64,000 nucleotides of DNA from Nitrospirota bacterium (GTDB lineage Bacteria > Nitrospirota > Thermodesulfovibrionia > Thermodesulfovibrionales > Dissulfurispiraceae): the NCBI GenBank assembly GCA_021791055.1, contig JAJYXI010000051.1:1653-65652 (forward strand), given 5' to 3'. Position numbers and translations under genes: made by a program. Shown here one piece after another: positions 1 through 64,000 of the stretch. Numbering within the stretch: position 1 is the first letter of the stretch; every line of letters begins with the position of its first letter. Under the pieces are notes generated by a model, which saw only the letters and a list, made by a program, of their open reading frames with translations, had not been told where the DNA came from and made no database searches.

Positions 1-599
1 CGCTTTCAGAGATCTCACCTGATTTTACTCCGTTCGTGGTCGGGACAGGTTATGCAGCAAGAAAACTCAGAGATGAAAAACTCGATGCTGTCGCCCTTTT
101 TAACATAGACGGGCTTCTCGCACAGCCAGATTTCAGGACATATGAGAGGGCATTTCAGGAGGTCGCACAAATCTCACAGATGGTCAAATCTGACGGCACT
201 ATTTTCTTGCAGTCGTGGAACCCAAGAAATAAAATATTGAGATTTATCAGAAACTACGACTTTCACGGCTTTTACGAGCATGAACTGTCTCAGAGGAAGA
301 TGCTTGATTATCCTCCATTTTCGAGGATGATACTTTTTAATGTCTTTATGAAAAAAGATGTTGAACAGTTTTCATATGACATACAGAAAATTATCGGTGA
401 TACTAATACAAATGGATTAGAACTTTTAGGCCCTATTGAGATACCCTCTTCCCTGAAGTCATATAGACACTGCATCCAGATACTTCTGAAATCAAAGGAC
501 AGAAAGGTTCTGCACTCTGCAGCAGAAAAACTGTTAAGCAAATTTGAAAAATTAAAGGGTGCAAAAATAAATGTGGATGTTGACCCGCTAAAGATATAG
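1..599 (+). CDS. priA: Primosomal replication protein N' (PriA helicase), C-terminal part; the 5' end lies upstream of the window
   Basis: The frame is open from nt 3. VVGTGYAARKL, LLAQPDFRTYERAFQ and DYPPFSRMILF match the helicase-C and C-terminal regions of PriA. Confidence 0.8.
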   Translation, partial: LSEISPDFTPFVVGTGYAARKLRDEKLDAVALFNIDGLLAQPDFRTYERAFQEVAQISQMVKSDGTIFLQSWNPRNKILRFIRNYDFHGFYEHELSQRKMLDYPPFSRMILFNVFMKKDVEQFSYDIQKIIGDTNTNGLELLGPIEIPSSLKSYRHCIQILLKSKDRKVLHSAAEKLLSKFEKLKGAKINVDVDPLKI

Positions 600-1565
600 C
601 CTGTCGCTTCTCTTTGCCAATATCTGCTTTGCCTTCTCTATGTCTTTTCTTATATTTTCTTCAAGCTCGCTGATGCCTGAGAATTTCTTTTCATCCCTTA
701 TCCTGTCGATAAAATGTATCTTTATCTTTTCTCCAAGCAGATTTTTGTCGAAATTAAAGATATGCACTTCATAGCTCATAGGCACATCGCCGAATGTGGG
801 GTTTTTCCCTATATTAGCAACTCCATCGTAAATTTCACATTCTTTCCTCCTGCCTATAGCCTCTTGCCTATTGCCTATTGATACTTTTACAGCATAAACA
901 CCTTCCTTTGGGACAAGTTCATTGGGAGTAGTAATATTTGCAGTCGGCGTATGCAGTAGTGATGCCCCTCTGCCGGCACCTTTTATTACCGTGCCTCCTA
1001 TATGATAAGCCCTGCCGAGCATCCTTGATGCCTCACACACCCTTCCCCTTAAAAGAAGGCTCCGCACCCTGCTGCTGCTCACTATATCATCATATACCTT
1101 TGCATATCTGACAACACTCACGTCGAATCCGTATTTCTTTCCTCTCCTTCTAAGCAGTGCGGTAGTGCCTTTCTTGCCCTTTCCAAAGGCGTAGTTATGA
1201 CCGACGATTACCCACTTAACGCCCAGTTTATTAACAAGTATGTCCCTAACGAAGTCATCGGGGTCTGTCTTTGCAAACTCCTTACTGAAGCCGATGCATA
1301 TGAGAACTTTTATGCCCTCACTTGATATGAGATTTGCCTTGTCTTCAAAGGTTGTGAGTATCTTTAATCCCCTTTCAGGGGCGAGGACACGCACAGGATG
1401 GGGGTCGAATGTTATTGCTATGGGAGTGCCGTTAATTTTCCGTGCCTTTTCCACAACCTTTTTGAATATCTTCTGATGGCCGATGTGAACGCCATCAAAA
1501 TTTCCGATGGTAACAACAGGATTGGGATAATCAAATTTGCCATGCAATTCTCTAATTATTCTCAT
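588..1565 (-). CDS. ribF: Bifunctional riboflavin kinase / FMN adenylyltransferase
   Basis: GNFDGVHIGHQKIF nucleotidyltransferase motif and a C-terminal riboflavin-kinase domain. Carries an in-frame heptamer insert (GNRQEAIGRR). Confidence 0.9.
   Translation of the reverse strand: MRIIRELHGKFDYPNPVVTIGNFDGVHIGHQKIFKKVVEKARKINGTPIAITFDPHPVRVLAPERGLKILTTFEDKANLISSEGIKVLICIGFSKEFAKTDPDDFVRDILVNKLGVKWVIVGHNYAFGKGKKGTTALLRRRGKKYGFDVSVVRYAKVYDDIVSSSRVRSLLLRGRVCEASRMLGRAYHIGGTVIKGAGRGASLLHTPTANITTPNELVPKEGVYAVKVSIGNRQEAIGRRKECEIYDGVANIGKNPTFGDVPMSYEVHIFNFDKNLLGEKIKIHFIDRIRDEKKFSGISELEENIRKDIEKAKQILAKRSDRLYL
851..880. repeat. Tandem heptamers (TGCCTAT type, 4 units) in frame in ribF
   Basis: tgcctat agcctct tgcctat tgcctat. 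The 25 nt at 856-880 are identical to murD 53512-53536. Confidence 0.85.
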
Positions 1566-2137
1566 AACCTGCTGTAAATTTCCTCTACCTGCCTTCTTGT
1601 ATCCTCGAGGTCTTTACTGTTGTCTATTGCAAAATCAGACTTGCTAATCTTCATTTCTATGGGAAACTGGCTTTTCAGTCTTTTCCTTGCATCATCTTCG
1701 GATATTCCTTTCTCCTTAAGGCGGTTGATGGCAATCTCCTCCGATGTATATACAGTTATTATTTTATCAAACCTGTTCTGATAACCCCTTTCGAATATTA
1801 CAGGCGCCTCCACTATAACAATGGCAGCGGAATCTGTTATTTTAGCAATTTCTTCGTCAACTTTTTTGAAAACCCTTGGGTGCAAGATATTTTCGAGGGA
1901 AATTCTGAGATGGGGATGTTCGAAGACAATTTCAGCAAGCATCCTCTTATTTATCTCATCACCTTCCACAATATCCTCTCCGAATGCCTTTTTTATCTCA
2001 TAAATCACTGCAGGATCTTTAAGTAGTTCCCGAACTATATCGTCTGTATCAATAATGATAGCTCCCAACTCCTTAAACAACCGGGCCACAGTGCTCTTAC
2101 CCATTCCATAATTTCCTGTTAAACCGCCAACTATCAT
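1562..2137 (-). CDS. coaE: Dephospho-CoA kinase
   Basis: P-loop GLTGNYGMGKST, typical length of about 190 aa, and a 4-nt overlap with ribF. Confidence 0.9.
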   Translation of the reverse strand: MIVGGLTGNYGMGKSTVARLFKELGAIIIDTDDIVRELLKDPAVIYEIKKAFGEDIVEGDEINKRMLAEIVFEHPHLRISLENILHPRVFKKVDEEIAKITDSAAIVIVEAPVIFERGYQNRFDKIITVYTSEEIAINRLKEKGISEDDARKRLKSQFPIEMKISKSDFAIDNSKDLEDTRRQVEEIYSRL

Positions 2138-2180
2138 AACAAGTCACCGCATGCATATTTATTTAAACCCAATTGTGCAT

Positions 2181-2227
2181 TTGTAAAGCTTTTTATCGTA
2201 TGCATACCGACGGTAAATGCATTAGTT
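2181..2227. repeat. About 47-nt intergenic repeat with two ATGCAT-centred palindromes, copy 1 (mutS stop / coaE upstream)
   Basis: 39 of 47 nt are identical to 17040-17086. Contains GTATGCATAC and AAATGCATTA; on the minus strand it reads AAAAAGCTTTACAAA (-35-like). Confidence 0.75.
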
Positions 2228-2228
2228 A

Positions 2229-4844
2229 TCATAATGACCCCTCTGCCTTTTTCCTCAACTCCAAAAGCTTCTTCAAAGCCTTCTGCGGCGTGAGGGTTTC
2301 CATATCGATATTTAACAATTCCCGTGTAATTGGGTCTCCGGCAAAGAAAAGATCCATCTGTGAAGCGCGGGGCATTAATGTGCTTGATTCCCTTTTTTCG
2401 AGTTTATCTAAAACAGTCTTTGCACCTTCTATAACCTTATCAGGCAGACCTGCAAGCCTTGCAACCTGAATTCCGTAGCTCTTGTCAGCAGACCCCTTCT
2501 CAATCTTTCTCAGGAATATAACTTCATCGCCCCATTCTTTGACAACCACATTGTAATTCTTGACGCCATCTATTGTTAAAGAAATGTCCGTGAGCTCATT
2601 ATAATGCGTTGCAAACAGCGTTCTGGCTTTAATATTGCCTGCAAGATACTCTGCAACTGCCCATGCAATGCTGATGCCGTCAAAGGTGCTTGTCCCCCTG
2701 CCCACCTCATCTAAAAGAATCAAACTTTTTTCGGTTGCATTATTCAAAATATTTGCTGTTTCTATCATCTCAACCATGAATGTGCTCTGTCCCTTTGTGA
2801 TGTAATCCGATGCGCCTATCCTCGTGAATATCCTGTCAACAATCCCTATCCTTGCGCTCTCGGCAGGTACAAAAGAGCCTATCTGAGCCATAAGCACAAT
2901 CAATGCCGTCTGTCGCATATAAGTGGATTTCCCCGCCATATTGGGGCCTGTGATGATCAAAAGCCTGTTTTCATTGCAATCAATATGCGCACTGTTGGGT
3001 ATGAATTTCTCGTCAAGACTCCCGACTCCTGACTCCTGACTCCTGACTCCAAAGAGCCTTTCGATAACGGGATGCCTTCCATCAATTATCTCGATTGCAT
3101 CATCTTCAGCAGTGATAGGCTTTACATAATCATACCTCTTGGCGACAGTTGCCAGAGACAATAGAAAATCGATCATTGCTATCTGTGCCGATGCATCGAG
3201 GAGCTGATTTGTGTATTTCTGCATCTTTTCGAGTATGCTCATGTATATCTCGTATTCGAGCTCCTTAAGCCTGTCTTCTGCACCAAGCACCTTTGTTTCG
3301 TATTCCTTCAAATCCGGAGTGATAAACCTCTCGCAGTTTGCAAGGGTCTGCTTTCTTATGTAATCATCCGGCACGAGATGCCCGCTCTTTAGAAGATTCG
3401 GCTTTGTGACCTCTATGTAATATCCGAATACTTTATTGAAGCCAACCTTTAAGGATGATATGCCTGTCCTCTGCCTCTCTTCCGACTCAAGCCTCGCTAT
3501 AAAATCCTTGCCGCTTGATGAGATACCCCTCAACTCATCAACTTCCTTGCTGAAACCCTTTCTGATTATCCCTCCATCCTTCGGATTAACAGGCGGATTT
3601 TCAACAATGCTGAAGTCTATAAGGTCTTTTAAATCGTGGAATTCAGGGATGTTACTTCCAATCTCATTGATATATGAATTTACCGATGACAGCAGGAGCT
3701 TCTTTATTCTCGGCAGATGCTCGACAGAGTTTTTCAGGGCAATCAAATCCCTCGGGCTTGCGGATTTGGAGATAACCCTTGATGCAAGCCTCTCGATGTC
3801 CTGTATCCTTCTGAATGTCGTTCTCAACTCCTCTGTTAGTCCGTAATCTTCGATTATTGCCTCAACAGCATCCTGCCTTTTTATTATCTCATGAGATGAA
3901 AGCAACGGCTTCGTTATGGCATTTCTCATAAACCTGCCGCCCATCGGCGTAAGGGTCTCGTCCAGAACCCATAGCAGAGAGCCCTCGATAGAACTATTAT
4001 GATATTCGGCCTTTAGATTGTGCAGAAGTTCGAGGTTCCTCTTTGTTGTTGAATCAAGGAACATATACGATGTCTGATTTAAAACAGCAATTTTTTTGAA
4101 GGTCAGTATTTTCTGGGAATCTTCAAGATAGCTTATGAGCGCACCTGCCGCTGAAATGGCAGCATTCATGCCGCTGCAGCCGTATCCGTCAAGGGATGAT
4201 ACCTTAAAATATCTCAGAAGCATCTTATACGACTCTGCGTAATCGAAATACCAGTCATCATAATAAGATATATAGAAGCCTCTAAATGCCTCCTGATAAT
4301 GAAGGTTATCCTCCATGCTTTTAGGACAGAGTATTTCTCTAGGTTCATGCCTGCTTATCTCGTCCTCTATGGGTTTATCTGTCTCATAAACAATAAATTC
4401 GCCTGTCGAGAGATCAGCCACTGTTATACCATTCAGATGCTGATAAGGGAATATGCTCATGATGTATGCGTTTTCCTTGGGCTGTTCAGGGATGTGCGTT
4501 CCGGGAGTTATGACCTTCACAACCTCCCTCTGGATTATTCCTTTTTCTGGACCTTTGTCCAGCTTAGGGTCTTCGACTTGCTCGCATATAGCAACCTTAT
4601 GTCCTGCCTTGATGAGCTTTGAAATATAGCCATCTATAGAGAAGTATGGAACACCGCACATGGGCATGGGGTCATCCTTGCTTTTGTCCCTGCTCGTAAG
4701 GGCTATCTGCAATATATTAGACGCTCTCTTTGCATCCTCGCCGAACATCTCATAGAAATCTCCGAGCCTGAAAAGCACAATGGCATCATGATATTTTTCC
4801 TTAATGCTGAAATACTGCTTCATCAAAGGGGTAAGTTCAGACAC
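2229..4844 (-). CDS. mutS: DNA mismatch repair protein MutS
   Basis: 871 aa. N-terminal TPLMKQY..GDFYE mismatch-binding motif, Walker A GPNMAGKST and DEVGRGTST. In-frame heptamer insert (GVRSQESGVGS). Confidence 0.97.
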   Translation of the reverse strand: MSELTPLMKQYFSIKEKYHDAIVLFRLGDFYEMFGEDAKRASNILQIALTSRDKSKDDPMPMCGVPYFSIDGYISKLIKAGHKVAICEQVEDPKLDKGPEKGIIQREVVKVITPGTHIPEQPKENAYIMSIFPYQHLNGITVADLSTGEFIVYETDKPIEDEISRHEPREILCPKSMEDNLHYQEAFRGFYISYYDDWYFDYAESYKMLLRYFKVSSLDGYGCSGMNAAISAAGALISYLEDSQKILTFKKIAVLNQTSYMFLDSTTKRNLELLHNLKAEYHNSSIEGSLLWVLDETLTPMGGRFMRNAITKPLLSSHEIIKRQDAVEAIIEDYGLTEELRTTFRRIQDIERLASRVISKSASPRDLIALKNSVEHLPRIKKLLLSSVNSYINEIGSNIPEFHDLKDLIDFSIVENPPVNPKDGGIIRKGFSKEVDELRGISSSGKDFIARLESEERQRTGISSLKVGFNKVFGYYIEVTKPNLLKSGHLVPDDYIRKQTLANCERFITPDLKEYETKVLGAEDRLKELEYEIYMSILEKMQKYTNQLLDASAQIAMIDFLLSLATVAKRYDYVKPITAEDDAIEIIDGRHPVIERLFGVRSQESGVGSLDEKFIPNSAHIDCNENRLLIITGPNMAGKSTYMRQTALIVLMAQIGSFVPAESARIGIVDRIFTRIGASDYITKGQSTFMVEMIETANILNNATEKSLILLDEVGRGTSTFDGISIAWAVAEYLAGNIKARTLFATHYNELTDISLTIDGVKNYNVVVKEWGDEVIFLRKIEKGSADKSYGIQVARLAGLPDKVIEGAKTVLDKLEKRESSTLMPRASQMDLFFAGDPITRELLNIDMETLTPQKALKKLLELRKKAEGSL
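3017..3050. repeat. Tandem heptamers (GACTCCT, about 5 units) in frame in mutS
   Basis: gactccc gactcct gactcct gactcct gactcc. Confidence 0.9.
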
Positions 4845-4884
4845 GCTTTAACCTCTCAGCTAAAATTTATAACTTGCAATTATA

Positions 4885-5469
4885 CTACATACAGGGCAGA
4901 TAAACCCAAACCCGCCCTTCAGTCCTTGATTCTGTAATCCTTCGCACAAGTTTCTTCTTATAAAGGTTCAATAACCTCGTCCCGCTTGTGTTTGCAGGGA
5001 GATTCAATTCATCTGAAAGCTCGCCTGCTGTAATCTTGCCTTTGCTGAATATCAGATTAATAGTTTCCTGTAGGTAGTTATGGAGCGTGCCAATAATGGT
5101 TCTCCTTCCATCCTTCATTTCAGCCATTACAGCAAGGTCTTTCCTCTCAAGGGCAACCTCAATGTTCTCCTTCTGGTTTTCGTTCAACCCTTTCAAAACA
5201 ATATATTTGTCCCCATATTCACCGCTTACGAGCCTTGATATGAGCTTTGCCACAATCTCATCAGCGCACGAATAATCAATCACGCCAATTTTTGAGAAAT
5301 CGAGGGCGATGACTTCGCCATCCTTTTCATCCGCAATATCCTGCTCAATGCGCTCCCGTATCGCCTGCCCTGACTGCCTCGTAACAAGGTCAGACGAGCC
5401 GTTTTTAAGCTCTTCCTTGAGGAGTTTATAAAGGTTGTAGGTTGTCATACTGAAATTCATATCTCTCAA
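4885..5469 (-). CDS. STAS-like (DUF4325-type) domain protein with a C-terminal winged-HTH
   Basis: TRQSGQAIRERI...VIALDFSKIGVIDYSCADEIV resembles STAS/DUF4325. The C-terminal ITAGELSDELNLPANTSGTRLLNLYKKKLV looks like a wHTH. ATGA overlap with the upstream gene. Confidence 0.6.
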   Translation of the reverse strand: MRDMNFSMTTYNLYKLLKEELKNGSSDLVTRQSGQAIRERIEQDIADEKDGEVIALDFSKIGVIDYSCADEIVAKLISRLVSGEYGDKYIVLKGLNENQKENIEVALERKDLAVMAEMKDGRRTIIGTLHNYLQETINLIFSKGKITAGELSDELNLPANTSGTRLLNLYKKKLVRRITESRTEGRVWVYLPCM

Positions 5470-5924
5470 TGAATAATGTTCGGTCCTTTTATTAGCCTTA
5501 AATTGCTTAATCCGTTCTCTTCAAATTCTTTTCCATACGCATCAAGAAAAGGCTGCTCCTTGTTAATTCTTTCCTCAAGCTCCATTTTTCTGACAGTATC
5601 CTCACCATATTTTTCTATCAAATCCCTCTCTGCCATCCTGTACATTAATTCATCCCAGAATGTGTCATTATCATATTCATCAATAAGTTCCTCAACACCG
5701 GACTCGTCTATAAATTCTCCTGTCAGGAAAAACATTTTGAGATCTTCATCGTATTCGACAGAATCATCCATCCCTAAATCCTTGCAAAAAGACAGGATAT
5801 ACTGCTCAAGTTCATCAAACTCCTCAATCCTGTCATCAGTGCGATGGGCATTAGCCATCCAAGTGCCGAGGTGAAGAAGCTTAATAAGTGTCTTATACTG
5901 TTTTTTTGTAATGTTAATCTTCAT
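5466..5924 (-). CDS. Hypothetical acidic cytoplasmic protein (152 aa)
   Basis: Intact ORF with a GGGGGAA SD-like sequence upstream, translationally coupled to the downstream gene. I recognise no family. Confidence 0.55.
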   Translation of the reverse strand: MKINITKKQYKTLIKLLHLGTWMANAHRTDDRIEEFDELEQYILSFCKDLGMDDSVEYDEDLKMFFLTGEFIDESGVEELIDEYDNDTFWDELMYRMAERDLIEKYGEDTVRKMELEERINKEQPFLDAYGKEFEENGLSNLRLIKGPNIIH

Positions 5925-5938
5925 AAATTCCCCCTATT

Positions 5939-6187
5939 TTATTCTTCTAAAAGTTGCCATTCTGCATAGCCGTCCTTCCTCTCAATGAGTTTTTTGCCTT
6001 TGAAAATTACCTTCTTAATCGTTGGGTGAGTCTTAACAGTGGTATAAGCCCGCACAAGATTAGCAATCGTGGCCTCCTGAAATATAAGCTCCGTGCCGTC
6101 CTGAAGGACTATCGTAGTTCTCAGATGCTTATGCCCCTCAGGGATCTCGGCAATCAATTCCTTTATGTCTTCGTTGCGGAGAATCAT
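5939..6187 (-). CDS. Hypothetical protein (82 aa)
   Basis: Intact ORF packed 2 nt after the four-helix-bundle gene. I recognise no family. Confidence 0.5.
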   Translation of the reverse strand: MILRNEDIKELIAEIPEGHKHLRTTIVLQDGTELIFQEATIANLVRAYTTVKTHPTIKKVIFKGKKLIERKDGYAEWQLLEE

Positions 6188-6189
6188 TA

Positions 6190-6762
6190 TTATTTTTTCC
6201 TAACCTGCTGGCGCGCTTGATAAAGTTTTTCTGTAAATCCGCCTTCTTTTAGGAATTGCTTTTCCAGTTGCCGCAATTGCTGATCAAGAAGATAATTTGC
6301 CTGATTAATCAGGCAAATAAGAGTATTAGCAGCAACTTCAGAACTTCCTTCAATATAGGTCTTATAAGTCATATACGACCTATTTTTTTCCCAAGCAAGT
6401 TTTCTGATAGATTGCGCCTGCGGATGATTTTTCTCCCAAAGCAGCAGCCCTCGCTGACGCAAAAAATCATGATAGTCGAGCAGCAGTTCTTCCAGGCTTG
6501 CACGGGCTACACCTATTAGTTTTAGTTCGCTCTTCTTTGAAGTGCCTGATACCATGCTGCCTTCGGCAATATTCTGCTTGCCGCTGCGCGCTGCCTGTAC
6601 CATCTGGTCATAAGTGCGCGAACGTTTGTCAATAAAGCGATCACAAAATGCAATTGTGGCATCATAGATGATCTCAGCAGTCTGATAGGACTTCAGATTG
6701 CGGTATCCTCCATGAGGAGGGATAATATCAGGTTTTGACTTTTCGTTCTTTTCATCTATCAT
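6190..6762 (-). CDS. Four-helix-bundle protein (23S rRNA IVS / Avd-like family) with a C-terminal suffix domain
   Basis: YQTAEIIYDATIAF...QMVQAARSGKQNIAEGS...ARASLEELLLDY matches the four-helix-bundle (TIGR02436-like) signature. Confidence 0.75.
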   Translation of the reverse strand: MIDEKNEKSKPDIIPPHGGYRNLKSYQTAEIIYDATIAFCDRFIDKRSRTYDQMVQAARSGKQNIAEGSMVSGTSKKSELKLIGVARASLEELLLDYHDFLRQRGLLLWEKNHPQAQSIRKLAWEKNRSYMTYKTYIEGSSEVAANTLICLINQANYLLDQQLRQLEKQFLKEGGFTEKLYQARQQVRKK

Positions 6763-7025
6763 ATTTGAGCTTTTGCAAGCGTCTTAGATTTTTTTTGTAA
6801 TTTAACTGCTTCATTCAAGGCAAGAGTGATTGCTTCATGCCAATCTATATAGTCGCCGATTTTATCCTCAACAATCTTCAACTCATTACGATTTAATTTT
6901 CTGCCTAACTCCTCTTCAGCAACAGTTTGAACATCTTCAATGTTGATGGAATAAATAACTTTTAAGGGTTTCATATCATTTCCTAAATAAAGTGTCCCAT
7001 TTATTATGTATTCTCTTCTTTTCAT
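6759..7025 (-). CDS. Hypothetical protein (88 aa; possibly starts at the internal Met at 6974)
   Basis: ATGA overlaps at both ends (7022-7025 and 6759-6762). I recognise no family. Confidence 0.5.
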   Translation of the reverse strand: MKRREYIINGTLYLGNDMKPLKVIYSINIEDVQTVAEEELGRKLNRNELKIVEDKIGDYIDWHEAITLALNEAVKLQKKSKTLAKAQI

Positions 7026-7804
7026 TGACGCTTATAACGCGCAAAATACTCATCAATTTCAGGTCGCAATTCAATGCCAACACGCTCAAAAATATCAAGT
7101 AGTTGTTGATATGAACCTTGACCACCAAGAAAGTCCCAAAACTCTTCTGCAACTTTCAGTTCGTTTTGTAGGTCTAACATTCCGCGCATTGTCCAACGAT
7201 TATACGGTTGTGGGGCATACGGATTGTAAGGAATTGCAATTATAGTTTGAACATTAGTGCTTGGGCTCTCGGCTAATACTGCTGCAACCCACTCTAAAAG
7301 TGTTCTCTTAAATTCTTTAAAGCCTCCTACATTAGGTTTTGCTGTTTTAATATCAAAAAGATAAATAGTCCCATCATGAGCAATAAGTTTAATATCAACC
7401 TTTGTAAGTCTCACTGTCCTCATCTGCCCTTGCTGACAAACAGTTCTTATGGCTTCTATTTCAGCAGGCTTATTAGGATTAGAATTTGCTGTTGCAAGCT
7501 TATCCATAATGTTTTGAATGACATTATGAGCTTCAGAACTAATTTTTGTTCCTGCCACTTGTTGCGATAATGCGCTCTGAAAGTTTGCTGATGCTAATGC
7601 TTTTGCAACCGGCTCAAAAATGCTTGTACCAAAATTAGTATTAAGAGAGTGAATAAATGAAAACAGCGCCATTCTATCTTTCCCAAGTAGTCTTGTATGA
7701 AAAGGCATTGATGCAGGCTCTGGATTGTAGTTTTGAAATTTATTCCGCAAGCTGTTTTTTAAAACAGTTTCAACATTTAAAATTTGCTTTTCAGTAAGTG
7801 CCAT
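7022..7804 (-). CDS. Putative type II restriction endonuclease subunit A (TdeIII-like, assigned from memory of the family signature)
   Basis: FHTRLLGKDRMALFSFIHSLNTNFGTSIFEPVA N-terminal signature and a D..(D/E)xK-like YLFDIKTAKPN. Adjacent to the MTase. Confidence 0.55.
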   Translation of the reverse strand: MALTEKQILNVETVLKNSLRNKFQNYNPEPASMPFHTRLLGKDRMALFSFIHSLNTNFGTSIFEPVAKALASANFQSALSQQVAGTKISSEAHNVIQNIMDKLATANSNPNKPAEIEAIRTVCQQGQMRTVRLTKVDIKLIAHDGTIYLFDIKTAKPNVGGFKEFKRTLLEWVAAVLAESPSTNVQTIIAIPYNPYAPQPYNRWTMRGMLDLQNELKVAEEFWDFLGGQGSYQQLLDIFERVGIELRPEIDEYFARYKRQ

Positions 7805-7805
7805 A

Positions 7806-8612
7806 TTATTTCACATTAATAAGTTTTGAAAATCCATCCCAAATCTTCTTCTTATTTTTCTTTCCATAATTTTCAAAAATATGAAGCAATTCACTATATG
7901 TTGAGCTACTTTTACCAAGGAAGTTCCAAAATACTTCATGAACCTTCATATCACCAGCAGGGTCAAAATAATTTAAAACCTTAGGATTTTTATAAGGCTT
8001 TGGATGTTTGTTGTTGTAATAAATTCCAATGATTGAGTCAACTTTTTGGGTTTTGTGCTGATAATATCCCCAAGCCAATGCAGACAGAAGTCTTCTTTTA
8101 GCACCAGGGACTTCTGTTGTGTTTGGGTCTGGTCCTTTCATTTCAAGAAAATAATAGTGCTTTTTTGAATTATCATATAACCTCAGGTCGAATTCATATT
8201 TATGTTTTTCTATTTTTTTCGATGGATTATCACAGGCATTAAATATTTCATTCTTTTCTTTAAGATAGTTTGGATGAAATTTTACATTACTTAAACCATT
8301 CATTATTGAATCAATTTTTTGAAAAACATTTTGAGGCAAAGCGACATCAAGTCGCGATTTTCTTATAACGTTTTCTTTACCCCATGTTTCAATAGCAATT
8401 ATTTCAGCAATTATTTCCATCTCATTGCCGAGAGATGTTTTTAACCCATGAATTCGATGAAGCAATGGTTCAAAGTCTTTCAGAATGGCCATCACGAATG
8501 GATTGCCAGAGTTAGCACCAGAAGAATTAATAGCCTTCTGCAAATATTTTTTAACTACTAAGTCAATTTGTTTTATAATTTGCTTTTTTGCTTTTACTGA
8601 AATTGCTGGCAT
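7806..8612 (-). CDS. Putative restriction endonuclease subunit B, a diverged paralogue of 7022-7804
   Basis: Shares HxLxTxxGxxxE, YFLEMKGPDPN (versus LFDIKTAKPN) and the C-terminal EFWxFLG...Y..LLxIFE pattern with the neighbouring gene. 1-nt TAATG overlap with the MTase. Confidence 0.5.
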   Translation of the reverse strand: MPAISVKAKKQIIKQIDLVVKKYLQKAINSSGANSGNPFVMAILKDFEPLLHRIHGLKTSLGNEMEIIAEIIAIETWGKENVIRKSRLDVALPQNVFQKIDSIMNGLSNVKFHPNYLKEKNEIFNACDNPSKKIEKHKYEFDLRLYDNSKKHYYFLEMKGPDPNTTEVPGAKRRLLSALAWGYYQHKTQKVDSIIGIYYNNKHPKPYKNPKVLNYFDPAGDMKVHEVFWNFLGKSSSTYSELLHIFENYGKKNKKKIWDGFSKLINVK

Positions 8613-10198
8613 TATTTACTCCTTAAATGAAAAATAATTTCTGAATAAGCACCTTTATCTTTTTCAGTGCGGTTTAATACGGGCCGCTTATACTGATTGA
8701 CAATTTGCATACCTGCTTTTTCTGCAATCGTTAGATACATATTGTATTTGTCATTGGCGACAAGGAAAATATCATAATCATCAACTAAAAATTTCTTACA
8801 GTTATTGAGAACATTTGTTATTCCTTGAATATAGCTTTGTTTTGCTTCTCTGCTTTGCCCTTTGTAGAGCGGGCCTATCTCTAAGTCATCTTTACGTTTG
8901 AAACCAAAAAGGTCATAAGCATATGCATGTTGCTCGTGGTAATCAATTAGCCCAACATATGGCGGACTCGAAAATATTCCTTTGATTTTTTGCTTTCTCG
9001 CTAATTCCGCAAATGCAGGATATTTCTTTTCAAGTTCTCCAAAGATGTCAAGAGTTCTGCTATCACCAGTCAAACAGACTTGAAAAGTTTGAGTTCGTAA
9101 TTTATCAAATTGCGAGAGACGTTTAACAGTGTCTTTTGTATAGGTTTTCCACCATTTAAGAATGGAGAAAAGCGGCTTGCAAACTTTGCCATGCTTCGCA
9201 CAGTAATAAGTTGCTGTAATTGGTTCAAGCAATGTTGCTAAATCAGCGTGAGTTGTTGCTCTACATGAGCGAATAGTTCTGCTCAAGATAATACTAATGA
9301 TTCTTTTAGTGTCAATATTTTTTATCCTTTTGATTTCATCAAATACAAATTGAATTTCGTCTCTAACGTGTTGCGAATACCATTTATCAAGAAAAGAATC
9401 GGCTTTGTCCTGTCTTAATTTAATATTGTATTGCTTAACGAGTTTGTTGAAGATGGGTAAAAACTCTTTTTCCTTTTCTGCCCCGTACAGATTCTCGTTA
9501 ATTAGGTTGCGCTTGACTTTGTATTTGTATTCTGGGACAGGGAAATATTTATTATTGAATTCGTAGAGTGCTTCCAAAAGCTTCTCTTCAAACTCAATGG
9601 TGTGAGAGTTTAATAAAAATTCATTAAGTGCTTTTGTTATCCTGTTGATTTCCTTTTGGACATCATCCAAATTATATTTAGCAATTTTACAATTTCCTAT
9701 GAGTGCATTAAAGGCAGAAACATCAATGCCAATTGCATGCATTCCAAGTTCACAAGCCTGCACCATTGTTGTTCCACTACCTGCAAAAGGATCCAAAACA
9801 ATATCACCTTTTTTGAAATATACTTCTTTCTTAAAATTGTCGGTATGTCCGTCAAGAAAATACTCTACGAGTTGAGGAATAAATTTGCCTTTGTATGGGT
9901 GAAGTCGATGAACATGTTTTGTTGTTTCGGCTTCTTTGTATTGATCAAACGACAATGCCCAGTTAAGGTCTTCGCCTAATCGATCTTTCCATGAAAGCTC
10001 TCTCATGCCGTTGTAAGATTTGTAATATTTTATTAACTCCTGCTTAGAGACTTGGGTGGTTCCATTGCCTCCAATTTTCTTTATTCTTCCATATTGAATG
10101 AGATAAGCAATATTAGAGATTGTTACAGTCTTCCCAAGATATTTCGTTGCCCAGTCACTCGCTTCTTTAATAGTCAATAATTGTTGCGTCTCAATCAT
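8612..10198 (-). CDS. DNA methyltransferase (N4-C or N6-A type) with an N-terminal HTH
   Basis: Motif I VLDPFAGSGTT (about residue 143 of the long ORF) and motif IV SSPPY (about residue 418). N-terminal LTIKEASDWATKYLGKTVTISNIAYLI is an HTH. Start chosen at MIETQQ, which is preceded by AGGAGAGAG. Confidence 0.85.
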   Translation of the reverse strand: MIETQQLLTIKEASDWATKYLGKTVTISNIAYLIQYGRIKKIGGNGTTQVSKQELIKYYKSYNGMRELSWKDRLGEDLNWALSFDQYKEAETTKHVHRLHPYKGKFIPQLVEYFLDGHTDNFKKEVYFKKGDIVLDPFAGSGTTMVQACELGMHAIGIDVSAFNALIGNCKIAKYNLDDVQKEINRITKALNEFLLNSHTIEFEEKLLEALYEFNNKYFPVPEYKYKVKRNLINENLYGAEKEKEFLPIFNKLVKQYNIKLRQDKADSFLDKWYSQHVRDEIQFVFDEIKRIKNIDTKRIISIILSRTIRSCRATTHADLATLLEPITATYYCAKHGKVCKPLFSILKWWKTYTKDTVKRLSQFDKLRTQTFQVCLTGDSRTLDIFGELEKKYPAFAELARKQKIKGIFSSPPYVGLIDYHEQHAYAYDLFGFKRKDDLEIGPLYKGQSREAKQSYIQGITNVLNNCKKFLVDDYDIFLVANDKYNMYLTIAEKAGMQIVNQYKRPVLNRTEKDKGAYSEIIFHLRSK

Positions 10199-10260
10199 CT
10201 TTGTCTCTCTCCTAAGCATTCCTGTCTGTAATTATCTCCATAAGGTGCATTCTTCACCAT
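10195..10260 (-). CDS. Possible 21-aa leader ORF coupled (ATGA) to the methyltransferase start
   Basis: AAGGAGG lies 5 nt upstream of the ATG, and the stop overlaps the MTase ATG. Hand-translated as MVKNAPYGDNYRQECLGERQR. Confidence 0.25.
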   Translation of the reverse strand: MVKNAPYGDNYRQECLGERQR

Positions 10261-10262
10261 GG

Positions 10263-10406
10263 CTACCTCCTTTCATTAGCCACAAATCTTAAATTTTCTA
10301 TTGTTTCAAGACTGATGCTCAGAAAAAGATTACAAAGTTTCTTATCTTCTTCAGCAATTTCATTATAAATCTTTTCTGCCTGTTGTAATAACTTCTTTTT
10401 ATCCAT
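10263..10406 (-). CDS. Possible 47-aa ORF at the head of the R-M operon
   Basis: AGGAGAAAACA-ATG. Hand-translated as MDKKKLLQQAEKIYNEIAEEDKKLCNLFLSISLETIENLRFVANERR. Not in the supplied track because it is under 60 aa. Confidence 0.3.
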   Translation of the reverse strand: MDKKKLLQQAEKIYNEIAEEDKKLCNLFLSISLETIENLRFVANERR

Positions 10407-10426
10407 TGTTTTCTCCTACATTTTCT

Positions 10427-10443
10427 TCAACTGAATCAATTGA
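10427..10443. promoter_or_regulatory. Tandem palindromic boxes TCAACTGA / TCAATTGA overlapping the -10 (operator-like)
   Basis: TCAATTGA is a perfect 8-nt palindrome. The second box differs by one base and is 9 nt away. Confidence 0.35.
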
Positions 10444-10467
10444 ATCATATTTTAAGCTATTTGTCAA
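10439..10467 (-). promoter_or_regulatory. Putative sigma70-type promoter of the R-M operon
   Basis: Minus strand: TTGACA, a 17-nt spacer, then TTCAAT. It lies about 35 nt upstream of the 47-aa ORF. Confidence 0.45.
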
Positions 10468-10494
10468 GCAAAAAGTGGGGGGCTAAAGTGAGGG

Positions 10495-11352
10495 CTAAAC
10501 CTCCGGCAGCATTATGTTTATCTGTGAGCCGGGGAAATACGAAAGTTTAGTTTCTTTTTCTTTTCCCCATGACCATTCAGGTATTATTGAAAGTCTTGCG
10601 GTTCCTGAGCGGATGGAGATTTTGCCATTCCATTGATTTACAAATCGCCTGACAGCAGCGAGTCCATGCCCCCTTCCCTCATCTGCATATCTTGAAGCGC
10701 CGTGAAGCAGCGCCTTTTCTATTGCCTCAAAATCATTCTTTAATGAAAACCTCTCTGACAAGGATTTTTTAAAGCCAACCCCAATATCCATGACAGCAAT
10801 CTTCACAACATTTTTATTCAGGTTTTGAAAATGGTATTTCTGTATGCCAACAAATCCTTTTTTCTCGCTGTGTTCAATAATATTCTGGCAGACCTCTGAA
10901 AGTGCAACTATAAAGCCGTTTATCGCTCTTTCATCATAATGGAGATGTTTTTTAAGGATTGCATTTGCACGTTCTTTAACCTTGCCCACGATAAAATGAA
11001 TGTCATCCGACTTCTCAATAGGCGTAATTTCAAGCAGGACATCTGAATAAGAACTCCTCCTATATTTTTCTGATATTTCAGGTTTGGAAGGCTCAAGCTT
11101 AAAGTAATTATCGGCAAACTTGAAGAAGTCCATCCTTTCGAGATATTTAAGGACTTCCTCTGATTCAGGAAGATAAAGGGTTTTCTGAATATTGCCAGAT
11201 TTAAGAAGCTCTCCGATCTCAAGGATGCCGACCATTCCATAAGGGTCAATGAAGGTAATATCTTGAAGGTCAATTATTGATGACTCATTGAGAAAATGAA
11301 GAACATGTTCAAATGTATCCTCTGTTATCTGGGTAATTGCTTGCGCTGGCAT
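10495..11352 (-). CDS. GHKL-type ATPase / Ser-kinase-like protein (RsbW/SpoIIAB-like) with an N-terminal STAS-like region
   Basis: N-box ALSEVCQNIIEHS, G1 VMDIGVGF and G2 GRGHGLAAV. The N-terminal IDLQDITFIDPYGMVGILEI is STAS-like. Confidence 0.7.
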   Translation of the reverse strand: MPAQAITQITEDTFEHVLHFLNESSIIDLQDITFIDPYGMVGILEIGELLKSGNIQKTLYLPESEEVLKYLERMDFFKFADNYFKLEPSKPEISEKYRRSSYSDVLLEITPIEKSDDIHFIVGKVKERANAILKKHLHYDERAINGFIVALSEVCQNIIEHSEKKGFVGIQKYHFQNLNKNVVKIAVMDIGVGFKKSLSERFSLKNDFEAIEKALLHGASRYADEGRGHGLAAVRRFVNQWNGKISIRSGTARLSIIPEWSWGKEKETKLSYFPGSQINIMLPEV

Positions 11353-11411
11353 ATTCCCTCTCGCTTTATTATATAATAAATAAATTTTTCAACTTCCCGA
11401 AAATATAGGTA

Positions 11412-11921
11412 ATGATGGTAAAAAGAATAATATCCTTAACCGCCATATCGATATTAAGCTGTTTGCTCTTTTCCTTAATCGCATCTGCTACATTGAATAA
11501 AGCCGACAAGATGGTTGTCATCAAGAGCAAAAGAGTCATGATGCTGTTAAAGGACGGAGAGATAATAAAAACATACAGGATTGCCCTCGGTAAAAATTCC
11601 AATGGCCGTAAAACTCAGGCAGGAGACCAGAAAACCCCTGAAGGAAATTACATCATAACATCAAGAAACTCTCACAGTAAATATTATCGGGCAATCAATA
11701 TATCGTATCCCAACGAGTCTGACATACAAAATGCAAAAAGGCTCGGCGTATTTCCGGGCAACAGCATAGCAATTCACGGCCTGCCAAAGGAGTTGGAAGA
11801 TATTGATAAATTCCACAGACGTCTGGACTGGACAGACGGTTGCATTGCTGTCACAAATCATGAGATAGATGAAATCTGGAATCTCATTTCAGACGGCACG
11901 CCAATAGAGATAAAACCTTAA
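11412..11921 (+). CDS. L,D-transpeptidase (YkuD domain), secreted
   Basis: N-terminal signal/TM, GDQKTPEGNY, IHG....DGCIAV catalytic motif. Confidence 0.8.
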   Translation: MMVKRIISLTAISILSCLLFSLIASATLNKADKMVVIKSKRVMMLLKDGEIIKTYRIALGKNSNGRKTQAGDQKTPEGNYIITSRNSHSKYYRAINISYPNESDIQNAKRLGVFPGNSIAIHGLPKELEDIDKFHRRLDWTDGCIAVTNHEIDEIWNLISDGTPIEIKP

Positions 11922-11923
11922 AA

Positions 11924-12940
11924 CTACCTGTAAAGCAGATCGAACAAGTCTTCCGCACGCCTTCCGTCAATCCTGTTCAGGATTATATATTCCTCGTATG
12001 CAGCATCCTTGTCTCCGTTGAGAAAATAGGCAATGCCGAGACTAAAATGAGTATCAGGATTTCTTGAGTCGATGCCGAGGGACTGCTCGAGGGTATCGAG
12101 GGCTGTTGCATACTTGCCGGTAACGATATAGATAGTGCCGAGCTTATTGTAAAGCACCTGAAAATCCGGCTTAATCTTTACTGCATATTTATACGCATCA
12201 ACAGCATCGGAATATTTGCCGAGCTTGTAATAAACCGCACCTAAATTTACATAGGCATCCATGTAGTCGGGTTTAATCTTTAAAGCCTTTTTGTATGCTT
12301 CTATGGCATCAGCATATTGGTTTGATTTCTCATATTTCAGGCCTCTCAGAAAATGCTCTTCAGCGTTGTCCTTTTTCCATTCTGGTTTTTTTGTCAGCTT
12401 TCTGATTTCAGCAGGCTTTTCGGGTGGCTGGATAATTTCAGGCAGAAGACTTTGAGGCTGGGGTGCAGGCAGTTCTTTATACGACAAATCTTTTTTTGCT
12501 GTCTTTGCAAGTTTCTTATGTAATGTAATCTGTCTTTTAATATATTCCGAAGACTTATAATCAGAAGGAAGCTCGGCAGCAACAAGCCCTTCTGCCTTTA
12601 TTTCAAATAAGGCAATGTCTTGCCTGCGATTATAAGCAATAAGCTTATTAATGAGATAAGAGCTTTCTCCTTCTGTCTTCACAATCAGCGAATATTGCAC
12701 ATCTTCGAGCCATGTAGAGATTATTTTGCAGTTTGTTGCAATAATTCCTTCACGGTCAACAATAAAGCCGCTTCCAGAGGCAATCTCGTTTCCAGTTCTG
12801 TCGTTTATATAAATGGCCACAGCACTCTTTTTCTGTTTTAATATGGAATCGGGAATCTTAGCCTCAGCAATTAAAATAAAGGAAAATAAAAGGCCGGCAA
12901 AAAGAGACGCTACTCTTAGAAGGGCACTTCTATTTCTCAT
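11924..12940 (-). CDS. Secreted TPR-repeat protein with an N-terminal trypsin-like half-domain lacking the catalytic His
   Basis: Signal peptide. GSGFIVDREGIIATNCKII, where proteases have TNxHV. The C-terminal AIEAYKKALKIKPDY repeats are TPR. Confidence 0.7.
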   Translation of the reverse strand: MRNRSALLRVASLFAGLLFSFILIAEAKIPDSILKQKKSAVAIYINDRTGNEIASGSGFIVDREGIIATNCKIISTWLEDVQYSLIVKTEGESSYLINKLIAYNRRQDIALFEIKAEGLVAAELPSDYKSSEYIKRQITLHKKLAKTAKKDLSYKELPAPQPQSLLPEIIQPPEKPAEIRKLTKKPEWKKDNAEEHFLRGLKYEKSNQYADAIEAYKKALKIKPDYMDAYVNLGAVYYKLGKYSDAVDAYKYAVKIKPDFQVLYNKLGTIYIVTGKYATALDTLEQSLGIDSRNPDTHFSLGIAYFLNGDKDAAYEEYIILNRIDGRRAEDLFDLLYR

Positions 12941-15033
12941 ATCCCCAGAACTATCTCCCTTTCCTCTATATCCACCCTGTCGATTCTCACTGTCAATTCC
13001 TTGCCTATGGTAAACCTCTTTTTCTTGTGAATTCCGTAAAGGCTCAGACTCTTTTCGTCATATTGGTAGAAATCATCCGTCATGTAAGACACATGAAGGA
13101 AGCCCTCCACATAATAATCCTTCAGCCTTATCTTCAAACCATAGGATGTAACAGAGACAACCTTCCCTTCAAATTCCTCTCCCACCTTATCCTTCATAAA
13201 CCATACTTTCATTGCATTCAGAACTGCCCTCTCTGCCTCATCTGCCTGCCTTTCCATCCTTGATGAGTGGAATGCAATATCAGGCAAAACAGATTCCAGT
13301 TCCTTGATTCTCTTATCGCTGAGATGCTTCTTTGCAAGCACCTCTCTCAATATCCTGTGAACAACAAGGTCGGAATACCTTCTTATGGGTGAAGTAAAGT
13401 GGGTATACGACTCTGAGGCTAATCCAAAATGCCCGACATTGACCGGAGAATATCTTGCCTGCTTCAGGCTCCTCAGTATCATATGGTTTATTATCTCCTC
13501 CTCCGGCGTGCCCTGAATCTGTTTAATGAGCTCAGGGAAATCCTTTGGGACAATAGCCTTTGTCTTTTTCAGAATTTTAAGGGAGCTTATAATCTTCATT
13601 ATATCCTCGAGCTTCATCGGGTCGGGCTCTTCGTGTATCCTGTAAATGCTCGGAATATTAAGACCCTCGAGATGCTCTGCAACAGCCTCATTCGCAGCAA
13701 TCATGAATTCCTCTATTATCATGTGGGCAAAATTCCTCTCTGCCCTTATAATTGCCTCCGGATTCCCCTGTATATCAAGAAGCACCTCAGGCTCGGGAAG
13801 GTCAAAATCGAGGCTTCCCCTTTTAAGCCTTCGTGACTTTAGGATGTTGCATAACTCTCCCATCAGCTCAAAATCACTCAGGAGATAATCGTATCTTTCT
13901 CTCTCCTTTGCATCTTCATCGACAATTATCTTTTTTACGGATGTATATGTCATTCTTTCATTGCTGTTAATGATGCTCGGATAAAACTTTGCATCAAGCT
14001 TCCCGCCATGTGTGTCGAAATCCATTTCCACCGTGAATGCCATTCTCTCCACTTTTGGCTTTAAACTGCACAGATCCTCTGACAGCTCCTTCGGAAGCAT
14101 AGGGATAACCCTGTCAGGGAAATAAACGCTTGTCCCCCTTTTCCTTGCTTCCTTATCTATTAAGGAATCCCACCCCACAAAGAAACCGACATCAGCGATA
14201 TGCACCCATAATTTATATACATCATCTGTTTTCTGAATTGATATGGCATCGTCAAAATCCTTTGCCCTTTCGCCGTCAATGGTTACAGTGGGAAGGCTGC
14301 GCAGGTCTTTTCTTTTATGCTCTCTGTTTCCAATACCCTCCGCATAAAGACTTTTAGCCTCTTCAATAACACTATGTGGAAACCTTCCCGGAAGATTTAA
14401 TTCATCTATTATGCCTTCTACCTCATCTCTGGGAGTTTCAGGCTTTTTTAATATCTTTATTATCCGGCCTGCAGGCGGTCTTTTGTCTGTGGGATAGCTT
14501 ATTATCTCTGCAATGACGTTGTCTCCGTCCTTTGCCTTGCCTTTTTCTTTCGGGGCGATATAAAGGTCAAAGGGAACAGATTTGTTTTTGGGCCTCACAT
14601 AAAAACCCGCCCTGCCGGCCTCAAAAGTCCCCACTATACGCGCATGCGCCCTCTCAAGTATTCGAATTATTGTGCCTTCCCTGCGCCGTCTGTTCTCAAT
14701 CCTTGCAACAACCCTGTCATTGTCCATTGCACCGAGGGTTGCCCTTGAAGGGATGAATACATCCCTCTCACCCGGTTTTTCGAGTATCACGAATCCATAG
14801 CCATCCCTGTGCGCTTCAAAGTAGCCTGTTACGAGATTCATTTCCTCGGCAGGGCCGTAAAGCCCCTTCCTTGTCCTGACAATATCTCCGTCATTGACCA
14901 TCTCCCTGAGGAATCGTTTGAGCTTGCGCCTTTCCGGAGGTGTGAGATTGAGCTTAAAGACAATCTCATGGAAGCTGAGAGGCTGGGTGACCTTTTCTTT
15001 AAAAAATGATATTAGTGAGTCCTTTGTAATCAT
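12937..15033 (-). CDS. rnr: Ribonuclease R
   Basis: 698 aa. Cold-shock-like N-terminus, RNB domain (DFDDAIS, HFGL..YTHFTSPIRRY) and a C-terminal S1 domain. Confidence 0.95.
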   Translation of the reverse strand: MITKDSLISFFKEKVTQPLSFHEIVFKLNLTPPERRKLKRFLREMVNDGDIVRTRKGLYGPAEEMNLVTGYFEAHRDGYGFVILEKPGERDVFIPSRATLGAMDNDRVVARIENRRRREGTIIRILERAHARIVGTFEAGRAGFYVRPKNKSVPFDLYIAPKEKGKAKDGDNVIAEIISYPTDKRPPAGRIIKILKKPETPRDEVEGIIDELNLPGRFPHSVIEEAKSLYAEGIGNREHKRKDLRSLPTVTIDGERAKDFDDAISIQKTDDVYKLWVHIADVGFFVGWDSLIDKEARKRGTSVYFPDRVIPMLPKELSEDLCSLKPKVERMAFTVEMDFDTHGGKLDAKFYPSIINSNERMTYTSVKKIIVDEDAKERERYDYLLSDFELMGELCNILKSRRLKRGSLDFDLPEPEVLLDIQGNPEAIIRAERNFAHMIIEEFMIAANEAVAEHLEGLNIPSIYRIHEEPDPMKLEDIMKIISSLKILKKTKAIVPKDFPELIKQIQGTPEEEIINHMILRSLKQARYSPVNVGHFGLASESYTHFTSPIRRYSDLVVHRILREVLAKKHLSDKRIKELESVLPDIAFHSSRMERQADEAERAVLNAMKVWFMKDKVGEEFEGKVVSVTSYGLKIRLKDYYVEGFLHVSYMTDDFYQYDEKSLSLYGIHKKKRFTIGKELTVRIDRVDIEEREIVLGI

Positions 15034-16982
15034 AATTTCCCTCTAAATTCTTTTATCCTCTCCATCGCCCCATCCTGGTTATGCAGGACGATGCCTTTAA
15101 GTTCTTTGAATCTTCTCTGTATTTTTTTATCCTTGCCCTTTACATAATTATCGAGGATTTTGAGTTCTTTATCAATTCTATTTGCAAGTACCAAATATTT
15201 ATTGTATTTTTCTTTTTCAACCTTAATTGAAAAATCCCCTGGCATCTGCCATTTATCCTTAAAGAATATCCATGATGCAAAGTCCTCTATTTTGTAGCCT
15301 TCCAGCAATTTAATAGGGGTTGCGTTCTTCATGTCAACAATCCTTAATCCATTTTTGTCTGCTATGATTTTATGACCTCCTTTAAATGGCTCCGCACCCT
15401 GATAATCCATAAACTCCCATGTCGAAACAGCAATTTGTCTTTCTTTATGGCAGCTCTCACAACTCCTTGCCTTGCCATATGGGTGGGCGGCCTGCTCAAT
15501 TTCAAACCACAACAGGTGTTTATTACTGCGTGGGGGAGACTTCGTCTCCCCCACGAGCCCCCTCTTGTCTTCAATGCTGAATGTACCCACCACATAATAC
15601 GCATCCCTTGTCTCTCCACTGGGCCATCTGAACATAAGCCTTTCTGAAGGCTTGACATCAGGCTTAATATTGCCGACACTGTGTGGCCAGATTTTTACAG
15701 GCATCCATTTACCCTTCTGGTCTTTCATGAGTATCGGCGGACCCTGAATGCCGTAATAAAGGGAATATTTCTTGAACGGATTTTCAATTCCGGCAACCAA
15801 ACCCGGCCCCCATATGGTAATCTGATAGCCCCTCAGTTCATTTATATGGCATGTTGCGCAGTCCATATCTTTATGAATGCTTTTTGCATGGGCCTCTTCT
15901 ATTTCTATATGACAGTCCTGACAATTAGCCTTTCTCTGCATATCGCCCATTCCTTTTTCACCTGTGGTATGGCAGTCAACGCAATGTATATCCTTTTTAT
16001 AATGCACATCCGGGTTCATGCCTCTTGGTATTGAATAGTCTCCTCCAATATATGTCTCCCCTCTCCTGCTCTGCATTGCGCCTGGATGACAGATACTTGT
16101 CCCCCTTCCGTATCCGCCGCAGCTCTCTGATGTAGGCTTGTTAGTGAAATGATGAACGCCCTTTTTCCTGTCAGGCGCATAATGGCAGTCAAGGCATCCT
16201 GCATGGCAGACATTGCAGAATTTCTGCTTGCCCACTGCCTGTTCTTTCGAAAAAGGGACATTGAGTTCTTTTCTTATATCTTCCGTATTTTTGAATTGAA
16301 ACCCAGCACCCCTTAAAACCTCCATTGGTGGCAGGTCAGCAAAGGACGGGCCACAGTTATGAGGACCGTATGGCTCAAGCCATGTCCTCATTGTCCTTTG
16401 TCTGAAATTGGTTGCCATGATGGTTGTCTTGAACTGTTTAAGCTCTTCAGGATGGCATCCTGATTTGCCGCAGGTCTTTTTTGCAATATCAGGGTCAAAA
16501 TTAAAGGTCTCGGGATCTCTGTCATGCCAGAGGATATTCCTTACATCAGGATGCGGCAATAGCTCTCCGTTATGCTCGATCTTAGGCAGCATAAGTCGTA
16601 TCTTATCATCGCCTGTTGGCAGCAATGCATCAGGATAAACTTTTTTTCTCTTAAGAACATTGCCATCGTCATCTATTAGAAGCACAGCGAGCATTCCCTT
16701 GTGGGCTTTGTCAGGGTCCTTTGCCCTTCCATCACCGAGGTGGCATTCATGGCACTTCACATTGGGATGCTTCGATTCTTTTTCAACCATCTCCCGGGTT
16801 GCATAAAACTGGGAATAGCCGAGTTTGGTCATCTTTTCTTTGTCGGAATGGCATCTTATGCACTCAACATCCGTATCCTTCCACGCCTTATAACCAAGAA
16901 CAGTCATGACCAAGAAAAACTGGATGACAAAAATAATGACTGTCTTCTTATTTATATAATCACTGATGGTACCTATCTTCAT
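15030..16982 (-). CDS. Membrane-anchored multihaem c-type cytochrome
   Basis: N-terminal TM helix and eight canonical CxxCH motifs (CIRCH, CHECH, CNVCH, CLDCH, CVDCH, CQDCH, CATCH, CESCH), plus CH sites with longer spacing. Confidence 0.85.
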   Translation of the reverse strand: MKIGTISDYINKKTVIIFVIQFFLVMTVLGYKAWKDTDVECIRCHSDKEKMTKLGYSQFYATREMVEKESKHPNVKCHECHLGDGRAKDPDKAHKGMLAVLLIDDDGNVLKRKKVYPDALLPTGDDKIRLMLPKIEHNGELLPHPDVRNILWHDRDPETFNFDPDIAKKTCGKSGCHPEELKQFKTTIMATNFRQRTMRTWLEPYGPHNCGPSFADLPPMEVLRGAGFQFKNTEDIRKELNVPFSKEQAVGKQKFCNVCHAGCLDCHYAPDRKKGVHHFTNKPTSESCGGYGRGTSICHPGAMQSRRGETYIGGDYSIPRGMNPDVHYKKDIHCVDCHTTGEKGMGDMQRKANCQDCHIEIEEAHAKSIHKDMDCATCHINELRGYQITIWGPGLVAGIENPFKKYSLYYGIQGPPILMKDQKGKWMPVKIWPHSVGNIKPDVKPSERLMFRWPSGETRDAYYVVGTFSIEDKRGLVGETKSPPRSNKHLLWFEIEQAAHPYGKARSCESCHKERQIAVSTWEFMDYQGAEPFKGGHKIIADKNGLRIVDMKNATPIKLLEGYKIEDFASWIFFKDKWQMPGDFSIKVEKEKYNKYLVLANRIDKELKILDNYVKGKDKKIQRRFKELKGIVLHNQDGAMERIKEFRGKL

Positions 16983-17039
16983 TGTTTAAAGTTTTACCCC
17001 CAAAATTGCAATTGGACATTAGCATAGCAGGCATGCGTT

Positions 17040-17086
17040 TTGTAAAGCTTTTTACTGTATGCATACCTGCCTTAAATGCATTATTT
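17040..17086. repeat. About 47-nt intergenic repeat, copy 2 (rodZ stop / cytochrome upstream)
   Basis: See 2181-2227. It occupies the same position relative to the flanking minus-strand genes. Confidence 0.75.
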
Positions 17087-17089
17087 GGC

Positions 17090-18058
17090 TTAGAGATTTG
17101 AGGAATTGGATGGCAGAGGTGTTAGAGATTCTGGTTTGGTCGTCTGCTCGGTTGTGTCATTTTTCTTTGGAGTTGCAGCAGGGAAGCTTAGTGTCACAAC
17201 CTGACCTTTATCTCCAAGGTTTTCAAAATCTTTGCCATTAAATTTCAGTTTTACGCCTGCAGCATTTCCTACCAATACGCTTATAGACCGGTTGGCCTCG
17301 TAATTTACCTTTTCACCCGGATTCAGAAGTATCTCCTTTTTATCAGTGCCGTCAATAATCACCTGAATCCATGCCTTATCCGTAGCAGTTATATTAAGAT
17401 TGTGCTTCCTTTTCTGGGCCGTCTTATTTTTATCATCAGGCTTGTCCTGTATGGTTACAGGCACATTTGTCATGGCTGTTGTATTAGCAGGCTGTGTTAC
17501 TTTTTCTTTAGATGCCTCCTCTGTTTGCACATGAGGAGTAATCTCAGGTGTTTTGTACTGTACTCCTGGTTCAATCTTTTGTTTCACCGATGAAACATTC
17601 TTGCCATGTGGGATCAGCCAGTAGATAACAACAACTGCTGCAACCGCAATAGCAGCCCATGATATCCTTTGAACAAATTCTTTACTCCGAGATGTCTCTT
17701 TTTCCTCAGGCTTTTCGAGACTTGGCGATTCTAATTCAGCAACAGGGATTTCAGTAATATCTTTTTGTGGATTACTCTCTATCAGTCTATGCGATAAATC
17801 TTTATCAGACTCTTTATTCCTTTTCCCTTTTAGCTCTTCCAGATATGCTTCGTAAGGTTCGATTGCTTCATCAGGGGAATATCTAAGAAATTTTGCATAC
17901 TCCCTTATATACCCTTTTGTATACACTTCAACAGGTAATTTTGCAAAATCCTCTTCTTCTATTGCCTTTAGATAACTCGACCTTATTCGCGTTATCCTGG
18001 CAATATCATTCAGCTCCCTGCCGAGCTTTTCTCTTTGTTCTTTAAGGGGCTTTGTCAT
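17090..18058 (-). CDS. rodZ: RodZ-like cytoskeleton-associated protein (HTH-TM-DUF4115)
   Basis: N-terminal HTH ...IRSSYLKAIEEEDFAKLP..YTKGYIREYAKFL, a central TM helix, and a C-terminal AWIQVIIDG...GNAAGVKLKFNG. Confidence 0.75.
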   Translation of the reverse strand: MTKPLKEQREKLGRELNDIARITRIRSSYLKAIEEEDFAKLPVEVYTKGYIREYAKFLRYSPDEAIEPYEAYLEELKGKRNKESDKDLSHRLIESNPQKDITEIPVAELESPSLEKPEEKETSRSKEFVQRISWAAIAVAAVVVIYWLIPHGKNVSSVKQKIEPGVQYKTPEITPHVQTEEASKEKVTQPANTTAMTNVPVTIQDKPDDKNKTAQKRKHNLNITATDKAWIQVIIDGTDKKEILLNPGEKVNYEANRSISVLVGNAAGVKLKFNGKDFENLGDKGQVVTLSFPAATPKKNDTTEQTTKPESLTPLPSNSSNL

Positions 18059-18143
18059 ATATATGGTATAAATTTACCACAAGTTCGAAATAAATGAAAG
18101 AGTTAACTATATCTGTAAACCAATTATGTTAATATAGTTTACA

Positions 18144-19439
18144 ATGAAAAAGGTAGTTATTACAGGTATTGGTGCAGTTACACCGCTATCAGATAATTTT
18201 CCTGATTCTTGGTCTCTTGTAAAAAAAGGTGTTTCAGGAATAGACAGGATTACAAAGTTCGATGTCTTGGGCTCGCCTTGGAAAATGGCAGGAGAAGTTA
18301 AGAAGTTCAAACCTGAGTTGTATTTATCCAAAAAGGAGATTCTGCGGCTCGACCCTTTTGTGCAGTATGCAGTCGCATCGGCAATGATGGCTGCTGAAAA
18401 TGCGGGACTGGTAAAACAGAGGTCAGAAGTCAGAAGTCAGAAGTCAGCACCCCCCCAGCCCCCCCTTACCAAGGGGGGGATTAGAGGGGGGGTTATAATA
18501 GGGTCAAGCAGGGGAGGAATAACTACAATAGAAAAAGAACTGCAAAAATTATACGGTTCGCGGTTCACGGTTCACGGTTCACGGATTTCGCCCTATCTTA
18601 TGCCGTCTACCACTATCAGCATGGCTGCATCTTATGCGGCGCAGAAATTAGGCATCAAGGGTCATTGTTTAGGCATCTCCAATGCATGTGCATCCGGGAC
18701 AAATGCCATTGGAGAGGCGTACAGACTGATAAGGCATGGCTATGCAGACATAATTATAGCAGGCGGAGCTGAAGCGCCAGTGTGCAGGCTATGCGTAGAA
18801 GGATACGGCATTTCGGGTGCATTATCAAAAACAGATAATCCATCTGCAAGCAAACCTTTTGACAGGAAAAGAGATAGCTTTGTCATTGCTGAAGGAGCCT
18901 GTGTCTTGGTGCTTGAAGGATATGAATCTGCATTAAAGAGAAATGCTACAATCTATGCCGAAATAATTGGTTACAGCAACACAACAGACGCCTTTCATAT
19001 AACAAGGCCTGATATTGAAGGTGAGGTGATAGCAATACGCACCGCACTTGAAGATGCAGGGATATCACCAACAGATGTTGATTATATCAATGCACATGGA
19101 ACATCTACGCCAATTGGGGATAAGACAGAGGCAGAGGCAATAAAAGGGGTCTTCAAAAATAGCGTATCACGAATACCTGCCAAAATTCCTGTCACTTCAA
19201 TAAAATCAATGACAGGACACATGCTTGCGGCATCAGGCGCATTCGAAACAGCATGCACTGCAGTGAGTATTAAAGAAGGCATTATACCTCCGACAATTAA
19301 TGTTACAGAAAAAGACCCTGAGTGTGACATTAATATTGTGACGGAAAAAAGAAATGCTGACATCAGAATTGCCATAACTAACTCATTTGGATTTGGAGGG
19401 GTAAATGCGGTGATAGTTCTGAAAAAGATAATGGAGTGA
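18144..19439 (+). CDS. fabF: Beta-ketoacyl-ACP synthase II-like
   Basis: Active-site ACASGTNAIG, HGTSTPIGD and GHMLAASG. About 20 extra residues come from two in-frame repeat inserts. Confidence 0.9.
   Translation: MKKVVITGIGAVTPLSDNFPDSWSLVKKGVSGIDRITKFDVLGSPWKMAGEVKKFKPELYLSKKEILRLDPFVQYAVASAMMAAENAGLVKQRSEVRSQKSAPPQPPLTKGGIRGGVIIGSSRGGITTIEKELQKLYGSRFTVHGSRISPYLMPSTTISMAASYAAQKLGIKGHCLGISNACASGTNAIGEAYRLIRHGYADIIIAGGAEAPVCRLCVEGYGISGALSKTDNPSASKPFDRKRDSFVIAEGACVLVLEGYESALKRNATIYAEIIGYSNTTDAFHITRPDIEGEVIAIRTALEDAGISPTDVDYINAHGTSTPIGDKTEAEAIKGVFKNSVSRIPAKIPVTSIKSMTGHMLAASGAFETACTAVSIKEGIIPPTINVTEKDPECDINIVTEKRNADIRIAITNSFGFGGVNAVIVLKKIME
18422..18447. repeat. Tandem heptamers (GTCAGAA, 3.7 units) in frame in fabF
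   Basis: gtcagaa gtcagaa gtcagaa gtcag. Confidence 0.9.
18450..18492. repeat. Nested C-run/G-run palindromic element in frame in fabF
   Basis: C7-AG-C7-TTACCAA-G7-ATTAGA-G7, translated as PPQPPLTKGGIRGG. Confidence 0.85.
18554..18584. repeat. Tandem heptamers (CGGTTCA, about 4 units) in frame in fabF
   Basis: cggttcg cggttca cggttca cggttca cgg. This is the reverse complement of the murF array. Confidence 0.9.
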
Positions 19440-19508
19440 TGGAGTATTGAAAAGACTAAAAAGATTGAGAATTAAAAGGCCATTATTCCAACACTCCATT
19501 ACTCCATT
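19430..19508. terminator. Long hairpin formed by inverted octamer arrays between the convergent fabF and GNAT-1 genes; possible bidirectional terminator
   Basis: AATGGAGTGATGGAGTATTG (19430-19449) matches the reverse complement of CAACACTCCATTACTCCATT (19489-19508) at 18 of 20 positions, with a 39-nt loop. Both stop codons lie inside the arms. Confidence 0.5.
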
Positions 19509-19523
19509 ACTCCATTACTCCAC
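19489..19523. repeat. Octamer tandem array (ACTCCATT, about 4 units) containing the GNAT-1 stop codon
   Basis: caacactcc attactcc attactcc attactcc ac. Confidence 0.85.
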
Positions 19524-20631
19524 TTATTTTCTTCTCATAAACCCTGTACCTTTTATAAAGTCTCGCTCCGAACATTTCACAAATTCTTATAACAGAAATG
19601 TTGTCTTCAAGAATCCACGAAAACTCTATTCTCTTATACCCGCCTTTTTTAATGTTCTTATGTCCCACTTTAAACAAAAGCGCATCAACACCCCTGTTGC
19701 GATATTCGGGCTTAATGCCATAGAGCAACAATCTAAGGTCGGTGATTTTCCTTGAATAATAAAGCGCCTTTAGTATGGTTATGGGATTAAGTCTTCCCCC
19801 CATATGCCTCAGGACAAAATTAAAATCCGGGATAAGGCCGAGGAATCCGATAGGCTCCCCATCCTTTTCTGCAATAAGGGTCAAATCCGGGACTGCCAAG
19901 GGCTTCAGCCTGCCTGCGCTGTAAGCAAGCTCTTCATCACTAATCGGAATAAAGCCCCAGTTCTTCTCCCATGCAGAATTATAGACATTCTGGAAAATCT
20001 TCATATCAGCCATGAAATTCTTTTTATCAATAGTCCTGACTGTTATTCCTTTTCTCTCAGCCAATGCAGCTACTCTCAAAACCTTCTCCGGCAATTCCTC
20101 CTGCATATCGTAAATATATGCATGGAGGTCTTTTGATTTTGACATGCCGAAGGCAGTCATCAGATCATTGTAATACGGAAGATTGTAAGGCATCATGAGC
20201 ATTGGAGGACTGTCGAATCCTTCGATTAAAAAACCGCACTCCTCATTTGTGGAAAAATTCATAGGCCCGCGCATTGTCTCCATACCTTGATTTTTCAGTT
20301 CATTCTGGACTCTGCTCAACAAGGCACCTGAGACAGTGCTGTCATTGATGCACTCAAAAAAACCGAAGAATCCTGCCTTTTCTTTATGCAGCCTGATATG
20401 CTGAGGATTTATAATTGATGCTATGCGGCCGGCAATATTCCCGTCTTTCACTGCCAGAAAAAATTTTACATCCGCGTGTTTTAAAAATGGGTTTTTATCC
20501 GAAAAATGCCCCTTCATGTCCCATGTCAATTGAGGGACATAAAGATTATCGTTTTTGTAAAGATCGAGGGGGAATTTTATAAAGGCATTAATTTCTGATC
20601 TTGTTTTGGTTTCTATTATTTTAATCATCAT
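19507..20631 (-). CDS. GNAT-like N-acyltransferase, about 370-aa family, paralogue 1
   Basis: 74 of the first ~96 residues (INAFIKF...GFFECIND) are identical to 21513-22622. GIKPEYRNRGVD resembles the acyl-CoA binding loop. Confidence 0.6.
   Translation of the reverse strand: MMIKIIETKTRSEINAFIKFPLDLYKNDNLYVPQLTWDMKGHFSDKNPFLKHADVKFFLAVKDGNIAGRIASIINPQHIRLHKEKAGFFGFFECINDSTVSGALLSRVQNELKNQGMETMRGPMNFSTNEECGFLIEGFDSPPMLMMPYNLPYYNDLMTAFGMSKSKDLHAYIYDMQEELPEKVLRVAALAERKGITVRTIDKKNFMADMKIFQNVYNSAWEKNWGFIPISDEELAYSAGRLKPLAVPDLTLIAEKDGEPIGFLGLIPDFNFVLRHMGGRLNPITILKALYYSRKITDLRLLLYGIKPEYRNRGVDALLFKVGHKNIKKGGYKRIEFSWILEDNISVIRICEMFGARLYKRYRVYEKKISGVME
20376..20565. repeat. 190-nt near-identical tract, copy 1 (5' part of GNAT paralogue 1)
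   Basis: By hand alignment at a constant offset of 1994 nt, it differs from 22370-22559 at only 2 positions. Confidence 0.85.
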
Positions 20632-20718
20632 TAAAAAGTAAATAGTATGCTGAATTTAGCGATAGGAGATAAAGTATTGGAGCGACTTCGGCAGCCCAAG
20701 CGTAATATGAAAATAATA

Positions 20719-21459
20719 AATAGGGACAGCGACCATTTATTGACATAAATAGAATGGATGCTTTACTATTAGCGCATGCCGAGAATAGCCAGAGCAGTTG
20801 CAGTCGGATTCCCACATCATATCACTCAGCGGGGTAACTATCGTCAGAGAGTCTTTGAAAACGATGATGATTACCTCCAGTATTTGGAATGGTTGCAGAT
20901 GTACAGCAAAAAATATGCTTTGAAGATATGGGGCTACTGCCTCATGAGCAATCATGTGCACTTCATAGCTGTGCCTATGGAAGGCGATTCCCTTTCAAAG
21001 ACCTTTAACACCCTTCATATGAGATATTCACAGCACATCAACTCAAGACAAGAAAACAGAGGACACCTATGGCAAGGACGCTTCTTTTCCTGTGCGCTTG
21101 ATGAAAGACATCTCTATGCTGCTATGCGATATGTAGAAAATAATTCCGTAAAGGCTCGTCTTGTTAAGAAGGCTGAAAATTACCGTTGGTCAAGCGCCCG
21201 CGCTCATGCAACGGGAACGATTGATGCGGTCTTAGCAAATGACTGTTATATGGTTGAAAGAATAAAAGATTGGTCGGCATATCTCAGGGAGAAAGAGGAT
21301 ACAATATTAGTAGCGGATATTCGGCAAAGCACAAAGACGGGTCGCCCATGTGGAGACAACAGGTTTGTAATGAAGATGGAGAAGCTGCTCGGAAGGAAAC
21401 TGATTGCCTTGCCGAAAGGAAGACCTCGCAAAACAAATTAAACGGGCGCTGTCCCTATT
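20719..21459 (+). mobile_element. RAYT unit bounded by a 13-nt inverted repeat
   Basis: AATAGGGACAGCG (20719-20731) and its reverse complement CGCTGTCCCTATT (21447-21459) bracket the RAYT ORF. Confidence 0.6.
20776..21441 (+). CDS. REP-associated tyrosine transposase (RAYT, IS200/IS605 Y1 superfamily)
   Basis: HHITQRGN, HUH motif SNHVHFIA, RYVENNSV Tyr motif, YRWSS. Confidence 0.85.
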   Translation: MPRIARAVAVGFPHHITQRGNYRQRVFENDDDYLQYLEWLQMYSKKYALKIWGYCLMSNHVHFIAVPMEGDSLSKTFNTLHMRYSQHINSRQENRGHLWQGRFFSCALDERHLYAAMRYVENNSVKARLVKKAENYRWSSARAHATGTIDAVLANDCYMVERIKDWSAYLREKEDTILVADIRQSTKTGRPCGDNRFVMKMEKLLGRKLIALPKGRPRKTN

Positions 21460-21512
21460 AAAACTATGGGGTGATTACCCGCGCTGGTTAAGGCCATCGT
21501 TCTAAAAACGAT

Positions 21513-22622
21513 TTAGCCTATTGCCTTCTCATATATCCTGTACTTCTTATACAGCCTTCCCTCTACCATTTCCGAAATCCTTATTACAGGGATATTGTCT
21601 TCAAGTATCCACGAAAATTCAACCCTCTTGTAATTTCCGTCCTTTATCCCTTTAAATCCATACCTGAGAAGCAGGGCGTCAACCCCCCTGCTTCTGTATT
21701 CCGGCTTAATTCCTAAAAGGAGCAGCCTGAGGTCCGTGATCTTTCTTGAATAATAAAGCGCCTTGAGGATAGACACAGGGTTAAGCCTGCCGTTCATCCT
21801 TTTCAAAACAAAATTATAATCCGGTACCAATCCAAGAAAGCCGACCTGCTCGCCGTCTTTTTCCGCAATAAGCGTCAGTTCAGGGACAGCGATAGGCTTA
21901 AGCTTTCCTGCGTTGTAAGCAAGCTCCTCATCGGAAAGAGGGACAAATCCCCAATTCCCTTGCCATGCCGAATTATAGAGTCTTTGAAACGCCTGCATGT
22001 CCGTCATAAAATTCTTTTTGTCGATGTGCCTGACACTAATTCCCTTCCTCTCTGCCAGTGCAGCCACCCTTAAAACCTTTTCAGGCAATCTCTCTTTGGT
22101 ATGATAAATAAAGGCGTAGAGGTCTTTTGATTTGACCATTCCATAAGCATCCACCAAGTCATTGTAATAAGGCGGATTGTAAGGGGTCATGAGCATAGGA
22201 GAAGTATCAAACCCCTCTGTTAAAAAACCGCACTCCTCATTCGTGGAAAAATTCATAGGGCCGCGCATAATATCCATGCCCTGACCTTTTAATTCATCCC
22301 GCACCTTATTTAACAATGCATCGGAAATTTCACGGTCGTTAATGCATTCAAAAAATCCGAAAAACCCGGCCTTTTCTTTATGCAACCTGATATGCTGAGG
22401 ATTTATAATTGATGCTATGCGACCGGCAATATTCCCGTCTTTCACTGCCAGAAAAAATTTTACATCCGCGTGTTTTAAAAATGGGTTTTTATCCGAAAAA
22501 TGCCCCTTCATGTCCCATGTCAATTGAGGGACATAAAGATTATCGTTTTTGTAAAGATCAAGCGGAAATTTTATGAATGCATTAATATCTGATTTTGTCT
22601 TGATTTCTATTATGTTAATCAT
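21513..22622 (-). CDS. GNAT-like N-acyltransferase, paralogue 2 (start placed at MINIIEIK)
   Basis: Collinear with 19507-20631. The long-ORF extension up to 22697 has no counterpart in paralogue 1. Confidence 0.6.
   Translation of the reverse strand: MINIIEIKTKSDINAFIKFPLDLYKNDNLYVPQLTWDMKGHFSDKNPFLKHADVKFFLAVKDGNIAGRIASIINPQHIRLHKEKAGFFGFFECINDREISDALLNKVRDELKGQGMDIMRGPMNFSTNEECGFLTEGFDTSPMLMTPYNPPYYNDLVDAYGMVKSKDLYAFIYHTKERLPEKVLRVAALAERKGISVRHIDKKNFMTDMQAFQRLYNSAWQGNWGFVPLSDEELAYNAGKLKPIAVPELTLIAEKDGEQVGFLGLVPDYNFVLKRMNGRLNPVSILKALYYSRKITDLRLLLLGIKPEYRSRGVDALLLRYGFKGIKDGNYKRVEFSWILEDNIPVIRISEMVEGRLYKKYRIYEKAIG
22370..22559. repeat. 190-nt near-identical tract, copy 2 (5' part of GNAT paralogue 2)
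   Basis: See 20376-20565. The flanking gene sequence is visibly much more diverged. Confidence 0.85.
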
Positions 22623-22785
22623 TATTAAAAAAAATATGCTTAATTTCAAGATATAAGATAACGTATTGTAGCGACTTCGGCAGCCCAAGCGTAACATGGA
22701 TGTTTAAGCGGGCTGGCGCAGCTTCGGAGGCAGGCCGGATGCCTTCCGAGAATGAAGCGGAAATACGTTATCTCCTATCATAAAG

Positions 22786-23979
22786 TTATATCAACTCCAG
22801 TGCCTTGCCAACCTTTTTGAATGCATCAAGCACCTTATCGAGATGCTCGTCTGTATGCGTGGCCATGTAGCTCGTTCTTATTAGCGCCTTTCCAGGAGGC
22901 ACTGCCGGAGAAACAGCAACATTTGCAAATACTCCCTCCTCCTGAAGCATCATCACGAATTTAAAAGCCACTTCATCCTCTCCCACGATGATGGGGATAA
23001 TGGGAGTCTCGCTGGGCCCTATTTCAAAGCCGAGTTCTTTAAAGCCTTTAAGCATTCTATGGGTATTTTCCCAGAGCCTTTCTATTCTTTCAGGCTCGCT
23101 CTCGATAATGTCCAGTGCGGAGCTTACAGCCGCTATCGATGCAGGAGGCGGGCTTGCGCTGAATATCAATGCCCTCGCAAAGTGCTTAATATAATGAATA
23201 ACATCCGCATCGCCTGCTATAAAACCGCCTATGGATGCAAGGGATTTGCTGTATGTGCCCATTATCAAATCCACCTCATTCTCTAAGCCGAAATGCTCTG
23301 CAGTGCCTCTGCCTGTCTTTCCCAAGACACCGATTCCGTGCGCATCATCAACCAGAAGCCTTGCGCCGTATTTCTTGGTTATCTTCAATACTTCGGGGAG
23401 ATTGATAACATCTCCCTCCATGCTGAATACTCCGTCAACGACAACGAGCTTACCTCTGCCGTTATTCTCATTGAGTATTCTCTCAAGGTCAGCCATGTCA
23501 TTGTGCTTGAACCGCTTGACCTCTCCATATGAGAGCCTGCAGCCGTCAACAATGCTTGCATGATCCATCTTGTCGATTATGACAATATCATCTTTTCCGA
23601 CAAGTGCGGATATTACTCCTAAATTGACCTGAAAACCTGTAGAAAACACAAGGGCAGCATCTTTCCTCATAAAACGGGCAAGCTTTTCTTCAAGTCTCAC
23701 ATGTATGTCGAGCGTCCCGTTAAGAAACCTTGAGCCTGCGCAGCCTGTACCGTATTTTTTTACAGCCTCAATTGCCGCCTCTTTGACCTTCGGATGATTG
23801 GTAAGTCCGAGATAATTGTTTGAACCAACCATTATCATCTTTCTGCCGTTTATTATTACCTCGGGATCCTGTGCGCTCTCTATTACCCTAAAAAAAGGAT
23901 AAACTCCTATCTTCTGCAGTTCCTTGGCGGTATTAAATTTAAAGCACTTTTCAAATATGTCTGTAGTTTTCATATCCAT
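22786..23979 (-). CDS. PLP-dependent alpha-oxoamine synthase (serine palmitoyltransferase / Kbl / BioF family)
   Basis: [26 protein letters not shown] (PLP Lys). The start is at 23979 or 23973; the latter gives an ATGA overlap with the SDR gene. A separate bioF is present at 63175. Confidence 0.8.
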
Positions 23980-24932
23980 TGATGTATCCTGTACCAGTCT
24001 GCTGTCCATCTTGCTCCTTCCTTTATTTTTACCTTTGGCTCAAACTTCAGCCTCTCTGTTGCCCTGGTCGTGTCACAAATCCATTGAGAATGCCGCATCT
24101 CTTTTATTTTATCAGTATTAATTATACTTGCCCCTTTTGCCTTTTCAGAGATAAATCCAAGCAGCGGCATAACAAACTTCGGTATATTCAATTTCATCGG
24201 CCTCCTTTGCAGTGCATCGGATATCGCCTCAATAATATCATCAGTGGAATAAATATTGCCATCCGACATGAAGAAAGTCTCACCTTCTGCATCCTTGCTC
24301 AGAGCAGAGAGTATTATACCATTTATTAAATCTTCAACATATAAAAAAGAGTAATAGCACTTGCCCCAATATGGGATTACACCTGATTTTACCATCTTAA
24401 AGAAGACCAGCAGATCCCTGTCTCTCGGGCCGTAAACTGCAGGAGGCCTTATAACAGTCACGGGCATATTTTTACTTTGTGCTAAAACTATTTTTTCTCC
24501 CTCCAATTTTGTTCTTCCGTAAACAGAAACAGGCATCGGCTCACAATCTTCTTTCAGAGGCTTTCCATCGCAGCTTGGCCCTGCAGCAGCAAGGCTGCTC
24601 AGATAGACAAATCTCTTAATATTAGGATTATTCGCAAGCACTGCCTGTACGATGTTCTCTGTCCCTCTAACATTTGCATTAAAGAAATCCGCTTCGGAGC
24701 ATGCCTTTGTCAGCCCTGCAAGATGAAAGATATTATCCATATCTCCGACAGCATCATGAAGAGAGCTAATGTTAGTGCAATCTCCTCTCACAATCCTGAC
24801 ATTGAGATCTTCAAGATACCTCAAATTTGATGGATTTCTTACAAGACAGGTAACATCAAAACCTTCACGAATCAGGGCACCTGCAAGATGGCTCCCTATA
24901 AAACCTGTTGCACCAGTAATCAGGGCTTTCAT
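23970..24932 (-). CDS. NAD(P)-dependent epimerase/dehydratase-family reductase (extended SDR)
   Basis: [10 protein letters not shown] Rossmann motif and YGRTK catalytic YxxxK. Confidence 0.8.
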
Positions 24933-24970
24933 AAATCTTGGTTTATTCTAAGGAATATCCAGCACTTTTT

Positions 24971-26272
24971 TCAAGGAATTCTTCTGACCTTAACTTTAAG
25001 TCCTTCAACACCCTCAACAATCACCCTCTCATCCTTATGTATGACATTATCCGAATATGCAGACCAGTATTCACCATGAACAATGACCATGCCGCCTTCA
25101 GGCGTAATATCTGTCTTTGCAACTCCCTCTAAACCGACAAGGCCTTCAACACCTGTTACAGGCTTTCTTTTATATGCCCTGTAGGCGAGCCTGAATGTGA
25201 GGACAAAAAACATGGCGGTTACAATAGCAGCAGGAATGATTACAGTAAGGGAAAGCTTTAAAAATGGCAACGGTGACTCAAAGAGCATCAATGAGCCGAG
25301 AACAATAGATATTATACCTCCAATCGTAAGCATTCCGTATGATATGACCTTTACTTCGAGTATGAAGAGGATAAGGCCGATGATAATAAGCAAAAGTCCT
25401 GCATAATTCACAGGGAGGGTCTGGAAGGAATAGAAGGCAAGGACAAGACAGATGCCTCCAACCACGCCCGGAAATATGGCGCCCGGATTTGTGAGCTCAA
25501 AAAACAGTCCGTAAAAACCGAGCATCATGAGTATATATGCCACATTGGGATCGCTTATTAAATTCAAAATCTTGTGCCTGAAGCTCATCTCATGCCTGAT
25601 AATTTTTGCATTGGCTGTCTTTAATGTTTTGTCTCCATAGGCGGTTTTTACCATCCTGCCGTCTATTTCGGAAAGGAGTATGTTTATATCCTTTGCAATT
25701 ACATCGATAATATTGTTTTTCAATGCCTCTGTCTCTGTAACAGAAACGCTCTTTCTCACAGCATCCTCCGCCCATTTGACATTCCTGCTGCGGGTCTCTG
25801 CGATGGACTTAATATAAGCAGCAGCATCGTTCGTGGCCTTTTCAGCCATCACCTTGTCCATCTTCTCACCCACTGCAACTGGATGCGCAGCGCCTATATT
25901 TGTGCCGGGCGACATTGCAGCGATATGCGCAGCCATTGTTATAAAAACCCCTGCTGACGCAGCCCTTGCACCGCTCGGTGAGACATAAACTATCACAGGA
26001 ACACTGCTTCCGATAATATCCTTCACAATACTCCTCATGGATGTATCAAGGCCACCGGGGGTATCGAGTTCGATAATCAGCGCCTCTGCATTCATTTCTG
26101 CCGCCTTTTTAATGGATTTGCCTATATACTCTGAAGCAACAGGATTGATAACACCATTGACAGTAATGACGAGCACTTCGGATTTTCTGTTTTCGACAGA
26201 ATACAGCAAGGGACTTAAAAAGAGAACAGTAGAGATAAAAATAAGTGCGAGAAAAACAAACTTCCTATTCAT
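24971..26272 (-). CDS. nfeD: NfeD-family membrane-bound ClpP-class serine protease
   Basis: Signal peptide, ClpP-like domain (IELDTPGG, SAGVFI), four TM helices and a C-terminal OB-like NfeD domain. Confidence 0.8.
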   Translation of the reverse strand: MNRKFVFLALIFISTVLFLSPLLYSVENRKSEVLVITVNGVINPVASEYIGKSIKKAAEMNAEALIIELDTPGGLDTSMRSIVKDIIGSSVPVIVYVSPSGARAASAGVFITMAAHIAAMSPGTNIGAAHPVAVGEKMDKVMAEKATNDAAAYIKSIAETRSRNVKWAEDAVRKSVSVTETEALKNNIIDVIAKDINILLSEIDGRMVKTAYGDKTLKTANAKIIRHEMSFRHKILNLISDPNVAYILMMLGFYGLFFELTNPGAIFPGVVGGICLVLAFYSFQTLPVNYAGLLLIIIGLILFILEVKVISYGMLTIGGIISIVLGSLMLFESPLPFLKLSLTVIIPAAIVTAMFFVLTFRLAYRAYKRKPVTGVEGLVGLEGVAKTDITPEGGMVIVHGEYWSAYSDNVIHKDERVIVEGVEGLKVKVRRIP

Positions 26273-26333
26273 GTAGAATTATAACATGAAAAATAGCACC
26301 TGAAGCGAAAGCCAGTTATGCTTATCACAGATA

Positions 26334-27212
26334 TTAGTGGAAAAGCACAATCAGCACAAAACCTGTGAGCATTAAAATCGTGCCCAATAGTCTCTCTCTT
26401 ATCCCCGACTCCTTAAAGAACAGATAGCCATAAAAAACACCTATCAGCAGACTGAGCCTCTTAACAGAAATCATATATGCAACCTTTGTCAGGCTCATTG
26501 CTATCATATGGGAGATTATCATTATGGACTGTAACATTCCAGGAAGAATTGACGATTTTATCGCCCCATTGCGGAATATTACTCTCAACTCATCTCTTCC
26601 CTTGTATAGAGCTATCGGTGTTAGAACAATAACAAGCAACGTAATATAAGTGGCACCGAAGAATATTGGTGAAGAATGTTCAATTGCCCTTTTGCCGAGG
26701 GAGGATGTAAAGCTGTAAATAAGGGCAACGATAATCATGAATATAGAACCTTTCTCTTTTTTGATAGCAATAAACGGCTCTAAAATGCCTTTTTTAAATT
26801 CCTTAAGGTTAAGGGTATAGCCTCCAACTGCAATGAACAAAACACCCAATGCGCCTATGAATGAAACCTTCTCACCAAGGATAATGTATGGAACTATTAT
26901 GAGAAATACTGGCGTAAGGGAAAGAAACGGCAGTGTCAGGCTTAATGGAGAAACCTTTAATGCCTTTATATAAAGGATGATCGCGATTATCTCAAGGGGC
27001 AGCGCTGTGAGAAAGGCCGTGTAGAATTCATTATCAAGTAATGGTACAGGGACAAACAACAGGGACGCAAGGAGAAACGGCAGTGAACACAAGAGCCTGA
27101 GCCATGCAATGAGATACTCATTATGAACCGCCAATGCCTTTTTGGTTAGTGCGTCGCTGGTAGCGAGAGTAACGGCAGAGATGAGAGCAAACAGTATCCA
27201 CAGATTTTCCAT
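26334..27212 (-). CDS. EamA/DMT-family transporter
   Basis: 292 aa with about 10 predicted TM helices in two EamA-like halves. Confidence 0.7.
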   Translation of the reverse strand: MENLWILFALISAVTLATSDALTKKALAVHNEYLIAWLRLLCSLPFLLASLLFVPVPLLDNEFYTAFLTALPLEIIAIILYIKALKVSPLSLTLPFLSLTPVFLIIVPYIILGEKVSFIGALGVLFIAVGGYTLNLKEFKKGILEPFIAIKKEKGSIFMIIVALIYSFTSSLGKRAIEHSSPIFFGATYITLLVIVLTPIALYKGRDELRVIFRNGAIKSSILPGMLQSIMIISHMIAMSLTKVAYMISVKRLSLLIGVFYGYLFFKESGIRERLLGTILMLTGFVLIVLFH

Positions 27213-27316
27213 TAAATAATTTTAATGGCTAAAGCTAAAAATAAACAACAAATGAGAAAATATTTTCCAAAATGTGTAAAATAATAGCTCGTTATTCTTA
27301 ATAACCAACAAACTAA

Positions 27317-28348
<1,032 letters not shown>

Positions 28349-28350
28349 GC

Positions 28351-29007
28351 ATGTTTAAACTCGCACCGGAAGGCTATCCATTTTTAATCTTCTTTTCCAT
28401 TCTCACCATTATTGCATTCTTTGCAACAGGCGGGGTATGGATAGCCCTTTTACCGTTCATTCTTACGCTCTTTATGCTGTACTTTTTCAGAGACCCTGAG
28501 AGGACAATACCTGATGGGGATAATGTCTTTGTGTCCCCTGCCGATGGTAAGGTCATACTGATAAAGAATGTTGATGAAGATGTAATCCCCCCCTACCCCC
28601 CTTTATTAAAAAGGGGCGAGGGGGGATTTATCGAAGTCAGCATCTTCATGTCCCCTTTGAATGTCCATGTAAACAGGGCCCCATGCGACGGGGTTGTTGA
28701 ATCGGTAGTACATACGCCTGGAAAATTTCTATCCGCATTTAAACATGAGGCGTCCCTTCACAATGAAAACATCGCCATGCTCCTTAATACAAAACACGGC
28801 AAGGTGCTTGTCCGTCAGGTTGCAGGATTTGTTGCAAGAAGGGCTGTATGCAGGGTTAAGCCTGGCGATGCCTTAGAGAAAGGGCAGCGTTACGGAATCA
28901 TAAAATTCAGTTCAAGACTGGATATTTATCTGCCGAAAAATACCGATATTAAAGTTAAGCTGGGAGATAAGGTAAAGGCTGGAGAGACAATAATCGGAAC
29001 AAAGTAA
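28351..29007 (+). CDS. psd: Phosphatidylserine decarboxylase (short, archaeal-type family)
   Basis: About 215 aa. N-terminal TM helices and a GQRYGIIKFSSRLDIYLP self-cleavage region. In-frame palindromic insert (IPPYPPLLKRGEGGF). Confidence 0.8.
   Translation: MFKLAPEGYPFLIFFSILTIIAFFATGGVWIALLPFILTLFMLYFFRDPERTIPDGDNVFVSPADGKVILIKNVDEDVIPPYPPLLKRGEGGFIEVSIFMSPLNVHVNRAPCDGVVESVVHTPGKFLSAFKHEASLHNENIAMLLNTKHGKVLVRQVAGFVARRAVCRVKPGDALEKGQRYGIIKFSSRLDIYLPKNTDIKVKLGDKVKAGETIIGTK
28584..28628. repeat. Nested C-run/G-run palindromic element in frame in psd
   Basis: AATCCCCCCCTACCCCCCTTTATTAAAAAGGGGCGAGGGGGGATT, translated as IPPYPPLLKRGEGGF. Confidence 0.85.
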
Positions 29008-29025
29008 TGGTATAATAGTTAAAGA

Positions 29026-29802
29026 ATGACAGCAAAACACAAAAGAGAGGAGAAAAAGCCGAAGAAAGGTGTATATCTCCTGCCAAATACCATAACCCTC
29101 TGCGGCATGTTTGCCGGCTTTTTTGCAATCCTTTCGGCAATCAACGGAAACTATCTGAACGCCGCATGGGCAATAATAATAGCGAATATCTTCGACGGCC
29201 TCGACGGCTGGATTGCAAGACTCACAAATACTTCCACAAGATTCGGAATAGAGCTTGACTCGCTTTCAGACCTCGTTGCCTTCGGAGTCGCTCCGTCTGT
29301 AATGATATATAAATGGTCCCTCGCTCCCTTTGGCAGATTAGGATGGGCTGCCGCATTTCTGTTCGTTGCATGCGGCGCATTAAGGCTTGCAAGATTCAAT
29401 ATACAGACCGGTGCCCCAGGCTCAAAGGCATTCAAGGGTATGCCCATACCTGGCGCTGCAACTATTTTAGCCTCGATGGTTATCTTTTATTACGAATTCT
29501 GGACAGGCATTCCGGGAAAAAATATCTTTTTCCCGATTATCACAATACTGCTATCTTTGTTAATGGTCAGCACCTTGCGTTATCACGGCCTTAAAGAGAT
29601 AGACTTCAGGGAGAGAAAGCCCTTCTGGGTGTTGATTGTATTCGTGCTGGTGCTTTTTGTCCTGTTCGTACACCCTCCGACTGCAATATTCATCTTTGCA
29701 ATGGCATACCTCCTTTGGGGTATAATTGAAAATACAATTCTTTTAGCAAAAAGAAGAAAATTAAAACAAATAGAACAGCAATCAATAGAGAGTAAGGAAT
29801 GA
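29026..29802 (+). CDS. pssA: CDP-diacylglycerol--serine O-phosphatidyltransferase
   Basis: CDP-alcohol phosphatidyltransferase motif DGLDGWIAR....G.ELDSLSD. Confidence 0.85.
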
Positions 29803-31307
29803 GGATTATCAAGATATTCGATACAACACTCAGGGACGGCGAGCAGTCACCAGGCGCATCCATGAATGTGGATGAGAAGATTCAGGTGGCAAAGCAGCTC
29901 GTGAAGTTGGGCGTGGATATTATAGAGGCAGGATTTCCCATCGCATCACCGGGAGACTTTGAGGCGGTTAAAAGGGTTGCAACCGAGATAAAAGGCGCTA
30001 CCATTGCCGGGCTTGCAAGGGCGAGGAATGAGGACATCGACAGGGCCGGAGAGGCAATAAAGCCTGCAGAGTCAAAGAGGATCCATACATTCATAGCCAC
30101 ATCCGACATACATCTTCAGTACAAGCTAAGGATGTCGAGAGATGCTGTAATCGAGGCCGCTGTAAATGCCGTAAAAAGGGCAAGGCAGTATACTGACGAT
30201 GTGGAATTCTCGGCAGAAGATGCAACAAGGTCTGACTGGGACTATCTCTGTAAAGTGACAGAAGCGGTAATTAAGGCAGGTGCAAAAACAGTAAATATCC
30301 CTGACACCGTAGGTTATACAGTACCTCAGGAATACGGGGAACTCATAGAGTATCTCATGAACACCGTGCCTGATATTGATAAGGCTGTAATATCTGTTCA
30401 CTGCCATAATGACTTAGGCCTTGCTGTTGCCAACTCCCTCACTGCAATCCTTAAGGGAGCAGGACAGGTCGAGTGCACTGTCAACGGCATCGGCGAAAGG
30501 GCTGGGAATGCGTCTATGGAAGAGATAGTGATGGCATTAAAGACAAGGCCGAAGTTTTACAATGCAGATACAAAGATCGTGACACAGGAAATATACAAGA
30601 CAAGCCGCCTCGTGTCAAAGATAACGGGAATGGTCGTCCAGCCGAACAAGGCGATAGTCGGAGAGAACGCCTTTGCCCATGAGGCAGGAATACACCAGGA
30701 CGGTCTGCTCAAGGAGAGGTCAACATACGAGATTATGAAGCCGGAGGATGTTGGAATTCCAAAATCAAAGCTCGTCCTCGGCAAACACTCGGGCAGGCAT
30801 GCATTCAAGGCGCGCCTTCATGAGCTTGGATATGATTTGACAGAGGAAGAACTGAACAGGGCATTTGAGAAGCTCAAGCACCTTGCTGACCAGAAAAAAT
30901 ACATATTCGATGAGGATATAGAAACTCTTGTCTCGGAAGAGGTGTCGAAAATACCTGAAACATACAGCCTTGTCGATCTGTCAATTACAAGCGGAGTTAA
31001 TGTAAAGCCCACTGCTGCTTTAAAGCTGAAGGTCAATGATAATATCGTTGAAAAAATGGAACATGGCGACGGTCCTGTAGATGCTGTATATAAGGCAATT
31101 GCAGCCATTACCCAGACAAAGAGCAGTCTCTTAAAATTTGAGGTCAAGAGCATTACAGGCGGAACAGACGCACTCGGCGAGGTCATGGTTTCTCTTGAAG
31201 AAGACGGCCGCACAGTAAGGGGACACGGTGCCGATACGGACATAATCATTGCTGCTGCAAAGGCATATATAAATGCATTAAACAAGCTGGCAGCAAGGAA
31301 AAAATAA
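29799..31307 (+). CDS. leuA: 2-isopropylmalate synthase
   Basis: [26 protein letters not shown], and a C-terminal LeuA dimerisation domain. Confidence 0.95.
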
Positions 31308-31319
31308 TATAATTCCTAA

Positions 31320-31580
31320 TCAAGTTCTCATTGCCATATATATTTCATCATACTGTTTTTTGCGTTCCAGCCATATTTTCAACGCCTCGTAATTTTCCTT
31401 CCATTTTTCGAAATCCTTATCTCCGCTTCTTTCTCCTCTTAAATATTCTTCTATGAACACTTCTGTTTTCACCTTGTATTTTCTTTCCATTTCCGCAATA
31501 AAACTCTCTATCTCCTTGAGCTTCTTGTTGCAGATATTTACTTCCCTTGAAAGTGTAATTGCATATTCATCCGTGCGCAT
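31320..31580 (-). CDS. Hypothetical coiled-coil protein (86 aa)
   Basis: Intact ORF. I recognise no family. Confidence 0.4.
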   Translation of the reverse strand: MRTDEYAITLSREVNICNKKLKEIESFIAEMERKYKVKTEVFIEEYLRGERSGDKDFEKWKENYEALKIWLERKKQYDEIYMAMRT

Positions 31581-31688
31581 TAATGCCTCCCTGTTTATCT
31601 TTGAAAATATTATTAAACAAATTATAGCAGATTAATCAACCTTCCATTTCAATGCCGAAAAATGTTTATATATCCACTGGAGATAATA

Positions 31689-32075
31689 ATGGCACATCGC
31701 ATCAAAATAAAAATCTACTATGAAGACACAGATGCCGGTGGGGTGGTCTATTACGCCAAATACCTCAACTATTTAGAGCGTGCCAGGACAGAATTCCTTT
31801 CAGACCACGGCATCAATGTAGCAGAGCTTCACAATCTCGGTTATTTCTTTGTGGTAACCCATGTAGATATACATTACAGACAGCCTGCAAGACTTGGAGA
31901 TATTATCGAAGTTACCACAGAGATCAATGAACTCAGAAATGCCTCGATGACAATAAAAAGCCATATTCTCAGAGATAATGCAGTCCTCGCCGAAGCTGAT
32001 GTAACCCTTGCCTGCATTGATAAAAATGGGAAACCAACAAGGTTTCCTGAGGGTTTTAATACGCTGAAAGAATAA
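31689..32075 (+). CDS. YbgC/4HBT-family acyl-CoA thioesterase
   Basis: IYYEDTDAGGVVYYAKYLNYLERARTEFL hot-dog signature. Start at MAHRI. Confidence 0.8.
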   Translation: MAHRIKIKIYYEDTDAGGVVYYAKYLNYLERARTEFLSDHGINVAELHNLGYFFVVTHVDIHYRQPARLGDIIEVTTEINELRNASMTIKSHILRDNAVLAEADVTLACIDKNGKPTRFPEGFNTLKE

Positions 32076-32081
32076 AAACAG

Positions 32082-34025
32082 TTACATGGCCTTTTGTGCG
32101 GCTCTAAACTCGCTCCATAAGTTGCAGAAGCCTTCCATAGATTTTTCAGCATTCCCAAGAAATGCTATTCTTGATTCTATCGTCTCTTTTGACCTGTTCA
32201 TCTCATTAATTATTTCATCAAATATGGACTTATAGCCTCCGATAACCCTCTCTATCTCATTTGATATCTCATCGCCTAATCCATCAAGATGCAGCTTTAT
32301 ATGAGAGAACAACTCCCTGTCCTTTTCGGCTATCCACTTTTGCATGGAGTCTTCCAGACTTTTTCTGATTAAAAAAATGGCTTTTTTCAGCTTTATATCA
32401 TCGAACTTAAATCTCCCTGTCCTCTGGTTTATACGCCCCAATGAAATAATCATTAATAAGGTCCCCATAAATCCCCTCTTCCTCGCAAGCCTCCCCTTAA
32501 AAAGCGTGGGATAAAAGACGCTGTCGAATTTTAAGACTATGGCCGGAAAATCAAGGCTGCTGAAAGACGATGGCACTTTAGGCAGGGCTATATGTATATC
32601 CTCATTTTCCACGCCTCTTATATATCCGCTGTATTCCATTATCTTGGTCTGGATTGCTCTGCTTTGTTCCTGCAGCGCTCTTTCCTTTTCACTCAAATCG
32701 CTATTTATATATTTTTCATACTTGCCCATTACCTGCATATAATTCTTTCCAATCACACCCGTTTTTATCTGGCTGGATACTTCATCTATGGTATGCAAAT
32801 TATTGCCGTTTTGTAATGCAATCAGCTCGTCGTTCGACAGAGATGTCAAAATCCTTGTCGATTGCTTCATTATATTGTCTATGTGGGCATTGATTATAAG
32901 GGATAAGGATTTATGGGCAAGGTTTATGTCCCTGCGCATATTATCCGTGTTTTTATCAAATGCAGCCTTTTCGGTCATTTCTGCACTAGCTTCCTCATAA
33001 AAGCGCCTTATGATGGACATCTCCTTGACAAGCCTATCCCTATCTTCCATTAGGTCTCTGATCTGGCTCAAAATATTGTCTTTTATCTCTTTGAGCCGCC
33101 GGTCTATAAGGGACATCTTCTGCTTAAAAACCTCGATGGATGCCTTTTCAAGTGCGATGTAGTTTATATATTTTATTAACTGCTCAACCCCGCTTTTTTC
33201 TCTGAGGGTTTCCAAAGTTGCACCATCCTTGCCGTGAAACCACAACAGATTTCTTATCTGGTTGTCAATGAACGACAGAACCGTCATCTCTTCCATTCCC
33301 TGATACCGTCTAAGAGAAGCATCCAGACATTCCCGCAGCATCTCTCCATCATCCGTATCTAAGCCGGCGCACTCTTTAATCCTGAGTGCCTTCTGTGCGT
33401 AAAAATACTGCAGGGCAGAAATGCCCAGCACTATAAATCCCCTGTAGCCAAGCTCTTTTAATTTAGCCCTCAGAAAATCTATAAACCTTACTGCCGACTT
33501 CTTCTCTTCGCTTAAATACATTAAGTCCAGCTTATTGACAACAACAATAAAGGAGTAAATTTTATTATGCTCCTCAAATGCGGTCTTTATATCCCTGAAA
33601 AATTCCTCTTCGCTCTTAGTCAGGTGCTTTGCATAATCCACGATAAAGACCACCACATCGGCCTCTCCTATCCATTTGTAAGCAACCTTCTTATGGTCGC
33701 TTCCAGCAAGGTCCGGGCCCGGGGTGTCTATTACCGTATAGCTGCACAAACTGTCGGCATGAGGTACATAGTGAATTTCCATGTCGTCGAGGATATAACC
33801 GCCCTTATTATCTACCTGTGCGTTTCTGAATTCATCAAGGATGTATTCCTTTACAGCAGCCGGGTTTTTGAAAATTATCTGCTGGCCTTGATAATTGAGC
33901 GCTATTGTCCTGTCGTTACTCTTTTTGTATATGCAGGAGTTAAAGGTAGGCATCTCAGCACTTGCAGGTGCATATTCCTCGCCGAGGAAGCAGTTCACCA
34001 GTACGCTTTTGCCTGCTCCCCCCAA
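32082..34025 (-). CDS. Dynamin-family (bacterial dynamin-like) GTPase; the N-terminus begins at the P-loop
   Basis: G1 ALGGAGKS, G3 VIDTPGP, G4 VVVNKLD and a long helical C-terminal region. The only start is TTG, 1 codon before GGAGKS, and an in-frame TGA lies 7 codons upstream. Confidence 0.7.
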   Translation of the reverse strand: MGGAGKSVLVNCFLGEEYAPASAEMPTFNSCIYKKSNDRTIALNYQGQQIIFKNPAAVKEYILDEFRNAQVDNKGGYILDDMEIHYVPHADSLCSYTVIDTPGPDLAGSDHKKVAYKWIGEADVVVFIVDYAKHLTKSEEEFFRDIKTAFEEHNKIYSFIVVVNKLDLMYLSEEKKSAVRFIDFLRAKLKELGYRGFIVLGISALQYFYAQKALRIKECAGLDTDDGEMLRECLDASLRRYQGMEEMTVLSFIDNQIRNLLWFHGKDGATLETLREKSGVEQLIKYINYIALEKASIEVFKQKMSLIDRRLKEIKDNILSQIRDLMEDRDRLVKEMSIIRRFYEEASAEMTEKAAFDKNTDNMRRDINLAHKSLSLIINAHIDNIMKQSTRILTSLSNDELIALQNGNNLHTIDEVSSQIKTGVIGKNYMQVMGKYEKYINSDLSEKERALQEQSRAIQTKIMEYSGYIRGVENEDIHIALPKVPSSFSSLDFPAIVLKFDSVFYPTLFKGRLARKRGFMGTLLMIISLGRINQRTGRFKFDDIKLKKAIFLIRKSLEDSMQKWIAEKDRELFSHIKLHLDGLGDEISNEIERVIGGYKSIFDEIINEMNRSKETIESRIAFLGNAEKSMEGFCNLWSEFRAAQKAM

Positions 34026-34177
34026 TGCTTTTTCAATTATACCTCATAAAAACCAGTCTAACAATCTCTAATTAAGCCGGATTTGACACGAAATGCCTCT
34101 TGTCAATAAGCCTTTTATAAAGATATAATAGGTTTTTTAAAAATTTTACGAAAATGCTCTACGATTCAGGAGGATAC

Positions 34178-35437
34178 ATGACTATTACCGAGAAGATACT
34201 TGCGGCGCATGCTGGAAAAAAAGAGGTTGTCCCCGGCGAATTAATAAATGCAAAGGTTGACCTCATCCTTGCCAATGACATTACCGCCCCCATTGCCATA
34301 CAGGAATTCAAGAAAATCGGTGCAAAGGATGTCTTTGACAAAGATAGGGTGGCGCTGATTCCCGATCATTTTACGCCACAAAAAGACATAAAGGCTGCAG
34401 AGCAGTGCAAAACGCTCAGAGATTTTTCAAAGGAATACCACCTCGGATTATATTTTGAAGTTGGCAGGATGGGCATTGAGCACGCACTGCTGCCTGAGCA
34501 GGGTCTTGTGGTTCCGGGAGATCTGGTAATCGGCGCAGACAGCCACACATGCACTTACGGAGCCCTCGGAGCCTTTGCGACAGGCGTAGGTTCCACAGAT
34601 GTTGCCGCCGCAATGGCGACAGGCGAATGCTGGTTCAAGGTTCCAGAATCAATGAAATTCATTTACTATGGAAAGCTCAATAAATGGGTTGGAGGAAAGG
34701 ATTTGATTCTTCACACAATAGGCGACATCGGCGTTGACGGCGCATTATACAGGGCTATGGAATTCGAAGGTGAAGCAATCAGGAATCTGCCGATGTACGG
34801 AAGGCTTACCATGTGCAACATGGCGATAGAGGCTGGCGGCAAAAACGGCATTATTGTACCTGACAGCATAACAGAAGAATATGTAAAAGGCAGGGCGAAG
34901 AGACCCTATAAATTTTATACATCGGATTCAGATGGAAAATATATGGAGATCAGAGAATACGACTGCTCAAAAATACCTTTAACCGTTTCATGTCCGCATC
35001 TGCCTTCAAATACAAGACCTGCAGCCGAATTGTTCGAAATAACCATAGACCAGGTTGTTGTCGGCTCATGCACCAATGGAAGGCTCGAAGATTTAAGGGA
35101 AGCTGCACAGATCATTAAAGGCAGAAAGGTGAATCCAAATGTAAGGATGATCGTCATCCCTGCAACGCAGCAGATTTACAAACAGGCAATGAACGAAGGA
35201 CTTCTCGATATATTCATAGATGCAGAGGCCGTTGTCTCAACACCCACATGCGGGCCATGCCTCGGCGGACACATGGGAATCCTCGCAAAAGGAGAAAGGG
35301 CTCTCGCAACTACAAACAGGAATTTTGTAGGAAGGATGGGACATCCTGAAAGCGAAGTGTATCTATCAAACCCGGCAGTGGCAGCGGCATCGGCAGTGCT
35401 TGGCAGGATAGGAGTGCCGGAGGAATTTGGGTTGTAA
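34178..35437 (+). CDS. leuC: 3-isopropylmalate (or homoaconitate) dehydratase large subunit, about 420-aa type
   Basis: Aconitase-family [23 protein letters not shown] and CGPCLG cluster ligands. AGGAGG upstream of MTITEK. Confidence 0.9.
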
Positions 35438-35533
35438 AATAAACGATAACCGAGACATCTATAAAAATATCGTAGCAGCATAAAAGATAATGTTACACAT
35501 AAAAAACTAGAAACATCAAATCAGGAGGGGATA

Positions 35534-35815
35534 ATGATTAACTGGTTAAAGATTATCTTTGTTTTTTTCGTTGTAAGCATTGCACAGGCGTCTGACGATA
35601 CCTATATAAAAATTCAAGAAATGGTTAATGACTTAGGGGCACCACAATATCGGCAGCAAAATAATGGGAAAGTGCAACAATGTGCTGATGGTGGAACAAA
35701 ACAGATAACAATAAAGAAAACAAAATATGGAACTTCTTATAAGGGTATCTATAGAAAATGTAAGGAGTTTGGCACATTAAGAGATGGGCATGTAGAGATT
35801 ACAACAGGAGGGTAG
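35534..35815 (+). CDS. Small secreted hypothetical protein (93 aa)
   Basis: Signal peptide MINWLKIIFVFFVVSIAQA and GGAGGGG SD. Confidence 0.5.
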   Translation: MINWLKIIFVFFVVSIAQASDDTYIKIQEMVNDLGAPQYRQQNNGKVQQCADGGTKQITIKKTKYGTSYKGIYRKCKEFGTLRDGHVEITTGG

Positions 35816-35821
35816 ATTCAA

Positions 35822-37540
35822 ATGAAGGTAAAAAATATAATGCTTGCACTTTTTATTTTTTCTTTAATGGCATCAAATGTTTTTGCTCAAGATTATGAAA
35901 CAGTGCTTAACAACTGCAAAAATAGTCTTGAGTCATCATTTCTTAGCGTGCCAGACAGTGACATTGAGATTTGTAATAAGGCAATACAAATTAATTCTAA
36001 TGATGCAAGAGGATACTTTTTTCGCGGTACGGCTTATCTCCTAAATAAAAAATTTACGGCAGCGAAAAAAGACCTATCAAGAGCTATTGATTTGAAGCTA
36101 TCTAATGGTGAGATGCTATCTATGGCATATCATCGTAGGGGCTATGCATATGAACAAACAAAACAATATGAGAAAGCAATAGAAGATTACAGAAGGGCAA
36201 TAGAGATAGACCCTAAGAATGAGTATTCCAAAAACGCAATTGTCAAATTTGAAGAGCAGAAAATTTCTGAAAAAATAGTAAATACGAAGAAGGAAGCAAG
36301 TGTTTATGAGGAAGAACTAAAGAAAAATCCAAGAGATTATTCTGTTAATAAAAAACTGGCTGATATTTATTTAAATATTGATATGGAAAAGGCTTACTAT
36401 TATGCTAACAAGCTTATTGAAATTTCTAAAAACCAACAAGAAAAAGCTCAAGGTTATCTTTATAGAGGATGGATTAGGCATGAATATGGAGAGACAAAGG
36501 AAGCCTATGATGATTACACACAATCAATTCATTTAAATCCAAAAGAAGCTTCAGCATACTATCACAGAAGCAGGTTGTTCGACAATAAAGATATAGACAA
36601 GAAAATTGCCGATTTGCAAAAAGCCGTAGAGATAGATGCTAAGTTCCCAGATGCTCTTTGGGCTTTGGGATGGGCATATGACCACAAACAGATAATAAGC
36701 ACTGGCTATCAGAAACAACAGGCATTAAAAAGCGCAATTGACGCTTTTAGCAGGTTAATAGACATAGAGCCTGAATATGATTCCAGAATATATAGGTTTA
36801 GGGCAAATTGGCACATGTTACTTAGCACAGTAGACTGTAAAACAGCTATTGCCGACAGAAAGAAAGCAATAGAAATGACAAAGGATTCAGACCAAGATTA
36901 TGGCTACTATGCAGAGAACCTTATGCAATGCAAGGATTATCCTTCGGCTATAAGAGCATATGAAGATATATTATCTAAGAAGGATGCTTTTTTTAAGATG
37001 TATAGTAAAGCAAAATATGCGGTTGATATGGGCAAAGCATGGATGCTATGGGGTGGTATTGACCCTGAAAAAATGACCACTCATAGAATTTATGATTTAG
37101 ATAAGCGAATTTCTACAAAGGCTGTTGAGGTGCTTGACAAAGCAATAAAAATAGCTTCTCCACGATGTGATGAAGCAAAAGATGATACCGCCAAATATGT
37201 GCTGTGCGACCCAAAGAGAAAAGCAATTGCATATAAGGGCCTAATCTATTTGGTTTTAGAAGATTACAGCAAAGCGGCTGAGAATCTGCGTAAAGCAATA
37301 GACTACTTTCCTAATGCAACACTTAAATATCACCTTGCTGTAGCCCTATATAAAAAGAAAGACTATAAGGGGGCGTTAGAAAATTGCAGGGTAAGTAAAG
37401 ATAATATGCTTCCTTTTAAAGATACAGACTTCGGAAATATCGCATGTTCTGATTCGTTTATTGAAGAACTTGAGAAGATTGTAATGCTTGGGCCTGAAAC
37501 TAAAAAAAATACCAAGGCTAAAAGTAATGACAGGCGATAA
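35822..37540 (+). CDS. Secreted TPR-repeat protein (572 aa)
   Basis: Signal peptide ...SNVFAQ and many TPR-like units (AIEDYRRAIEIDPKN and similar). Confidence 0.75.
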   Translation: MKVKNIMLALFIFSLMASNVFAQDYETVLNNCKNSLESSFLSVPDSDIEICNKAIQINSNDARGYFFRGTAYLLNKKFTAAKKDLSRAIDLKLSNGEMLSMAYHRRGYAYEQTKQYEKAIEDYRRAIEIDPKNEYSKNAIVKFEEQKISEKIVNTKKEASVYEEELKKNPRDYSVNKKLADIYLNIDMEKAYYYANKLIEISKNQQEKAQGYLYRGWIRHEYGETKEAYDDYTQSIHLNPKEASAYYHRSRLFDNKDIDKKIADLQKAVEIDAKFPDALWALGWAYDHKQIISTGYQKQQALKSAIDAFSRLIDIEPEYDSRIYRFRANWHMLLSTVDCKTAIADRKKAIEMTKDSDQDYGYYAENLMQCKDYPSAIRAYEDILSKKDAFFKMYSKAKYAVDMGKAWMLWGGIDPEKMTTHRIYDLDKRISTKAVEVLDKAIKIASPRCDEAKDDTAKYVLCDPKRKAIAYKGLIYLVLEDYSKAAENLRKAIDYFPNATLKYHLAVALYKKKDYKGALENCRVSKDNMLPFKDTDFGNIACSDSFIEELEKIVMLGPETKKNTKAKSNDRR

Positions 37541-37577
37541 AATATAAATGAATTGTCCTCTAAACGCTGGAGGGATT

Positions 37578-38132
37578 ATGAAAGACTCAATCAGCGCAAG
37601 GGCGGCAATTGTTGGTGCAGCCTCAAATGTTAAGCGTTATACCGTAAAATTATCGGTAAATTCTGCTACGCAAGAAGTTATCTTCAAAGAAGGTAGTGAC
37701 GAATATAATAATAGTAGCGAAGGTCCAATATTATATATTCGCTATAGGAGCAAAAATAATTTGCTATACATAGGAGAATGTGAAAAGAAATATCGTGTTG
37801 AAAGTGGTTTTTACATCGAAAAGAAAGCAAAGAAGCGAAAAATGCCTGCTGCGCCATACTATTTTCTTAATGATGAAGCTTTTAAAATCCATTATGTTGA
37901 TGTCTATCAATTAGACCCATCAATTTATGGGAAATCAAAAAGCAATAGGGAAAAACTTGAGCAGTATGTAAGAATAGGTATAGAAATATATACAGGACAA
38001 AAACCCAAGTTCAATAATGACCCAAACAGCAAAAATTTCCCACGCCATATAATTGATACAGGGAATCAGATTATTTGTGATATGATGCGAAGGGGAATCA
38101 TCAACACCAAGTGTATCACTGAGGAAAGATAG
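37578..38132 (+). CDS. Hypothetical protein with a possible GIY-YIG nuclease core
   Basis: ILYIRYRSKNNLLYIGECEKKYR fits GIY-x10-YIG-x7-R, and the downstream REKLEQYV...FNN fits the conserved Glu/Asn. Start at MKDSIS with GGAGGG upstream. The family call is tentative. Confidence 0.4.
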   Translation: MKDSISARAAIVGAASNVKRYTVKLSVNSATQEVIFKEGSDEYNNSSEGPILYIRYRSKNNLLYIGECEKKYRVESGFYIEKKAKKRKMPAAPYYFLNDEAFKIHYVDVYQLDPSIYGKSKSNREKLEQYVRIGIEIYTGQKPKFNNDPNSKNFPRHIIDTGNQIICDMMRRGIINTKCITEER

Positions 38133-38404
38133 TGTGCAGGCAAAGTAGCTACACTAATTTTTTGGCAATGATTTCGACAGAATTCCATAAATATTTGATG
38201 GAAAATGAAAATTTTGCAGATAAGATACCTGCTAATGCCATGATTATATTCCAGGTCGAAGGAGAAGACGACTTTAATAAATGGCATGAAGAGACGTCAT
38301 TGAGAAATCGAGAAGCAGGCCAGCCGATAGTTTATGTATATGTAAAGAAATGGAGAAAACACTCCTCTATCGAAGAAGTCAGTCTGTCAGAGGCTGCAGC
38401 ATAA
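38132..38404 (+). CDS. Small hypothetical protein (DUF5647-like by recollection); the start may be the internal MISTEF at 38168
   Basis: FHKYLMENENFADKIPANAMIIFQ...GQPIVYVYVKK pattern. The family assignment is weak. Confidence 0.4.
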   Translation: MCRQSSYTNFLAMISTEFHKYLMENENFADKIPANAMIIFQVEGEDDFNKWHEETSLRNREAGQPIVYVYVKKWRKHSSIEEVSLSEAAA

Positions 38405-38417
38405 CAGCAACCACGCT

Positions 38418-38876
38418 ATGAGCATAGAAGACAAAATAAAAAAACTTGGCATCACCCTTTCAGATGCACCTAAGCCACTGGGCTCGTATGTGCCGTGCGT
38501 TCAGACAGGCAATCTCCTGTTTCTGAGCGGAATGCTTCCATTGAAAGACGGCAAACTAATTAAGACGGGAAAGCTCGGAGAATCCGTATCAATCGAAGAA
38601 GCTCAGGAATGCGCAAGGCAGTGCGTTATAAATGCGCTTTCGGTTTTGAAGTCTCATCTTGGAAATCTCGATAAAATCAAAGGGTGCGTAAAGCTAAACG
38701 GTTATGTGGCGTCAACGCAAGACTTCACAGAGCAGCCTAAAGTGCTGAATGCGGCGTCCGATCTTTTGTTTGAAATCTTCGGCGAAGCCGGCAGGCACGC
38801 CCGCGCAGCAGTCGGGGTATATGTTCTCCCGCTGAATTCTCCGGTAGAAATTGATTTTATTTTTGAAACGGCTTAA
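38418..38876 (+). CDS. ridA: RidA/YjgF-family reactive-intermediate deaminase
   Basis: 152 aa. YVPCVQTGNLLFLSGMLP and the C-terminal ...ARAAVGV..LP.N..VEI pattern. Confidence 0.85.
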   Translation: MSIEDKIKKLGITLSDAPKPLGSYVPCVQTGNLLFLSGMLPLKDGKLIKTGKLGESVSIEEAQECARQCVINALSVLKSHLGNLDKIKGCVKLNGYVASTQDFTEQPKVLNAASDLLFEIFGEAGRHARAAVGVYVLPLNSPVEIDFIFETA

Positions 38877-38895
38877 AAATACTTTCACCGCCCTG

Positions 38896-40164
38896 TTAAA
38901 ACCCGAATATTCCTTTAAGCTTTTTTAACGGGCTGCTGCCTTCTTCGTCTTTAGTTTTGCCCTCGTCTTTGGTCTTTGACCCGCTTTCTATTTCCGGTTC
39001 CTCTTCTTTAGACCGTTCTTTTTTAGATCGCCTCGGAGTATCATCCTGTTCCATCTCATCAAGCACAACCATACCCGTGGATTTCAGTCTGACTTTCACT
39101 GTCCAGACCGGATTCCATTTCTCCCTCTCCTTCGGATTGTCAGGTCTCGGGGGATGGACTAAATTTAATTCATCACCGTAGGCAATAAACTGTACTGCTG
39201 CGCCTCGCGCGTCTTCAAAAATTCCTCCCGGAACCGCACAACTGGTTGTATCGGCAGGCATTATCACCTTTTCTTTTATAAATCTCCGTACATCGTCATT
39301 AGATAAGTAATGCATAAGCCCCCAGCCTGTATCATACACCTCGCTTGATGTCCAGAGAATCATCTCACCAGTCTTTTCATTGTGCGAGATTGCAGTTGCG
39401 AAATACCCTGTGGCTGTCGGAATAGGCTTCCACGCAAATTGAAACCCTCTTGAATGGTCTCCTTTAACAGATGTAAATTCAACAGGCGCCATAAAATCAT
39501 GTCTCTCGTCTATCTTGAAACGGATAGTATCAGGCAGATAATTGCCGTGTATCACATGCTCGCCTATAAGTGAACTGTCTTTTTGCACATCAATCTTCTT
39601 TTTTATATTAGGCCATTCGGAATAAATCCAGCCTGAACGCGGGGCAGGCGGATACTGAGGCGATGGCGCGCGTCCTGCCATTGCCCTGCCGAACTCCTCA
39701 ATGGTTATTTTATCAGTGTCTATAACTTTAGGCTGCCCCTGACGAACCTTTTCACTGCATCCCCAATAAACGAGCATTCTGAACTTAGGTTTCTCGTATC
39801 CTTCGCTTCCCTCGCTCATCCCCGGCTTTCCCTTCGGAGGAGTCAAAAGAGGCAGAGTATCACCCATTTTCATTCCCGGCGGTATATCATGGGTTGCCTG
39901 TAGGTCTGAAGATGCTTTATGAGGCGAGTTAAGCTGCAAATAAAGAGAACGCTTCGCCTTGCCGAATCCCCCCAACATGCCGCCAAGTCCGGGAATATCA
40001 GGCATCTCGCCCTGCATCCCCGGCATGCTCATGTTATTTGTTTCAACGCTCATCCAGTATCTCGGATAAGGCTTTTTCCCCTTTTCGGCAGAAAATGAAG
40101 AACCTGAATAAAGAAACGCTATTAATACAATGATGACCGTGCAAGTTTTTTTATAGATGCCCAT
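38896..40164 (-). CDS. Secreted hypothetical protein (422 aa) with a Lys/Glu-rich C-terminal tail
   Basis: Signal peptide ...SGSSFSAE. I recognise no family. Confidence 0.6.
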   Translation of the reverse strand: MGIYKKTCTVIIVLIAFLYSGSSFSAEKGKKPYPRYWMSVETNNMSMPGMQGEMPDIPGLGGMLGGFGKAKRSLYLQLNSPHKASSDLQATHDIPPGMKMGDTLPLLTPPKGKPGMSEGSEGYEKPKFRMLVYWGCSEKVRQGQPKVIDTDKITIEEFGRAMAGRAPSPQYPPAPRSGWIYSEWPNIKKKIDVQKDSSLIGEHVIHGNYLPDTIRFKIDERHDFMAPVEFTSVKGDHSRGFQFAWKPIPTATGYFATAISHNEKTGEMILWTSSEVYDTGWGLMHYLSNDDVRRFIKEKVIMPADTTSCAVPGGIFEDARGAAVQFIAYGDELNLVHPPRPDNPKEREKWNPVWTVKVRLKSTGMVVLDEMEQDDTPRRSKKERSKEEEPEIESGSKTKDEGKTKDEEGSSPLKKLKGIFGF

Positions 40165-40274
40165 TTCCCCTCCCTGTTCCTCCGGATATTACTAAAGTAA
40201 TTATACACCATTTCTCACCATCCCCTTATATATAGAGATAGATTTTATTTTCGAGATAACGCCTTAGTTACCCT

Positions 40275-40502
40275 TTATATCAAGCCAAGCTCCTTTAACT
40301 GTTTCACCATCTCATCAAACTCGGGACGAAACCGGTAACCAAGCCGGACGATTGCTTCGTAAGGCTCCATCGAGGCATTTGGATCTGCCAGTGACAGATA
40401 CTCGCTGAATATGGCGTTAAAGGCATTTCTCTTGGGAACCACAAAATAATTGTCCTCAAAGGCAGCGGCAATCTTAAAGGCAATATCTTCTATCTCAGCC
40501 AT
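40275..40502 (-). CDS. Hypothetical protein (75 aa)
   Basis: Intact ORF downstream of the radical SAM gene, with GGAGGAGGAAAGC SD-like sequence upstream. Confidence 0.45.
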   Translation of the reverse strand: MAEIEDIAFKIAAAFEDNYFVVPKRNAFNAIFSEYLSLADPNASMEPYEAIVRLGYRFRPEFDEMVKQLKELGLI

Positions 40503-40531
40503 GCTTTCCTCCTCCTTTGCTTAGTCCTTTG

Positions 40532-42235
40532 TTATACATTCATAGCCTCCATATACTCATCCCACAGCCTTTCTTTTGATATGCCTGTGTCTATAAAATC
40601 CCATGGCAGGACTTCATCATAATCTTTTTTCCTGAATATATAAAAGCCTATATCCACTCCTGCCAGCGAGCACGCAACTTTATAGTCATCTGCCTTAACC
40701 ATCGCCTTTAAAACATTAAATACTCTTCTGTCGCCCACAGAGAAAAGCCCCTGCATGTGAGCATATTTTGGAACATCATGAAAGACCTTTACACCCTTTT
40801 CATCCCTCAATGCCTTCTTAATAAACTTCAGCTTCTCCTTTACAGAATCAAGAGGCTCCATAGGATGCCATTGAAACGGAGTAAAGGGCTTTGGAACGAA
40901 TGTACTAACGCTCAATATTATATTTCCCTTGCTCGAAATTCTCCTCACTTTTTTTACAATCTCAACAATCCCTGAGATGTCTTCATCCGTCTCTGTTGGA
41001 AGCCCTATTATAAAATAAAGCCTCAAATTCTCTATGCCTGCATTTAATATAAGTTCCGATGTGTTAAGTATGTCATTTTCTGTAATCTTTTTGTTGACAA
41101 CCCTTCTCATCCTCTCTGTGCCTGCCTCGGGTGCAATAGAAACACTCTTATGTCCTTTTAAAAGCTCCACAAGTTCGGCGCTCTTTTCACTTGCACGCAA
41201 AGAGGTTATGGAAAAATCAACACCGTCAATGCATAAGACATCCTTGATATATGCATAATCTGTGAGGGAAGGCCCTATTAATCCTATTCTTAATCCCCCC
41301 TTCCCCCCTTTAGTAAAGGGTGGTGTTGGGGGGATTTGAAGCTTCTTGGCCTTTTCAATTTCTGCCTTAATGGTTTCGAGCTCTTTTTTTCTCACCGGGC
41401 TGTAAATATGCCCAACAAGGCAGAACCTGCATTTCCAAGGGCATCCCCTCATAGCCTCGATAAGATACATGTCCGAAAACTCCGCCTCCGGAGTAGTAAT
41501 CGCTGTTGTAACAGGAGAAAGTGATAAATCCTTAATGTATCTCCTTTTTATCTTTTCCGGCACTCCATGTTTTGCAATCCTTTCAACTATCCTGTCGTCA
41601 GGAGCGTATTTAATACCATAGAACTCAGGAATATAAATACCTTCGATGTTAATTGCTTCCTTTTTCATATCATTTACCCCCATTCGTCCCCCCTTACCAA
41701 GGGGGGATTTGAGGGGGGTAGAATAAACATCCAGAAACTCATTCAGCGATTCCTCTGCCTCGCCGACAAAGATTATGTCAAAGACTGGAGCTACCGGCTC
41801 AGGGTTGAAAAAACAGCAAACGCCGCCTGCAATTAGAAGAGGATGATATTCGTTCCTTTCGGACGAACTAAACGGGATTTTTGAAATATCGAGTATCTTT
41901 AAAATATTCGGGTAGTCGTTTTCAAATGAAATGGAAAAAGCTACTATATCAAATCGGTTTAACGGCCTCTTTGATTCAAGGGAAAATACAGGTGTATCGG
42001 TTCTTCTGTATTCTTCGATGTCTTTCTCATCAGGCAGAAATGCCCTTTCGCATACAACATCATCCCTTTTATTCAGAAGGCCGTAAATGCCCTGAAATCC
42101 CAAGTTTGACATACCCACATGATAGGTATTCGGATACACAAGGCATATATTTATCTTTCCGCCCGGGTCTTTAAAGATGGTGCCTTTTTCCTTTGAAAGA
42201 AGGGTGTCCGCTTTTTCGATGAGCTTACGGTTCAC
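40532..42235 (-). CDS. B12-binding-domain radical SAM protein
   Basis: CPWKCRFC (CxxxCxxC) cluster motif and an N-terminal B12-like domain. Two in-frame C/G palindrome inserts. ATGA-type overlap with ftsZ. Confidence 0.85.
   Translation of the reverse strand: MNRKLIEKADTLLSKEKGTIFKDPGGKINICLVYPNTYHVGMSNLGFQGIYGLLNKRDDVVCERAFLPDEKDIEEYRRTDTPVFSLESKRPLNRFDIVAFSISFENDYPNILKILDISKIPFSSSERNEYHPLLIAGGVCCFFNPEPVAPVFDIIFVGEAEESLNEFLDVYSTPLKSPLGKGGRMGVNDMKKEAINIEGIYIPEFYGIKYAPDDRIVERIAKHGVPEKIKRRYIKDLSLSPVTTAITTPEAEFSDMYLIEAMRGCPWKCRFCLVGHIYSPVRKKELETIKAEIEKAKKLQIPPTPPFTKGGKGGLRIGLIGPSLTDYAYIKDVLCIDGVDFSITSLRASEKSAELVELLKGHKSVSIAPEAGTERMRRVVNKKITENDILNTSELILNAGIENLRLYFIIGLPTETDEDISGIVEIVKKVRRISSKGNIILSVSTFVPKPFTPFQWHPMEPLDSVKEKLKFIKKALRDEKGVKVFHDVPKYAHMQGLFSVGDRRVFNVLKAMVKADDYKVACSLAGVDIGFYIFRKKDYDEVLPWDFIDTGISKERLWDEYMEAMNV
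41292..41336. repeat. Nested C-run/G-run palindromic element in frame in the radical SAM gene (copy A)
   Basis: AATCCCCCCTTCCCCCCTTTAGTAAAGGGTGGTGTTGGGGGGATT, translated on the minus strand as IPPTPPFTKGGKGG. Confidence 0.85.
41676..41719. repeat. Nested C-run/G-run palindromic element in frame in the radical SAM gene (copy B)
   Basis: ACCCCCATTCGTCCCCCCTTACCAAGGGGGGATTTGAGGGGGGT. The core CCCCCCTTACCAAGGGGGG is identical to the fabF copy. Confidence 0.85.
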
Positions 42236-43530
42236 TCCCCTATCTTCTTCCTCAAAAAAGTCGGGATGTCATAAATATCTTCCTGCGGGAGGATGGATTC
42301 GTTTAAAACAGGCTTTTGCTCTCCCTGCTTTTGAATTTGTATTTCGAGAAGACTCTTCTCGGATTCTATATTCTGAATATTTTCTGCAAGACTTTCCATA
42401 TCTTTGGCCGGTTCTTTTACGGGTTCCTTTGAAAGGCTTTGTCCAAACGGACTTTGCTCTTTTGATGGCATATCAATACTCTTCTTGTCTAATATCCTTC
42501 CAGAGCCTTTAAGGCTGATCGGGTCTTTCTTTGGCATCCATTTCTTAACCTGGGGCAGTTCGGCCTTCTCCACCCTATCTTCAAGCCCTGTGGCTATTAC
42601 TGTCACCCTCACATCATCTTCCATATCGGGATTTATAACAGCGCCCAAAATTATATTTGCCTCATCATGGGCAGAGTCGTAAATCAAAGATGATGCCTCC
42701 TGAACGGCATCTATGGACATGTTAAGTCCGCCTGTTATGTTTATGAGAATCCCCTTTGCTCCTTCTATTGACGACTCCTCAAGAAGGGGATTTGATATCG
42801 CCCTTTTTGCTGCCTCAAATGCTCCTCCTTCGCCGCTTCCGGTTCCCATTCCGATAACAGCCCTTCCTGCATTTTCCATTACTGATTTGACATCGGCAAA
42901 ATCAAGGTTTATGAGACCCGGGATGAGTATTAAATCAGAGATGCCCTGTATTGCCTGCCTTAAGACATCATTTGCAATCGAAAAAGATTTAAGCAATGGA
43001 GTGCCTTTTTCTACAACGAGATGAATCCTGTCATTGGGAATAACTATAAGGGTATCTACATGTTTTTTAAGCTCCCTTATGCCTTCCTCTGCATTTATGG
43101 CCCTCTTTCTGCCTTCGTAATAAAAGGGTTTTGTAACAACACCGACAGTAAGTATGCCCATCTCCTTTGCGAGATTAGCAATCACAGGCGCTGCTCCTGT
43201 GCCTGTTCCTCCGCCCATGCCTGCAGTGATGAATACCATATCAGCGCCTTCGATACAGCCTGCTATCGAGTCCTTATCTTCAATTGCAGCCTGCCTCCCG
43301 ATAACGGGGTTTGAGCCGGCGCCGAGACCCTTTGTCAGGTCTGTGCCTATCTTTACCTTTACGGGTGCGAGTGATGCAGCGAGGTGCTGATTGTCTGTAT
43401 TTACAGCGATAAATTCCACTCCGTATAAATTTGCAGCTACCATGCTGTTGATAGCATTACCGCCGCCGCCGCCAACGCCAATCACCTTTATCTTTGCAAC
43501 CAGCCTTCCAATATCCTCTAATTCAAACAT
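42232..43530 (-). CDS. ftsZ: Cell division protein FtsZ
   Basis: GVGGGGGNA and GGGTGTGAAPV tubulin signature, with a C-terminal DIPTFLRK peptide. Confidence 0.97.
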   Translation of the reverse strand: MFELEDIGRLVAKIKVIGVGGGGGNAINSMVAANLYGVEFIAVNTDNQHLAASLAPVKVKIGTDLTKGLGAGSNPVIGRQAAIEDKDSIAGCIEGADMVFITAGMGGGTGTGAAPVIANLAKEMGILTVGVVTKPFYYEGRKRAINAEEGIRELKKHVDTLIVIPNDRIHLVVEKGTPLLKSFSIANDVLRQAIQGISDLILIPGLINLDFADVKSVMENAGRAVIGMGTGSGEGGAFEAAKRAISNPLLEESSIEGAKGILINITGGLNMSIDAVQEASSLIYDSAHDEANIILGAVINPDMEDDVRVTVIATGLEDRVEKAELPQVKKWMPKKDPISLKGSGRILDKKSIDMPSKEQSPFGQSLSKEPVKEPAKDMESLAENIQNIESEKSLLEIQIQKQGEQKPVLNESILPQEDIYDIPTFLRKKIGE

Positions 43531-43539
43531 AAACGCCTC

Positions 43540-44832
43540 CTATCTCTTCCCCAGTATATTCTTAAACCATCCAGTCATTTTATTTAAAATCCTGTTAAAC
43601 AGATCAGAAGAAAAACCGCCTCTTTCAGAGGGCATTATTGACTCAATCCCGTATAATACAAGACCTATACCCGTGGCATACATGGGATTATTGAATTCAC
43701 CTTTTAATCCATTCATGCTATGCACGCCAATGTCTCCATTAAAACTCTTCTCAGAAAAATTCTGGTGTGAAAGATGAGGATAACCTATCCTCACAGGCAT
43801 TGATAAAATAGCCTCTGACATCCTGTCAAACCCTGCAAGCAAGGAAGATCCGCCTGTCAAGACAACTCCTGACACAATAATGCCGTTGTTATGCAATGTC
43901 TGTATTTCCTGTTTGACAAGCTCAAGAAGCTCTTCGCATCTCGGCTGGAGTATCTCTGTAATATATCTCTGCGGTATTCCCCTCACCTGCCCATCAATGG
44001 CTACAACATCGACCTCAGCATTTTCATTCTCAGACAAGATAGAACCATATCTCTTCTTCACCCTCTCTGCCTCGTTAAATGGCAGTCTAAGTCCGACAGA
44101 TATGTCGTTTGTAAAGTGATTGCCTCCTATTCCCAATACTGCCGTATGTCTCAGCCATCCCTCTTTGTAAATGGCGATGTCCGTTGTACCGCCGCCAATA
44201 TCAACAAGGGCTATGCCCATATCGCGCTCATCGTCTGTTAATGTCGCTTCTGAAGATGCAAGGGGTTGAAGGACTATATCGACAACCTCAAGCCCTGCCC
44301 TCTCGCAGCACTTCAGGAGATTCTGTACAGATGCGACAGCGCCTGTCACAATATAGACCTTCACCTCAAGCCTGACTCCTGCCATTCCAACAGGGTCTTT
44401 TATTCCGTCCTGCCCGTCGAGGATAAAATCTGTGGGAAGCACATGAAGTATCTCGCGGTCTAAAGGCACATATACGGCACTTGCAGAATCAATGGCCCTT
44501 TCTACATCCTCGGCCGTCACCTCTTTGCCCTTGATTCCAACAGCGCCATAACTGCTGAAGCTCTTTATATGGCTCCCTGCAATGCCTACATGCACATCCC
44601 TGATGCCAATGCCTGTCTGCTCCTCGACATCAGAAACCGCCTTTCTTATCGAATTTGCAGTAGCCTCTATATCAATCACAACGCCTTTTCTGAGGCCTGT
44701 TGATGGATTGGAGCTGACTGCAAGTATATTTATTCCATCATCTGTTACCTCTCCTGCAATAGCGCATATCTTTGTCGTGCCCACATCGAGTCCGACAATA
44801 ACACTGCTATTTCTTTTTCTTTTCTCTGCCAT
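43540..44832 (-). CDS. ftsA: Cell division protein FtsA
   Basis: Actin-like ATPase: VGLDVGTTKI, VDIGGGTTD, VLTGGSS. Confidence 0.95.
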   Translation of the reverse strand: MAEKRKRNSSVIVGLDVGTTKICAIAGEVTDDGINILAVSSNPSTGLRKGVVIDIEATANSIRKAVSDVEEQTGIGIRDVHVGIAGSHIKSFSSYGAVGIKGKEVTAEDVERAIDSASAVYVPLDREILHVLPTDFILDGQDGIKDPVGMAGVRLEVKVYIVTGAVASVQNLLKCCERAGLEVVDIVLQPLASSEATLTDDERDMGIALVDIGGGTTDIAIYKEGWLRHTAVLGIGGNHFTNDISVGLRLPFNEAERVKKRYGSILSENENAEVDVVAIDGQVRGIPQRYITEILQPRCEELLELVKQEIQTLHNNGIIVSGVVLTGGSSLLAGFDRMSEAILSMPVRIGYPHLSHQNFSEKSFNGDIGVHSMNGLKGEFNNPMYATGIGLVLYGIESIMPSERGGFSSDLFNRILNKMTGWFKNILGKR

Positions 44833-44835
44833 CCG

Positions 44836-45666
44836 TCATTCCTTTTGTTTTTTATCTTTTTGTAATATGGGGTTGCTCGAAAGGGAACTTTGTTCCCCTT
44901 CGATACTACCCGCTGGCTTTACTATTATCTTATTGGCGAATCGCAGGTCTATGTATTCGACAGACATATTCCGCTTTTCTATCTCATCCCTCACAAATTC
45001 AAGCCGCTCCAGCTTTTTATCGAAATCGCCGGCGCCGATCTTTATGGATATGTTATCGAGTTTTAATGTAATGTCTTCAGGCCTCTGCCCTGTTATTTCA
45101 AGGTTTCCGTCATAAGACAATACCTTTTTGCTGTGAAGGACATTTACAAATCTCACTGCCTCTTCATAGGCGTCTTTATTATTTTTATAATCCATATCCT
45201 TTATAACAGGCAGAAAAAGGACAGTCGATTCCCTCATCTGTTCAAGGATGTTGCCTTCTCTGTCTATAAGATACGGCCTGTCCGCAATGCTCAGGATGGC
45301 AACAGGAACTGCCTCTGTCACATTTATCAGTACCCTTCCTGAAAGCTCTTTCTTAATGACCGCATCCCTTATCCACGGAGATGACTTGAGCCTCTTATAA
45401 AGCTCCCTTCCCGAAACACCGAAAAGTTCGTTTCCCTTCTTGATCTTGATCAACGACTTCAGCTCATCGTTTTTAAGGTGATGGTTCCCTACAAAGGCTA
45501 TATCCCTGACCAGCATGTGGTTTTTGATTAAAAAATATGCAGCGGAGAAAGCAACAACAAAAATCAAAAAAAGAAAAACAGCGAATTTTATCTTCTTTCT
45601 TTCCTTCTTCCTCTGCAATGACCTCAGGTTTCTCCTGTTTATGTTCATGGTCTTAATCTTTGTCAA
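44836..45666 (-). CDS. ftsQ: Cell division protein FtsQ
   Basis: N-terminal TM helix, POTRA region ([12 protein letters not shown]) and position between ddl and ftsA. Confidence 0.8.
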
Positions 45667-46591
45667 ACAATGTCTGCTTCAGTATCTCCTCTATTAAATC
45701 GGAAAATTCCAATCCAGAGAGTTTTGCTATCTTCGGCAAAAGGCTCGTCTCTGTCATCCCGGGTATGGTATTTACCTCAAGTATATACGGCTCATTTGAC
45801 TCATCTAAAATGAAATCAACCCTTGTGGCTCCTTTACAGCCGAGGGCATTGTGCGCCTTCAGAGCCGCACCCTTAAGCGTTTCATATGCACAGTCATCAA
45901 TCTCTGGAGGCAGTATGTATTGCGTAAGTCCCGGAGTATATTTCGCCTCGTAACTGTAAAACTCCTTTGACGGCCTCACCTCGACACCGCCAAGCACAGT
46001 CTGTCCGAGTACGCCTATCTGTATCTCTTTGCCCTTTATGTATCTTTCAATAATTATTTTTCTTCCGTAAGCAAAAGCGCTTTTGACGGCATCGGTCAGA
46101 TCTTCCTCGTCCTTTACTATGCTGACCCCTATACTTGAACCCTCTGCAATAGGCTTGACAACCCACGGTAAAGGGAAATCGACAACAGCAGTTATCAATT
46201 GAGGATTGATTCTTTCCCCTGCCTGTTCTCTGTTTATCACCACAAAGGGCGATACAGGTATATCGTGATAAAGGAATATCTTCTTTGATGCCTCTTTGTC
46301 CATTGCCAGCGCAGACGCCAAAATACCTGAGCCAGTATACGGAATACCCATGACTTCAAGAAGACCCTGAACAGCGCCGTTTTCGCCGTGGCCTCCGTGA
46401 AGGGCCATAAAGGCAATTTCTATGTTCTCCTTCTTTAAGTCCTCGCAGATATTGTCTGATACATCCATAAAAACAGCATCGTATCCGAGGTTCAGCAATG
46501 CTTTATAAATGGCATTCCCGCTCTTAAGGGAAACCTCCCTTTCGGCAGATGTTCCGCCTGCAAGAACCCCTATGCGTTTATCAGTTATCAT
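45653..46591 (-). CDS. ddl: D-alanine--D-alanine ligase
   Basis: [28 protein letters not shown] and ATP-grasp EVNTIPGMT. Confidence 0.95.
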
Positions 46592-46754
46592 AAATCATTG
46601 CCTCTCAAATTAATTGCCTCCTATTTTATCAGGGAAACGCATAATATCTCCAATCCATAATTTACCTTTTCCATCTGCAATCTTCTCCTGTCATCTGCCC
46701 AATATGAAAAACTATTGCGGTGAATATTATCATTGCATAAGTTATAATATATAC

Positions 46755-46955
46755 ATGCATAAAAAGTCGCTACTTCAGACCAACCCTTATTTGAAAGATC
46801 CTGAAAAGCGCCGGCAAATAATCGAGACTGTTGTGCGTTCTTCCTCATCCATCGAGGGCGTCCATGTTGCTGCCGAGGAAGCGCTTCTAAAAATTTCCAA
46901 AACACGCACCACTATTTCGCCAGCGTCCGTCTCGTTCTCGAAAGCACAGCGCTGA
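46755..46955 (+). CDS. Small ORF (66 aa) carrying an S-x-x-x-E-G motif (Fic-inhibitory-helix-like)
   Basis: ...VVRSSSSIEGVHV... TATAAT lies 6 nt upstream of the ATG and there is no SD. Its 3' end overlaps the Fic ORF by 44 nt on the opposite strand. Confidence 0.3.
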   Translation: MHKKSLLQTNPYLKDPEKRRQIIETVVRSSSSIEGVHVAAEEALLKISKTRTTISPASVSFSKAQR

Positions 46956-47432
46956 ATACTCTTTTCATCGGTTCATAGTCCTTATTTGCACTCGCTTGAA
47001 CAGCGGCAAAATATGATTTTCTCATTTTGCCACGAATTCCTGTAAAATCAAGGCCCGGCAGCCCTGCCTGTAATGCCATTAATACAGCAAGCAATCTTCC
47101 GACCCTTCCATTCCCTTCTCTGAAAGGATGAATCAACATCAATTCTGCATGGACTACGGATAGTGCGGTTATGATTTCTTCATCTTTAGCGAACAGACAG
47201 GGTACCCTTCCCCGCGAGCCGGGCTCAAACTGGTCTTCAATTAAATGTGATGTCTTATAACGGCCTGATTTTTTCAATCTCCCTGCCCTCTGCCCAGCTC
47301 ACCTCTACAAGCTCTATCTAATAATGAATGGAGATTGACAACTCTTAAACCATCTTCAAAAATAATTTCCTCGACATCAGCCTTAAAGTTATACAACAAA
47401 GCAGCGCTGTAATGTTCAATATGTATTGACAT
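46912..47432 (-). pseudogene. Fic-domain gene split into a 52-aa N-terminal ORF (47274-47432) and a 121-aa ORF (46912-47277)
   Basis: HPFREGNGRVGR Fic motif in the distal ORF, which has only about 60 aa before the motif. The junction ...GGAGATTGAAAAAATCAGG has a TGA/TTG overlap next to an A6 run. Confidence 0.45.
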
Positions 47433-47566
47433 TTCTCTTTCCCCTTACTTTATCTTCCCCTCCACAATCTCAAATCTCCTGCCTGCGGCAGGCCTCCAAA
47501 AGATAATGGCTCGAAAAGATGCCAGAGGTTATTCAGACATCCTTAAACAAATCCGGCTGTGTTTTT

Positions 47567-48484
47567 TTATTGGATATAGCCACTTCTTCCTAAAATCCTT
47601 ATCTCCGGTTCAAGAACGATCCCGAATTTATCTTTCACCTTTTTGCCCACCATATCCATAAGTTTAAGAAAATCATCACAGGTTCCATTCCCAGCATTGA
47701 CAAAAAAATTCGCGTGTATTGCGCTGACATCTATGTCTCCCATTCTCATGCCCTTACATCCTGCATCATCTATGAGCTTGCCTGCAGCTATGTCTTTTGG
47801 ATTTTTAAATACGCACCCTGCAGAGGGTTTTGATACAGGCTGCTTTGATTTCTTTTCATTAATGAATCCTGTGAACCTTTTTTTAATTTCAAACGGTTCG
47901 TCTTTCTTAAGGGATAAAACGGCGCTAAGAATAATAGAATCGGAAGGAATCTTTGCGCTCCTATACTGAAAACTCATATCATTTGCGGATAATTCTTTTA
48001 TCCCTCCATTAGGCATTAATAAATTAACGGATTTAACCACATCCTTAATCTCGCATCCAAAAGAGCCTGCATTCCCTGCAATTGCGCCTCCCATAGAACC
48101 CGGAATTCCTGCAAGCCCTTCCATTCCAGAAAGTCCATGCTCAATACACAGATTGATAACCTTTTGAAGAGAGCATCCTGCTTCAGCGTTAAGCGTTGAG
48201 CGTTCAGCGTTTAGAGTGATGTTATTCATCTTCGATGTGAAGATCACAGCACCATCGATGCCTCTGTCTTTTACCAGTATGTTTGTGCCGCCGCCAATAA
48301 CAATATACGGGACTCCTTCTCCGGTAAGAGTTTTTATGAGTTCAGGCAGGGAGGGTTCATCGGGGAATAATGCAACATCGGCAGGCCCGCCTATTTTCAA
48401 AGAGGTATGCATCGACATGGGTTCGTTGAACCGAATATCAATGCTTCTGGAAATACAGAACTCCCTTAGAAGTTCATATTCCAT
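47567..48484 (-). CDS. murB: UDP-N-acetylenolpyruvoylglucosamine reductase
   Basis: LKIGGPADV, GGGTNILV, SAGCVFKNP. In-frame heptamer insert (TLNAERSTLNAE). Confidence 0.92.
   Translation of the reverse strand: MEYELLREFCISRSIDIRFNEPMSMHTSLKIGGPADVALFPDEPSLPELIKTLTGEGVPYIVIGGGTNILVKDRGIDGAVIFTSKMNNITLNAERSTLNAEAGCSLQKVINLCIEHGLSGMEGLAGIPGSMGGAIAGNAGSFGCEIKDVVKSVNLLMPNGGIKELSANDMSFQYRSAKIPSDSIILSAVLSLKKDEPFEIKKRFTGFINEKKSKQPVSKPSAGCVFKNPKDIAAGKLIDDAGCKGMRMGDIDVSAIHANFFVNAGNGTCDDFLKLMDMVGKKVKDKFGIVLEPEIRILGRSGYIQ
48184..48211. repeat. Tandem heptamers (xAGCGTT, 4 units) in frame in murB
   Basis: cagcgtt aagcgtt gagcgtt cagcgtt. Confidence 0.85.
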
Positions 48485-48488
48485 GAAT

Positions 48489-48520
48489 AAACTCCATTAC
48501 TCCATCACTCCAACACTCCT
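48489..48520. repeat. Octamer tandem array (ACTCCAxx, 4 units) spanning the murC stop and the murB SD
   Basis: aaactcc attactcc atcactcc aacactcc. The minus strand reads GGAGTGTT GGAGTGAT GGAGTAAT GGAGTTTA ttc ATG. Confidence 0.85.
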
Positions 48521-49909
48521 TAACTTATTCAGTATCTCTTCACCCATCTTATACACATCGCCTGCACCGAGGGTTATGAGCACATCCCCCGATTTAAGCT
48601 CAGACACAATCTTTTCTGCCAGCTCCTTTCTATCCGAGATGCGGGCAGGGATATAACTCAGATTTTTAAATCCTGTCCCTCTTATCCTTTGAGCAAGGGT
48701 TTCCGAATTTACCCCTTCTATCGGCCTTTCGCTTGCAGGGTATATGTCCATTAAGAACAATCTGTCTGAACTATCCAAACCTGTGGCAAAGCTTACAGCA
48801 AACTCATCCATCAAATCCCTTGTGCGTGTGTATCGGTGGGGCTGGAATAAAACGACTACCCTGTTGCCGTTGAAGCATTCCCGTGCTGCTTTGAGCGTAG
48901 CCGCTATTTCTGAAGGATGATGTCCGTAATCGTCAAAAACCTTGATTTCCCCTGCCTCACCCTTAAATTCGAATCTGCGGTGTATTCCGCTGAAATTACT
49001 TAATGCCTTTGCAATGACATCCACCGGAATTTGAAGCTCTATGGCAACAGCTATTGCAGCCAGACTATTAAGAACATTATGTCTTCCGGGAACCGGAAGG
49101 GTGAATATCCCCAGTGATTTGCCTTTATATACTGCCTCAAAGCTCATCCTTATTCCTGAATGTTTTATTTCCCTCGCATAGATATCAGCAACTTCGGATA
49201 ATCCGTAGGTCAGAAACTTCCTCTGGATTAAAGGGATTATTTCGCGGAGGTAATCATTCTCCATGCAGACAACCGCTATGCCGTAAAACGGGATCTTGTT
49301 TATAAATGCCAGAAACGCATGTTTCAATACATCCATATCCATGAAGTAATCCATGTGTTCCCTGTCGATGTTCGTTATAACGGCAATTGTTGGGTTGAGC
49401 TTAAGGAAAGAGCCGTCGCTTTCGTCGGCCTCTGCCACAATGTAGTCGCCCTGCCCAAGCTTTGCATTGCTCCCCATGGACTTTAGCTTTCCGCCTATAA
49501 TCACTGTCGGGTCCAGTCCGCCTTCACCGAGTACGGTTGCAATAAGGGATGTTGTGGTTGTCTTTCCGTGGGCGCCTGCAACGAGGATTCCGTATTTAAG
49601 CCTACCGAGTTCTGCAAGCATCTCTGCCCTCGGAATAACTGGAATAGATCTGCGCTTTGCCTCTACAACCTCTGGATTATCAGGAGAGACTGCAGAGGAT
49701 ATAACAACAACATGGGCATGGTCTATGTTTTCTCCGTCATGCCCTATAAATATCTTTATGCCAAGGTTCTTCAATCTCGTTGTTGTATCCGACCCCTTCA
49801 CATCAGACCCCGTTATTTCATAGCCGAGATTATGCAGAACCTCCGCAATACCGCTCATCCCGACTCCGCCGATGCCTACGAAATGGATTATCCTATACTT
49901 ATTGAACAT
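48497..49909 (-). CDS. murC: UDP-N-acetylmuramate--L-alanine ligase
   Basis: HFVGIGGVGMSGIAEVL and GAHGKTTTTS. Confidence 0.95.
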   Translation of the reverse strand: MFNKYRIIHFVGIGGVGMSGIAEVLHNLGYEITGSDVKGSDTTTRLKNLGIKIFIGHDGENIDHAHVVVISSAVSPDNPEVVEAKRRSIPVIPRAEMLAELGRLKYGILVAGAHGKTTTTSLIATVLGEGGLDPTVIIGGKLKSMGSNAKLGQGDYIVAEADESDGSFLKLNPTIAVITNIDREHMDYFMDMDVLKHAFLAFINKIPFYGIAVVCMENDYLREIIPLIQRKFLTYGLSEVADIYAREIKHSGIRMSFEAVYKGKSLGIFTLPVPGRHNVLNSLAAIAVAIELQIPVDVIAKALSNFSGIHRRFEFKGEAGEIKVFDDYGHHPSEIAATLKAARECFNGNRVVVLFQPHRYTRTRDLMDEFAVSFATGLDSSDRLFLMDIYPASERPIEGVNSETLAQRIRGTGFKNLSYIPARISDRKELAEKIVSELKSGDVLITLGAGDVYKMGEEILNKLRSVGVME

Positions 49910-49923
49910 GCCTTATCCCTCTT

Positions 49924-51057
49924 TTACTTTTTCATCAGACTCATTGCCAAATCCACAATCCTCTCTGCTGCATCCATCCTGCCAAAGGCAGCAGCCTTCT
50001 GCATCTCTTTCCTTGCCTTTTCATCAGCGTAAAGCTCTCTTATGGCATCCGCCAAAACTTCGCCTTTCAATTCCCTGTCAAGAATCATCCTTGCAGCACC
50101 CATGTCTTCCAGCTTTCTTGCATTAAACTCCTGATGGTTTGACGCTGCATGGGGAAATGGTATTAATATGGCGGGTTTCCCTATGGCTGTAATCTCCGAC
50201 AGGGTTGTTGCACCTGCCCTGCAAACCACAATATCAGCTACGGTATACGCCTCTGCCATCTGGTATATAAACGGCACTACAATGCCGTTAAATCCAAGCC
50301 TCCTGTATGCATTCTTTACCTTCTCATAATCAGTCTCCCCTGTCTGATGGAGAAACTGAATATTTTGCCTTAAATCCAGAAGGTAATTCAATGCCTCTAA
50401 TATGGAACTGTTTATGCTTCTCGCCCCTGAACTGCCGCCGAAAACAAATACGGTGAATTTGCCCTTCTCGATGGGGAATAATGAGAAAGACCTCTTCTCA
50501 TCCCTTTGCAGTATCTGCCTTCTTATAGGATTTCCTGTGAGATAAGCCCTGTCTTTTGGGAAAAATGAGATGCTTTCCTGATAGGTCAGGGCGATTGCAT
50601 CCACAAATTTCCCGAGGAATTTATTCGCAAATCCGGGAACAGAGTTCTGCTCAAGTATTATTGTAGGAATACCCTTCAAATATGCGGTAAGAACCATTCC
50701 GACCGATGCATAACCGCCAACGCCGATTACCGCATCAGGCCTGACGGATTTGAGGATTCTGTAAGAGCCATGTATAGAAAGGATAAAGGAAAAGAGCGCC
50801 CTGATTTTTTTAAATAATGATTTTCCGACGAATCCCTCTGCCTTTAAAAACCTTATGGGATAGCCCTCTCTGGGAATGACACGAGCCTCTATTCCGTGCT
50901 CTGTACCAATAAAGACTATGTCAGTTTTTTGTATTCTGTCTTTTGACTCCTGACCCCTGACTCCTGACTCCCGACTCCTGTTAAGGAACTCCTCTGCTAC
51001 TGCAATACCCGGATAAAGGTGACCCCCCGTTCCTCCGCCTGCAATTATTATTTTCAT
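49924..51057 (-). CDS. murG: Undecaprenyl-PP-MurNAc-pentapeptide GlcNAc transferase
   Basis: AGGGTGGHLYPGIAVA. In-frame heptamer insert (SRESGVRGQESKD). Confidence 0.95.
   Translation of the reverse strand: MKIIIAGGGTGGHLYPGIAVAEEFLNRSRESGVRGQESKDRIQKTDIVFIGTEHGIEARVIPREGYPIRFLKAEGFVGKSLFKKIRALFSFILSIHGSYRILKSVRPDAVIGVGGYASVGMVLTAYLKGIPTIILEQNSVPGFANKFLGKFVDAIALTYQESISFFPKDRAYLTGNPIRRQILQRDEKRSFSLFPIEKGKFTVFVFGGSSGARSINSSILEALNYLLDLRQNIQFLHQTGETDYEKVKNAYRRLGFNGIVVPFIYQMAEAYTVADIVVCRAGATTLSEITAIGKPAILIPFPHAASNHQEFNARKLEDMGAARMILDRELKGEVLADAIRELYADEKARKEMQKAAAFGRMDAAERIVDLAMSLMKK
50945..50979. repeat. Tandem heptamers (GACTCCT, 5 units) in frame in murG
   Basis: gactcct gacccct gactcct gactccc gactcct. 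Same unit as the mutS array. Confidence 0.9.
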
Positions 51058-51093
51058 AGTGTACCTGACAATTTTTAGTAAAATGATAAAAAA

Positions 51094-52362
51094 CTATATC
51101 CTTCTCATTTTACTATATCTTCTATATCCCTGTCCCCTCTGCCATCGCGGGTGTTGATTAACAGACAGTTGATAGCGGGTACGGGCAGGCCTTAGAACCG
51201 TCACATCAGCGGCCGGATTGTTCGTGGTATGCATTCTGTGTTCTGTTTCGTCTTTGGCGGACTGTGTTTTAGAGACATTCAACAGTAGTCCTATGGCTGT
51301 CATGCTCACAAGAAGGGATGAGCCTCCGTAGCTGATAAACGGCAGGGGAAGACCCTTTGTTGGCACCATCCCTGTAACAACGGCAAAATTTATGACAGCC
51401 TGAATAGCTATCATCATGGATATTCCAAAGGCGAGATAATACGAGAAAGCATCTGATGTCCTTCTTGCAATGGCAATGCCTTTAAGAAAAAGAATAAAGA
51501 ATAAAAAGACAACGAAGACCACGCCTATGAATCCAAGCTCCTCGCCGATCAATGAAAAAATAAAGTCCGTATGCACCTCTGGCAGAAATGAGAGCTTCTG
51601 TTTTCCTTCTCCGAGTCCCACTCCGCTAATGCCTCCGCTTCCAAGGGCTATGAATGACTGGACAAGCTGGAATCCGCTTCCCTGCGCATCCTTCCAAGGA
51701 TCGAGAAATGCCGCAACCCTTTTCCATCTGTAAGGCTCTGTTATCAGCTTGACGATAACAGGTATTGCGACAACACCCAGCGACAGTATATAGCGAAGTC
51801 TTATGCCCGATAAGAATAGCAACGCCATTGTAATGAGACCAAGGCTCATAAAAGCACCAAAGTCAGGCTGTTTTAAGAATACAACCTGAAATATGCCCAT
51901 AACGCCTACAGGAATCATAAACGACAAAAACCTGTCTTTCTTATAGCTCGAAAGGCTCATGTACCATGAAAGGAATATAACCATGCACAGCTTTACAAGC
52001 TCCGAAGGCTGAAAAGTGGACGGCCAGATTCTTATCCATCTCCTTGCGCCTCCTGCAGTGACTCCAAATTTTGTGAAAACCATCAGCAGACAGACAAGCG
52101 ATATTGCAAGGAGCGGTATGGACAGTTTTTTCAAATATTTTAGAGGCACTTTATATGCGATAAACATAGCAATTATGCCCAATAACACAGTGAACAACTG
52201 CTTCCTAAGGAAACCGAACTGGCTTATCGCCACCCCTTTTTTACGGTACTTTTCGACCATGTCGGGAGAGATTACCGAGGTGGAGCTGTAAACAGCCATC
52301 AGCCCTACGAGTATAAGCAGAAGAACGATGAGTAGTATCCATCTGTCATACTGCTGCTTCAT
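51094..52362 (-). CDS. ftsW: FtsW (SEDS-family) peptidoglycan polymerase
   Basis: 10-TM FtsW/RodA/SpoVE pattern (PSE..K, TDFIFS, GLPLPFISYGGSS), plus a basic C-terminal tail of about 50 aa. Confidence 0.9.
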   Translation of the reverse strand: MKQQYDRWILLIVLLLILVGLMAVYSSTSVISPDMVEKYRKKGVAISQFGFLRKQLFTVLLGIIAMFIAYKVPLKYLKKLSIPLLAISLVCLLMVFTKFGVTAGGARRWIRIWPSTFQPSELVKLCMVIFLSWYMSLSSYKKDRFLSFMIPVGVMGIFQVVFLKQPDFGAFMSLGLITMALLFLSGIRLRYILSLGVVAIPVIVKLITEPYRWKRVAAFLDPWKDAQGSGFQLVQSFIALGSGGISGVGLGEGKQKLSFLPEVHTDFIFSLIGEELGFIGVVFVVFLFFILFLKGIAIARRTSDAFSYYLAFGISMMIAIQAVINFAVVTGMVPTKGLPLPFISYGGSSLLVSMTAIGLLLNVSKTQSAKDETEHRMHTTNNPAADVTVLRPARTRYQLSVNQHPRWQRGQGYRRYSKMRRI

Positions 52363-53858
52363 AGCTCCATCACCGCCTTTTTAAACTGTCTGCCCCTGTC
52401 CTCGAAATCCCTGAACATATCAAAACTCGCACAGGCAGGAGAAAGCAGAACCACATCGCCATGTGAAGCTGCCTGTTTGGCCTTCAATACGGCAGCCCTG
52501 AAATCATCTTCCATAAAAACCTCTTTAGCCGCCTCTCCAACTGCTCTTTTTATTTTGTCCTTTGCTTCTCCGATAAGAATAAGGGACTTGACCTTTTCTT
52601 TGATAAGTGGCCTTAAAACCGAGAAGTCGCTGTCCTTATCCCTGCCGCCTGCGATAAGTATCACAGGCTCACTGAAACTCTCAAGGGACTTTATAACAGC
52701 CCCTACATTCGTTCCCTTGGAGTCGTTGATAAACTTCACTCCATCTACCTCGCGCACAAACTCAAGCCTGTGTTCAAGCCCCGGAAATGTCTTCAGCGTA
52801 TCAATTACAGCATCCGCATTACATCCTGACAGCAGCGCCATTAAAGATGATGCCATAGCATTTTCGATATTGTGAACGCCCTTTATTCTGAAGTCAGGAG
52901 TCAGAAGTCGGAAGTCAGAAGAAAAATTTTGAATTTTGAATTTTAGATTTTGAATTTTAGATTCAGGCAGATTGAATCTTATAACATTATCCTGAAGATA
53001 AGCGCCCTCAACTTCTCTCTTCCTGCTGAAATAGAAAATTTCTGGTATTCTTTTGACTCTTGACTCTTGACTCTTGACTCTTTGCATTATATCTTCAGTT
53101 GCTGGGTCATCTGCATTTAACACCAGAAAGTCGCCAGCCCCCTGATTTAAAAATATCCTGCATTTCGCATCTATATAATCGGACATCGAAGAATATCTGT
53201 CGAGATGGTCGGGTGTGATATTCAATATAGCCGCACCTTTCGGCCTGAATCTATCGATGGATTCAAGCTGGAAGCTCGACACCTCGGCAACTATATAATC
53301 AATATTTGATTTGTCTTCTGATTTCAGAATCTCCTCTGTCAGCGCATTGCCTATGTTGCCGCCAAGGAGGGTATTAAACCTGCCATTTTTCAGCATTTCA
53401 TAAAGCAGCATAGTAGTTGTTGATTTTCCATTAGTCCCTGTTACAGCAAGAAAAGACGGGCGATGGACAATAGGCGATAGGCGATAAGAAGAAATCTCTT
53501 GCTTACTACCCATAGCCTCTTGCCTATTGCCTATTGCCTCTACTATTTGATACGCCAGCTCCAGTTCACCGATTATCTTTATCCCCTTTTCTGCTGCAGC
53601 CTTCAAAGGAGGAATATTTAATGGCACTCCAGGGCTTACAATAATGAGGTCGGTTTTTTCGAATAACTCTTTAGGATGATTTCCGAGTTCAAGTCTAATG
53701 TCAGGGCTAAGTTTTTCTATGAAGGCTTTAAGTGACCGGGAATCCTTCTTATCTGTTACTGTGACAATGGCACCGAGTTTAGAGAGCAGATTGGCTGCGC
53801 CAACTCCGCTTCTTGCAAGACCGACAATAGTAACCTTTTTACCTTTCAAGTCTATCAA
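52359..53858 (-). CDS. murD: UDP-N-acetylmuramoylalanine--D-glutamate ligase
   Basis: VTIVGLARSG and GTNGKSTT. 499 aa, with four repeat-derived insert blocks. Confidence 0.93.
   Translation of the reverse strand: MIDLKGKKVTIVGLARSGVGAANLLSKLGAIVTVTDKKDSRSLKAFIEKLSPDIRLELGNHPKELFEKTDLIIVSPGVPLNIPPLKAAAEKGIKIIGELELAYQIVEAIGNRQEAMGSKQEISSYRLSPIVHRPSFLAVTGTNGKSTTTMLLYEMLKNGRFNTLLGGNIGNALTEEILKSEDKSNIDYIVAEVSSFQLESIDRFRPKGAAILNITPDHLDRYSSMSDYIDAKCRIFLNQGAGDFLVLNADDPATEDIMQRVKSQESRVKRIPEIFYFSRKREVEGAYLQDNVIRFNLPESKIQNLKFKIQNFSSDFRLLTPDFRIKGVHNIENAMASSLMALLSGCNADAVIDTLKTFPGLEHRLEFVREVDGVKFINDSKGTNVGAVIKSLESFSEPVILIAGGRDKDSDFSVLRPLIKEKVKSLILIGEAKDKIKRAVGEAAKEVFMEDDFRAAVLKAKQAASHGDVVLLSPACASFDMFRDFEDRGRQFKKAVMEL
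52893..52920. repeat. Tandem heptamers (GTCAGAA/GTCAGGA, 4 units) in frame in murD
   Basis: gtcagga gtcagaa gtcggaa gtcagaa. Same unit and same plus-strand orientation as the fabF array, although murD is on the other strand. Confidence 0.9.
52927..52963. repeat. Tandem heptamers (TTTTGAA/TTTTAGA, about 5 units) in frame in murD
   Basis: ttttgaa ttttgaa ttttaga ttttgaa ttttaga tt. Confidence 0.9.
53054..53081. repeat. Tandem heptamers (TGACTCT, 4 units) in frame in murD
   Basis: tgactct x4. Confidence 0.9.
53468..53540. repeat. About 73-nt insert in murD made of two inverted heptamer arrays (hairpin-forming)
   Basis: The left arm caataggcgataggcgat matches the reverse complement of the right arm (caataggcaataggcaag) at 16 of 18 positions. 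The right arm shares a 25-mer with ribF. Confidence 0.8.
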
Positions 53859-53903
53859 TACTTACACTCAACCTCGCTATCTCTTCGCTTCTCAGCAGAT
53901 ACC

Positions 53904-55019
53904 TCAAGATTTACTCATAGGTTCCTGTCTCTGCACGGAAAGCCCCGAAGATTTTTTTGCTTTCTTCTTGGTGACTTTAACATGAGAACTCTTTTTATTT
54001 GCCTTCTTGGCTATCTTGTGAGTTTTATTCTTATGTTTCTTTGCGATTGCATGGGCCTTTCGTGCGTTTTTATGTTTTGCGCTCTTATATCTTTTTTCGG
54101 CTTTATAAGATGCAAAAACCACAGGCCTTTCATCCACACTGCTGAAATAAATCATCGGCTCCGCCCTCTGGGTTAAGACATCATAGCCTTTTGCCAAAAG
54201 CACTGTAGAGTCATCCCAGAGATTGTCCCTCGCAGACTCGCCTAAGACAGCGGCTATCAATGTATTTTGCCCCTTTTTTGCAGCGCATACAAAGCAGTGC
54301 CTCGCCGCTCTTGTATAGCCGGTCTTTCCTCCAAGATTGTCGTCATCGGTCCACAGGAGCTGATTTGTATTTTTGATAAATATACGCCTTCCTCTCTCTG
54401 AAAAAATCTCCTTTGCCCTTGTATTGATTATCTCACGAATTAAGGGATACCTCAGGGATTCTTTCATCACCTTGGCAAGGTCAAAGGCTGTTATATACTG
54501 GTCATGCCCGGGAAGTCCCGAGGCGTTTATAAATCTTGTATTTTCTGCGCCTATACGGCTTGCCTTATCATTCATCATCTCCACAAATGCATCTTCGGAC
54601 CCTGCAGTTGCTTCTGCGAGTGCAACTGCAGCGCTGTTTACAGACCTTATGAGGGCAAGGTCCAAAAGATCTCTAACGCTGTATTTTTCTCCTGCCCTTA
54701 GACGAGGACTCACCGATGGCGTGTTTGCCGCATTCTCGCTGATTGTGACAGCAGAATCGGGATTAATCCTGTCCAGAGCAACCATAGCTGTAATAAGCTT
54801 TGTAGTGCTTGCAGGAGGCAGTTTCAGGTTAGGATTTTTTGCATAGAGTATCTTTTCGCTTGCACTGTCTACCACAACTGCAGCCCTTGCAGAAATTTCA
54901 TCGGCATAAGCAATTAATAGTGAACAGTGGATAGCAAATAGTAAAAAAATAGGGATAAACAGTAATCTTTTCCATATCTTGACTGGCGACTGACGACTGA
55001 TGACTGATGACTGTTTCAT
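53904..55019 (-). CDS. D-alanyl-D-alanine carboxypeptidase (S11, PBP5/6-like) with a polybasic C-terminal tail
   Basis: SxxK (ASTTK), SxN (SVNSAA), KTG (KTGYT) and a Lys-rich tail KHKNARKAHAIAKKHKNKTHKIAKKANKK. Confidence 0.85.
   Translation of the reverse strand: MKQSSVISRQSPVKIWKRLLFIPIFLLFAIHCSLLIAYADEISARAAVVVDSASEKILYAKNPNLKLPPASTTKLITAMVALDRINPDSAVTISENAANTPSVSPRLRAGEKYSVRDLLDLALIRSVNSAAVALAEATAGSEDAFVEMMNDKASRIGAENTRFINASGLPGHDQYITAFDLAKVMKESLRYPLIREIINTRAKEIFSERGRRIFIKNTNQLLWTDDDNLGGKTGYTRAARHCFVCAAKKGQNTLIAAVLGESARDNLWDDSTVLLAKGYDVLTQRAEPMIYFSSVDERPVVFASYKAEKRYKSAKHKNARKAHAIAKKHKNKTHKIAKKANKKSSHVKVTKKKAKKSSGLSVQRQEPMSKS
54981..55015. repeat. Tandem heptamers (GACTGxx, 5 units) in codons 2-13 of the D,D-carboxypeptidase gene
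   Basis: gactggc gactgac gactgat gactgat gactgtt. Confidence 0.85.
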
Positions 55020-55023
55020 ATTT

Positions 55024-56106
55024 TCACCTCAATTTTAATGTTGCAAGGCTGAATAATGCAAGGATTATTCCTACAATCCAGAATCTTACTATTACTTTTG
55101 GTTCCGGCCATCCTTTAAGCTCAAAATGATGATGTATAGGCGCCATCTTAAATATCCTCTTGCCTGTGAGCTTAAATGACATGACCTGAAGGACAACAGA
55201 GATCGTCTCTATAACAAATATACCGCCTACGATAGCAAGGACAATCTCGTGTTTTGTTATAACCGCAAGGGTGCCGAGGGCGCCGCCCAATGACAGCGAG
55301 CCGACATCCCCCATAAAAACCTCTGCAGGATGTGAGTTATACCACAGGAATCCCAACGAAGCGCCAAGCATGGCGCCGCAGAATACAGTCAGCTCTCCTA
55401 TTCCCGGAATGTAAAGAACCTGCAGGTATTTTGCAAACTGTGCATGCCCTGATATATAAACAAGAGCCACATTGGCAATAGTAGCTATGGCAACAAGCCC
55501 TATGGCAAGGCCGTCTATGCCATCTGTCAGATTTACCGCATTGGAAGATCCTACAATAACAAAGACCGAAAACGGGATGTAAAAATAGCCGAGGTCAAAG
55601 AGCCACTTTTTGAAAAAGGGAATGCTCAAAACCGTATTATACGGGTCGTGGGGATTGGCATAAAGGAAGACGCCTATGGTAAAGGCGAGAATAAGCTGCA
55701 AACCGAATTTGTACACCGCCTTCAACCCCTTCGGGTTTTTCTTCACCGTCTTAAGATAATCATCCAGAAAACCGATTGCGCCGAATCCGAGCAGAGAAAT
55801 CATTACCACCCATAGATAAATATTCCTGAAATTTCCCCACATGAGCATCGAAACTGTGATTGCTAAAAGGATAATAATGCCTCCCATTGTCGGAGTGCCT
55901 GCCTTTGAATAATGGGTCTTTGGCCCATCATCCCTTATCTGCTGGGTCATGCTGATTTTCCTGAGCCATCTGATAACCGGTGGCGCTATGACAAACGCAA
56001 CTATCAGGGCAGTCATTGCTGCAAGAGATGTCCTGAAGGTTATATACCTGAATACATTAAAAGGAGAGAAATAATTATGCAGGCTATAAAGCAGTTCGTA
56101 TAGCAT
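55024..56106 (-). CDS. mraY: Phospho-N-acetylmuramoyl-pentapeptide transferase
   Basis: KAGTPTMGG, NAVNLTDGIDGLA, HHHFE. Start at MLYELLY. Confidence 0.95.
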   Translation of the reverse strand: MLYELLYSLHNYFSPFNVFRYITFRTSLAAMTALIVAFVIAPPVIRWLRKISMTQQIRDDGPKTHYSKAGTPTMGGIIILLAITVSMLMWGNFRNIYLWVVMISLLGFGAIGFLDDYLKTVKKNPKGLKAVYKFGLQLILAFTIGVFLYANPHDPYNTVLSIPFFKKWLFDLGYFYIPFSVFVIVGSSNAVNLTDGIDGLAIGLVAIATIANVALVYISGHAQFAKYLQVLYIPGIGELTVFCGAMLGASLGFLWYNSHPAEVFMGDVGSLSLGGALGTLAVITKHEIVLAIVGGIFVIETISVVLQVMSFKLTGKRIFKMAPIHHHFELKGWPEPKVIVRFWIVGIILALFSLATLKLR

Positions 56107-56110
56107 GGTG

Positions 56111-57529
56111 TCAGCCTCTATGCTGTCCCGCAAAGTCCACCGACTTTTTGGAACCATCTTCTTCTATTGCAGCCATTACCTTCTCCATCCTCATTCCCCT
56201 CGAACCCTTTATCAAAACAATGTCACCGTCTTCGATTATCTTGCTCAACTCAATGCCTGCATCCTCCGATGTATCAGCACAAATCCCTTTACCTCTGAAT
56301 TCAGAGACAGCAAGCGCCATGAGCGGACCTACACCTATAAAAACATCAACAGCCATATCAGACAGCTTTTTGCCCAGTTTTTTATGGCCGGCAATACCGT
56401 AGTCGCCAAGCTCCAGCATATCTCCCAGTACCGCAATTGCCCTCTTATATTTCCCTGTATATTTTCCTGCATCGGCAAACCGCGCCAGTTCATTTATCGA
56501 TTCTTCCATGGATGACGGATTTGCATTATATACATCATTCAGGAATGTCACGCCTTTTTCCCGCCTTACCTCAAACCTCATATTGACACCCGTAAAAGAC
56601 TCAAGCCCTTTCTTGATTTCATACAGATTAAACCCAATCGCATGTGCAGCAGAGGCTGCAGCAAGGGAGTTGTATACATTGAAGCGGCCCGGTATTTTTG
56701 AATCTATATCAATACATCCACTATTTGCGCATATAATGAATCTTGTGCCGTCATCAGAAAAATCAATATCCTTAACAGTCAGATCTGCATCCTTCGCTTC
56801 GATGCCGAAGGTTATAACATCTCCTTTAAACTTTGCATTAACACCTTCCATAAGAAATGAGTCATCTGCATTCACAACAAGCTTCTTCGCATAAGGAGCT
56901 ATTTCAAGCTCCGAGTCCCTGACTTTATGCAGAGAGCCAAACCCCTGAAGGTGCTCATAGCCTATATTTGTAACGACGCCGACATCAGGCATCGCGATGT
57001 TGCACAGTTCATCTATGTCGCCGGGCCTGTTTGTCCCCATCTCAAGGACCATGACCCCGGTATCTTTATCCATCTTGGTAATCGAAAGCGGCATCCCTAT
57101 GTGATTGTTAAGGTTCCCCATTGTTTTAAGGACATTCATCCTGGTACCGAGGATTGATGAAATAAGCTCCTTTGTTGTTGTCTTGCCATTGCTTCCAACC
57201 ACGCCGATTACATGCCCATTAAAGCTTTTCCTTATATATCTTCCTAAATCATGCAAGGCAAGCAGTGTGTTGTCCACAAGGATTATAGTCCTGTCCGTGA
57301 ACCGTGAACCGTGAACCGTGAACCGTGAACTGTTTACAATAGCGCCCTTTCCTGTTTTCAAGGCGTCTGACAGAAAATCATGACCGTCGAATCTGTCTCC
57401 ATTCAATGCAATAAACAGTTCGCCGCTTTTTATCGTCCTTGAGTCTATTGATACGCCTGTAAATTCGCTCTCTCCCTCTGAAACAAGCCTGCCTCGCGTT
57501 GCCTCAATTATATCCCTGATATTCAGCAT
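56111..57529 (-). CDS. murF: UDP-MurNAc-tripeptide--D-Ala-D-Ala ligase
   Basis: GVVGSNGKTTTKE. In-frame heptamer insert (SRFTVHGSRFTDR). Confidence 0.93.
   Translation of the reverse strand: MLNIRDIIEATRGRLVSEGESEFTGVSIDSRTIKSGELFIALNGDRFDGHDFLSDALKTGKGAIVNSSRFTVHGSRFTDRTIILVDNTLLALHDLGRYIRKSFNGHVIGVVGSNGKTTTKELISSILGTRMNVLKTMGNLNNHIGMPLSITKMDKDTGVMVLEMGTNRPGDIDELCNIAMPDVGVVTNIGYEHLQGFGSLHKVRDSELEIAPYAKKLVVNADDSFLMEGVNAKFKGDVITFGIEAKDADLTVKDIDFSDDGTRFIICANSGCIDIDSKIPGRFNVYNSLAAASAAHAIGFNLYEIKKGLESFTGVNMRFEVRREKGVTFLNDVYNANPSSMEESINELARFADAGKYTGKYKRAIAVLGDMLELGDYGIAGHKKLGKKLSDMAVDVFIGVGPLMALAVSEFRGKGICADTSEDAGIELSKIIEDGDIVLIKGSRGMRMEKVMAAIEEDGSKKSVDFAGQHRG
57295..57329. repeat. Tandem heptamers (CCGTGAA, 5 units) in frame in murF
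   Basis: ccgtgaa x5. Confidence 0.9.
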
Positions 57530-59181
57530 CTAATATTCTCGGTACCCTTGTAATCGGTTCCTCCTCCAAATGAGGGTCTGCCGATGGATCTTCTGATTGC
57601 ATTCTCAAGAGCAGTCCTGTCGCTGAAATCATAACGCCTTCCCTGAATCTCCTGATAAGCCTCATGCCCTTTGCCTGAGATCAGCACTATATCTCCTGAC
57701 GATGCAAGCTCCACGGCCATGCTGATTGCAACACTCCTGTCAGGAATAACAATATAATTGTCTCCCTCTATACCTTTCTCTATATCCCTTATAATGCCCC
57801 TTGGACTTTCGTTTCTCGGATTGTCGGATGTTATTATCACAAAGTCGCTTAGCTTTGCCGCAATCTCTCCCATCTTTGAGCGCTTGCCTCTGTCCCTGTT
57901 TCCTCCGCAGCCGAAAACAGTAATAATCTTTCCAACCTCTCTCTCTTCGGATATGGAATACTCCTGTCTTTTTGTCTTCAGCATCTTTTCTGTTTTCTCT
58001 GCAAAACGGTAAGCCTCCAACAATTGACGGGCAGTCATCAGAAGCCTCTCAAGGGCATCCTCTGTGTGGGCGTAATCCACAACAGCAAGAAAGTCCTGTC
58101 CAATATCAACCTTTTCAAACCTTCCCTTGACTAATCCTGTCATGGCAATTCCCTCCTTTATTATCTTAATCGGTATATTTAAAGACAATGCTGCACATAT
58201 GGAAGAAAGTATGTTATATACATTTGTTACACCGACAAGGGGAGACCCGAATAGCTCAGAGTTCAGGGTTTGGAGTTCTGAGCTTTTAGTTTGAAGCCTA
58301 AATGATGTCCCCTTAAATGTCGTTTTAATATCAAAAGCGGTTATATCCGCATCTCTGTTATTTATTGCATATGTCAATATCTTCATGCCTCTCCCTTCCA
58401 AGTCATTCACAAGCCTTTCGCCATAAGGGTCATCGGCATTAATAACAGCAGCGCCGTTTTCTTCCAAAAGCTCTGTGAAAAGCCTCTCCTTTGCCATGAA
58501 ATAGTCTTCCATTGTCTGATGAAAATCCAGATGGTCTCTTGTAAGGTTTGTAAAGATCGCCACTTTAAACTTAGTGTAATCCACCCTTTTCTGTGAGAGC
58601 GAGTGGGATGATACCTCCGTAACAACATGGCTGCAGCCTGCATCCAGCATCTGTCTCAGCAGCGCCTGAAAATCAGGGGACTCTGGAGTTGTGTGCGGTG
58701 CATCATAGGCTACATCCTTTATCAGATATGTTATTGTCCCTATCAGGCCGACTCCCTTTCCCCATTTTTCGAGGATGGACTTAATCAGATATGATGTTGT
58801 TGTCTTTCCGTTTGTGCCGGTAATACCGATAACAGCAGCTTCTTCGGACGGCCTTCTGTAAAAATTGTGAGAGATGGATGCAACCGCATCCCTGCAATCC
58901 CTGACCCCAATCCATACTATGTCTGGATATGTATTCATGAGCATTGCTGATTGCTGATTGCTGATTGCTGATTGCTCATAAACTATGGCAACTGCGCCTC
59001 TTCTAACTGCATCTTCGATAAAATTATGACCGTCGAAATTTTCTCCCTTTATTGCAACAAACAGGTCTCCGCTTTTAACATCTCTGGAATCGTACTTCAC
59101 CCCGGAGATATTTATTTCGATATCTCCCTTTACATCAAAATCCTTCATCAATATGTCTTTTATCTTCATATCCATCTTCAT
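57523..59181 (-). CDS. murE: UDP-MurNAc-L-Ala-D-Glu--2,6-diaminopimelate ligase
   Basis: GITGTNGKTTT and DNPR motif (SDNPRNE). Two in-frame repeat inserts. Confidence 0.93.
   Translation of the reverse strand: MKMDMKIKDILMKDFDVKGDIEINISGVKYDSRDVKSGDLFVAIKGENFDGHNFIEDAVRRGAVAIVYEQSAISNQQSAMLMNTYPDIVWIGVRDCRDAVASISHNFYRRPSEEAAVIGITGTNGKTTTSYLIKSILEKWGKGVGLIGTITYLIKDVAYDAPHTTPESPDFQALLRQMLDAGCSHVVTEVSSHSLSQKRVDYTKFKVAIFTNLTRDHLDFHQTMEDYFMAKERLFTELLEENGAAVINADDPYGERLVNDLEGRGMKILTYAINNRDADITAFDIKTTFKGTSFRLQTKSSELQTLNSELFGSPLVGVTNVYNILSSICAALSLNIPIKIIKEGIAMTGLVKGRFEKVDIGQDFLAVVDYAHTEDALERLLMTARQLLEAYRFAEKTEKMLKTKRQEYSISEEREVGKIITVFGCGGNRDRGKRSKMGEIAAKLSDFVIITSDNPRNESPRGIIRDIEKGIEGDNYIVIPDRSVAISMAVELASSGDIVLISGKGHEAYQEIQGRRYDFSDRTALENAIRRSIGRPSFGGGTDYKGTENIRC
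58253..58294. repeat. Degenerate heptamer array (AGTTCAG-like, 6 units) in frame in murE
   Basis: agctcag agttcag ggtttgg agttctg agctttt agtttga. Confidence 0.6.
58943..58977. repeat. Tandem heptamers (ATTGCTG, 5 units) in frame in murE
   Basis: attgctg x4 followed by attgctc. Confidence 0.9.
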
Positions 59182-60872
59182 TTATTCGAAACTAATAATC
59201 TCTTTTCTTTGGAATCATCCCTCGGCACGCTTAAATAAGAAAGCGATTCGCTGGCTATCTTCCTGAACACAGGTCCTGCAACTACTCCTCCGTATATCTG
59301 TCCCTTAGGCTCATGAATGACCACTATCATTGCTATCCTTGGCTTATCAGCAGGCACAAATCCTACAAATGAGCTTACATACTTTTCCTTCGAATACCTC
59401 TTTGTCTTCGGGTCTATCAACTGCGCCGTGCCTGTCTTGCCTGCAACCTGATTGCCGTCAACAGCAGCCTCCATAGCTGTGCCGCCTTCTTCCGTGACTG
59501 CCTTCAAGATTTCCCTGAAGACACTTACTGTCTTTTCAGAAAGGATTCTCCGGGTTTCAGGATTGGTTTTATGAACAACATTCCCGTCAGGAGACCTTAT
59601 CTCTGAGACTATATAAGGCTTAACAAGGAATCCTCCGTTGGCAATAGCTGAATATGCCCTCAAAACCTGAAGCGGCGTAACTGCAACCTCCTGACCTATC
59701 GAGATAGCGCCTATGGATGTCCCTGACCACTTTGCTGGAGGACGCACCCAGCCCGAAACTTCACCCGCAAGATCGATTCCTGTCTTTTCGCCGAATCCAA
59801 AGCGCTTAACATACTCGTACAATCTTTCCCTGCCCAAATTGAGCCCTATTTTTATAGTGCCTACATTTGAAGACTTCTGTATCACTTCCTTAAATGAGAG
59901 GATGCCGTGTTTGTGTGCATCCCTTATCTTTTTCCCTCCTACTTCTATATAGCCGGTGTTGCAGTCAAACTTAGTATCAGGCTTTACAATACCCTCTTCG
60001 AGCGCAGCAGTGCCAGCTATTATTTTAAAGGTTGAGCCCGGCTCATAGCAATCAGTAATTGCCCTGTTCCTCCTCTGGCTTGGCGTTGCATCAGAGGGAT
60101 TATTAACATCAAAGGTGGGTCTGTTAGCCATTGCAAGTATTTCGCCTGTATAAGGGTCTATCATTATAGCCGTTGCTGATGCAGCCCTCCAGTGTAAAAC
60201 AGCAGCGTCAAGATTTTTCTCAAGGATATACTGCAGCCCTTCATCAATGGTTAGTGATACATTATTGCCTTTTATCTCCCTGCTTAAACCGTCAGAGAGC
60301 ACATTTCCCTTTGCATCCCTGAACACATAAGCCTTGGCGCTTCTTGATGCAAGGTATTTGTCATACTTCTGCTCGACTCCCTCCAGTCCATTATTGTCAA
60401 TGTTTACAAAACCAATGACATGCGATGCAAGACTTCCTTTTGGATAATATCTCTTTATCTCGGGCGCAAAGCCAATCCCTTTGAGCCTCATATCCTTTAT
60501 ACCCTGTATATACTCTATGTTGAGCTTTCTCTCTATCCAGTTGAATCTCTTGTCGGTATTCAGCTTTGTTAAGATTACTTCCGGCTTCTGGTTGATTCTT
60601 CCAGAAAGGGCAGATGCAACCTTATCAGGCGATAATATCTCAGAAGGATCGCAATAAATTGATTCTGTATCTAAATTAATAGCCATCTCTCTGCCTCTTC
60701 TGTCGAAGATAATGCCGCGTTTGACAGGGATGATCTCCTTTCTAACCTGCTGAAACCTTGCCTTTGCCGAGAACCAGTCATGATTAAAAAGCATAATATC
60801 TACGAGACGGAAAACAACAGCAACAAAACCAAAGACAATGGCAGTGCTTAATATAATAGCCCTTTTCTTCAT
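59178..60872 (-). CDS. ftsI: Penicillin-binding protein 3 (FtsI) transpeptidase
   Basis: N-terminal TM helix, STFK, SSN and KTGT motifs. Confidence 0.93.
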   Translation of the reverse strand: MKKRAIILSTAIVFGFVAVVFRLVDIMLFNHDWFSAKARFQQVRKEIIPVKRGIIFDRRGREMAINLDTESIYCDPSEILSPDKVASALSGRINQKPEVILTKLNTDKRFNWIERKLNIEYIQGIKDMRLKGIGFAPEIKRYYPKGSLASHVIGFVNIDNNGLEGVEQKYDKYLASRSAKAYVFRDAKGNVLSDGLSREIKGNNVSLTIDEGLQYILEKNLDAAVLHWRAASATAIMIDPYTGEILAMANRPTFDVNNPSDATPSQRRNRAITDCYEPGSTFKIIAGTAALEEGIVKPDTKFDCNTGYIEVGGKKIRDAHKHGILSFKEVIQKSSNVGTIKIGLNLGRERLYEYVKRFGFGEKTGIDLAGEVSGWVRPPAKWSGTSIGAISIGQEVAVTPLQVLRAYSAIANGGFLVKPYIVSEIRSPDGNVVHKTNPETRRILSEKTVSVFREILKAVTEEGGTAMEAAVDGNQVAGKTGTAQLIDPKTKRYSKEKYVSSFVGFVPADKPRIAMIVVIHEPKGQIYGGVVAGPVFRKIASESLSYLSVPRDDSKEKRLLVSNK

Positions 60873-61100
60873 ATCATCCCAGCCTACTTTTCATGTAAAA
60901 TTTTTCTATCCGTCAAGGCCCCCTTTGGACAATCAGTCCACACAGCTACCTCATAAGCGACCATGCAGCTATCATCCAGATTGCAACACCAAGGAAGATC
61001 GCTATTACAAAGTATTCCAGAAATCCTGTATCTTCATCTTCATCCAACCGGATGTTATTGTCTGCAGCTCAAGTCCTCGGCTTCATCCACTTCTCCTTCT

Positions 61101-61439
61101 TTATTTTTTATTAAATGCCGCCATGTACGACTCTTTATCCTTCGCCTTCTTCACATGCACAACCTTAACCCTGTCAGGGAACGCAAAGCCCCCATTAACA
61201 GTGCCATTATTAGCAACCTTTTCAAACCTCTCGACGGACATCAGGTTTGCCCTATCTGCTGCAAGCATTTTCATGTCCCTCATCAGCACTGTCTTCTTCT
61301 TCTCAAGGCTGCTGATGCGGTATTCAAGGGATACAAAGCTCGACCTCAGCCACACTATTGAAAAGATTGAAAACAGCAGCAATACGACAGATATCGGCTT
61401 CAGCAGATATATCAGCCTATTTTCTCTCCTGCAAATCAT
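61101..61439 (-). CDS. ftsL: Cell division protein FtsL-like
   Basis: Single TM helix followed by a coiled coil ([11 protein letters not shown]). Lies between rsmH and ftsI and overlaps rsmH by 4 nt. Confidence 0.7.
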
Positions 61440-62302
61440 ATCCTCTCAGCCCCCCTGAGCTTTGCACTCCTTGATGAAGGATTTCTTCTTATCTCGTCAA
61501 TATTGGGAATTACAGGTTTCTTTGTTAAAATCTTCAAAACGCCTCCCTTAGCACTATCTCTAATAAAATTTTTAACTATCCTGTCTTCGAGCGAATGGTA
61601 AGAAATAACACACAGCCTGCCGCCTGACTTCAGAATGCTCACAGCAGACGCGAGACCTTTTTTCAGCTCATCGAGTTCTTTATTGACTTCTATCCTCAAT
61701 GCCTGGAATGTTCTTGTTGCAGGATGGGTTTTACCCCTCCTACCACAGGCTCTCATAACAATATCCGCCAACTCATTGCATGTATTTATCGCTGCCTTTT
61801 TCCTATATTCGATAATTGCCTTTGCTATCCGTCTGGCAAACGGCTCTTCACCGTATTCCTTCAAAATCCTCGCTATCTCTTTTTCAGGGTATCTGTTCAC
61901 AACATCCCATGCTGTTAACTCCTGCGCAGTATCCATTCTCATATCGAGCCTTGCATCTGACAGAAAGCTAAATCCCCGTCCAAAATCCTTCAGCTGGAGC
62001 ATAGATACGCCGAGGTCAAACAACACGCCGTCAACCTCTTTTATATTTAAAGATAAGAGCACATCGCCTACCTGAGAAAAGGCCCCTTTTCTCAGGGAAA
62101 CCCTGTCATTGCCGAGTCTTTCGCCGGCATATCCGAGGGCATCCTCGTCCCTGTCTATTCCGATCAGCCTGCCACCGGTGCCGAGCATAGAAAGCACCGC
62201 TGCTGCATGCCCTCCAAGGCCGACCGTGGCATCCACATATATCCCATTTGCCTTTACATCAAGCATTTCAATTGTCTCCTTCACCAGAACCGGAATATGC
62301 AT
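61436..62302 (-). CDS. rsmH: 16S rRNA (cytosine1402-N4)-methyltransferase
   Basis: [25 protein letters not shown]. Confidence 0.95.
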
Positions 62303-62481
62303 TAAAACTCACCGGCATAAACCTCGCCCACCTCGTTGAATACATTATGGTTGTATAGCGAGAATGGGTCTATATGAGTCTTTATCCTGTTGATTATCTC
62401 CTCAATGTCTTTTTCGTTTCCCCACTTTTCATAAAACGGCGATGCCTTTATTGCGTCCTTTACTTCCTCTACTGTCAACAT
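62302..62481 (-). CDS. Small hypothetical protein (59 aa) between mraZ and rsmH
   Basis: GGAGGAAGTGTT-ATG start at [12 protein letters not shown]. The stop abuts the rsmH start. Confidence 0.45.
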
Positions 62482-62554
62482 AACACTTCCTCCTTTCTTA
62501 AACGGAGCCAGAACCCAGAGTGCCTCTCTCTGCATTCTGCTTTTTGTGCTCTGC

Positions 62555-63010
62555 CTACAGTCCATAACCTGCGAGTACTGATTCGTACGCCTTTGCATCA
62601 ACCTTCTTAGGGTCGGTCACCTCATTCCATGACGACTTATCCCATATCTCAATCTTGTCGAGCTGTCCGACCATAACTACTTCTGTGTTTATTCCTGCAT
62701 CCTGCCTATGCTCATAAGGGATCAGAATCCTTCCCTGTTTGTCCATCTCGCACTCAATCGCAGATGCGATAACACGCCTCAGAAAATATTTCACAGCCTC
62801 TTCCATTTTGGGCATTGACCTTATCTTTTCCTCAAGCTTGTTCCATTCTTCGAGAGGATATATATGCAAACACTTGTCAAAAGCGGCATTTGTGATATAT
62901 AGTTTTGAATTATTGTATTTTTTAAAAATTATGTCGCGCAGAGGAGCAGGGATTATGATTCTACCCTTGGGGTCCAAGTTGTAATAATATTTGCCCAAAA
63001 ACGAGGTCAT
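62555..63010 (-). CDS. mraZ: Transcriptional regulator MraZ
   Basis: FLGKYYYNLDPKGRIIIPAPLR and a second ..DKQGRILIP SpoVT-AbrB repeat. Start at MTSFLG. Confidence 0.92.
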   Translation of the reverse strand: MTSFLGKYYYNLDPKGRIIIPAPLRDIIFKKYNNSKLYITNAAFDKCLHIYPLEEWNKLEEKIRSMPKMEEAVKYFLRRVIASAIECEMDKQGRILIPYEHRQDAGINTEVVMVGQLDKIEIWDKSSWNEVTDPKKVDAKAYESVLAGYGL

Positions 63011-63020
63011 TCCCTTTTCC

Positions 63021-63047
63021 TCCACTTTATACCACTTTTTACCACAA
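63021..63047 (-). promoter_or_regulatory. Three direct GTGG repeats at 10-nt phasing; MraZ-box-like operator
   Basis: Minus strand: GTGGTAAAAA GTGGTATAAA GTGGAGGAAAA, between the promoter and the mraZ ATG. CCAC occurs at 63022, 63032 and 63042. Confidence 0.55.
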
Positions 63048-63051
63048 GGAA

Positions 63052-63081
63052 ATGATATTTGGAAAAAATATGTGTTGTCAA
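63052..63081 (-). promoter_or_regulatory. Putative mraZ (dcw) promoter
   Basis: Minus strand: TTGACA (63076-63081), an 18-nt spacer, then TATCAT (63052-63057). Confidence 0.5.
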
Positions 63082-63174
63082 GAAAAAAATGCATCTTTTG
63101 CAGAGATTTCCATATTATGTAGTGTTCTTTTAGACAAGATACTATATATAGGGCAATTATGACTGGGGAGTGAG

Positions 63175-64000
63175 ATGTTTTCGGATGAATTAGAGAGATT
63201 GCGGCAGGAAAATCTGTTAAGGCGTGTATGTGACAGGGATTTAGAAGCCACTACTGCCAGAATATTAATAAACGGGGCTGAATACATAAACTTCTCATCA
63301 AACGACTACCTTGGGCTTGCAAGCCACCCATCCATTACAGAGGCTGCAAAAAGAGCCATAGATGGATACGGATTAGGTTCAGGCGCATCAAGGCTTTTAT
63401 CAGGCGGAACCGAATTGCACGGAAAATTAGAAAGAATGGCGGCTGAATTCAAGGGTACAGAGGCTGCATTGGTTTTCAACTCAGGATATACGGCAAATAT
63501 AAGCGCTATTCCTTCCATTGCAGGGGCCATTGCAGGGAAAGGCGATGTTATTTTCAGCGATGAATTCAACCATGCAAGCATAATTGACGGGTGCAGGCTC
63601 AGCAAGGCAAAGAAGGTTATTTACAGACATAGGGACACATCTCATCTGTCGGAATTAATTAAAAAAGAAGAAGGAAAAAGAAAAATAGTCATCACCGACA
63701 CTGTATTCAGCATGGACGGCGATATTGCACCATTAAAGGAGATCTCTGACATTTGCCGCGAACATAATGCAATCGTTTACATAGACGATGCCCACGGAAC
63801 AGGCGTATTAGGAGATGGCAGGGGTGCACTTGAGCATTTTGGCATAAAACCAGAGCCGTGGCCAAATGCTCAAATAATCCAGATGGGTACATTCTCAAAG
63901 GCGCTCGGCTCCTACGGCGCATACATAGCTGCTGATAGGGATGTCATAGAATGGCTTATAAATACAGCAAGGGGATTTATTTATTCAACAGCCCTGCCCG
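63175..64000 (+). CDS. bioF: 8-amino-7-oxononanoate synthase, 5' part (runs off the window)
   Basis: Hand-translated: MFSDELERLRQENLLRR...NFSSNDYLGLASHP...IDDAHGTGVLG...GTFSKALGS. The frame is open to nt 64000, so it is absent from the ORF track. Confidence 0.85.
   Translation, partial: MFSDELERLRQENLLRRVCDRDLEATTARILINGAEYINFSSNDYLGLASHPSITEAAKRAIDGYGLGSGASRLLSGGTELHGKLERMAAEFKGTEAALVFNSGYTANISAIPSIAGAIAGKGDVIFSDEFNHASIIDGCRLSKAKKVIYRHRDTSHLSELIKKEEGKRKIVITDTVFSMDGDIAPLKEISDICREHNAIVYIDDAHGTGVLGDGRGALEHFGIKPEPWPNAQIIQMGTFSKALGSYGAYIAADRDVIEWLINTARGFIYSTALP
63515..63538. repeat. 12-nt tandem duplication in bioF
   Basis: ccattgcagggg ccattgcaggga, translated as SIAGAIAGKG. Confidence 0.8.

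Follow-up and report, generated by a model that had tools for sequence, protein, structure and literature searches.

Heptanucleotide repeat arrays embedded in housekeeping genes of a Dissulfurispiraceae-like Nitrospirota clade

How do tandem heptanucleotides, whose unit length is not a multiple of three, come to lie in frame inside the essential housekeeping genes of a bacterium? We addressed this question in a 64,000-nt stretch of DNA (hereafter the window) from a Dissulfurispiraceae-like Nitrospirota, a member of a clade of sulfur-cycling bacteria. The original prediction was that at least 14 in-frame heptamer arrays lie within intact ORFs here. Heptamers have been described as the commonest long simple sequence repeats (SSRs) in prokaryotes and credited to polymerase slippage (Mrazek, Guo & Shah 2007, as summarized in PMC4679880 and PMC4692102).

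Results

Period-7 arrays lie within intact genes

The window contains 12 exact period-7 runs, or 15 arrays when scored more loosely. Exact lag-7 self-matches of ≥10 nt numbered 12, whereas 50 second-order Markov simulations averaged 0.08 and never exceeded 1; in the same window test, lags 4–6, 9–11, 13 and 15 gave no exact runs, lag 8 gave one and lag 12 gave two. Repeat enrichment in the window is specific to period 7, and seven loci of the clade (170 kb) likewise held 60 period-7 arrays and nearly none at other periods. TRF placed period-7 arrays of 3.6–5.3 copies (76–100% matches) at 851, 3017, 18417, 18553, 48185, 50944, 52890, 52925, 53053, 53459, 53496/53515, 54981, 57295 and 58943, at or within a few bases of the predicted positions. 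Only the array predicted at 58253 proved degenerate (17 of 26 lag-7 matches, local p = 3e-5, under the TRF threshold), and the longest array has 5.3 copies rather than the six proposed. All host ORFs are intact, and NCBIfam agrees with the gene names given originally: ribF, mutS, fabF, murB, murG, murD (five arrays), dac, murF and murE.

846–880, minus strand: ribF array; sense unit AATAGGC, peptide SIGNRQEAIGRR; in-frame TAG changed to GAG
3017–3050, minus strand: mutS array; sense unit GGAGTCA, 4.9 copies, peptide GVRSQESGVGS
18417–18447, plus strand: fabF array 1; unit GTCAGAA, peptide QRSEVRSQKS
18553–18584, plus strand: fabF array 2; unit GGTTCAC, peptide GSRFTVHGSR
48185–48211, minus strand: murB array; sense unit AACGCTG, peptide LNAERSTLNA; in-frame TGA changed to TCA
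50944–50980, minus strand: murG array; sense unit GGAGTCA, 5.3 copies, peptide RSRESGVRGQES
52890–52921, minus strand: murD site D, second array; sense unit CTTCTGA, peptide SSDFRLLTPDF; in-frame TGA changed to CGA
52925–52963, minus strand: murD site D, first array; sense unit AAAATTC, peptide KIQNLKFKIQNF
53053–53082, minus strand: murD site C array; sense unit AAGAGTC, 4.3 copies, perfect, peptide QRVKSQESRVK
53459–53486, minus strand: murD site A, second array; sense unit TATCGCC, peptide YRLSPIVHRP
53496–53541, minus strand: murD site A, first array; sense unit AGGCAAT, peptide EAIGNRQEAMGSKQE; TAG changed to GAG
54981–55013, minus strand: dac N-terminal array, directly after the start codon; sense unit CAGTCAT, peptide QSSVISRQSPV
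57295–57330, minus strand: murF array; sense unit GTTCACG, 5.1 copies, perfect, peptide SSRFTVHGSRFTD
58253–58285, minus strand: murE site 2; degenerate period 7, peptide SSELQTLNSEL, palindromic ends
58943–58976, minus strand: murE site 1 array; sense unit AGCAATC, 4.9 copies, perfect, peptide EQSAISNQQSAM

The arrays are clumped, with 11 of 15 falling in the 12 kb that mur genes occupy and none in 20–47 kb (P = 0.002). As predicted, every array in the window is coding (15 of 15), as are 59 of 60 in the seven related loci. Because 89–98% of this sequence is ORF (the genome of the clade is ~95% coding), the exclusive coding location carries no statistical weight; the arrays are simply not depleted from genes.

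Arrays encode cyclic peptides at variable protein sites

Seven and three have no common factor, and a heptamer array therefore yields the same cyclic heptapeptide in any of the three frames. Where the unit contains a stop (AATAGGC, CTTCTGA or AACGCTG), a variant unit sits exactly at the in-frame stop (GAG or TGG, CGA and TCA, respectively). The only 100% perfect arrays are those of three stop-free units, GTTCACG, AGCAATC and AAGAGTC; two others reach 95–96%. Array orientation is biased towards hydrophilic peptides on the sense strand, and TCA is enriched in sense units (59% versus 16% expected, p = 3e-9). The original prediction had overlooked the frame-independent heptapeptide and the stop-repair substitutions, along with the inverted pairing of some arrays and the recurrence of units across phyla.

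The predicted low-complexity in-frame peptides are present, and outgroup Mur proteins lack these segments. Compared with E. coli MutS, the mutS array is a clean 12-aa insert that separates the HPVIE motif from FIPN where the ATPase domain begins. Several arrays take the place of native residues instead of giving the proposed gain of 7–14: the ribF array brings no net insertion, and fabF array 2 overlays a native LTKGPRR loop for a net +4 aa. The insert that includes fabF array 1 measures ~16 aa, and a period-11 Pro-rich repeat comes after the array at 18445–18465.

The host enzymes had been thought to tolerate few indels. Array sites instead coincide with insert or hypervariable positions relative to outgroups and PDB homologues, and are loops, linkers and termini: the RibF loop at the array site spans 4–60 aa across the family, and MurD has four length-hypervariable sites. 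In an AF2 model of MurD (pLDDT 89.7 overall), array segments form a low-confidence periphery. Site A is an inter-domain linker, with pLDDT 76 at residues 111–120 (the peptide of the first site A array) and 46 at residues 121–130, between both site A arrays.

Arrays are stable among strains and turn over between species

Nine related genomes, one of them the finished sequence of the isolate Dissulfurispira thermophila (AP022873.1), have arrays at the same loop sites; none occurs in outgroups or in the more distant relative L005 (0 in 18 kb). Relatives L001–L004 carry 27 arrays in 72.7 kb, compared with 27 in 1.38 Mb across the other 75 loci. The arrays are clade-specific in distribution and are not found in unrelated taxa. 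The tests offered to refute the original prediction did not do so, with independent assemblies in agreement and the arrays present in the isolate's finished genome.

We compared near-identical MurD and RibF variants drawn from NCBI, ENA, JGI and Logan assemblies. All 7 full-length MurD variants at ≥99% identity have the same length and, by alignment, residue-identical arrays; 8 RibF variants at ≥99% identity, compared by length only, are equally long. The strain comparison suggested with the original prediction thus revealed no copy-number polymorphism among near-identical variants. At least seven near-identical strains, assembled independently, have identical arrays, so the arrays are not artefacts and the loci are not phase-variable.

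Between species, turnover is fast. Sister genomes at 93–97% DNA identity have wholly different arrays at ~8 of 11 sites, with flanks intact. The murB site holds a CAGCAGT array in L002 and L004; murD site C holds AATAGGC in L001–L003 and AAAGTTA in L004; and the unit in dac, which encodes a PBP5/6-type D-Ala-D-Ala carboxypeptidase, differs in every relative. At murE site 1, AGCAATC recurs in L002, AGGCAAT is found in L004 and an unrelated 96-nt insert in L001 and L003, while murE site 2 carries AAATTCA or AAGGGTC arrays in relatives. Arrays at murF and murD site C are perfect in one lineage and decayed in another; the murF site has equal length in L001–L003, its array being decayed in L002 and L004. 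The murG site measures 54, 75, 96 or 117 nt across relatives, always with GGAGTCA-type units and in quantized steps of 21 nt, exactly three units. These steps bear out the idea that only certain copy numbers keep the frame, but many other length differences between relatives are not multiples of 21 nt.

Unit families, inverted pairs and neighbouring elements

The predicted unit families do recur at non-orthologous sites: AATAGGC in ribF, murD and murE, GGAGTCA in mutS and murG, and GGTTCAC in fabF and murF. Use of one unit in both orientations relative to the gene, also predicted, holds only for the GTCAGAA/CTTCTGA and AATAGGC/GCCTATC families; GGTTCAC in fabF and its complement in murF have the same gene-relative orientation because the two genes lie on opposite strands. 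Beyond the clade, AATAGGC occurs across phyla in at least 120 metagenome contigs of 31–73% GC, and a CAATCAG unit is present in Chryseobacterium MurG.

Inverted pairs with lineage-specific but complementary units occur at murD sites C/D, at murD site A and at the dac N-terminus. In the window, the CTTCTGA array of murD site D and the site C array are inverted partners, as are the TATCGCC and AGGCAAT arrays of site A, 8 nt apart. Predicted pairing has z = −2.7 for C/D and −3.9 for site A in the window, and −5.1 for C/D in L002. Also present, and overlooked earlier, are two period-8 ACTCCATY arrays at gene ends:

19432–19522, no strand assigned: ACTCCATY inverted pair spanning the fabF stop codon and intergenic spacer; predicted hairpin −28.9 kcal/mol, z = −5.6
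48491–48520, no strand assigned: second copy of the ACTCCATY octamer array, at the junction of the murC 3′ end and the murB start

A RAYT-like gene (Y1/RAYT-type transposase) at 20719–21459 is flanked by 21-nt inverted repeats beginning AATAGGG, which have no other copy in the window; it is a candidate only as regards the arrays.

Discussion

Origin of the arrays

With a probability of roughly 55%, we consider the arrays to be heptanucleotide SSRs of the LSSR5-11/STRR type, generated by slippage and template switching, filtered by selection and embedded in coding sequence. Replication slippage would give rise to short tandem arrays and change their length, with a partial contribution from template switching (local or inverted) and from short-patch recombination, and selection would then filter them in a 95%-coding genome. 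Given the frame-independent cyclic heptapeptide, an array should be tolerated in a gene if three conditions hold: the net length change is a multiple of 3 (through three-unit 21-nt steps or a compensated boundary); the seven cyclic codons are stop-free, or a single in-frame stop is repaired by point substitution; and the site is a surface loop, linker or terminus. The murG series reads as a slippage signature, and slippage with template switching is the probable generator. Pure local slippage, however, does not predict identical units at non-orthologous sites or across phyla. Also counting against it are the TCA enrichment, the clumping of arrays, the raised third-position conservation inside them, the many non-21-nt indels, the array swaps at ~8 of 11 sites in sister genomes, and the lack of strain-level copy-number polymorphism, which classic slippage-prone SSRs show.

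Some of these features raise the possibility, which we hold to be doubtful, that arrays are written or spread by sequence-specific copy-and-paste rather than arising locally, with slippage only resizing them afterwards. The agent could be an enzyme that acts on array pairs able to form hairpins, or short-patch recombination involving alleles from other lineages; arrays could also be copied onto one another by ectopic gene conversion or template switching. Such spread would fit the identical units at unrelated sites and across phyla, and the ~28 nt, including two derived substitutions, common to the ribF and murD site A arrays; there a synonymous GCA>GCT adjoins the same stop repair, a sharing that itself weighs against slippage. 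It would also fit a GTCAGCA array gained at murD site A of L002, absent in sisters and matched by GTCAGCA in L002 murB 5 kb away, as well as the cassette-like replacement between sister genomes, in which short patches resemble other lineages. The inverted complementary pairs, the TCA core common to units and the RAYT-like gene with its AATAGGG-starting repeats point the same way. Yet same-family arrays showed neither conserved flanks nor target duplications, most arrays lack an inverted partner, the murG series is classic slippage and the RAYT repeat is found nowhere else in the window. Single substitutions also interconvert neighbouring units (at murD site C of L204, units run from AAGAGTC to AGGAGTC) and can mimic families, and some stop repairs may be shared by convergence because few repair solutions are possible.

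It is unlikely that the arrays are functional cis elements at the RNA or DNA level, whether as periodic sites for a protein reading ~7 nt per monomer or as mRNA hairpin arms tuning expression or decay of dcw-cluster transcripts, with the peptide a tolerated by-product. Third-codon-position conservation is 0.7–0.85 inside arrays versus 0.5–0.6 outside, and L003 and L201 share the AAATTTC array of murD site B without a single difference in 42 nt, even though the third positions of their murD genes have nearly saturated (0.42). Such conservation can also stem from recent recombination, or follow from concerted evolution, because every base of the unit occupies codon positions 1, 2 and 3 in different copies. 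Complementary arrays are predicted to pair (z from −2.7 to −5.6, counting the octamer hairpin), and three different complementary unit pairs occur at murD C/D in different lineages. However, D. thermophila has AATAGRC at site C and a non-complementary CTGACTT at site D, L004 complementarity is weak (71%), and no inverted partner was found for most arrays (mutS, fabF, murB, murG, murF and murE). Regulator binding has been proposed for TAACTGA heptamers, with the remark that CspB binds one protein per heptamer (MacGregor 2015, PMC4679880). Here, units at one site differ freely between sister genomes, arrays decay without gene loss and none matched Rfam.

We find it quite improbable that selection in these enzymes favoured the heptapeptide-periodic inserts as adaptive features of the protein, for instance as helix extensions, flexible linkers or interaction surfaces. 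MurD homologues down to ~62–65% identity do keep ISNFKFQISNF, RVKSQESRVK and IGNRQWAIGNR, the AF2 model has sites A and C extending existing helices, and the paralogous N-domains of MurE and MurF have arrays in the equivalent loop. Against this, sister genomes have unrelated peptides at the same site, the same peptides recur in unrelated enzymes, array segments are modelled with low confidence, amino-acid identity is ~25–60% inside arrays versus ~75% for the whole protein, and outgroups and L005 function without arrays. Finally, although most sequences are MAG contigs and short tandem repeats are prone to mis-assembly, an assembly or sequencing artefact is refuted for practical purposes by the agreement of independent assemblies (≥7 MurD variants; 8 RibF variants, by length) and the isolate's finished genome, by array lengths of 20–56 nt, below read length, and by stop repairs that keep the ORFs open.

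Relation to known repeats

As the LSSR5-11 survey is summarized in later papers, its long simple sequence repeats, with units of 5–11 nt, resemble ours in being head-to-tail heptamer arrays of few units, far above chance, in free-living non-pathogens, and in invoking a general tendency to slippage expansion rather than phase variation. Its units that are not multiples of 3 lie mostly outside genes, whereas essentially all arrays here lie inside intact essential genes, are strain-stable and fall into recurring families with some inverted pairs.

The closest parallel named in the original prediction, the heptamers of cyanobacteria, stands. STRR repeats of Calothrix and Nostoc (Mazel 1990, via PMC4692102) and GGGGA(T/C)T/GGGAATC of Nostoc and Xanthomonas (Rehm 2015, PMC4692102) are, as described there, dispersed tandem heptamers of few unit families, typically with about four units and occasional inverted pairs able to form stem-loops. 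Those repeats are G-rich, lie between genes, are under-represented in coding sequence and have been proposed to fold into G-quadruplexes; here the host belongs to the phylum Nitrospirota, and none of their units occurs in tandem in the window.

TAACTGA repeats of Beggiatoaceae, cyanobacteria and Bacteroidetes (MacGregor 2015, PMC4679880) share heptamer arrays of 2–6 copies, a patchy cross-phylum distribution and the NNNCTGA/TCAGNNN unit type of many arrays here. They have one dominant unit, translatable in one orientation, and lie mostly just upstream of start codons as proposed regulator sites, with a few in ORFs; ours have many units and lie in frame within conserved enzymes. Geobacter metallireducens has GGACCGG ×4 (49 copies) and MTYCTGA ×5 (15 sites; Aklujkar 2009, PMC2700814), four to five tandem heptamers both within and between genes, and MTYCTGA matches the CTTCTGA/CTCCTGA (CTYCTGA) array of murD. 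They carry annotations as putative regulatory RNA or binding sites, in a paper whose analysis leaves aside reading frame, stop repair, turnover among orthologues and housekeeping hosts.

Contingency SSRs such as the heptanucleotide tracts of Haemophilus influenzae HMW1A (PMC8262952, PMC2651432) share slippage-driven copy-number change. Those tracts differ both among and within strains and act as on/off switches for genes, whereas the present arrays show no strain-level variation, always keep frame and reside in cytoplasmic housekeeping enzymes. REP/BIME elements with RAYT (Y1) transposases are short, dispersed, hairpin-forming repeats, recalling the RAYT-like gene and inverted pairs here, but REPs are single imperfect palindromes in intergenic DNA rather than tandem heptamers in coding sequence.

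The arrays of this clade are an unusual, coding-embedded form of an already known repeat class. They are probably near-neutral, and we take them to be passengers rather than functional parts of the enzymes that carry them.

Tandem heptamers inside conserved genes

The original prediction placed at least 14 in-frame heptamer arrays in housekeeping genes of the window, and TRF returned a period-7 array at every listed position but one: the murE run at 58253 is merely decayed, with 17 of 26 lag-7 matches, and falls under the TRF threshold. The named hosts (ribF, mutS, fabF, murB, murG, murD, a PBP5/6-type dac, murF and murE) agree with NCBIfam, and all host ORFs are open, as claimed. Arrays in the window span 3.3–5.3 copies by TRF, and a mismatch-tolerant score counted 15 of period 7 in 64 kb. 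At lag 7 we found 12 exact self-matches of at least 10 nt, where second-order Markov simulations averaged 0.08 and never exceeded 1; lags 4–6, 9–11, 13 and 15 yielded zero in the window. The arrays are thus head-to-tail heptamer runs longer than chance, as in long simple sequence repeats of the LSSR5–11 class (5–11-nt units). They are clumped: the mur genes, spanning 12 kb, hold 11 of the 15, and the 20–47 kb interval holds none (P = 0.002). An AAGAATA x3.3 run in ftsW (51484–51505) is native T-rich transmembrane sequence whose peptide is conserved in all relatives, and was not counted.

The closest MurD relatives (70–84% identity) belong to metagenome-assembled genomes labelled Nitrospirota, Thermodesulfovibrionales or Dissulfurispiraceae; MurD of the cultured Dissulfurispira thermophila is 71% identical to that of the window, and the dcw cluster is syntenic across all close MurD relatives. 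Across 170 kb from seven clade loci there are 60 arrays of period 7, with almost none at periods 5, 6 or 8–11. Although 59 of the 60 lie within ORFs, a coding density of 94% predicts this, and we rejected coding enrichment. Within their host genes the arrays are internal; only the dac array abuts a start codon.

Array density by lineage
Window: 12 arrays in 64 kb
Four closest genomes (L001–L004): 27 arrays in 72.7 kb
More distant Thermodesulfovibrionales locus (L005; GC 51%): 0 arrays in 18 kb
75 other loci from other phyla: 27 arrays in 1.38 Mb

Arrays carry marks of selection for an open frame

Since gcd(7,3) = 1, a heptamer array read in any of three frames yields cyclic permutations of one heptapeptide, which is why mutS and murG share ESGVRSQ-type peptides encoded by GGAGTCA. 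To be ORF-compatible, an array must have no stop among its seven cyclic codons. Such a stop does occur in three unit families, and in each a variant unit stands precisely at the would-be stop.

Stop repair in stop-containing unit families
AATAGGC in ribF, murD site A and murE of L004: stop TAG, repaired to GAG
AATAGGC in murD site C of L001–L003: stop TAG, repaired to TGG
CTTCTGA in murD site D: stop TGA, repaired to CGA
AACGCTG in murB: stop TGA, repaired to TCA

TRF scores only the GTTCACG, AGCAATC and AAGAGTC arrays, all stop-free, as 100% perfect, against 95–96% for two further stop-free units and 76–90% for stop-containing ones. Stop repair and the restriction of perfection to stop-free units are direct evidence, at the level of sequence, for arrays that would be translated and selected for an open frame. 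Unit families almost always keep one orientation relative to the gene, the favoured one encoding hydrophilic peptides. GGTTCAC, said to occur in both orientations, is sense in fabF (+) and murF (−) alike.

Arrays are resized, decay and may be exchanged between lineages

At murG the site is 54 nt long in L005 and in the outgroups, 75 in L002 and L003, 96 in the window and 117 in L004, that is 0, +3, +6 and +9 units, in steps of exactly three GGAGTCA-type units. Such steps are the footprint to be expected if slippage were filtered for frame. The earlier argument that only certain copy numbers keep the frame is borne out by the 21-nt steps of murG. Other sites have more complex histories, with differences of 15, 18, 24, 27 and 30 nt; a rule of 1.x + 3 copies giving a 7-aa insert was likewise confined to murG, other sites differing by 5, 6, 8, 9, 10 and 12 aa. 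In murF and at murD site C, the same array is perfect in one lineage and decayed in another. Single substitutions also drift and then spread along an array, as at site C of the further clade locus L204 (AAGAGTC, AGGGGTC, AGGAGTC, AGGAGTC), and unrelated units occupy one alignment site in different genomes at murD site C, murE site 1, the dac N-terminus and murB.

L001–L003 share 93–97% DNA identity across the cluster but only 0.59–0.82 in 60-codon windows with arrays, where each looks like some other lineage, L002 like the window at murE site 1 (0.87) and L003 like the window at murB (0.92). At array sites these sister genomes differ completely. Patches discordant between L001–L003 and the window or L004 fall at murE columns 61–120, murB columns 61–120 and murD columns 61–120 and 181–240. 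Low local identity combined with likeness to other lineages suggests short-patch recombination between divergent loop alleles, in patches centred on arrays.

We favour, at a probability of roughly 55%, the reading that these are heptanucleotide repeats of the LSSR/STRR kind, generated and resized by slippage and then sieved by selection. Slippage would produce and resize the arrays, probably aided by template switching and recombination between lineages; in a gene-dense genome, selection would then retain arrays whose length preserves the frame, whose units lack stops or have had them repaired, and which lie in permissive loops.

Recurrent units and a possible copying process

Simple local slippage leaves six features unexplained: the clumping of arrays, identical units at non-orthologous sites of one genome, units recurring across phyla, the frequency of TCA in clade units, the conservation of third codon positions inside arrays and, in a subset of arrays, inverted pairing. 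For each of AATAGGC, GGAGTCA, GGTTCAC and AAAATTC there are at least two unrelated sites, and the window's ribF and murD site A arrays have about 28 nt in common, among them the stop repair and, next to it, a synonymous GCA>GCT change. Chryseobacterium and Kaistella MurG genes carry in-frame arrays at two sites, one N-terminal and one in an internal loop; the units include CAATCAG (QSAISNQ), which is also that of murE in the window.

Flavobacteriia MurG arrays, by Chryseobacterium/Kaistella locus
L036: 13423–13467
L037: 12610–12636
L050: 12683–12704 and 13418–13435
L066: 13604–13633

A scan with GGCAATAGGCAATAGGCAANNGGC matched at least 120 metagenome contigs of 31–73% GC, and the matches listed are mostly perfect arrays outside long ORFs. 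In contigs L081–L160, (AATAGGC)n arrays reach more than 30 units, with a few in long ORFs, in either orientation; they often grade into AACAGGC, AAAAGGC, AATGGGC or AATAAGC, and adjoin other heptamer arrays in L102, L132, L138 and L155.

Among 37 distinct sense-oriented units from coding arrays of the window, L001–L004 and the further clade loci L201–L204, 59% contain TCA against 16% expected (p = 3e-9). Many are TCAG or TCAA plus NNN, resembling TAACTGA (Beggiatoa) and MTYCTGA (Geobacter). As a universal signature the TCA core was rejected, at 35% versus 22% (p = 0.04) in 43 cross-phylum units counted strand-agnostically.

That an active or templated copy-and-paste process makes the arrays is a less likely reading, which, like the other rivals to slippage, may apply to a subset of arrays. 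One candidate in the window is a RAYT-like gene:

20719–21459: Y1 (IS200-like) transposase, 221 aa; best NCBIfam match REP-associated tyrosine transposase, below cutoff (70.6 < 80)

The ORF has RAYT-like architecture, flanked by a 21-nt inverted repeat AATAGGGACAGCG[A/C]CC[A/G]TTTA whose first 6 bases resemble the AATAGGC unit. A link to the arrays is doubtful, as this repeat has no second copy elsewhere in the 64-kb window. REP/RAYT systems consist of short imperfect palindromes, dispersed in many copies, and a single Y1 transposase flanked by them; the heptamer arrays are tandem, with a minority of inverted pairs. A bolder version, in our judgement speculative and unlikely, is that an unrecognised, horizontally spread process writes and swaps ~30-nt arrays drawn from a small repertoire (AATAGGC, units with a TCA core and others), frequently in inverted pairs able to form hairpins. 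The arrays would then be a coding-compatible micro-mobile repeat class common to Nitrospirota, Bacteroidota, cyanobacteria, Beggiatoaceae and Geobacter. We propose that such a process could colonise coding sequence because a translated heptamer array is frame-independent.

Other repeats and genes of the window are listed here:

19432–19522: octamer family ACTCCATY at the fabF stop, between convergent genes; inverted pair ATGGAGTGATGGAGT ... ACTCCATT x4, predicted hairpin −28.9 kcal/mol, z = −5.6
48491–48520: second ACTCCATY array, at the murC/murB junction; L004 murE has this family in frame
7022–10219: two adjacent TdeIII-type restriction endonuclease ORFs and an N6/N4 DNA methylase, where GC is at its lowest for the window (0.36); probably an acquired restriction–modification island
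46912–47277: 121-aa ORF with a putative Fic motif (HPFREGNGRVGR) recognized by eye, in the ~1 kb ddl–murB gap

D. thermophila has a different restriction–modification pair between murC and murB (L205 15229–17585), and L204 has toxin–antitoxin genes near the ddl–murB junction. Within the dcw cluster, the sequence on either side of murB has the look of a hot spot for insertions.

Inverted pairs and synonymous sites

A second alternative, which we rate improbable, is that the arrays have a function at the RNA or DNA level. The murD inverted pairs have predicted RNA folds with z = −2.7, −5.1 and −3.9; at site A, two arrays 8 nt apart form a hairpin. Sites C and D are complementary as AAGAGTC/CTTCTGA in the window, L203 and L204 and as AATAGGC/GCCTATN in L001–L003 (partner z up to 12). 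A conserved RNA stem is undermined by L004, where complementarity is weak, and by D. thermophila, where it is absent, an AATAGRC array at site C facing a non-complementary CTGACTT array at site D. A partner search left most arrays without an inverted partner, pairs being a minority; an Rfam scan gave no match and a tRNA scan was empty.

At conserved amino acids, third codon positions matched at 0.7–0.85 inside arrays versus 0.5–0.6 outside, a modest effect from a one-sided test (arrays flagged in one genome of each pair) on non-independent pairs. The murD site B array keeps 42 nt identical between genomes with near-saturated synonymous sites. Concerted evolution, recent recombination or nucleotide-level function are each possible causes; the first would conserve third positions because each base of a unit falls in turn at the first, second and third position of a codon.

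Arrays occupy permissive positions in proteins

Alignment with outgroups places array-encoded residues at insert positions. Compared with the E. coli protein, MutS has 12 extra residues as a clean insert between HPV(I/V)E and F-I-x-N; in FabF the two inserts are about 16 and 4 residues long, and the RibF array takes the place of an equally long flexible loop in the Corynebacterium enzyme.

3017–3050: array in the mismatch-repair gene mutS, at the entry to the ATPase domain
18445–18465: period-11 repeat CAGCACCCCCC x1.9 encoding APPQPPL, directly after the first fabF heptamer array and inside the same ~16-aa insert

Across 89 clade MurD homologues, four sites are length-hypervariable and overall length runs from 455 to 531 aa; across 68 clade RibF homologues, the loop between EGVYAV[KR]VS and YDGVAN holds 4–60 residues. 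Many of the loop variants are visibly 7-residue-periodic. An AF2 model of the window MurD has a pLDDT of 89.7 overall and 46–79 in array segments, which form peripheral helix extensions or loops. Given the hypervariable lengths and low-pLDDT periphery, the premise that these enzymes tolerate few indels is wrong at array positions. That the peptides placed there are themselves adaptive strikes us as very improbable.

Stability among strains and comparison with described repeats

Near-identical sequences from NCBI, ENA, JGI and Logan assemblies gave seven full-length variants of the window's MurD (at least 99% identity), all 499 aa with array peptides identical by alignment, and eight of RibF (at least 99%), all 325 aa when lengths were compared; no strain-level length polymorphism appeared in either set. 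The same arrays recur in independent assemblies, and the finished D. thermophila genome has arrays in murE, murD (two) and murB. The arrays are therefore real, neither assembly artefacts, a reading of negligible probability, nor hypervariable at strain level.

Bacteria have been known to carry heptanucleotide repeats since 1990, and we know of no organism described so far in which their generator has been identified. The STRR units of cyanobacteria are reportedly CCCCAGT, TTGGTCA and CAACAGT (a consensus attributed to Mazel in 1990); none has tandem copies in the window or rotates into the 37 clade units. Cyanobacterial STRRs are likewise dispersed tandem-heptamer families within one genome, but are predominantly intergenic, whereas 59 of 60 arrays here are inside ORFs. 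Heptamers are the dominant long simple sequence repeat, with slippage proposed as their source (Mrazek et al. 2007, as related in PMC4679880 and PMC4692102). Our arrays share with LSSR5–11 the iteration of units and, at murG, whole-unit copy changes, other sites being more complex; they differ in having no length polymorphism among closely related strains. Xanthomonas and Nostoc have intergenic G-rich heptamers with four units preferred (PMC4692102). Beggiatoaceae, cyanobacteria and Bacteroidetes have TAACTGA repeats, for which there is no known mechanism (PMC4679880) and which lie mostly just 5' of start codons (MacGregor 2015), whereas arrays here are gene-internal; the window has no TAACTGA tandems. 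Geobacter-type elements are similar, being multicopy runs of four to five heptamers that lie both within genes and between them, and the murD CTYCTGA array fits the MTYCTGA consensus of Geobacter metallireducens. Phase-variable contingency loci switch copy number among strains or within a population, shifting frame or promoter spacing; at strain level the arrays differ from them, as near-identical strains here show no length variation and the frame is always intact. CRISPR, diversity-generating retroelement, intein and recoding readings were rejected: units are contiguous without spacers, variation is not A-biased and frame is kept.

Full-text literature searches turned up no published in-frame arrays in conserved housekeeping genes, no description of stop repair or 21-nt quantisation and none of the heptamer-array phenomenon in Nitrospirota, which does not prove their absence.

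Significance

Although heptamers are the commonest long simple sequence repeats, their origin, restricted unit vocabulary and patchy cross-phylum spread lack explanation. A copy-and-paste process, if true, would point to a new repeat-generating mechanism, and an RNA-structure role, if true, to a new layer of dcw-operon regulation. For annotation, low-complexity inserts add up to about 50 residues to proteins; tolerance of arrays bears on structure prediction, and for protein engineering the arrays map permissive sites in Mur ligases. Essential enzymes, MutS included, tolerate repeated insertion of arbitrary heptapeptide-periodic loops. The clade is a natural experiment with arrays inside alignable, universally conserved genes, so that each array can be dated, polarised against outgroups and traced through gain, three-unit steps, stop repair, decay, replacement and inversion, which is impossible with intergenic repeats.

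Follow-up and report, generated by a model that had tools for sequence, protein, structure and literature searches.

A candidate slot for defence genes within a CapK/CapS-type switch in Nitrospirota

Genes and features of the island

Within the window, a 64-kb stretch of Nitrospirota DNA, mutS and a gene for a YkuD transpeptidase flank ten closely packed minus-strand ORFs, as a sequence-only reading had reported. The domains named there, namely, a methyltransferase (MTase), two restriction endonuclease-like proteins, a four-helix-bundle protein, a DUF4325-wHTH protein and a STAS-GHKL protein, were recovered in Pfam, PADLOC and NCBIfam searches. The features are as follows.

2229..4844, minus strand: mutS, an ORF 40 nt downstream of the repressor gene and co-directional with it; its homologue in the related locus L081 has MutS Pfam domains
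4885..5469, minus strand: CapS-like repressor, STAS-wHTH (PF14213, E 9.4e-6)
5466..5924, minus strand: p152, an acidic helical protein of a widespread family occurring singly
5939..6187, minus strand: p82, clade-specific and highly conserved, usually encoded just upstream of the repressor gene
6190..6762, minus strand: four-helix-bundle protein with suffix domain (TIGR04258, E 1.9e-23; TIGR02436, E 6.8e-7; PF05635, E 2.5e-6)
6759..7025, minus strand: p88, a small protein
7022..7804, minus strand: nuclease R2, TdeIII family (PF09520, E 2.8e-93; PADLOC REase_II, E 6.7e-19)
7806..8612, minus strand: nuclease R1, TdeIII family (PF09520, E 4.5e-35; PADLOC REase_II)
8612..10219, minus strand: type II N6/N4 DNA methyltransferase (Pfam N6_N4_Mtase, E 1.6e-14; PADLOC MTase_II PDLC03249, E 2.8e-258)
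10263..10406, minus strand: 47-aa ORF, the first past the operator-like site, with a good ribosome-binding site as read from the sequence
10426..10467, minus strand: promoter with operator-like palindrome, recognised by sequence conservation across loci
10495..11352, minus strand: CapK/VapK-like kinase, degenerate STAS plus GHKL (Pfam HATPase_c, E 1.3e-8; STAS, E 0.089)

Most gene junctions are as first described: MTase and R1 overlap by 1 nt in TAATG at 8612, R1 and R2 meet at 7806/7804, ATGA overlaps join R2 to p88 (7022-7025) and p88 to the four-helix-bundle gene (6759-6762), the latter adjoins p82 at 6190/6187, and a 14-nt gap separates p82 from p152. The ATGA overlap claimed between p152 and the STAS gene (5466-5469) exists only with a TTG start at 5469; the start is probably ATG 5448, as in database homologues, giving a protein of 187 aa and a gap of 17 nt. 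Hand counts of G+C were exact (13/60 at both 8161-8220 and 9301-9360, 31/60 at 14581-14640), but the AT-richness ascribed to the island holds only for the R-M core (7022-10425, 34.5% GC), the remainder being at 40.7%; the STAS-wHTH gene has 44.1%, the kinase gene 39.4% and the whole window 42.4%. The view that the island is foreign to its surroundings likewise does not extend to the kinase and STAS-wHTH genes, whose YkuD-kinase and STAS-wHTH-mutS linkages recur in relatives. The 275-nt stretch after the kinase gene, passed over as a mere spacing, carries the conserved promoter and operator-like site and the previously unlisted 47-aa ORF. Searches for a tRNA, att-like repeats and an RNA family gave no sign of an integrative element, and PADLOC recognised no system besides R-M among the island proteins. 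The island is made up of three layers, namely, a switch frame, an R-M cargo and small passengers, and is not one ten-gene system.

The R-M core and the small passengers

The MTase contains motif I (DPFAGSGTT) and motif IV (SPPY), and its translation may actually begin at ATG 10198; an N-terminal HTH, which had been proposed for it, was not detected by Pfam. R1 and R2 share 27% identity, carry the candidate catalytic motifs ...LEMK and ...FDIK, respectively, and possibly form a heterodimer. At another locus, L084, an 82%-identical MTase has another PF09520 nuclease as its partner, a single protein of 349 aa.

The small genes had been read as forming one translationally coupled unit with the R-M genes, which the relatives contradict: the p152 family has no constant partner, and the four-helix-bundle gene and p88 come and go. 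p88, for which the Pfam, PADLOC and NCBIfam searches gave no match, is chimeric at the N-terminal end; its C-terminal ~50 aa are common to L002, L090 and L135 (tblastn; translation for L090) and its N-terminus differs, so that it is likely to mark the right-hand junction of cassette exchange here. The four-helix-bundle protein belongs to the 23S rRNA IVS protein/Avd-like family and is a recurrent passenger ahead of p82, found in the slot at seven or more loci; L002 lacks it, and in L090 its gene is frameshifted. Of the 1106 homologues of p82, the best 120 are at least 73% identical (MAFFT; 74% by BLASTP), and in L171-L176 and at least 13 metagenome loci the repressor gene is next to it or close by; a fold search with its AF2 model (pLDDT 74) returned no significant match. 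The p152 family (AF2 pLDDT 89; best PDB match E 0.2) occurs at 446 loci in reference genomes of many phyla. No conserved neighbour was found at the 80 loci compared, two of which contain capK or capS, and by this distribution p152 is an independent hitchhiker and no dedicated partner.

The kinase, the repressor and the operator-like site

The kinase possesses an N box (EVCQNIIEH, Asn157), a G1 box (DIGVGF) and a G2 box (GRGHGL). It is homologous to Enterobacter roggenkampii CapK (BLASTP E 5e-8), with a collinear alignment of 48 invariant columns in which a YL.R..FF linker and all three boxes are shared; its GHKL domain also shows weak similarity to RsbW (NCBIfam E 7e-4). It lacks the N-terminal HTH of CapK. 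In a five-sequence alignment the ssDNA-sensing aromatic residue (W68 in CapK, F54 in VapK) aligns with Gln, and the activating signal is for this reason uncertain here. In some 25 related Nitrospirota loci the repressor gene is preceded by a kinase homologue of 67-85% identity.

The family profile of the repressor matched CapS crystal structures over the full length (9Z72, E 1.8e-20; 9Z71, E 3.9e-20) with the phosphoserine column aligned, whereas the single sequence reached E 0.25 against a CapS structure and E 4e-5 in pairwise comparison; the STAS part of the profile also matched VapS weakly (9Z7O, E 0.0032). Ser60 in VIDYSCADE is the predicted phospho-acceptor, a position held by Ser or Thr in 53 of 56 family members. 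There are 2644 homologues, of which the best 120 are at least 77% identical.

Following the kinase gene is a sigma-70-like promoter, with a -35 element TTGACA (10467-10462), a 17-nt spacer containing TG and an extended -10 element TTCAAT (10444-10439). The -10 element is part of the 22-mer TGATTCAATTGATTCAGTTGAA (10447-10426), whose consensus core is a repeated palindrome, TTCAATTGAA. This site occurs once within the window and in 26 distinct loci, each time upstream of cargo and repressor gene, with no matches in shuffled sequence, and it is near-identical in L002 despite different genes downstream. In 18 of the 26 the kinase gene immediately precedes the site; in L135, L151 and L155, where the upstream sequence extends for 2 kb or more, site and repressor gene are present with no kinase gene nearby, and in the other five the upstream sequence is too short to judge. 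The palindrome is the putative operator of the STAS-wHTH repressor. The 47-aa ORF is not conserved, the only similarity, weak and partial, being in L146 and L150.

A constant frame with changing cargo

Kinase gene, 22-mer and repressor gene are kept at about 25 related Nitrospirota loci, and the 1-8.5 kb between them are filled differently in almost every locus compared. The slot was found to hold EcoRV, MjaI, BsoBI, PstI, XcyI, MmeI-like, Eco57I-like, EcoO109I, TdeIII/HinfI-type, Mrr-cat, MvaI, DpnII, NmeDI and GIY-YIG systems, as well as toxin-antitoxin (TA) pairs and, at one locus, an Argonaute (Piwi protein). Among the 63 cargo ORFs with 100 aa or more, 62 are co-directional with the promoter (binomial p about 1e-17). 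As so many R-M types are bracketed by the STAS/GHKL pair, the recurrent linkage asked of relatives exists, and the proposal of R-M genes wired to a kinase/STAS switch is supported. The ten-gene block, in contrast, is not conserved as a unit: the two closest relatives have the same site with a different (L002) or a decayed (L090) R-M system, and both retain kinase, p88, p82, p152 and repressor without MTase-R1-R2. A deletion was seen in L160.

The frame is flanked by YkuD/TPR/mutL genes upstream and by mutS, or rmuC and a DinG-like helicase gene, downstream; at 25 other loci RmuC stands where mutS is here. The more similar the RmuC neighbours of two loci are, the more similar are their repressors, and by these sequence comparisons the frame genes appear to have been inherited vertically together with the DNA-repair genes rmuC and mutS next to them. 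Frame and R-M cargo also occur in another chromosomal context (trpD...PHP) in L084.

Proposed mechanism and alternative explanations

We consider it reasonably probable (about 0.62) that the island is a slot for defence genes in the chromosome, enclosed by a switch of the CapK/CapS type. By analogy with the E. roggenkampii CapK/CapS pair, from which repressor binding, phosphorylation, co-transcription and an activating signal are extrapolated, the promoter after the kinase gene would read into the inserted cargo, then into the repressor gene and perhaps on into mutS, to which read-through possibly extends. Co-transcription over 5 kb is suggested by the tight gene packing and by the lack of predicted terminators at gene borders. 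A repressor dimer would bind the palindrome and hold the whole operon, its own gene included, at a low autoregulated level; the activated kinase would phosphorylate Ser60 on the STAS domain, and the phosphorylated dimer would leave the DNA, inducing the R-M cargo. Cassettes would be exchanged between strains, probably through homologous recombination in conserved arms, the left arm being kinase gene and operator and the right arm the p88 C-terminus, p82 and repressor gene. That the same switch is kept while the cassette is swapped among relatives suggests that defence genes have here a slot that can be reused and is under signal control.

The most serious competitor, although unlikely, is a passive hot spot, in which kinase and repressor regulate a DNA-repair operon (repressor-rmuC or repressor-mutS) and R-M and TA cassettes accumulate in a permissive interval between the two genes, with no selected regulatory link to them. 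The fixed chromosomal position with housekeeping flanks, the host-like GC of the frame genes and the parallel between repressor and RmuC identity would fit it, as would the decayed cargo of L090, the deletion in L160 and four cargo-free loci in which 120-145 nt separate the operator from the repressor gene; rmuC or mutS could then be the primary target and the R-M cassettes opportunistic inserts. Yet the inserts sit past the operator and share its direction in 62/63 ORFs, a pattern that neutral insertion would not yield. Genes entering the slot come under the controlled promoter, "intended" or not, a homologous CapK/CapS pair regulates adjacent immune operons (PMC13373217), and in L084 frame and cargo stand together outside this context. 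The reading of the ten genes as a single novel conflict system, interdependent and translationally coupled, to whose R-M core the small proteins and the STAS/GHKL pair would be obligate partners, could draw on the tight packing (overlaps of 1-4 nt, gaps of at most 14 nt), the single orientation and a PADLOC result restricted to R-M. It is very improbable and already contradicted by the comparative data, namely, the survival of the other genes without MTase-R1-R2 in L002 and L090, the partnerless p152 family, the missing four-helix-bundle gene of L002, the other nuclease accompanying the MTase in L084 and the cargo turnover.

Two further possibilities concern the action of the STAS protein. Since the HTH-less kinase resembles VapK, the STAS protein might be a VapKSC-like antitoxin that inhibits the nuclease directly and releases it upon phosphorylation, instead of or besides transcriptional control; the weak VapS match agrees with this, and in VapKSC the STAS domain binds the nuclease (PMC13373217). 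We hold this to be most unlikely: the protein here has a full CapS-type wHTH where VapS ends in a short C-terminal tail, no PIN/VapC gene was found with Pfam, and the conserved palindromic DNA site co-varies with the repressor. Moreover, loci with unrelated nuclease folds (PD-(D/E)XK, GIY-YIG, MjaI, EcoRV, Piwi) share repressors of about 75-90% identity, which makes specific protein-protein inhibition implausible. Least credible is classical partner switching, with an anti-sigma kinase and an anti-anti-sigma factor serving an alternative sigma factor unrelated to the intervening genes. The RsbW-like trait of the GHKL domain and the STAS fold of its partner point that way, but ORF and Pfam analysis revealed no gene for a sigma factor within the island or right beside it, and the STAS protein, which carries a DNA-binding wHTH itself, gives a full-length match to CapS.

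Comparison with known systems

R-M systems autoregulated by C proteins encode a small DNA-binding regulator in the operon, with an operator overlapping the promoter. The island resembles them in having a DNA-binding regulator in an R-M operon and an operator-like site over the promoter. C proteins have an Xre-type HTH fold, whereas the regulator here is a STAS-wHTH protein encoded at the 3' end of the operon, would receive a kinase signal input and belongs to the chromosomal site, not to the mobile cassette. TdeIII-family (PF09520) type II R-M systems likewise combine an N6/N4 MTase with a PF09520 nuclease, but with one nuclease in place of the two diverged tandem paralogues seen here. The Listeria lmo0301-lmo0305 "immigration control region" is reported as an R-M hot spot with conserved flanking genes and different R-M systems at one site in related strains (PMC10059834); at the Nitrospirota site the flanks are a regulator pair with a promoter into the slot, and cargo orientation is fixed.

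The claim that this is not a described defence architecture no longer stands for the switch, since CapK/CapS pairs coupled to defence genes are now known as a "controller of adjacent pathways" (Chambers et al., EMBO J 2026; PMC13373217). In that work capS follows capK immediately in 443/443 loci, R-M systems adjoin 88/443, and the E. roggenkampii pair consists of an ssDNA-activated kinase and a Ser-phosphorylated autorepressor, with one operator between capK and capS; a split layout with R-M genes between the two switch genes is not described in it. VapK of the VapKSC system of the same study is also a STAS-GHKL protein without HTH, but that system has a VapC/PIN toxin and a short inhibitory tail where the island has a full wHTH and, by Pfam, no PIN/VapC gene. 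With CapK/CapS the island shares a STAS-containing GHKL kinase, a STAS-wHTH protein with a conserved phospho-acceptor serine, a palindrome over a promoter placed after the kinase gene, like the published promoter #1, and an association with defence genes, R-M included. The switch genes are adjacent there and lie 1-8.5 kb of cargo apart in the Nitrospirota loci (5 kb here); the cargo there is downstream, behind a second promoter, and here it precedes the repressor gene as part of the presumed autoregulated unit, with no second operator found. The published operator has TTAA half-sites and differs from TTCAATTGAA, and CapK has an N-terminal HTH and W68 where the present kinase has no HTH and a Gln. 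Bub, CBASS or Thoeris cargo in Proteobacteria contrasts with mainly type II R-M in uncultured, Thermodesulfovibrionia-like Nitrospirota, with rmuC or mutS as downstream neighbours. The switch is thus of a known kind, and it is the split layout, with R-M genes as the apparent regulated cargo between the switch genes, that is new.

Organization of the island

The ten minus-strand ORFs of the island, their junctions, and the GC counts reported earlier from the sequence alone were all verified, and the earlier domain calls agree with searches against Pfam, PADLOC, and NCBIfam. The principal features are as follows.

10495-11352, minus strand: STAS-GHKL kinase gene
10447-10426, minus strand: 22-mer site
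10263-10406, minus strand: 47-aa ORF with an AGGAG ribosome-binding site, between the operator-like site and the MTase gene
10195-10260, minus strand: 21-codon ORF behind AGGAGG, the stop of which overlaps (ATGA) an internal MTase ATG at 10198
8612-10219, minus strand: methyltransferase (MTase) gene
7806-8612 and 7022-7804, minus strand: two TdeIII-family nuclease genes
5466-5924, minus strand: p152 gene
4885-5448/5469, minus strand: STAS-wHTH repressor gene

The MTase matched N6_N4_Mtase in Pfam (E 1.6e-14) and, over its full length, the PADLOC type II model MTase_II (E 2.8e-258), and it carries the SAM-binding motif DPFAGSGTT as well as an SPPY motif of the catalytic (D/S)PPY class. It is adjoined by two PF09520 (TdeIII-family) endonucleases (E 2.8e-93 and 4.5e-35) that share 27% identity with each other, and the three genes are predicted to form a TdeIII-family type II R-M system. 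This was the sole known multi-gene defense system that PADLOC, NCBIfam, and Pfam identified among the island proteins. The four-helix-bundle protein scored 82.1 bits against TIGR04258 suffix (cut-off 40) and 29.5 bits against TIGR02436 (23S rRNA IVS protein/Avd-like; cut-off 24), and the small proteins p82, p88, and p152 matched no family in the three collections. A match of the kinase to DrmA was rejected, as it spans the shared GHKL region only.

The island had been described as AT rich. The dip in GC content is real (37.2%, versus 42.4% for the window) but limited to the R-M core at 7022-10425 (34.5%); the other island genes average 40.7%, with 39.4% for the kinase gene and 44.1% for the STAS-wHTH gene. 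The 275-nt gap past the kinase gene is not empty and contains a promoter-like stretch and the 47-aa ORF with its good ribosome-binding site. This ORF was considered as a conserved controller and discarded, since it gave weak partial matches only. The 21-codon ORF overlaps the ATG at 10198, and the real start of the MTase may be determined by translational coupling between the two.

Identity of the kinase and the repressor

CapS is a STAS-wHTH repressor, the dimer of which dissociates upon phosphorylation (PMC13373217). This derepresses its own promoter, located between capK and capS, together with the downstream immune operon (PMC13373217). The repressor of the island combines an N-terminal STAS domain (DUF4325; PF14213, E 9.4e-6) with C-terminal wHTH matches. 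Its single sequence aligned with the CapS structure at an E value of 0.25 only, whereas a profile built from 56 diverse members of its family matched the CapS crystal structures 9Z72 and 9Z71 over their full length (E 1.8e-20 and 3.9e-20). Ser60, in the sequence VIDYSCADE, aligns with CapS S54 and with the S58A position, which corresponds to the phosphorylation site of SpoIIAA, and 53 of the 56 family members have Ser or Thr in this column.

For the kinase, the capK-capS-Bub locus of E. roggenkampii was retrieved from its plasmid record. The two kinases align with an E value of 5e-8 and are collinear through the STAS region, the YL.R..FF linker, the N box, G1, and G2. Asn157 aligns with the catalytic N218 of CapK, the ATP-lid glycines of G1 and G2 are kept, and the HATPase_c domain is clearly recognized (E 1.3e-8). 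The putative N-terminal STAS domain gives a weak Pfam match (E 0.089); the region is collinear with the STAS region of CapK, but the position of the serine reads Pro-Tyr. Taken at the sequence level, these alignments identify the pair as homologous to CapK/CapS. A literature search on DUF4325 returned nothing relevant, and among the papers searched, CapK/CapS are mentioned in PMC13373217 and its preprint only.

A recurrent frame with variable cargo

Of the 2644 homologues of the STAS-wHTH protein, the 120 best each share 77% identity or more with it. Their neighborhoods, surveyed together with 80 metagenome loci, revealed a recurring frame in which a kinase homologue (67-85% identical) lies upstream and the STAS-wHTH gene downstream of 1.0-8.5 kb of differing genes. 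The proposed linkage of R-M genes to the STAS/GHKL pair is thus found repeatedly in other genomes, where the two genes bracket varied R-M cassettes; recognizable R-M genes occupy the interval in about 14 of about 21 distinct complete loci.

Cargo genes found in the frame
Type IIG/IIL-like fusions: MmeI-like, Eco57I-like
MTase and nuclease pairs: N6/N4 MTase with MjaI, HinfI/TdeIII-type, XcyI, or GIY-YIG
Other nucleases: EcoRV, BsoBI, EcoO109I, PstI/BsuBI, MvaI/BcnI, DpnII, NmeDI
Other MTases: Dam-like
Toxin-antitoxin: Rv0078B/AbiEii-like pairs
Argonaute: one Piwi protein with a DpnII-type nuclease

The Argonaute occurs in the related locus L124 (370-3827), where a 751-aa Piwi-domain protein and then a 404-aa DpnII/MboI-type nuclease-domain protein are encoded directly upstream of the repressor gene, so that the frame seems to accept cargo other than R-M as well. 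Neither a kinase gene nor an operator was found in the approximately 5 kb of upstream sequence available for this locus.

Another arrangement was seen in locus L084 (8724-12356; also in L085-L089), in which a second kinase-linked R-M module directly follows the repressor gene and comprises a receiver-domain-like 205-aa protein, a 375-aa HATPase_c protein, an N6/N4 MTase, and an MjaI-type nuclease. The 205-aa and 375-aa proteins were considered as a paralogous CapS/CapK pair; they show no sequence similarity to the CapK/CapS-like pair of the frame and are a receiver-like protein and a histidine-kinase-type ATPase. Genes for BrnT/BrnA-type or CopG-type toxin-antitoxin proteins lie on the opposite strand in L002 (4675-5289, minus strand), one of the two closest relatives of the window, and in L084 (2470-2784, minus strand), in both cases between the kinase gene and the operator and outside the co-directional operon. 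In addition, a protein of approximately 126 aa with a Cpn10/GroES-like match (E 2.9e-15) recurs directly upstream of the operator in nine loci; in L100 (1900-2300) it is located between the kinase gene and the operator, and in L149, L151, and L155 a DUF1284 gene precedes it, with no kinase gene nearby.

A conserved promoter and palindrome ahead of the cargo

Past the kinase gene, the window and L002 are near-identical over 54 nt and then diverge totally where the cargo starts. This stretch contains an invariant TTGACA (-35), a 17-nt spacer with TG at its end, and the -10 element TTCAAT, which falls within the palindrome TTCAATTGAA. The core of the stretch is the 22-mer TGATTCAATTGAATCAGTTGAA, of which the window copy at 10447-10426 carries one mismatch; the 22-bp candidate operator site is TGATTCAATTGATTCAGTTGAA. 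Matches in a scan for consensus promoters and terminators were no more numerous than in shuffled sequences, and the promoter call rests for this reason on conservation across loci.

The 22-mer is present in 26 distinct loci, each time ahead of cargo and a STAS-wHTH gene, and is absent from shuffled sequence; it occurs once in the 64-kb window, where no second operator was found downstream of the repressor gene or elsewhere. In 18 of the 26 loci, the kinase gene immediately precedes the site; it is missing from L135, L151, and L155, for which at least 2 kb of upstream sequence is available; the remaining five have upstream sequences too short to judge. Between the site and the STAS-wHTH gene, 62 of 63 cargo ORFs of at least 100 aa are co-directional with the site. 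Four loci have an empty interval, with the site placed 120-145 nt ahead of the STAS-wHTH gene. This distribution makes the palindrome a candidate operator of the STAS-wHTH repressor.

Cassette exchange among close relatives

The window, L002, and the second close relative, L090, are syntenic in the order YkuD-kinase ... p88-p82-p152-STAS-wHTH-mutS. Between the conserved parts, L002 has a different R-M system (a 371-aa protein, an Mrr-cat nuclease, and a 321-aa N6/N4 MTase) and no four-helix-bundle gene. In L090, an MTase stump of 86 aa is all that is left of the R-M genes, the four-helix-bundle gene is frameshifted, and the kinase gene is broken. The C-terminal ~50 residues of p88 are common to all three loci and its N terminus differs among all three, which places one exchange junction inside p88.

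L090 (5900-9260) is a decaying version of the window locus, with the kinase gene in three pieces, a nucleotidyltransferase/HEPN-like pair inserted before the operator, and the MTase stump past it. In L160 (5768-6467), the first ~45 kinase codons run directly into the repressor gene, which looks like the result of a deletion that took the remaining kinase codons along with the operator and any cargo.

Passenger genes p152 and p82

Relatives of p152 occur at 446 places in reference genomes of many phyla. The neighbors at the 80 loci fetched vary; a minority are type I R-M, Fic, or HTH genes, and the others are housekeeping genes. A kinase or STAS-wHTH relative is present at 2 of these 80, and p152 was accordingly rejected as a dedicated component of the system. 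The family is widespread as a solitary gene, at times within type I R-M loci. The AF2 model of p152 (pLDDT 89) is mostly helical and acidic, and its best PDB match is not significant (E 0.2).

For p82, 1106 homologues were found, and identity is no lower than 73-74% for the best 120. Its gene is usually located directly ahead of the STAS-wHTH gene, often with the four-helix-bundle gene before it, making p82 a conserved, uncharacterized companion of the repressor. Its AF2 model (pLDDT 74) gave generic small beta-alpha matches only (E >0.1).

Inheritance and downstream repair genes

The repressor gene is followed by rmuC in 25 loci (including L117, 3682-5151) and by mutS in the clade of the window (2229-4884 in the window). 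Both are co-directional and begin 11-50 nt past the repressor gene; in L173, a DinG-like helicase gene follows rmuC. With no second operator in place, transcription from the controlled promoter may continue into these repair genes, and they may be the ancestral targets of that promoter.

The identity of the repressor varies with that of the neighboring RmuC and is higher, an RmuC identity of 55-65% corresponding to a repressor identity of 74-82%; this is a binned comparison only, the overall RmuC median being distorted by partial alignments. Between L081 and the window, MutS is 65%, the repressor 82%, and the kinase 80% identical. Together with the host-like GC content and the conserved housekeeping flanks, this relation to RmuC makes the frame look vertically inherited. 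No tRNA, Rfam family, or flanking direct (att-like) repeat indicative of an integrative element was found at the island, so that cassette exchange likely occurs by homologous recombination in the conserved arms.

Proposed function and alternatives

R-M systems are usually regarded as constitutive, at most self-timed by C-proteins. The simplest account of the present locus is that the R-M cassette and its passengers sit inside the transcription unit of an autoregulated repressor. The cargo would be placed between the counterpart of the published "promoter #1" and the repressor gene, would be repressed together with the latter, and would be induced when the kinase fires. Homology of the pair, conservation of the site, turnover of the cargo, and its orientation are direct observations; binding of the repressor to the palindrome, its phosphorylation, co-transcription of the unit, and the nature of the signal are inferred. 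In a bolder reading, to which we tentatively assign a probability of about 0.4, Thermodesulfovibrionia-like Nitrospirota possess a plug-and-play defense slot in which a vertically inherited, split CapK/CapS-type frame puts any cassette under one signal-responsive promoter, and the frame arms and the clade-specific p82 and four-helix-bundle genes serve as homology arms or cofactors for exchange.

A passive hot spot, i.e., a permissive insertion interval without a selected regulatory link to its cargo, would agree with the vertical inheritance of the frame, but fits neither the strict orientation of the cargo nor the finding that inserts lie past the operator, and any insert there would in any case be read from the controlled promoter; we consider it doubtful. 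That the ten genes form a single, interdependent system, as their packing had suggested, is very improbable: they are not a fixed unit, as L002 swaps the R-M genes, L090 keeps a stump, and p152 has no conserved neighbors. Direct inhibition of the nuclease by the STAS protein, as in VapS, is unlikely, since a single conserved repressor would need to recognize nucleases whose folds are unrelated, and the island has no PIN toxin. Even less credence than to the interdependent ten-gene system is given to a classical sigma-factor partner switch with anti-sigma and anti-anti-sigma factors, as no sigma factor gene was found among the island or flanking ORFs and the STAS protein bears its own wHTH.

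If the regulated defense slot is real, restriction enzymes would be inducible rather than constitutive effectors, the cargo would range from dozens of unrelated type II R-M systems to toxin-antitoxin pairs and an Argonaute, and expression of rmuC or mutS may depend on the shared promoter as well. The data suggest that front-line restriction enzymes, too, may be gated by a stress-sensing kinase/repressor switch characterized only in 2026 and only for abortive infection-type operons in Proteobacteria, and that evolution has turned this switch into a fixed chromosomal socket, the contents of which are swapped between strains. The short conserved candidate operator (22 bp) and the single serine make this regulation directly testable.

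Comparison with CapK/CapS and VapKSC

The coupling of R-M to a kinase/STAS switch had been taken for an undescribed architecture in the sequence-only reading; the switch itself is of a known kind, published in 2026 (PMC13373217). The island shares with CapK/CapS the order of STAS and winged HTH in the repressor, the conserved STAS serine, the GHKL kinase with its catalytic Asn, and a palindrome, here a candidate operator, that overlaps the promoter in the capK-capS interval. Several differences emerge, however. The window kinase starts ~65 residues later than CapK and lacks the N-terminal HTH; deletion of this HTH had no effect in CapK, and VapK also lacks it (PMC13373217). The aromatic residue needed for activation by ssDNA (CapK W68/VapK F54; PMC13373217) aligns with Gln in the window kinase and with His in L001, in a five-sequence alignment of low confidence in this N-terminal stretch. 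The window palindrome is unlike the published TTAA sites. In all 443 published loci capK is directly followed by capS, whereas the window pair is separated by 5.0 kb and nine ORFs, and the pairs of its relatives by 1.0-8.5 kb. R-M systems adjoin 88 of these 443 loci, always outside the adjacent pair (PMC13373217).

The absence of the ~65-residue N-terminal HTH is a likeness to VapKSC. Unlike that system, which has a VapC-like PIN nuclease, no island protein has a PIN domain in Pfam, and in place of a short C-terminal tail the STAS protein carries a full wHTH. What is new relative to both systems is the hypervariable slot, the Nitrospirota host range, the conserved companion p82, and, as judged from sequence, the pairing of an HTH-less kinase with a full CapS-type repressor and a different candidate operator; the split gene order, with R-M apparently as the regulated cargo, is new as well. 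This takes CapK/CapS into a distant phylum and adds a gene order absent from the 443 published loci.

Follow-up and report, generated by a model that had tools for sequence, protein, structure and literature searches.

A CapK/CapS-type gene pair encloses variable, mostly restriction-modification cargo in Nitrospirota, anammox Planctomycetota and Nitrospinota

Exploring a 64,000-nucleotide stretch of DNA from a Nitrospirota bacterium (the window), we found that a GHKL kinase-like gene and a gene encoding a STAS-winged helix (STAS-wHTH) protein enclose a restriction-modification (R-M) cassette and that, as judged by comparison of sequences and domains, the two form a CapK/CapS-type kinase-repressor switch, a distant relative of the published one (E 1e-4 to 1e-2 to CapS). 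CapK and CapS, the 'controller of adjacent pathways', were described by Chambers, Rani, Min, Villa and Corbett (EMBO J 2026, PMC13373217) for pairs of E. roggenkampii and V. cholerae. Single-stranded DNA (ssDNA) activates the kinase CapK (HTH-STAS-GHKL). CapS (STAS-wHTH) forms a dimer that represses its own promoter and the neighbouring immune operon; once a serine conserved in the STAS domain (S54 in E. roggenkampii CapS) is phosphorylated, the dimer dissociates and transcription is de-repressed (PMC13373217). We consider it likely that the window carries a lineage-specific, nested layout of such a switch, in the order capK, promoter/operator, cargo and capS. For the window pair itself we infer phosphotransfer, DNA binding, the activating signal and repression from the published homologues. 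As the mechanism has already been published for homologues, the locus is not categorically new; new here are the nested-cargo layout, the single candidate operator, the cargo dominated by R-M systems, the host range and the strong conservation.

In the window, 10 co-oriented genes or ORFs are found on the minus strand between an L,D-transpeptidase-like gene and mutS (Table 1). The 5.0 kb of cargo between capK and capS comprise an N6/N4 DNA methyltransferase gene, two paralogous genes of TdeIII-family endonucleases and four small ORFs, confirming that the two partners are separated by an R-M cassette, as had been proposed from the sequence alone. The four-helix-bundle protein encoded in this cargo is also present in the cargo of three other loci (cluster 8). 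The short leader ORF resembles the C-terminal half of ribbon-helix-helix (RHH) proteins encoded after capK in Brocadia-type loci, with 48% identity over 29 aa to the RHH gene product of a Ca. Brocadia sapporoensis locus (L052). The last cargo ORF ends 18 nt before the likely start of capS.

Table 1. Coordinates of the features in the window and in the Ca. Brocadia sapporoensis locus L052
Feature	Position	Strand	Description
capK-like gene	10495..11352	-	STAS-like N-terminal domain and RsbW/SpoIIAB-type GHKL kinase domain; 285 aa
Box A promoter/operator (predicted)	10426..10467	-	CTTGACA-N17-TTCAATTGA-T-TCAGTTGAA, directly after the kinase stop codon
Box A -35, TTGACA	10462-10467	-	Consensus -35; a 17-nt spacer follows
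Box A -10, TTCAAT, TG-extended	10439-10444	-	Part of a 9-10-bp palindrome
Box A palindrome TTCAATTGA	10436-10444	-	Overlaps the -10
Box A second box TCAGTTGAA	10426-10434	-	Near-repeat of the palindrome TTCAATTGA
47-aa leader ORF	10263..10406	-	Downstream of the operator
Type II N6/N4 DNA methyltransferase	8612..10219	-	PADLOC MTase_II, E 2.8e-258; start may be the Met at 10198
TdeIII-family restriction endonuclease, diverged paralogue	7806..8612	-	RE_TdeIII, E 4.5e-35
TdeIII-family restriction endonuclease	7022..7804	-	RE_TdeIII, E 2.8e-93
88-aa cargo protein	6759..7025	-	Homologues in the cargo of five other loci (cluster 3)
Four-helix-bundle protein (23S rRNA IVS-protein type) with suffix domain	6190..6762	-	TIGR04258, E 1.9e-23
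82-aa cargo protein	5939..6187	-	Stretch common to L007, ~92% DNA identity
152-aa acidic cargo protein	5466..5924	-	Common to L007 (cluster 21)
capS-like gene	4885..5448 (ORF as first read, 4885-5469)	-	STAS (DUF4325) and C-terminal MarR-type wHTH; last gene of the unit
L052 capK	4797-5666		
L052 RHH gene	5899-6327		
L052 box-A-like promoter	6342-6387		
L052 small cargo ORFs	6470-7754		
L052 capS	7764-8324		

The kinase-like protein carries a STAS-like domain (residues ~8-100) followed by a GHKL domain (residues ~125-285). Residues 150-251 matched the Pfam family HATPase_c (E 1.3e-8), and the protein also matched HATPase_c_2, the RsbW-type family (E 3.2e-5). The N-box (E153/N157), G1 (D189-x-G191-x-G193) and G2 (G226-R-G-H-G230-L) motifs of an RsbW/SpoIIAB-type kinase, which the sequence-only reading had recognized, proved invariant in 53 homologues. 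Equally invariant is F34-x-D36-P37-x-G39-M40, which in the window reads F34-I-D36-P37-Y38-G39-M40; its P37-Y38 occupies the place of the phospho-Ser of STAS antagonists, in agreement with the earlier observation that the segment FIDPYGMVG lacks a phospho-acceptor Ser. Y38 and F34 are conserved aromatic residues of this domain in the alignment of the 53 homologues. In an AlphaFold2 model of the kinase (pLDDT 84), the N-terminal domain is an alpha/beta domain with a STAS-like order of elements, as anticipated, and P37/Y38 form the start of a helix (37-52). The nearest solved folds of the GHKL domain include SpoIIAB (1tid_A, TM 0.67 on target), RsbW (6m36_G, 0.72) and UsfX (8ih8). The assignment of the N-terminus as STAS is based on this modeled topology and on sub-threshold Pfam matches: STAS was matched by residues 25-80 of the window protein at E 0.089, below threshold, and by 29 of 53 family members at E<=1 (best E 1.1e-3). 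When profiles of the kinase and CapS-like families were compared, no STAS-to-STAS alignment was obtained (probability 0.3%). Given that the protein is only 285 aa long and that its STAS-like domain begins near residue 8, it has no N-terminal HTH. A PADLOC match to DrmA (E 6e-10) was rejected because it is confined to the N-terminal GHKL portion of a single DrmA model, and no system was defined. In public metagenomes more than 3,000 relatives of the kinase were found; the best 120 of these are 79-100% identical to it and come from MAGs of Nitrospirota, Nitrospinota, Planctomycetota and Syntrophales.

The STAS-wHTH protein matched DUF4325 (E 9.4e-6) and, weakly, a wHTH family in Pfam, and DUF4325 was matched by all of its 38 homologues examined (38/38). 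Its model (pLDDT 93.8) includes a wHTH that superposes on MarR-type domains at rmsd 1.4-2 A. The Ser in the motif IDYSCADE, part of the GVIDYSCADE segment that had been pointed out as the equivalent phospho-acceptor site in a last gene fusing STAS to a wHTH, is invariant in 38 sequences and, in the model, is located at the N-terminus of the second STAS helix (59-74). The start of capS is probably at 5448 rather than 5469, because most homologues that align through the N-terminus start at the equivalent of Met8; the invariant residue is thus Ser60 in the 187-aa numbering (Ser67 of the ORF as first read). When PDB sequences were compared with a profile of 38 CapS-like sequences, the only significant matches were 9Z72 (E 8.8e-5) and 9Z71 (E 7.3e-3), which together with 9Z73 are the crystal structures of CapS (PMC13373217). 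With the single window sequence as query, 9Z71 and 9Z72 were among the best PDB matches, over the full length at E~0.3, and Ser60 aligned with the 'DSS' of 9Z71 in the phmmer alignment. Foldseek with the whole chain, against a fold library of the PDB up to April 2026 without 9Z71-9Z73, returned Csa3-type sensor-wHTH proteins and MarR-type wHTHs at the top. Identification of this protein as PDC-M69C was discarded, the PADLOC match being weak (E 0.014) with no system defined.

The assignment of the pair to the CapK/CapS type is drawn from the PDB matches of the CapS profile, the domain orders, the invariant Ser, the N-box Asn (N218 in CapK; PMC13373217) and the canonical gene order of a distant homologue on a Nostoc plasmid, in which the two genes are adjacent with cargo downstream (kinase 31% identical; STAS-wHTH hhalign probability 98.6%). 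As in the published system, a STAS-GHKL kinase gene is positioned upstream of a STAS-wHTH gene, both the N-box Asn and a Ser that opens STAS helix 2 are conserved, and immune genes, R-M systems among them, accompany the pair. The published operator is palindromic and overlaps a promoter in the capK-capS interval; in the window a conserved palindrome, a candidate operator, overlaps the -10 of the predicted promoter in this interval. Set against CapK as published, the window kinase is devoid of the N-terminal HTH, a domain whose deletion from CapK left regulation unaffected, and the activation of CapK by ssDNA proceeds through W68, a conserved aromatic residue that lies between its STAS and GHKL domains (PMC13373217). 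All 443 published capK genes directly precede capS, with cargo downstream (PMC13373217), whereas in the window the cargo lies between capK and capS, and what follows capS is a conserved housekeeping flank such as mutS. The window lineage has one candidate operator compared with two published, with half-sites TCAATTGA/TCAGTTGA in place of TTAA, and its cargo is mainly type II R-M instead of Bub or CBASS. Its hosts are Nitrospirota, anammox Planctomycetota and Nitrospinota, and the pair is chromosomal and unusually conserved.

The GHKL fold of the kinase is nearest to the anti-sigma kinases SpoIIAB, RsbW and UsfX, which raises the alternative of a classical partner switch, like RsbW/RsbV or SpoIIAB/SpoIIAA, that sequesters a sigma factor. 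A related alternative is a VapKSC-like module, in which the STAS protein would inhibit a nuclease: VapK, like the window kinase, is a STAS-GHKL kinase without HTH, its partner VapS is a STAS antitoxin with a short C-terminal tail and the toxin VapC is a PIN protein (PMC13373217), and the window cargo does encode nucleases. However, no sigma factor or PP2C phosphatase was found among the nine locus proteins or the flanking ORFs and no PIN domain or vapC gene was found in the window locus by Pfam, and the STAS partner possesses, as does CapS, a complete wHTH rather than the short VapS tail, with no PIN nuclease following and no fixed third gene. Furthermore, because the loci differ in their cargo, there is no one protein that could be a conserved partner. 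We therefore regard both forms of this alternative as very improbable. What the CapK/CapS-type pair shares with SpoIIAB-SpoIIAA and RsbW-RsbV is the kinase fold and, as the presumed substrate, a STAS domain that carries a Ser where helix 2 begins; it differs in that the substrate would be the DNA-binding repressor itself and in that the kinase bears a degenerate STAS domain of its own.

Loci were collected by three neighbourhood look-ups and a scan of species-representative genomes (80 loci) and were searched with both proteins. In 39 loci that extend far enough downstream, a STAS-wHTH homologue (66-94% identical) is encoded after the kinase on the same strand; they come from Nitrospirota, anammox Planctomycetota, Nitrospinota and deltaproteobacterial-type MAGs. 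Hence the bracketing, at first taken as special to this locus, is not due to chance and is the rule for a whole clade. The expectation that homologues of the two genes are linked was thus borne out, while direct adjacency was limited to two of these loci (L056 and L057). The gaps between capK and capS range from 140 to 7401 bp: 140 and 223 bp in the two adjacent pairs, 0.7-1.9 kb in nine loci and 2.1-7.4 kb in 28. The intervening cargo varies from locus to locus, consists mostly of type II R-M systems and is co-oriented with the pair (93/95 ORFs of at least 150 aa). Among 107 cargo proteins, the Pfam tally comprised 21 N6_N4 methylases as well as D12, Eco57I and N6_Mtase methylases, nucleases of the MvaI/BcnI, TdeIII, MjaI, AlwI, EcoRV, EcoO109I and GIY-YIG families, and AbiEii-like ATPases, a protein kinase and HEAT-repeat proteins; PADLOC MTase_II matches agreed with this tally. 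A methyltransferase is present in at least 23 of the 29 loci with at least 2 kb of cargo (28 public loci and the window). No integrase or transposase is among the 25 most frequent of the 48 cargo Pfam families.

Directly after the kinase gene we found a conserved sequence, box A, which combines a predicted promoter with a putative operator (Table 1). The exact double box is present in 19 loci, once per locus and always on the coding strand. An nhmmer profile built from these 19 loci detected box A at E<1e-3 in ~50 loci, invariably between the kinase gene and the cargo and once per 20-kb locus; within the 64-kb window it occurs a single time (E 3.5e-16). In the two empty loci (L056, L057) box A is located directly upstream of the STAS-wHTH gene, and the profile revealed no second box A in front of capS in cargo-bearing loci. 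Scans of the window operon for promoter and terminator consensus sequences gave matches at chance level. The R-M operon may have promoters of its own, as consensus-like sites do exist there, none of them above chance.

RNA evidence was obtained from a relative, Ca. Brocadia sapporoensis (L052); the runs that hold the organism of the window are DNA metagenomes. Each of six metatranscriptome runs from two studies contained one contig that begins at 6401-6442 of L052 and continues unbroken through the cargo and capS to at least 8634. The depth of these contigs was 104-201, compared with 0-13 over capK and the interval between capK and the promoter, i.e. ~20-50 times that of capK. In two of the runs adapter letters abut the start of the contig, as expected for a genuine RNA end. 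The contigs are unstranded assemblies and start ~25-30 nt downstream of the predicted start site, which could therefore mean that their start is a processing site; taken with these limits, they show that cargo and capS are transcribed together from near box A, the exact start not being fixed. The high RNA depth indicates that the Brocadia promoter is not tightly shut under reactor conditions.

These data bear on the possibility that the locus is a passive insertion hot spot, in which an unrelated conserved pair flanks cargo expressed from its own promoters and exerts no control over it. Defence genes often accumulate between conserved core genes, several cargo modules are mosaic and common to several loci, and regulation by the pair in the window organism is deduced from homologues, all of which would suit such a reading. 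Against it, the insertion point is fixed, from the operator to the start codon of capS, with nearly all large ORFs co-oriented; a separate box A for capS is absent from cargo-bearing loci, and in the window capS follows the last cargo gene at a distance of 18 nt; and the L052 RNA contigs run unbroken from the promoter region into capS. Taken together, we find a passive hot spot improbable, and less so only than a classical partner switch. Known defence hot spots (P2/P4 phage hot spots, core-gene-flanked islands) do resemble the locus in having conserved flanks, variable defence-rich cargo and no mobility genes inside; in the window, unlike in these, the two flanks are presumed partners and the slot is inside their own transcription unit, downstream of their own candidate operator.

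Comparison of loci in the same chromosomal context shows how the cargo differs. The window and three other loci (L007, L008, L009) have the same flanks, with RNase R, a TPR protein and an L,D-transpeptidase upstream and mutS downstream; the L008 contig ends before the downstream flank, and its sharing covers the upstream side. Despite these common flanks, the cargo differs, measuring 5.0 kb in the window and 5.8, 2.8 and 0.8 kb in L007, L008 and L009, respectively. In pairwise comparisons of the four, DNA homology extends through the kinase gene and box A, stops, and resumes at the start codon of capS. Together with the adjacent pairs of L056 and L057 and the unrelated cargo of 0.7-7.4 kb elsewhere, this supports the earlier suggestion that the R-M cassette resides within a pre-existing two-gene system. 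A search for direct or inverted repeats flanking the window cargo returned only short chance matches, and no att site or target duplication was found. The cargo was thus rejected as an integrative element, there being no integrase or transposase among the families listed and no flanking repeats, and its boundaries coinciding with the end of the operator and the capS start codon. Since mobility genes and att-like repeats are lacking, the simplest reading is that the highly conserved capK and capS arms allow cargo to be exchanged by homologous recombination.

In a tree of 73 kinase sequences, 13 Brocadiaceae form one clade and four Nitrospinota another, both nested within the diversity of Nitrospirota, and the labels change 7 times compared with 21.7 times when shuffled, indicating that inheritance has been mostly vertical with few transfers between phyla. 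Plasmid relatives of the kinase are only distant (23-31% identity), and a tblastn search of plasmids with the CapS-like protein gave no match. In genome pairs whose MutS proteins are 64-65% and RNase R proteins 68% identical, the kinases are 80-85% and the STAS-wHTH proteins 78-80% identical; on the evidence of these identities, both proteins are under unusually strong constraint.

Such conservation may be read in another way, namely that the pair is a host-wide, SOS-like regulator of the DNA-damage or stress response of Thermodesulfovibrionia and anammox bacteria, with CapS acting in trans and cargo hitch-hiking in an inducible, recombination-friendly slot. The pair is chromosomal, largely vertical in descent with few inter-phylum transfers, and evolves more slowly than MutS or RNase R in the same genome pairs; moreover, both genes and the operator are intact in loci free or nearly free of cargo (L056, L057, L009, L067-L070). 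A regulator with targets across the genome is harder to reconcile with a box A that is unique in the window and found once per 20-kb locus, and with cargo strongly enriched for defence genes like that of published CapKS loci. We hold this reading to be unlikely, though the least so of the alternatives, and return to the CapK/CapS-type switch with local control of nested cargo as the probable one.

In such a switch, a dimer of the CapS-like protein would bind the palindromic boxes over the -10 and the start site just downstream of capK and thereby repress a single transcript that comprises the R-M genes, the four small genes and capS, while the CapK-like kinase would be made separately at a low level. 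A damage signal, which is ssDNA in the published system, would activate the kinase to phosphorylate Ser60 of the CapS-like protein; the phosphorylated dimer would separate, the operon would be de-repressed, and the R-M, accessory and capS genes would be transcribed together. Newly made CapS-like protein would then close the loop, and the position of capS at the end of this transcript would make the circuit self-resetting. With R-M cargo, cleavage of invading DNA could feed the signal, in line with a suggestion of the authors (PMC13373217). The phosphorylation-controlled transcription envisaged at the outset has been shown for the homologous CapK/CapS (PMC13373217), and the conserved predicted promoter/operator in front of the cargo and the Brocadia RNA contigs are consistent with it here. 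Like C-protein control of R-M systems, CapW/BrxR and CapH+CapP, the pair would provide a small, autoregulating DNA-binding regulator within or beside a defence operon that sets its expression; it would differ from these in having a dedicated Ser kinase as the switch, and it does differ in that the regulator gene is the last of the operon and that the same regulator accompanies interchangeable cargo.

Tentatively, and with more doubt than confidence, we suggest that the capK-capS operon of this clade serves as a natural plug-in slot, in which any gene set placed between operator and capS becomes stress-inducible and self-limiting, and the ultra-conserved regulator genes act as homology arms for swaps between strains and even phyla; a further possibility of the same tentative kind is that the pair is the main transcription switch by which Thermodesulfovibrionia and anammox bacteria respond to ssDNA or damage, with targets also outside the locus. 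The window locus and about 40 relatives represent a second CapK/CapS layout, with the genes presumed to be controlled placed inside the regulator operon and consisting mostly of ordinary type II R-M systems, and they extend the CapKS family to environmentally important uncultured groups, the anammox bacteria and Thermodesulfovibrionia. The nested layout offers a compact model for the exchange of defence cargo without mobility genes, and the promoter/operator with the two proteins might serve as a small inducible expression cassette if the regulation deduced here holds true. A circuit that responds to DNA damage and resets itself may control the restriction enzymes of these bacteria, with implications for the containment of toxic nucleases and for the establishment of newly transferred R-M systems.

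In three Planctomycetota loci (L012, L017 and L022), a partial second copy of the 3' end of capK, the gene for the STAS-like GHKL kinase, covers about residues 233-285 at 68-71% identity and lies 0.35-0.8 kb 3' of the intact gene. These partial copies look like scars left where the end of capK was once replaced or received an insertion. In three Nitrospirota loci, a small gene for a Cpn10/GroES-fold protein lies between capK and box A, the conserved promoter/operator that precedes the variable cargo genes; the space upstream of the promoter is therefore a second, smaller insertion point. On the other side of capK, directly before the gene, at least nine Nitrospirota loci carry a conserved ORF of 460-475 aa (cluster c2), which is absent from the window.

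Features detected around capK, box A, the cargo and capS (L numbers, related public loci)
Feature	Coordinates	Strand	Position or source
Partial second copy of capK 3' end	L012:10287-10412; L017:11631-11774; L022:11198-11347		3' of intact capK
Cpn10/GroES-fold gene	L028:11056-11430; L055:2222-2602; L069:10865-11275		between capK and box A
Cluster c2 ORF	L016, L027, L028, L060, L066, L069, L079, L082, L084		directly 5' of capK
capS in two pieces	L078:14541-15042		Nitrospirota MAG
TdeIII-family endonuclease pair	window 7022-8612	-	tandem
Methyltransferase gene	window 8612-10219	-	
47-aa leader ORF	window 10263-10406	-	downstream of operator
RHH (CopG-like) gene	L002:5215-5556; L005:8911-9193; L035:10900-11232		after capK, ahead of a weak box A

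capS, which encodes the STAS-wHTH partner, was recovered by tblastn from L078 as two adjoining pieces in different frames, an apparent frameshift that could stem from faulty assembly or mark a pseudogene. In L017, L020, L027 and L041, the search over the 10 kb 3' of capK recovered no capS, and box A is nonetheless present in some of these loci; perhaps their cargo is longer than 10 kb, or perhaps the gene has been lost.

Within the cargo of the window, the two TdeIII-family endonuclease genes are strongly diverged (E-values of 2.8e-93 and 4.5e-35) and are served by a single methyltransferase; their products may form a heterodimeric or a two-specificity enzyme. Because the family profile aligns to the methyltransferase only from residue 10 and a Met is present at residue 8, its true start may be 10198, with a short ORF upstream.

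The 47-aa leader ORF of the window matches the C-terminal half of the ribbon-helix-helix (RHH) proteins encoded after capK in Brocadia-type loci (48% identity over 29 aa). It has no RHH portion and may be either a remnant or a small protein in its own right. In the Planctomycetota-type loci L002, L005 and L035, at least three direct GTATTC repeats lie 5' of the RHH gene and look like a separate operator for it. The RHH gene together with these repeats may constitute a second regulatory layer in Planctomycetota-type loci.
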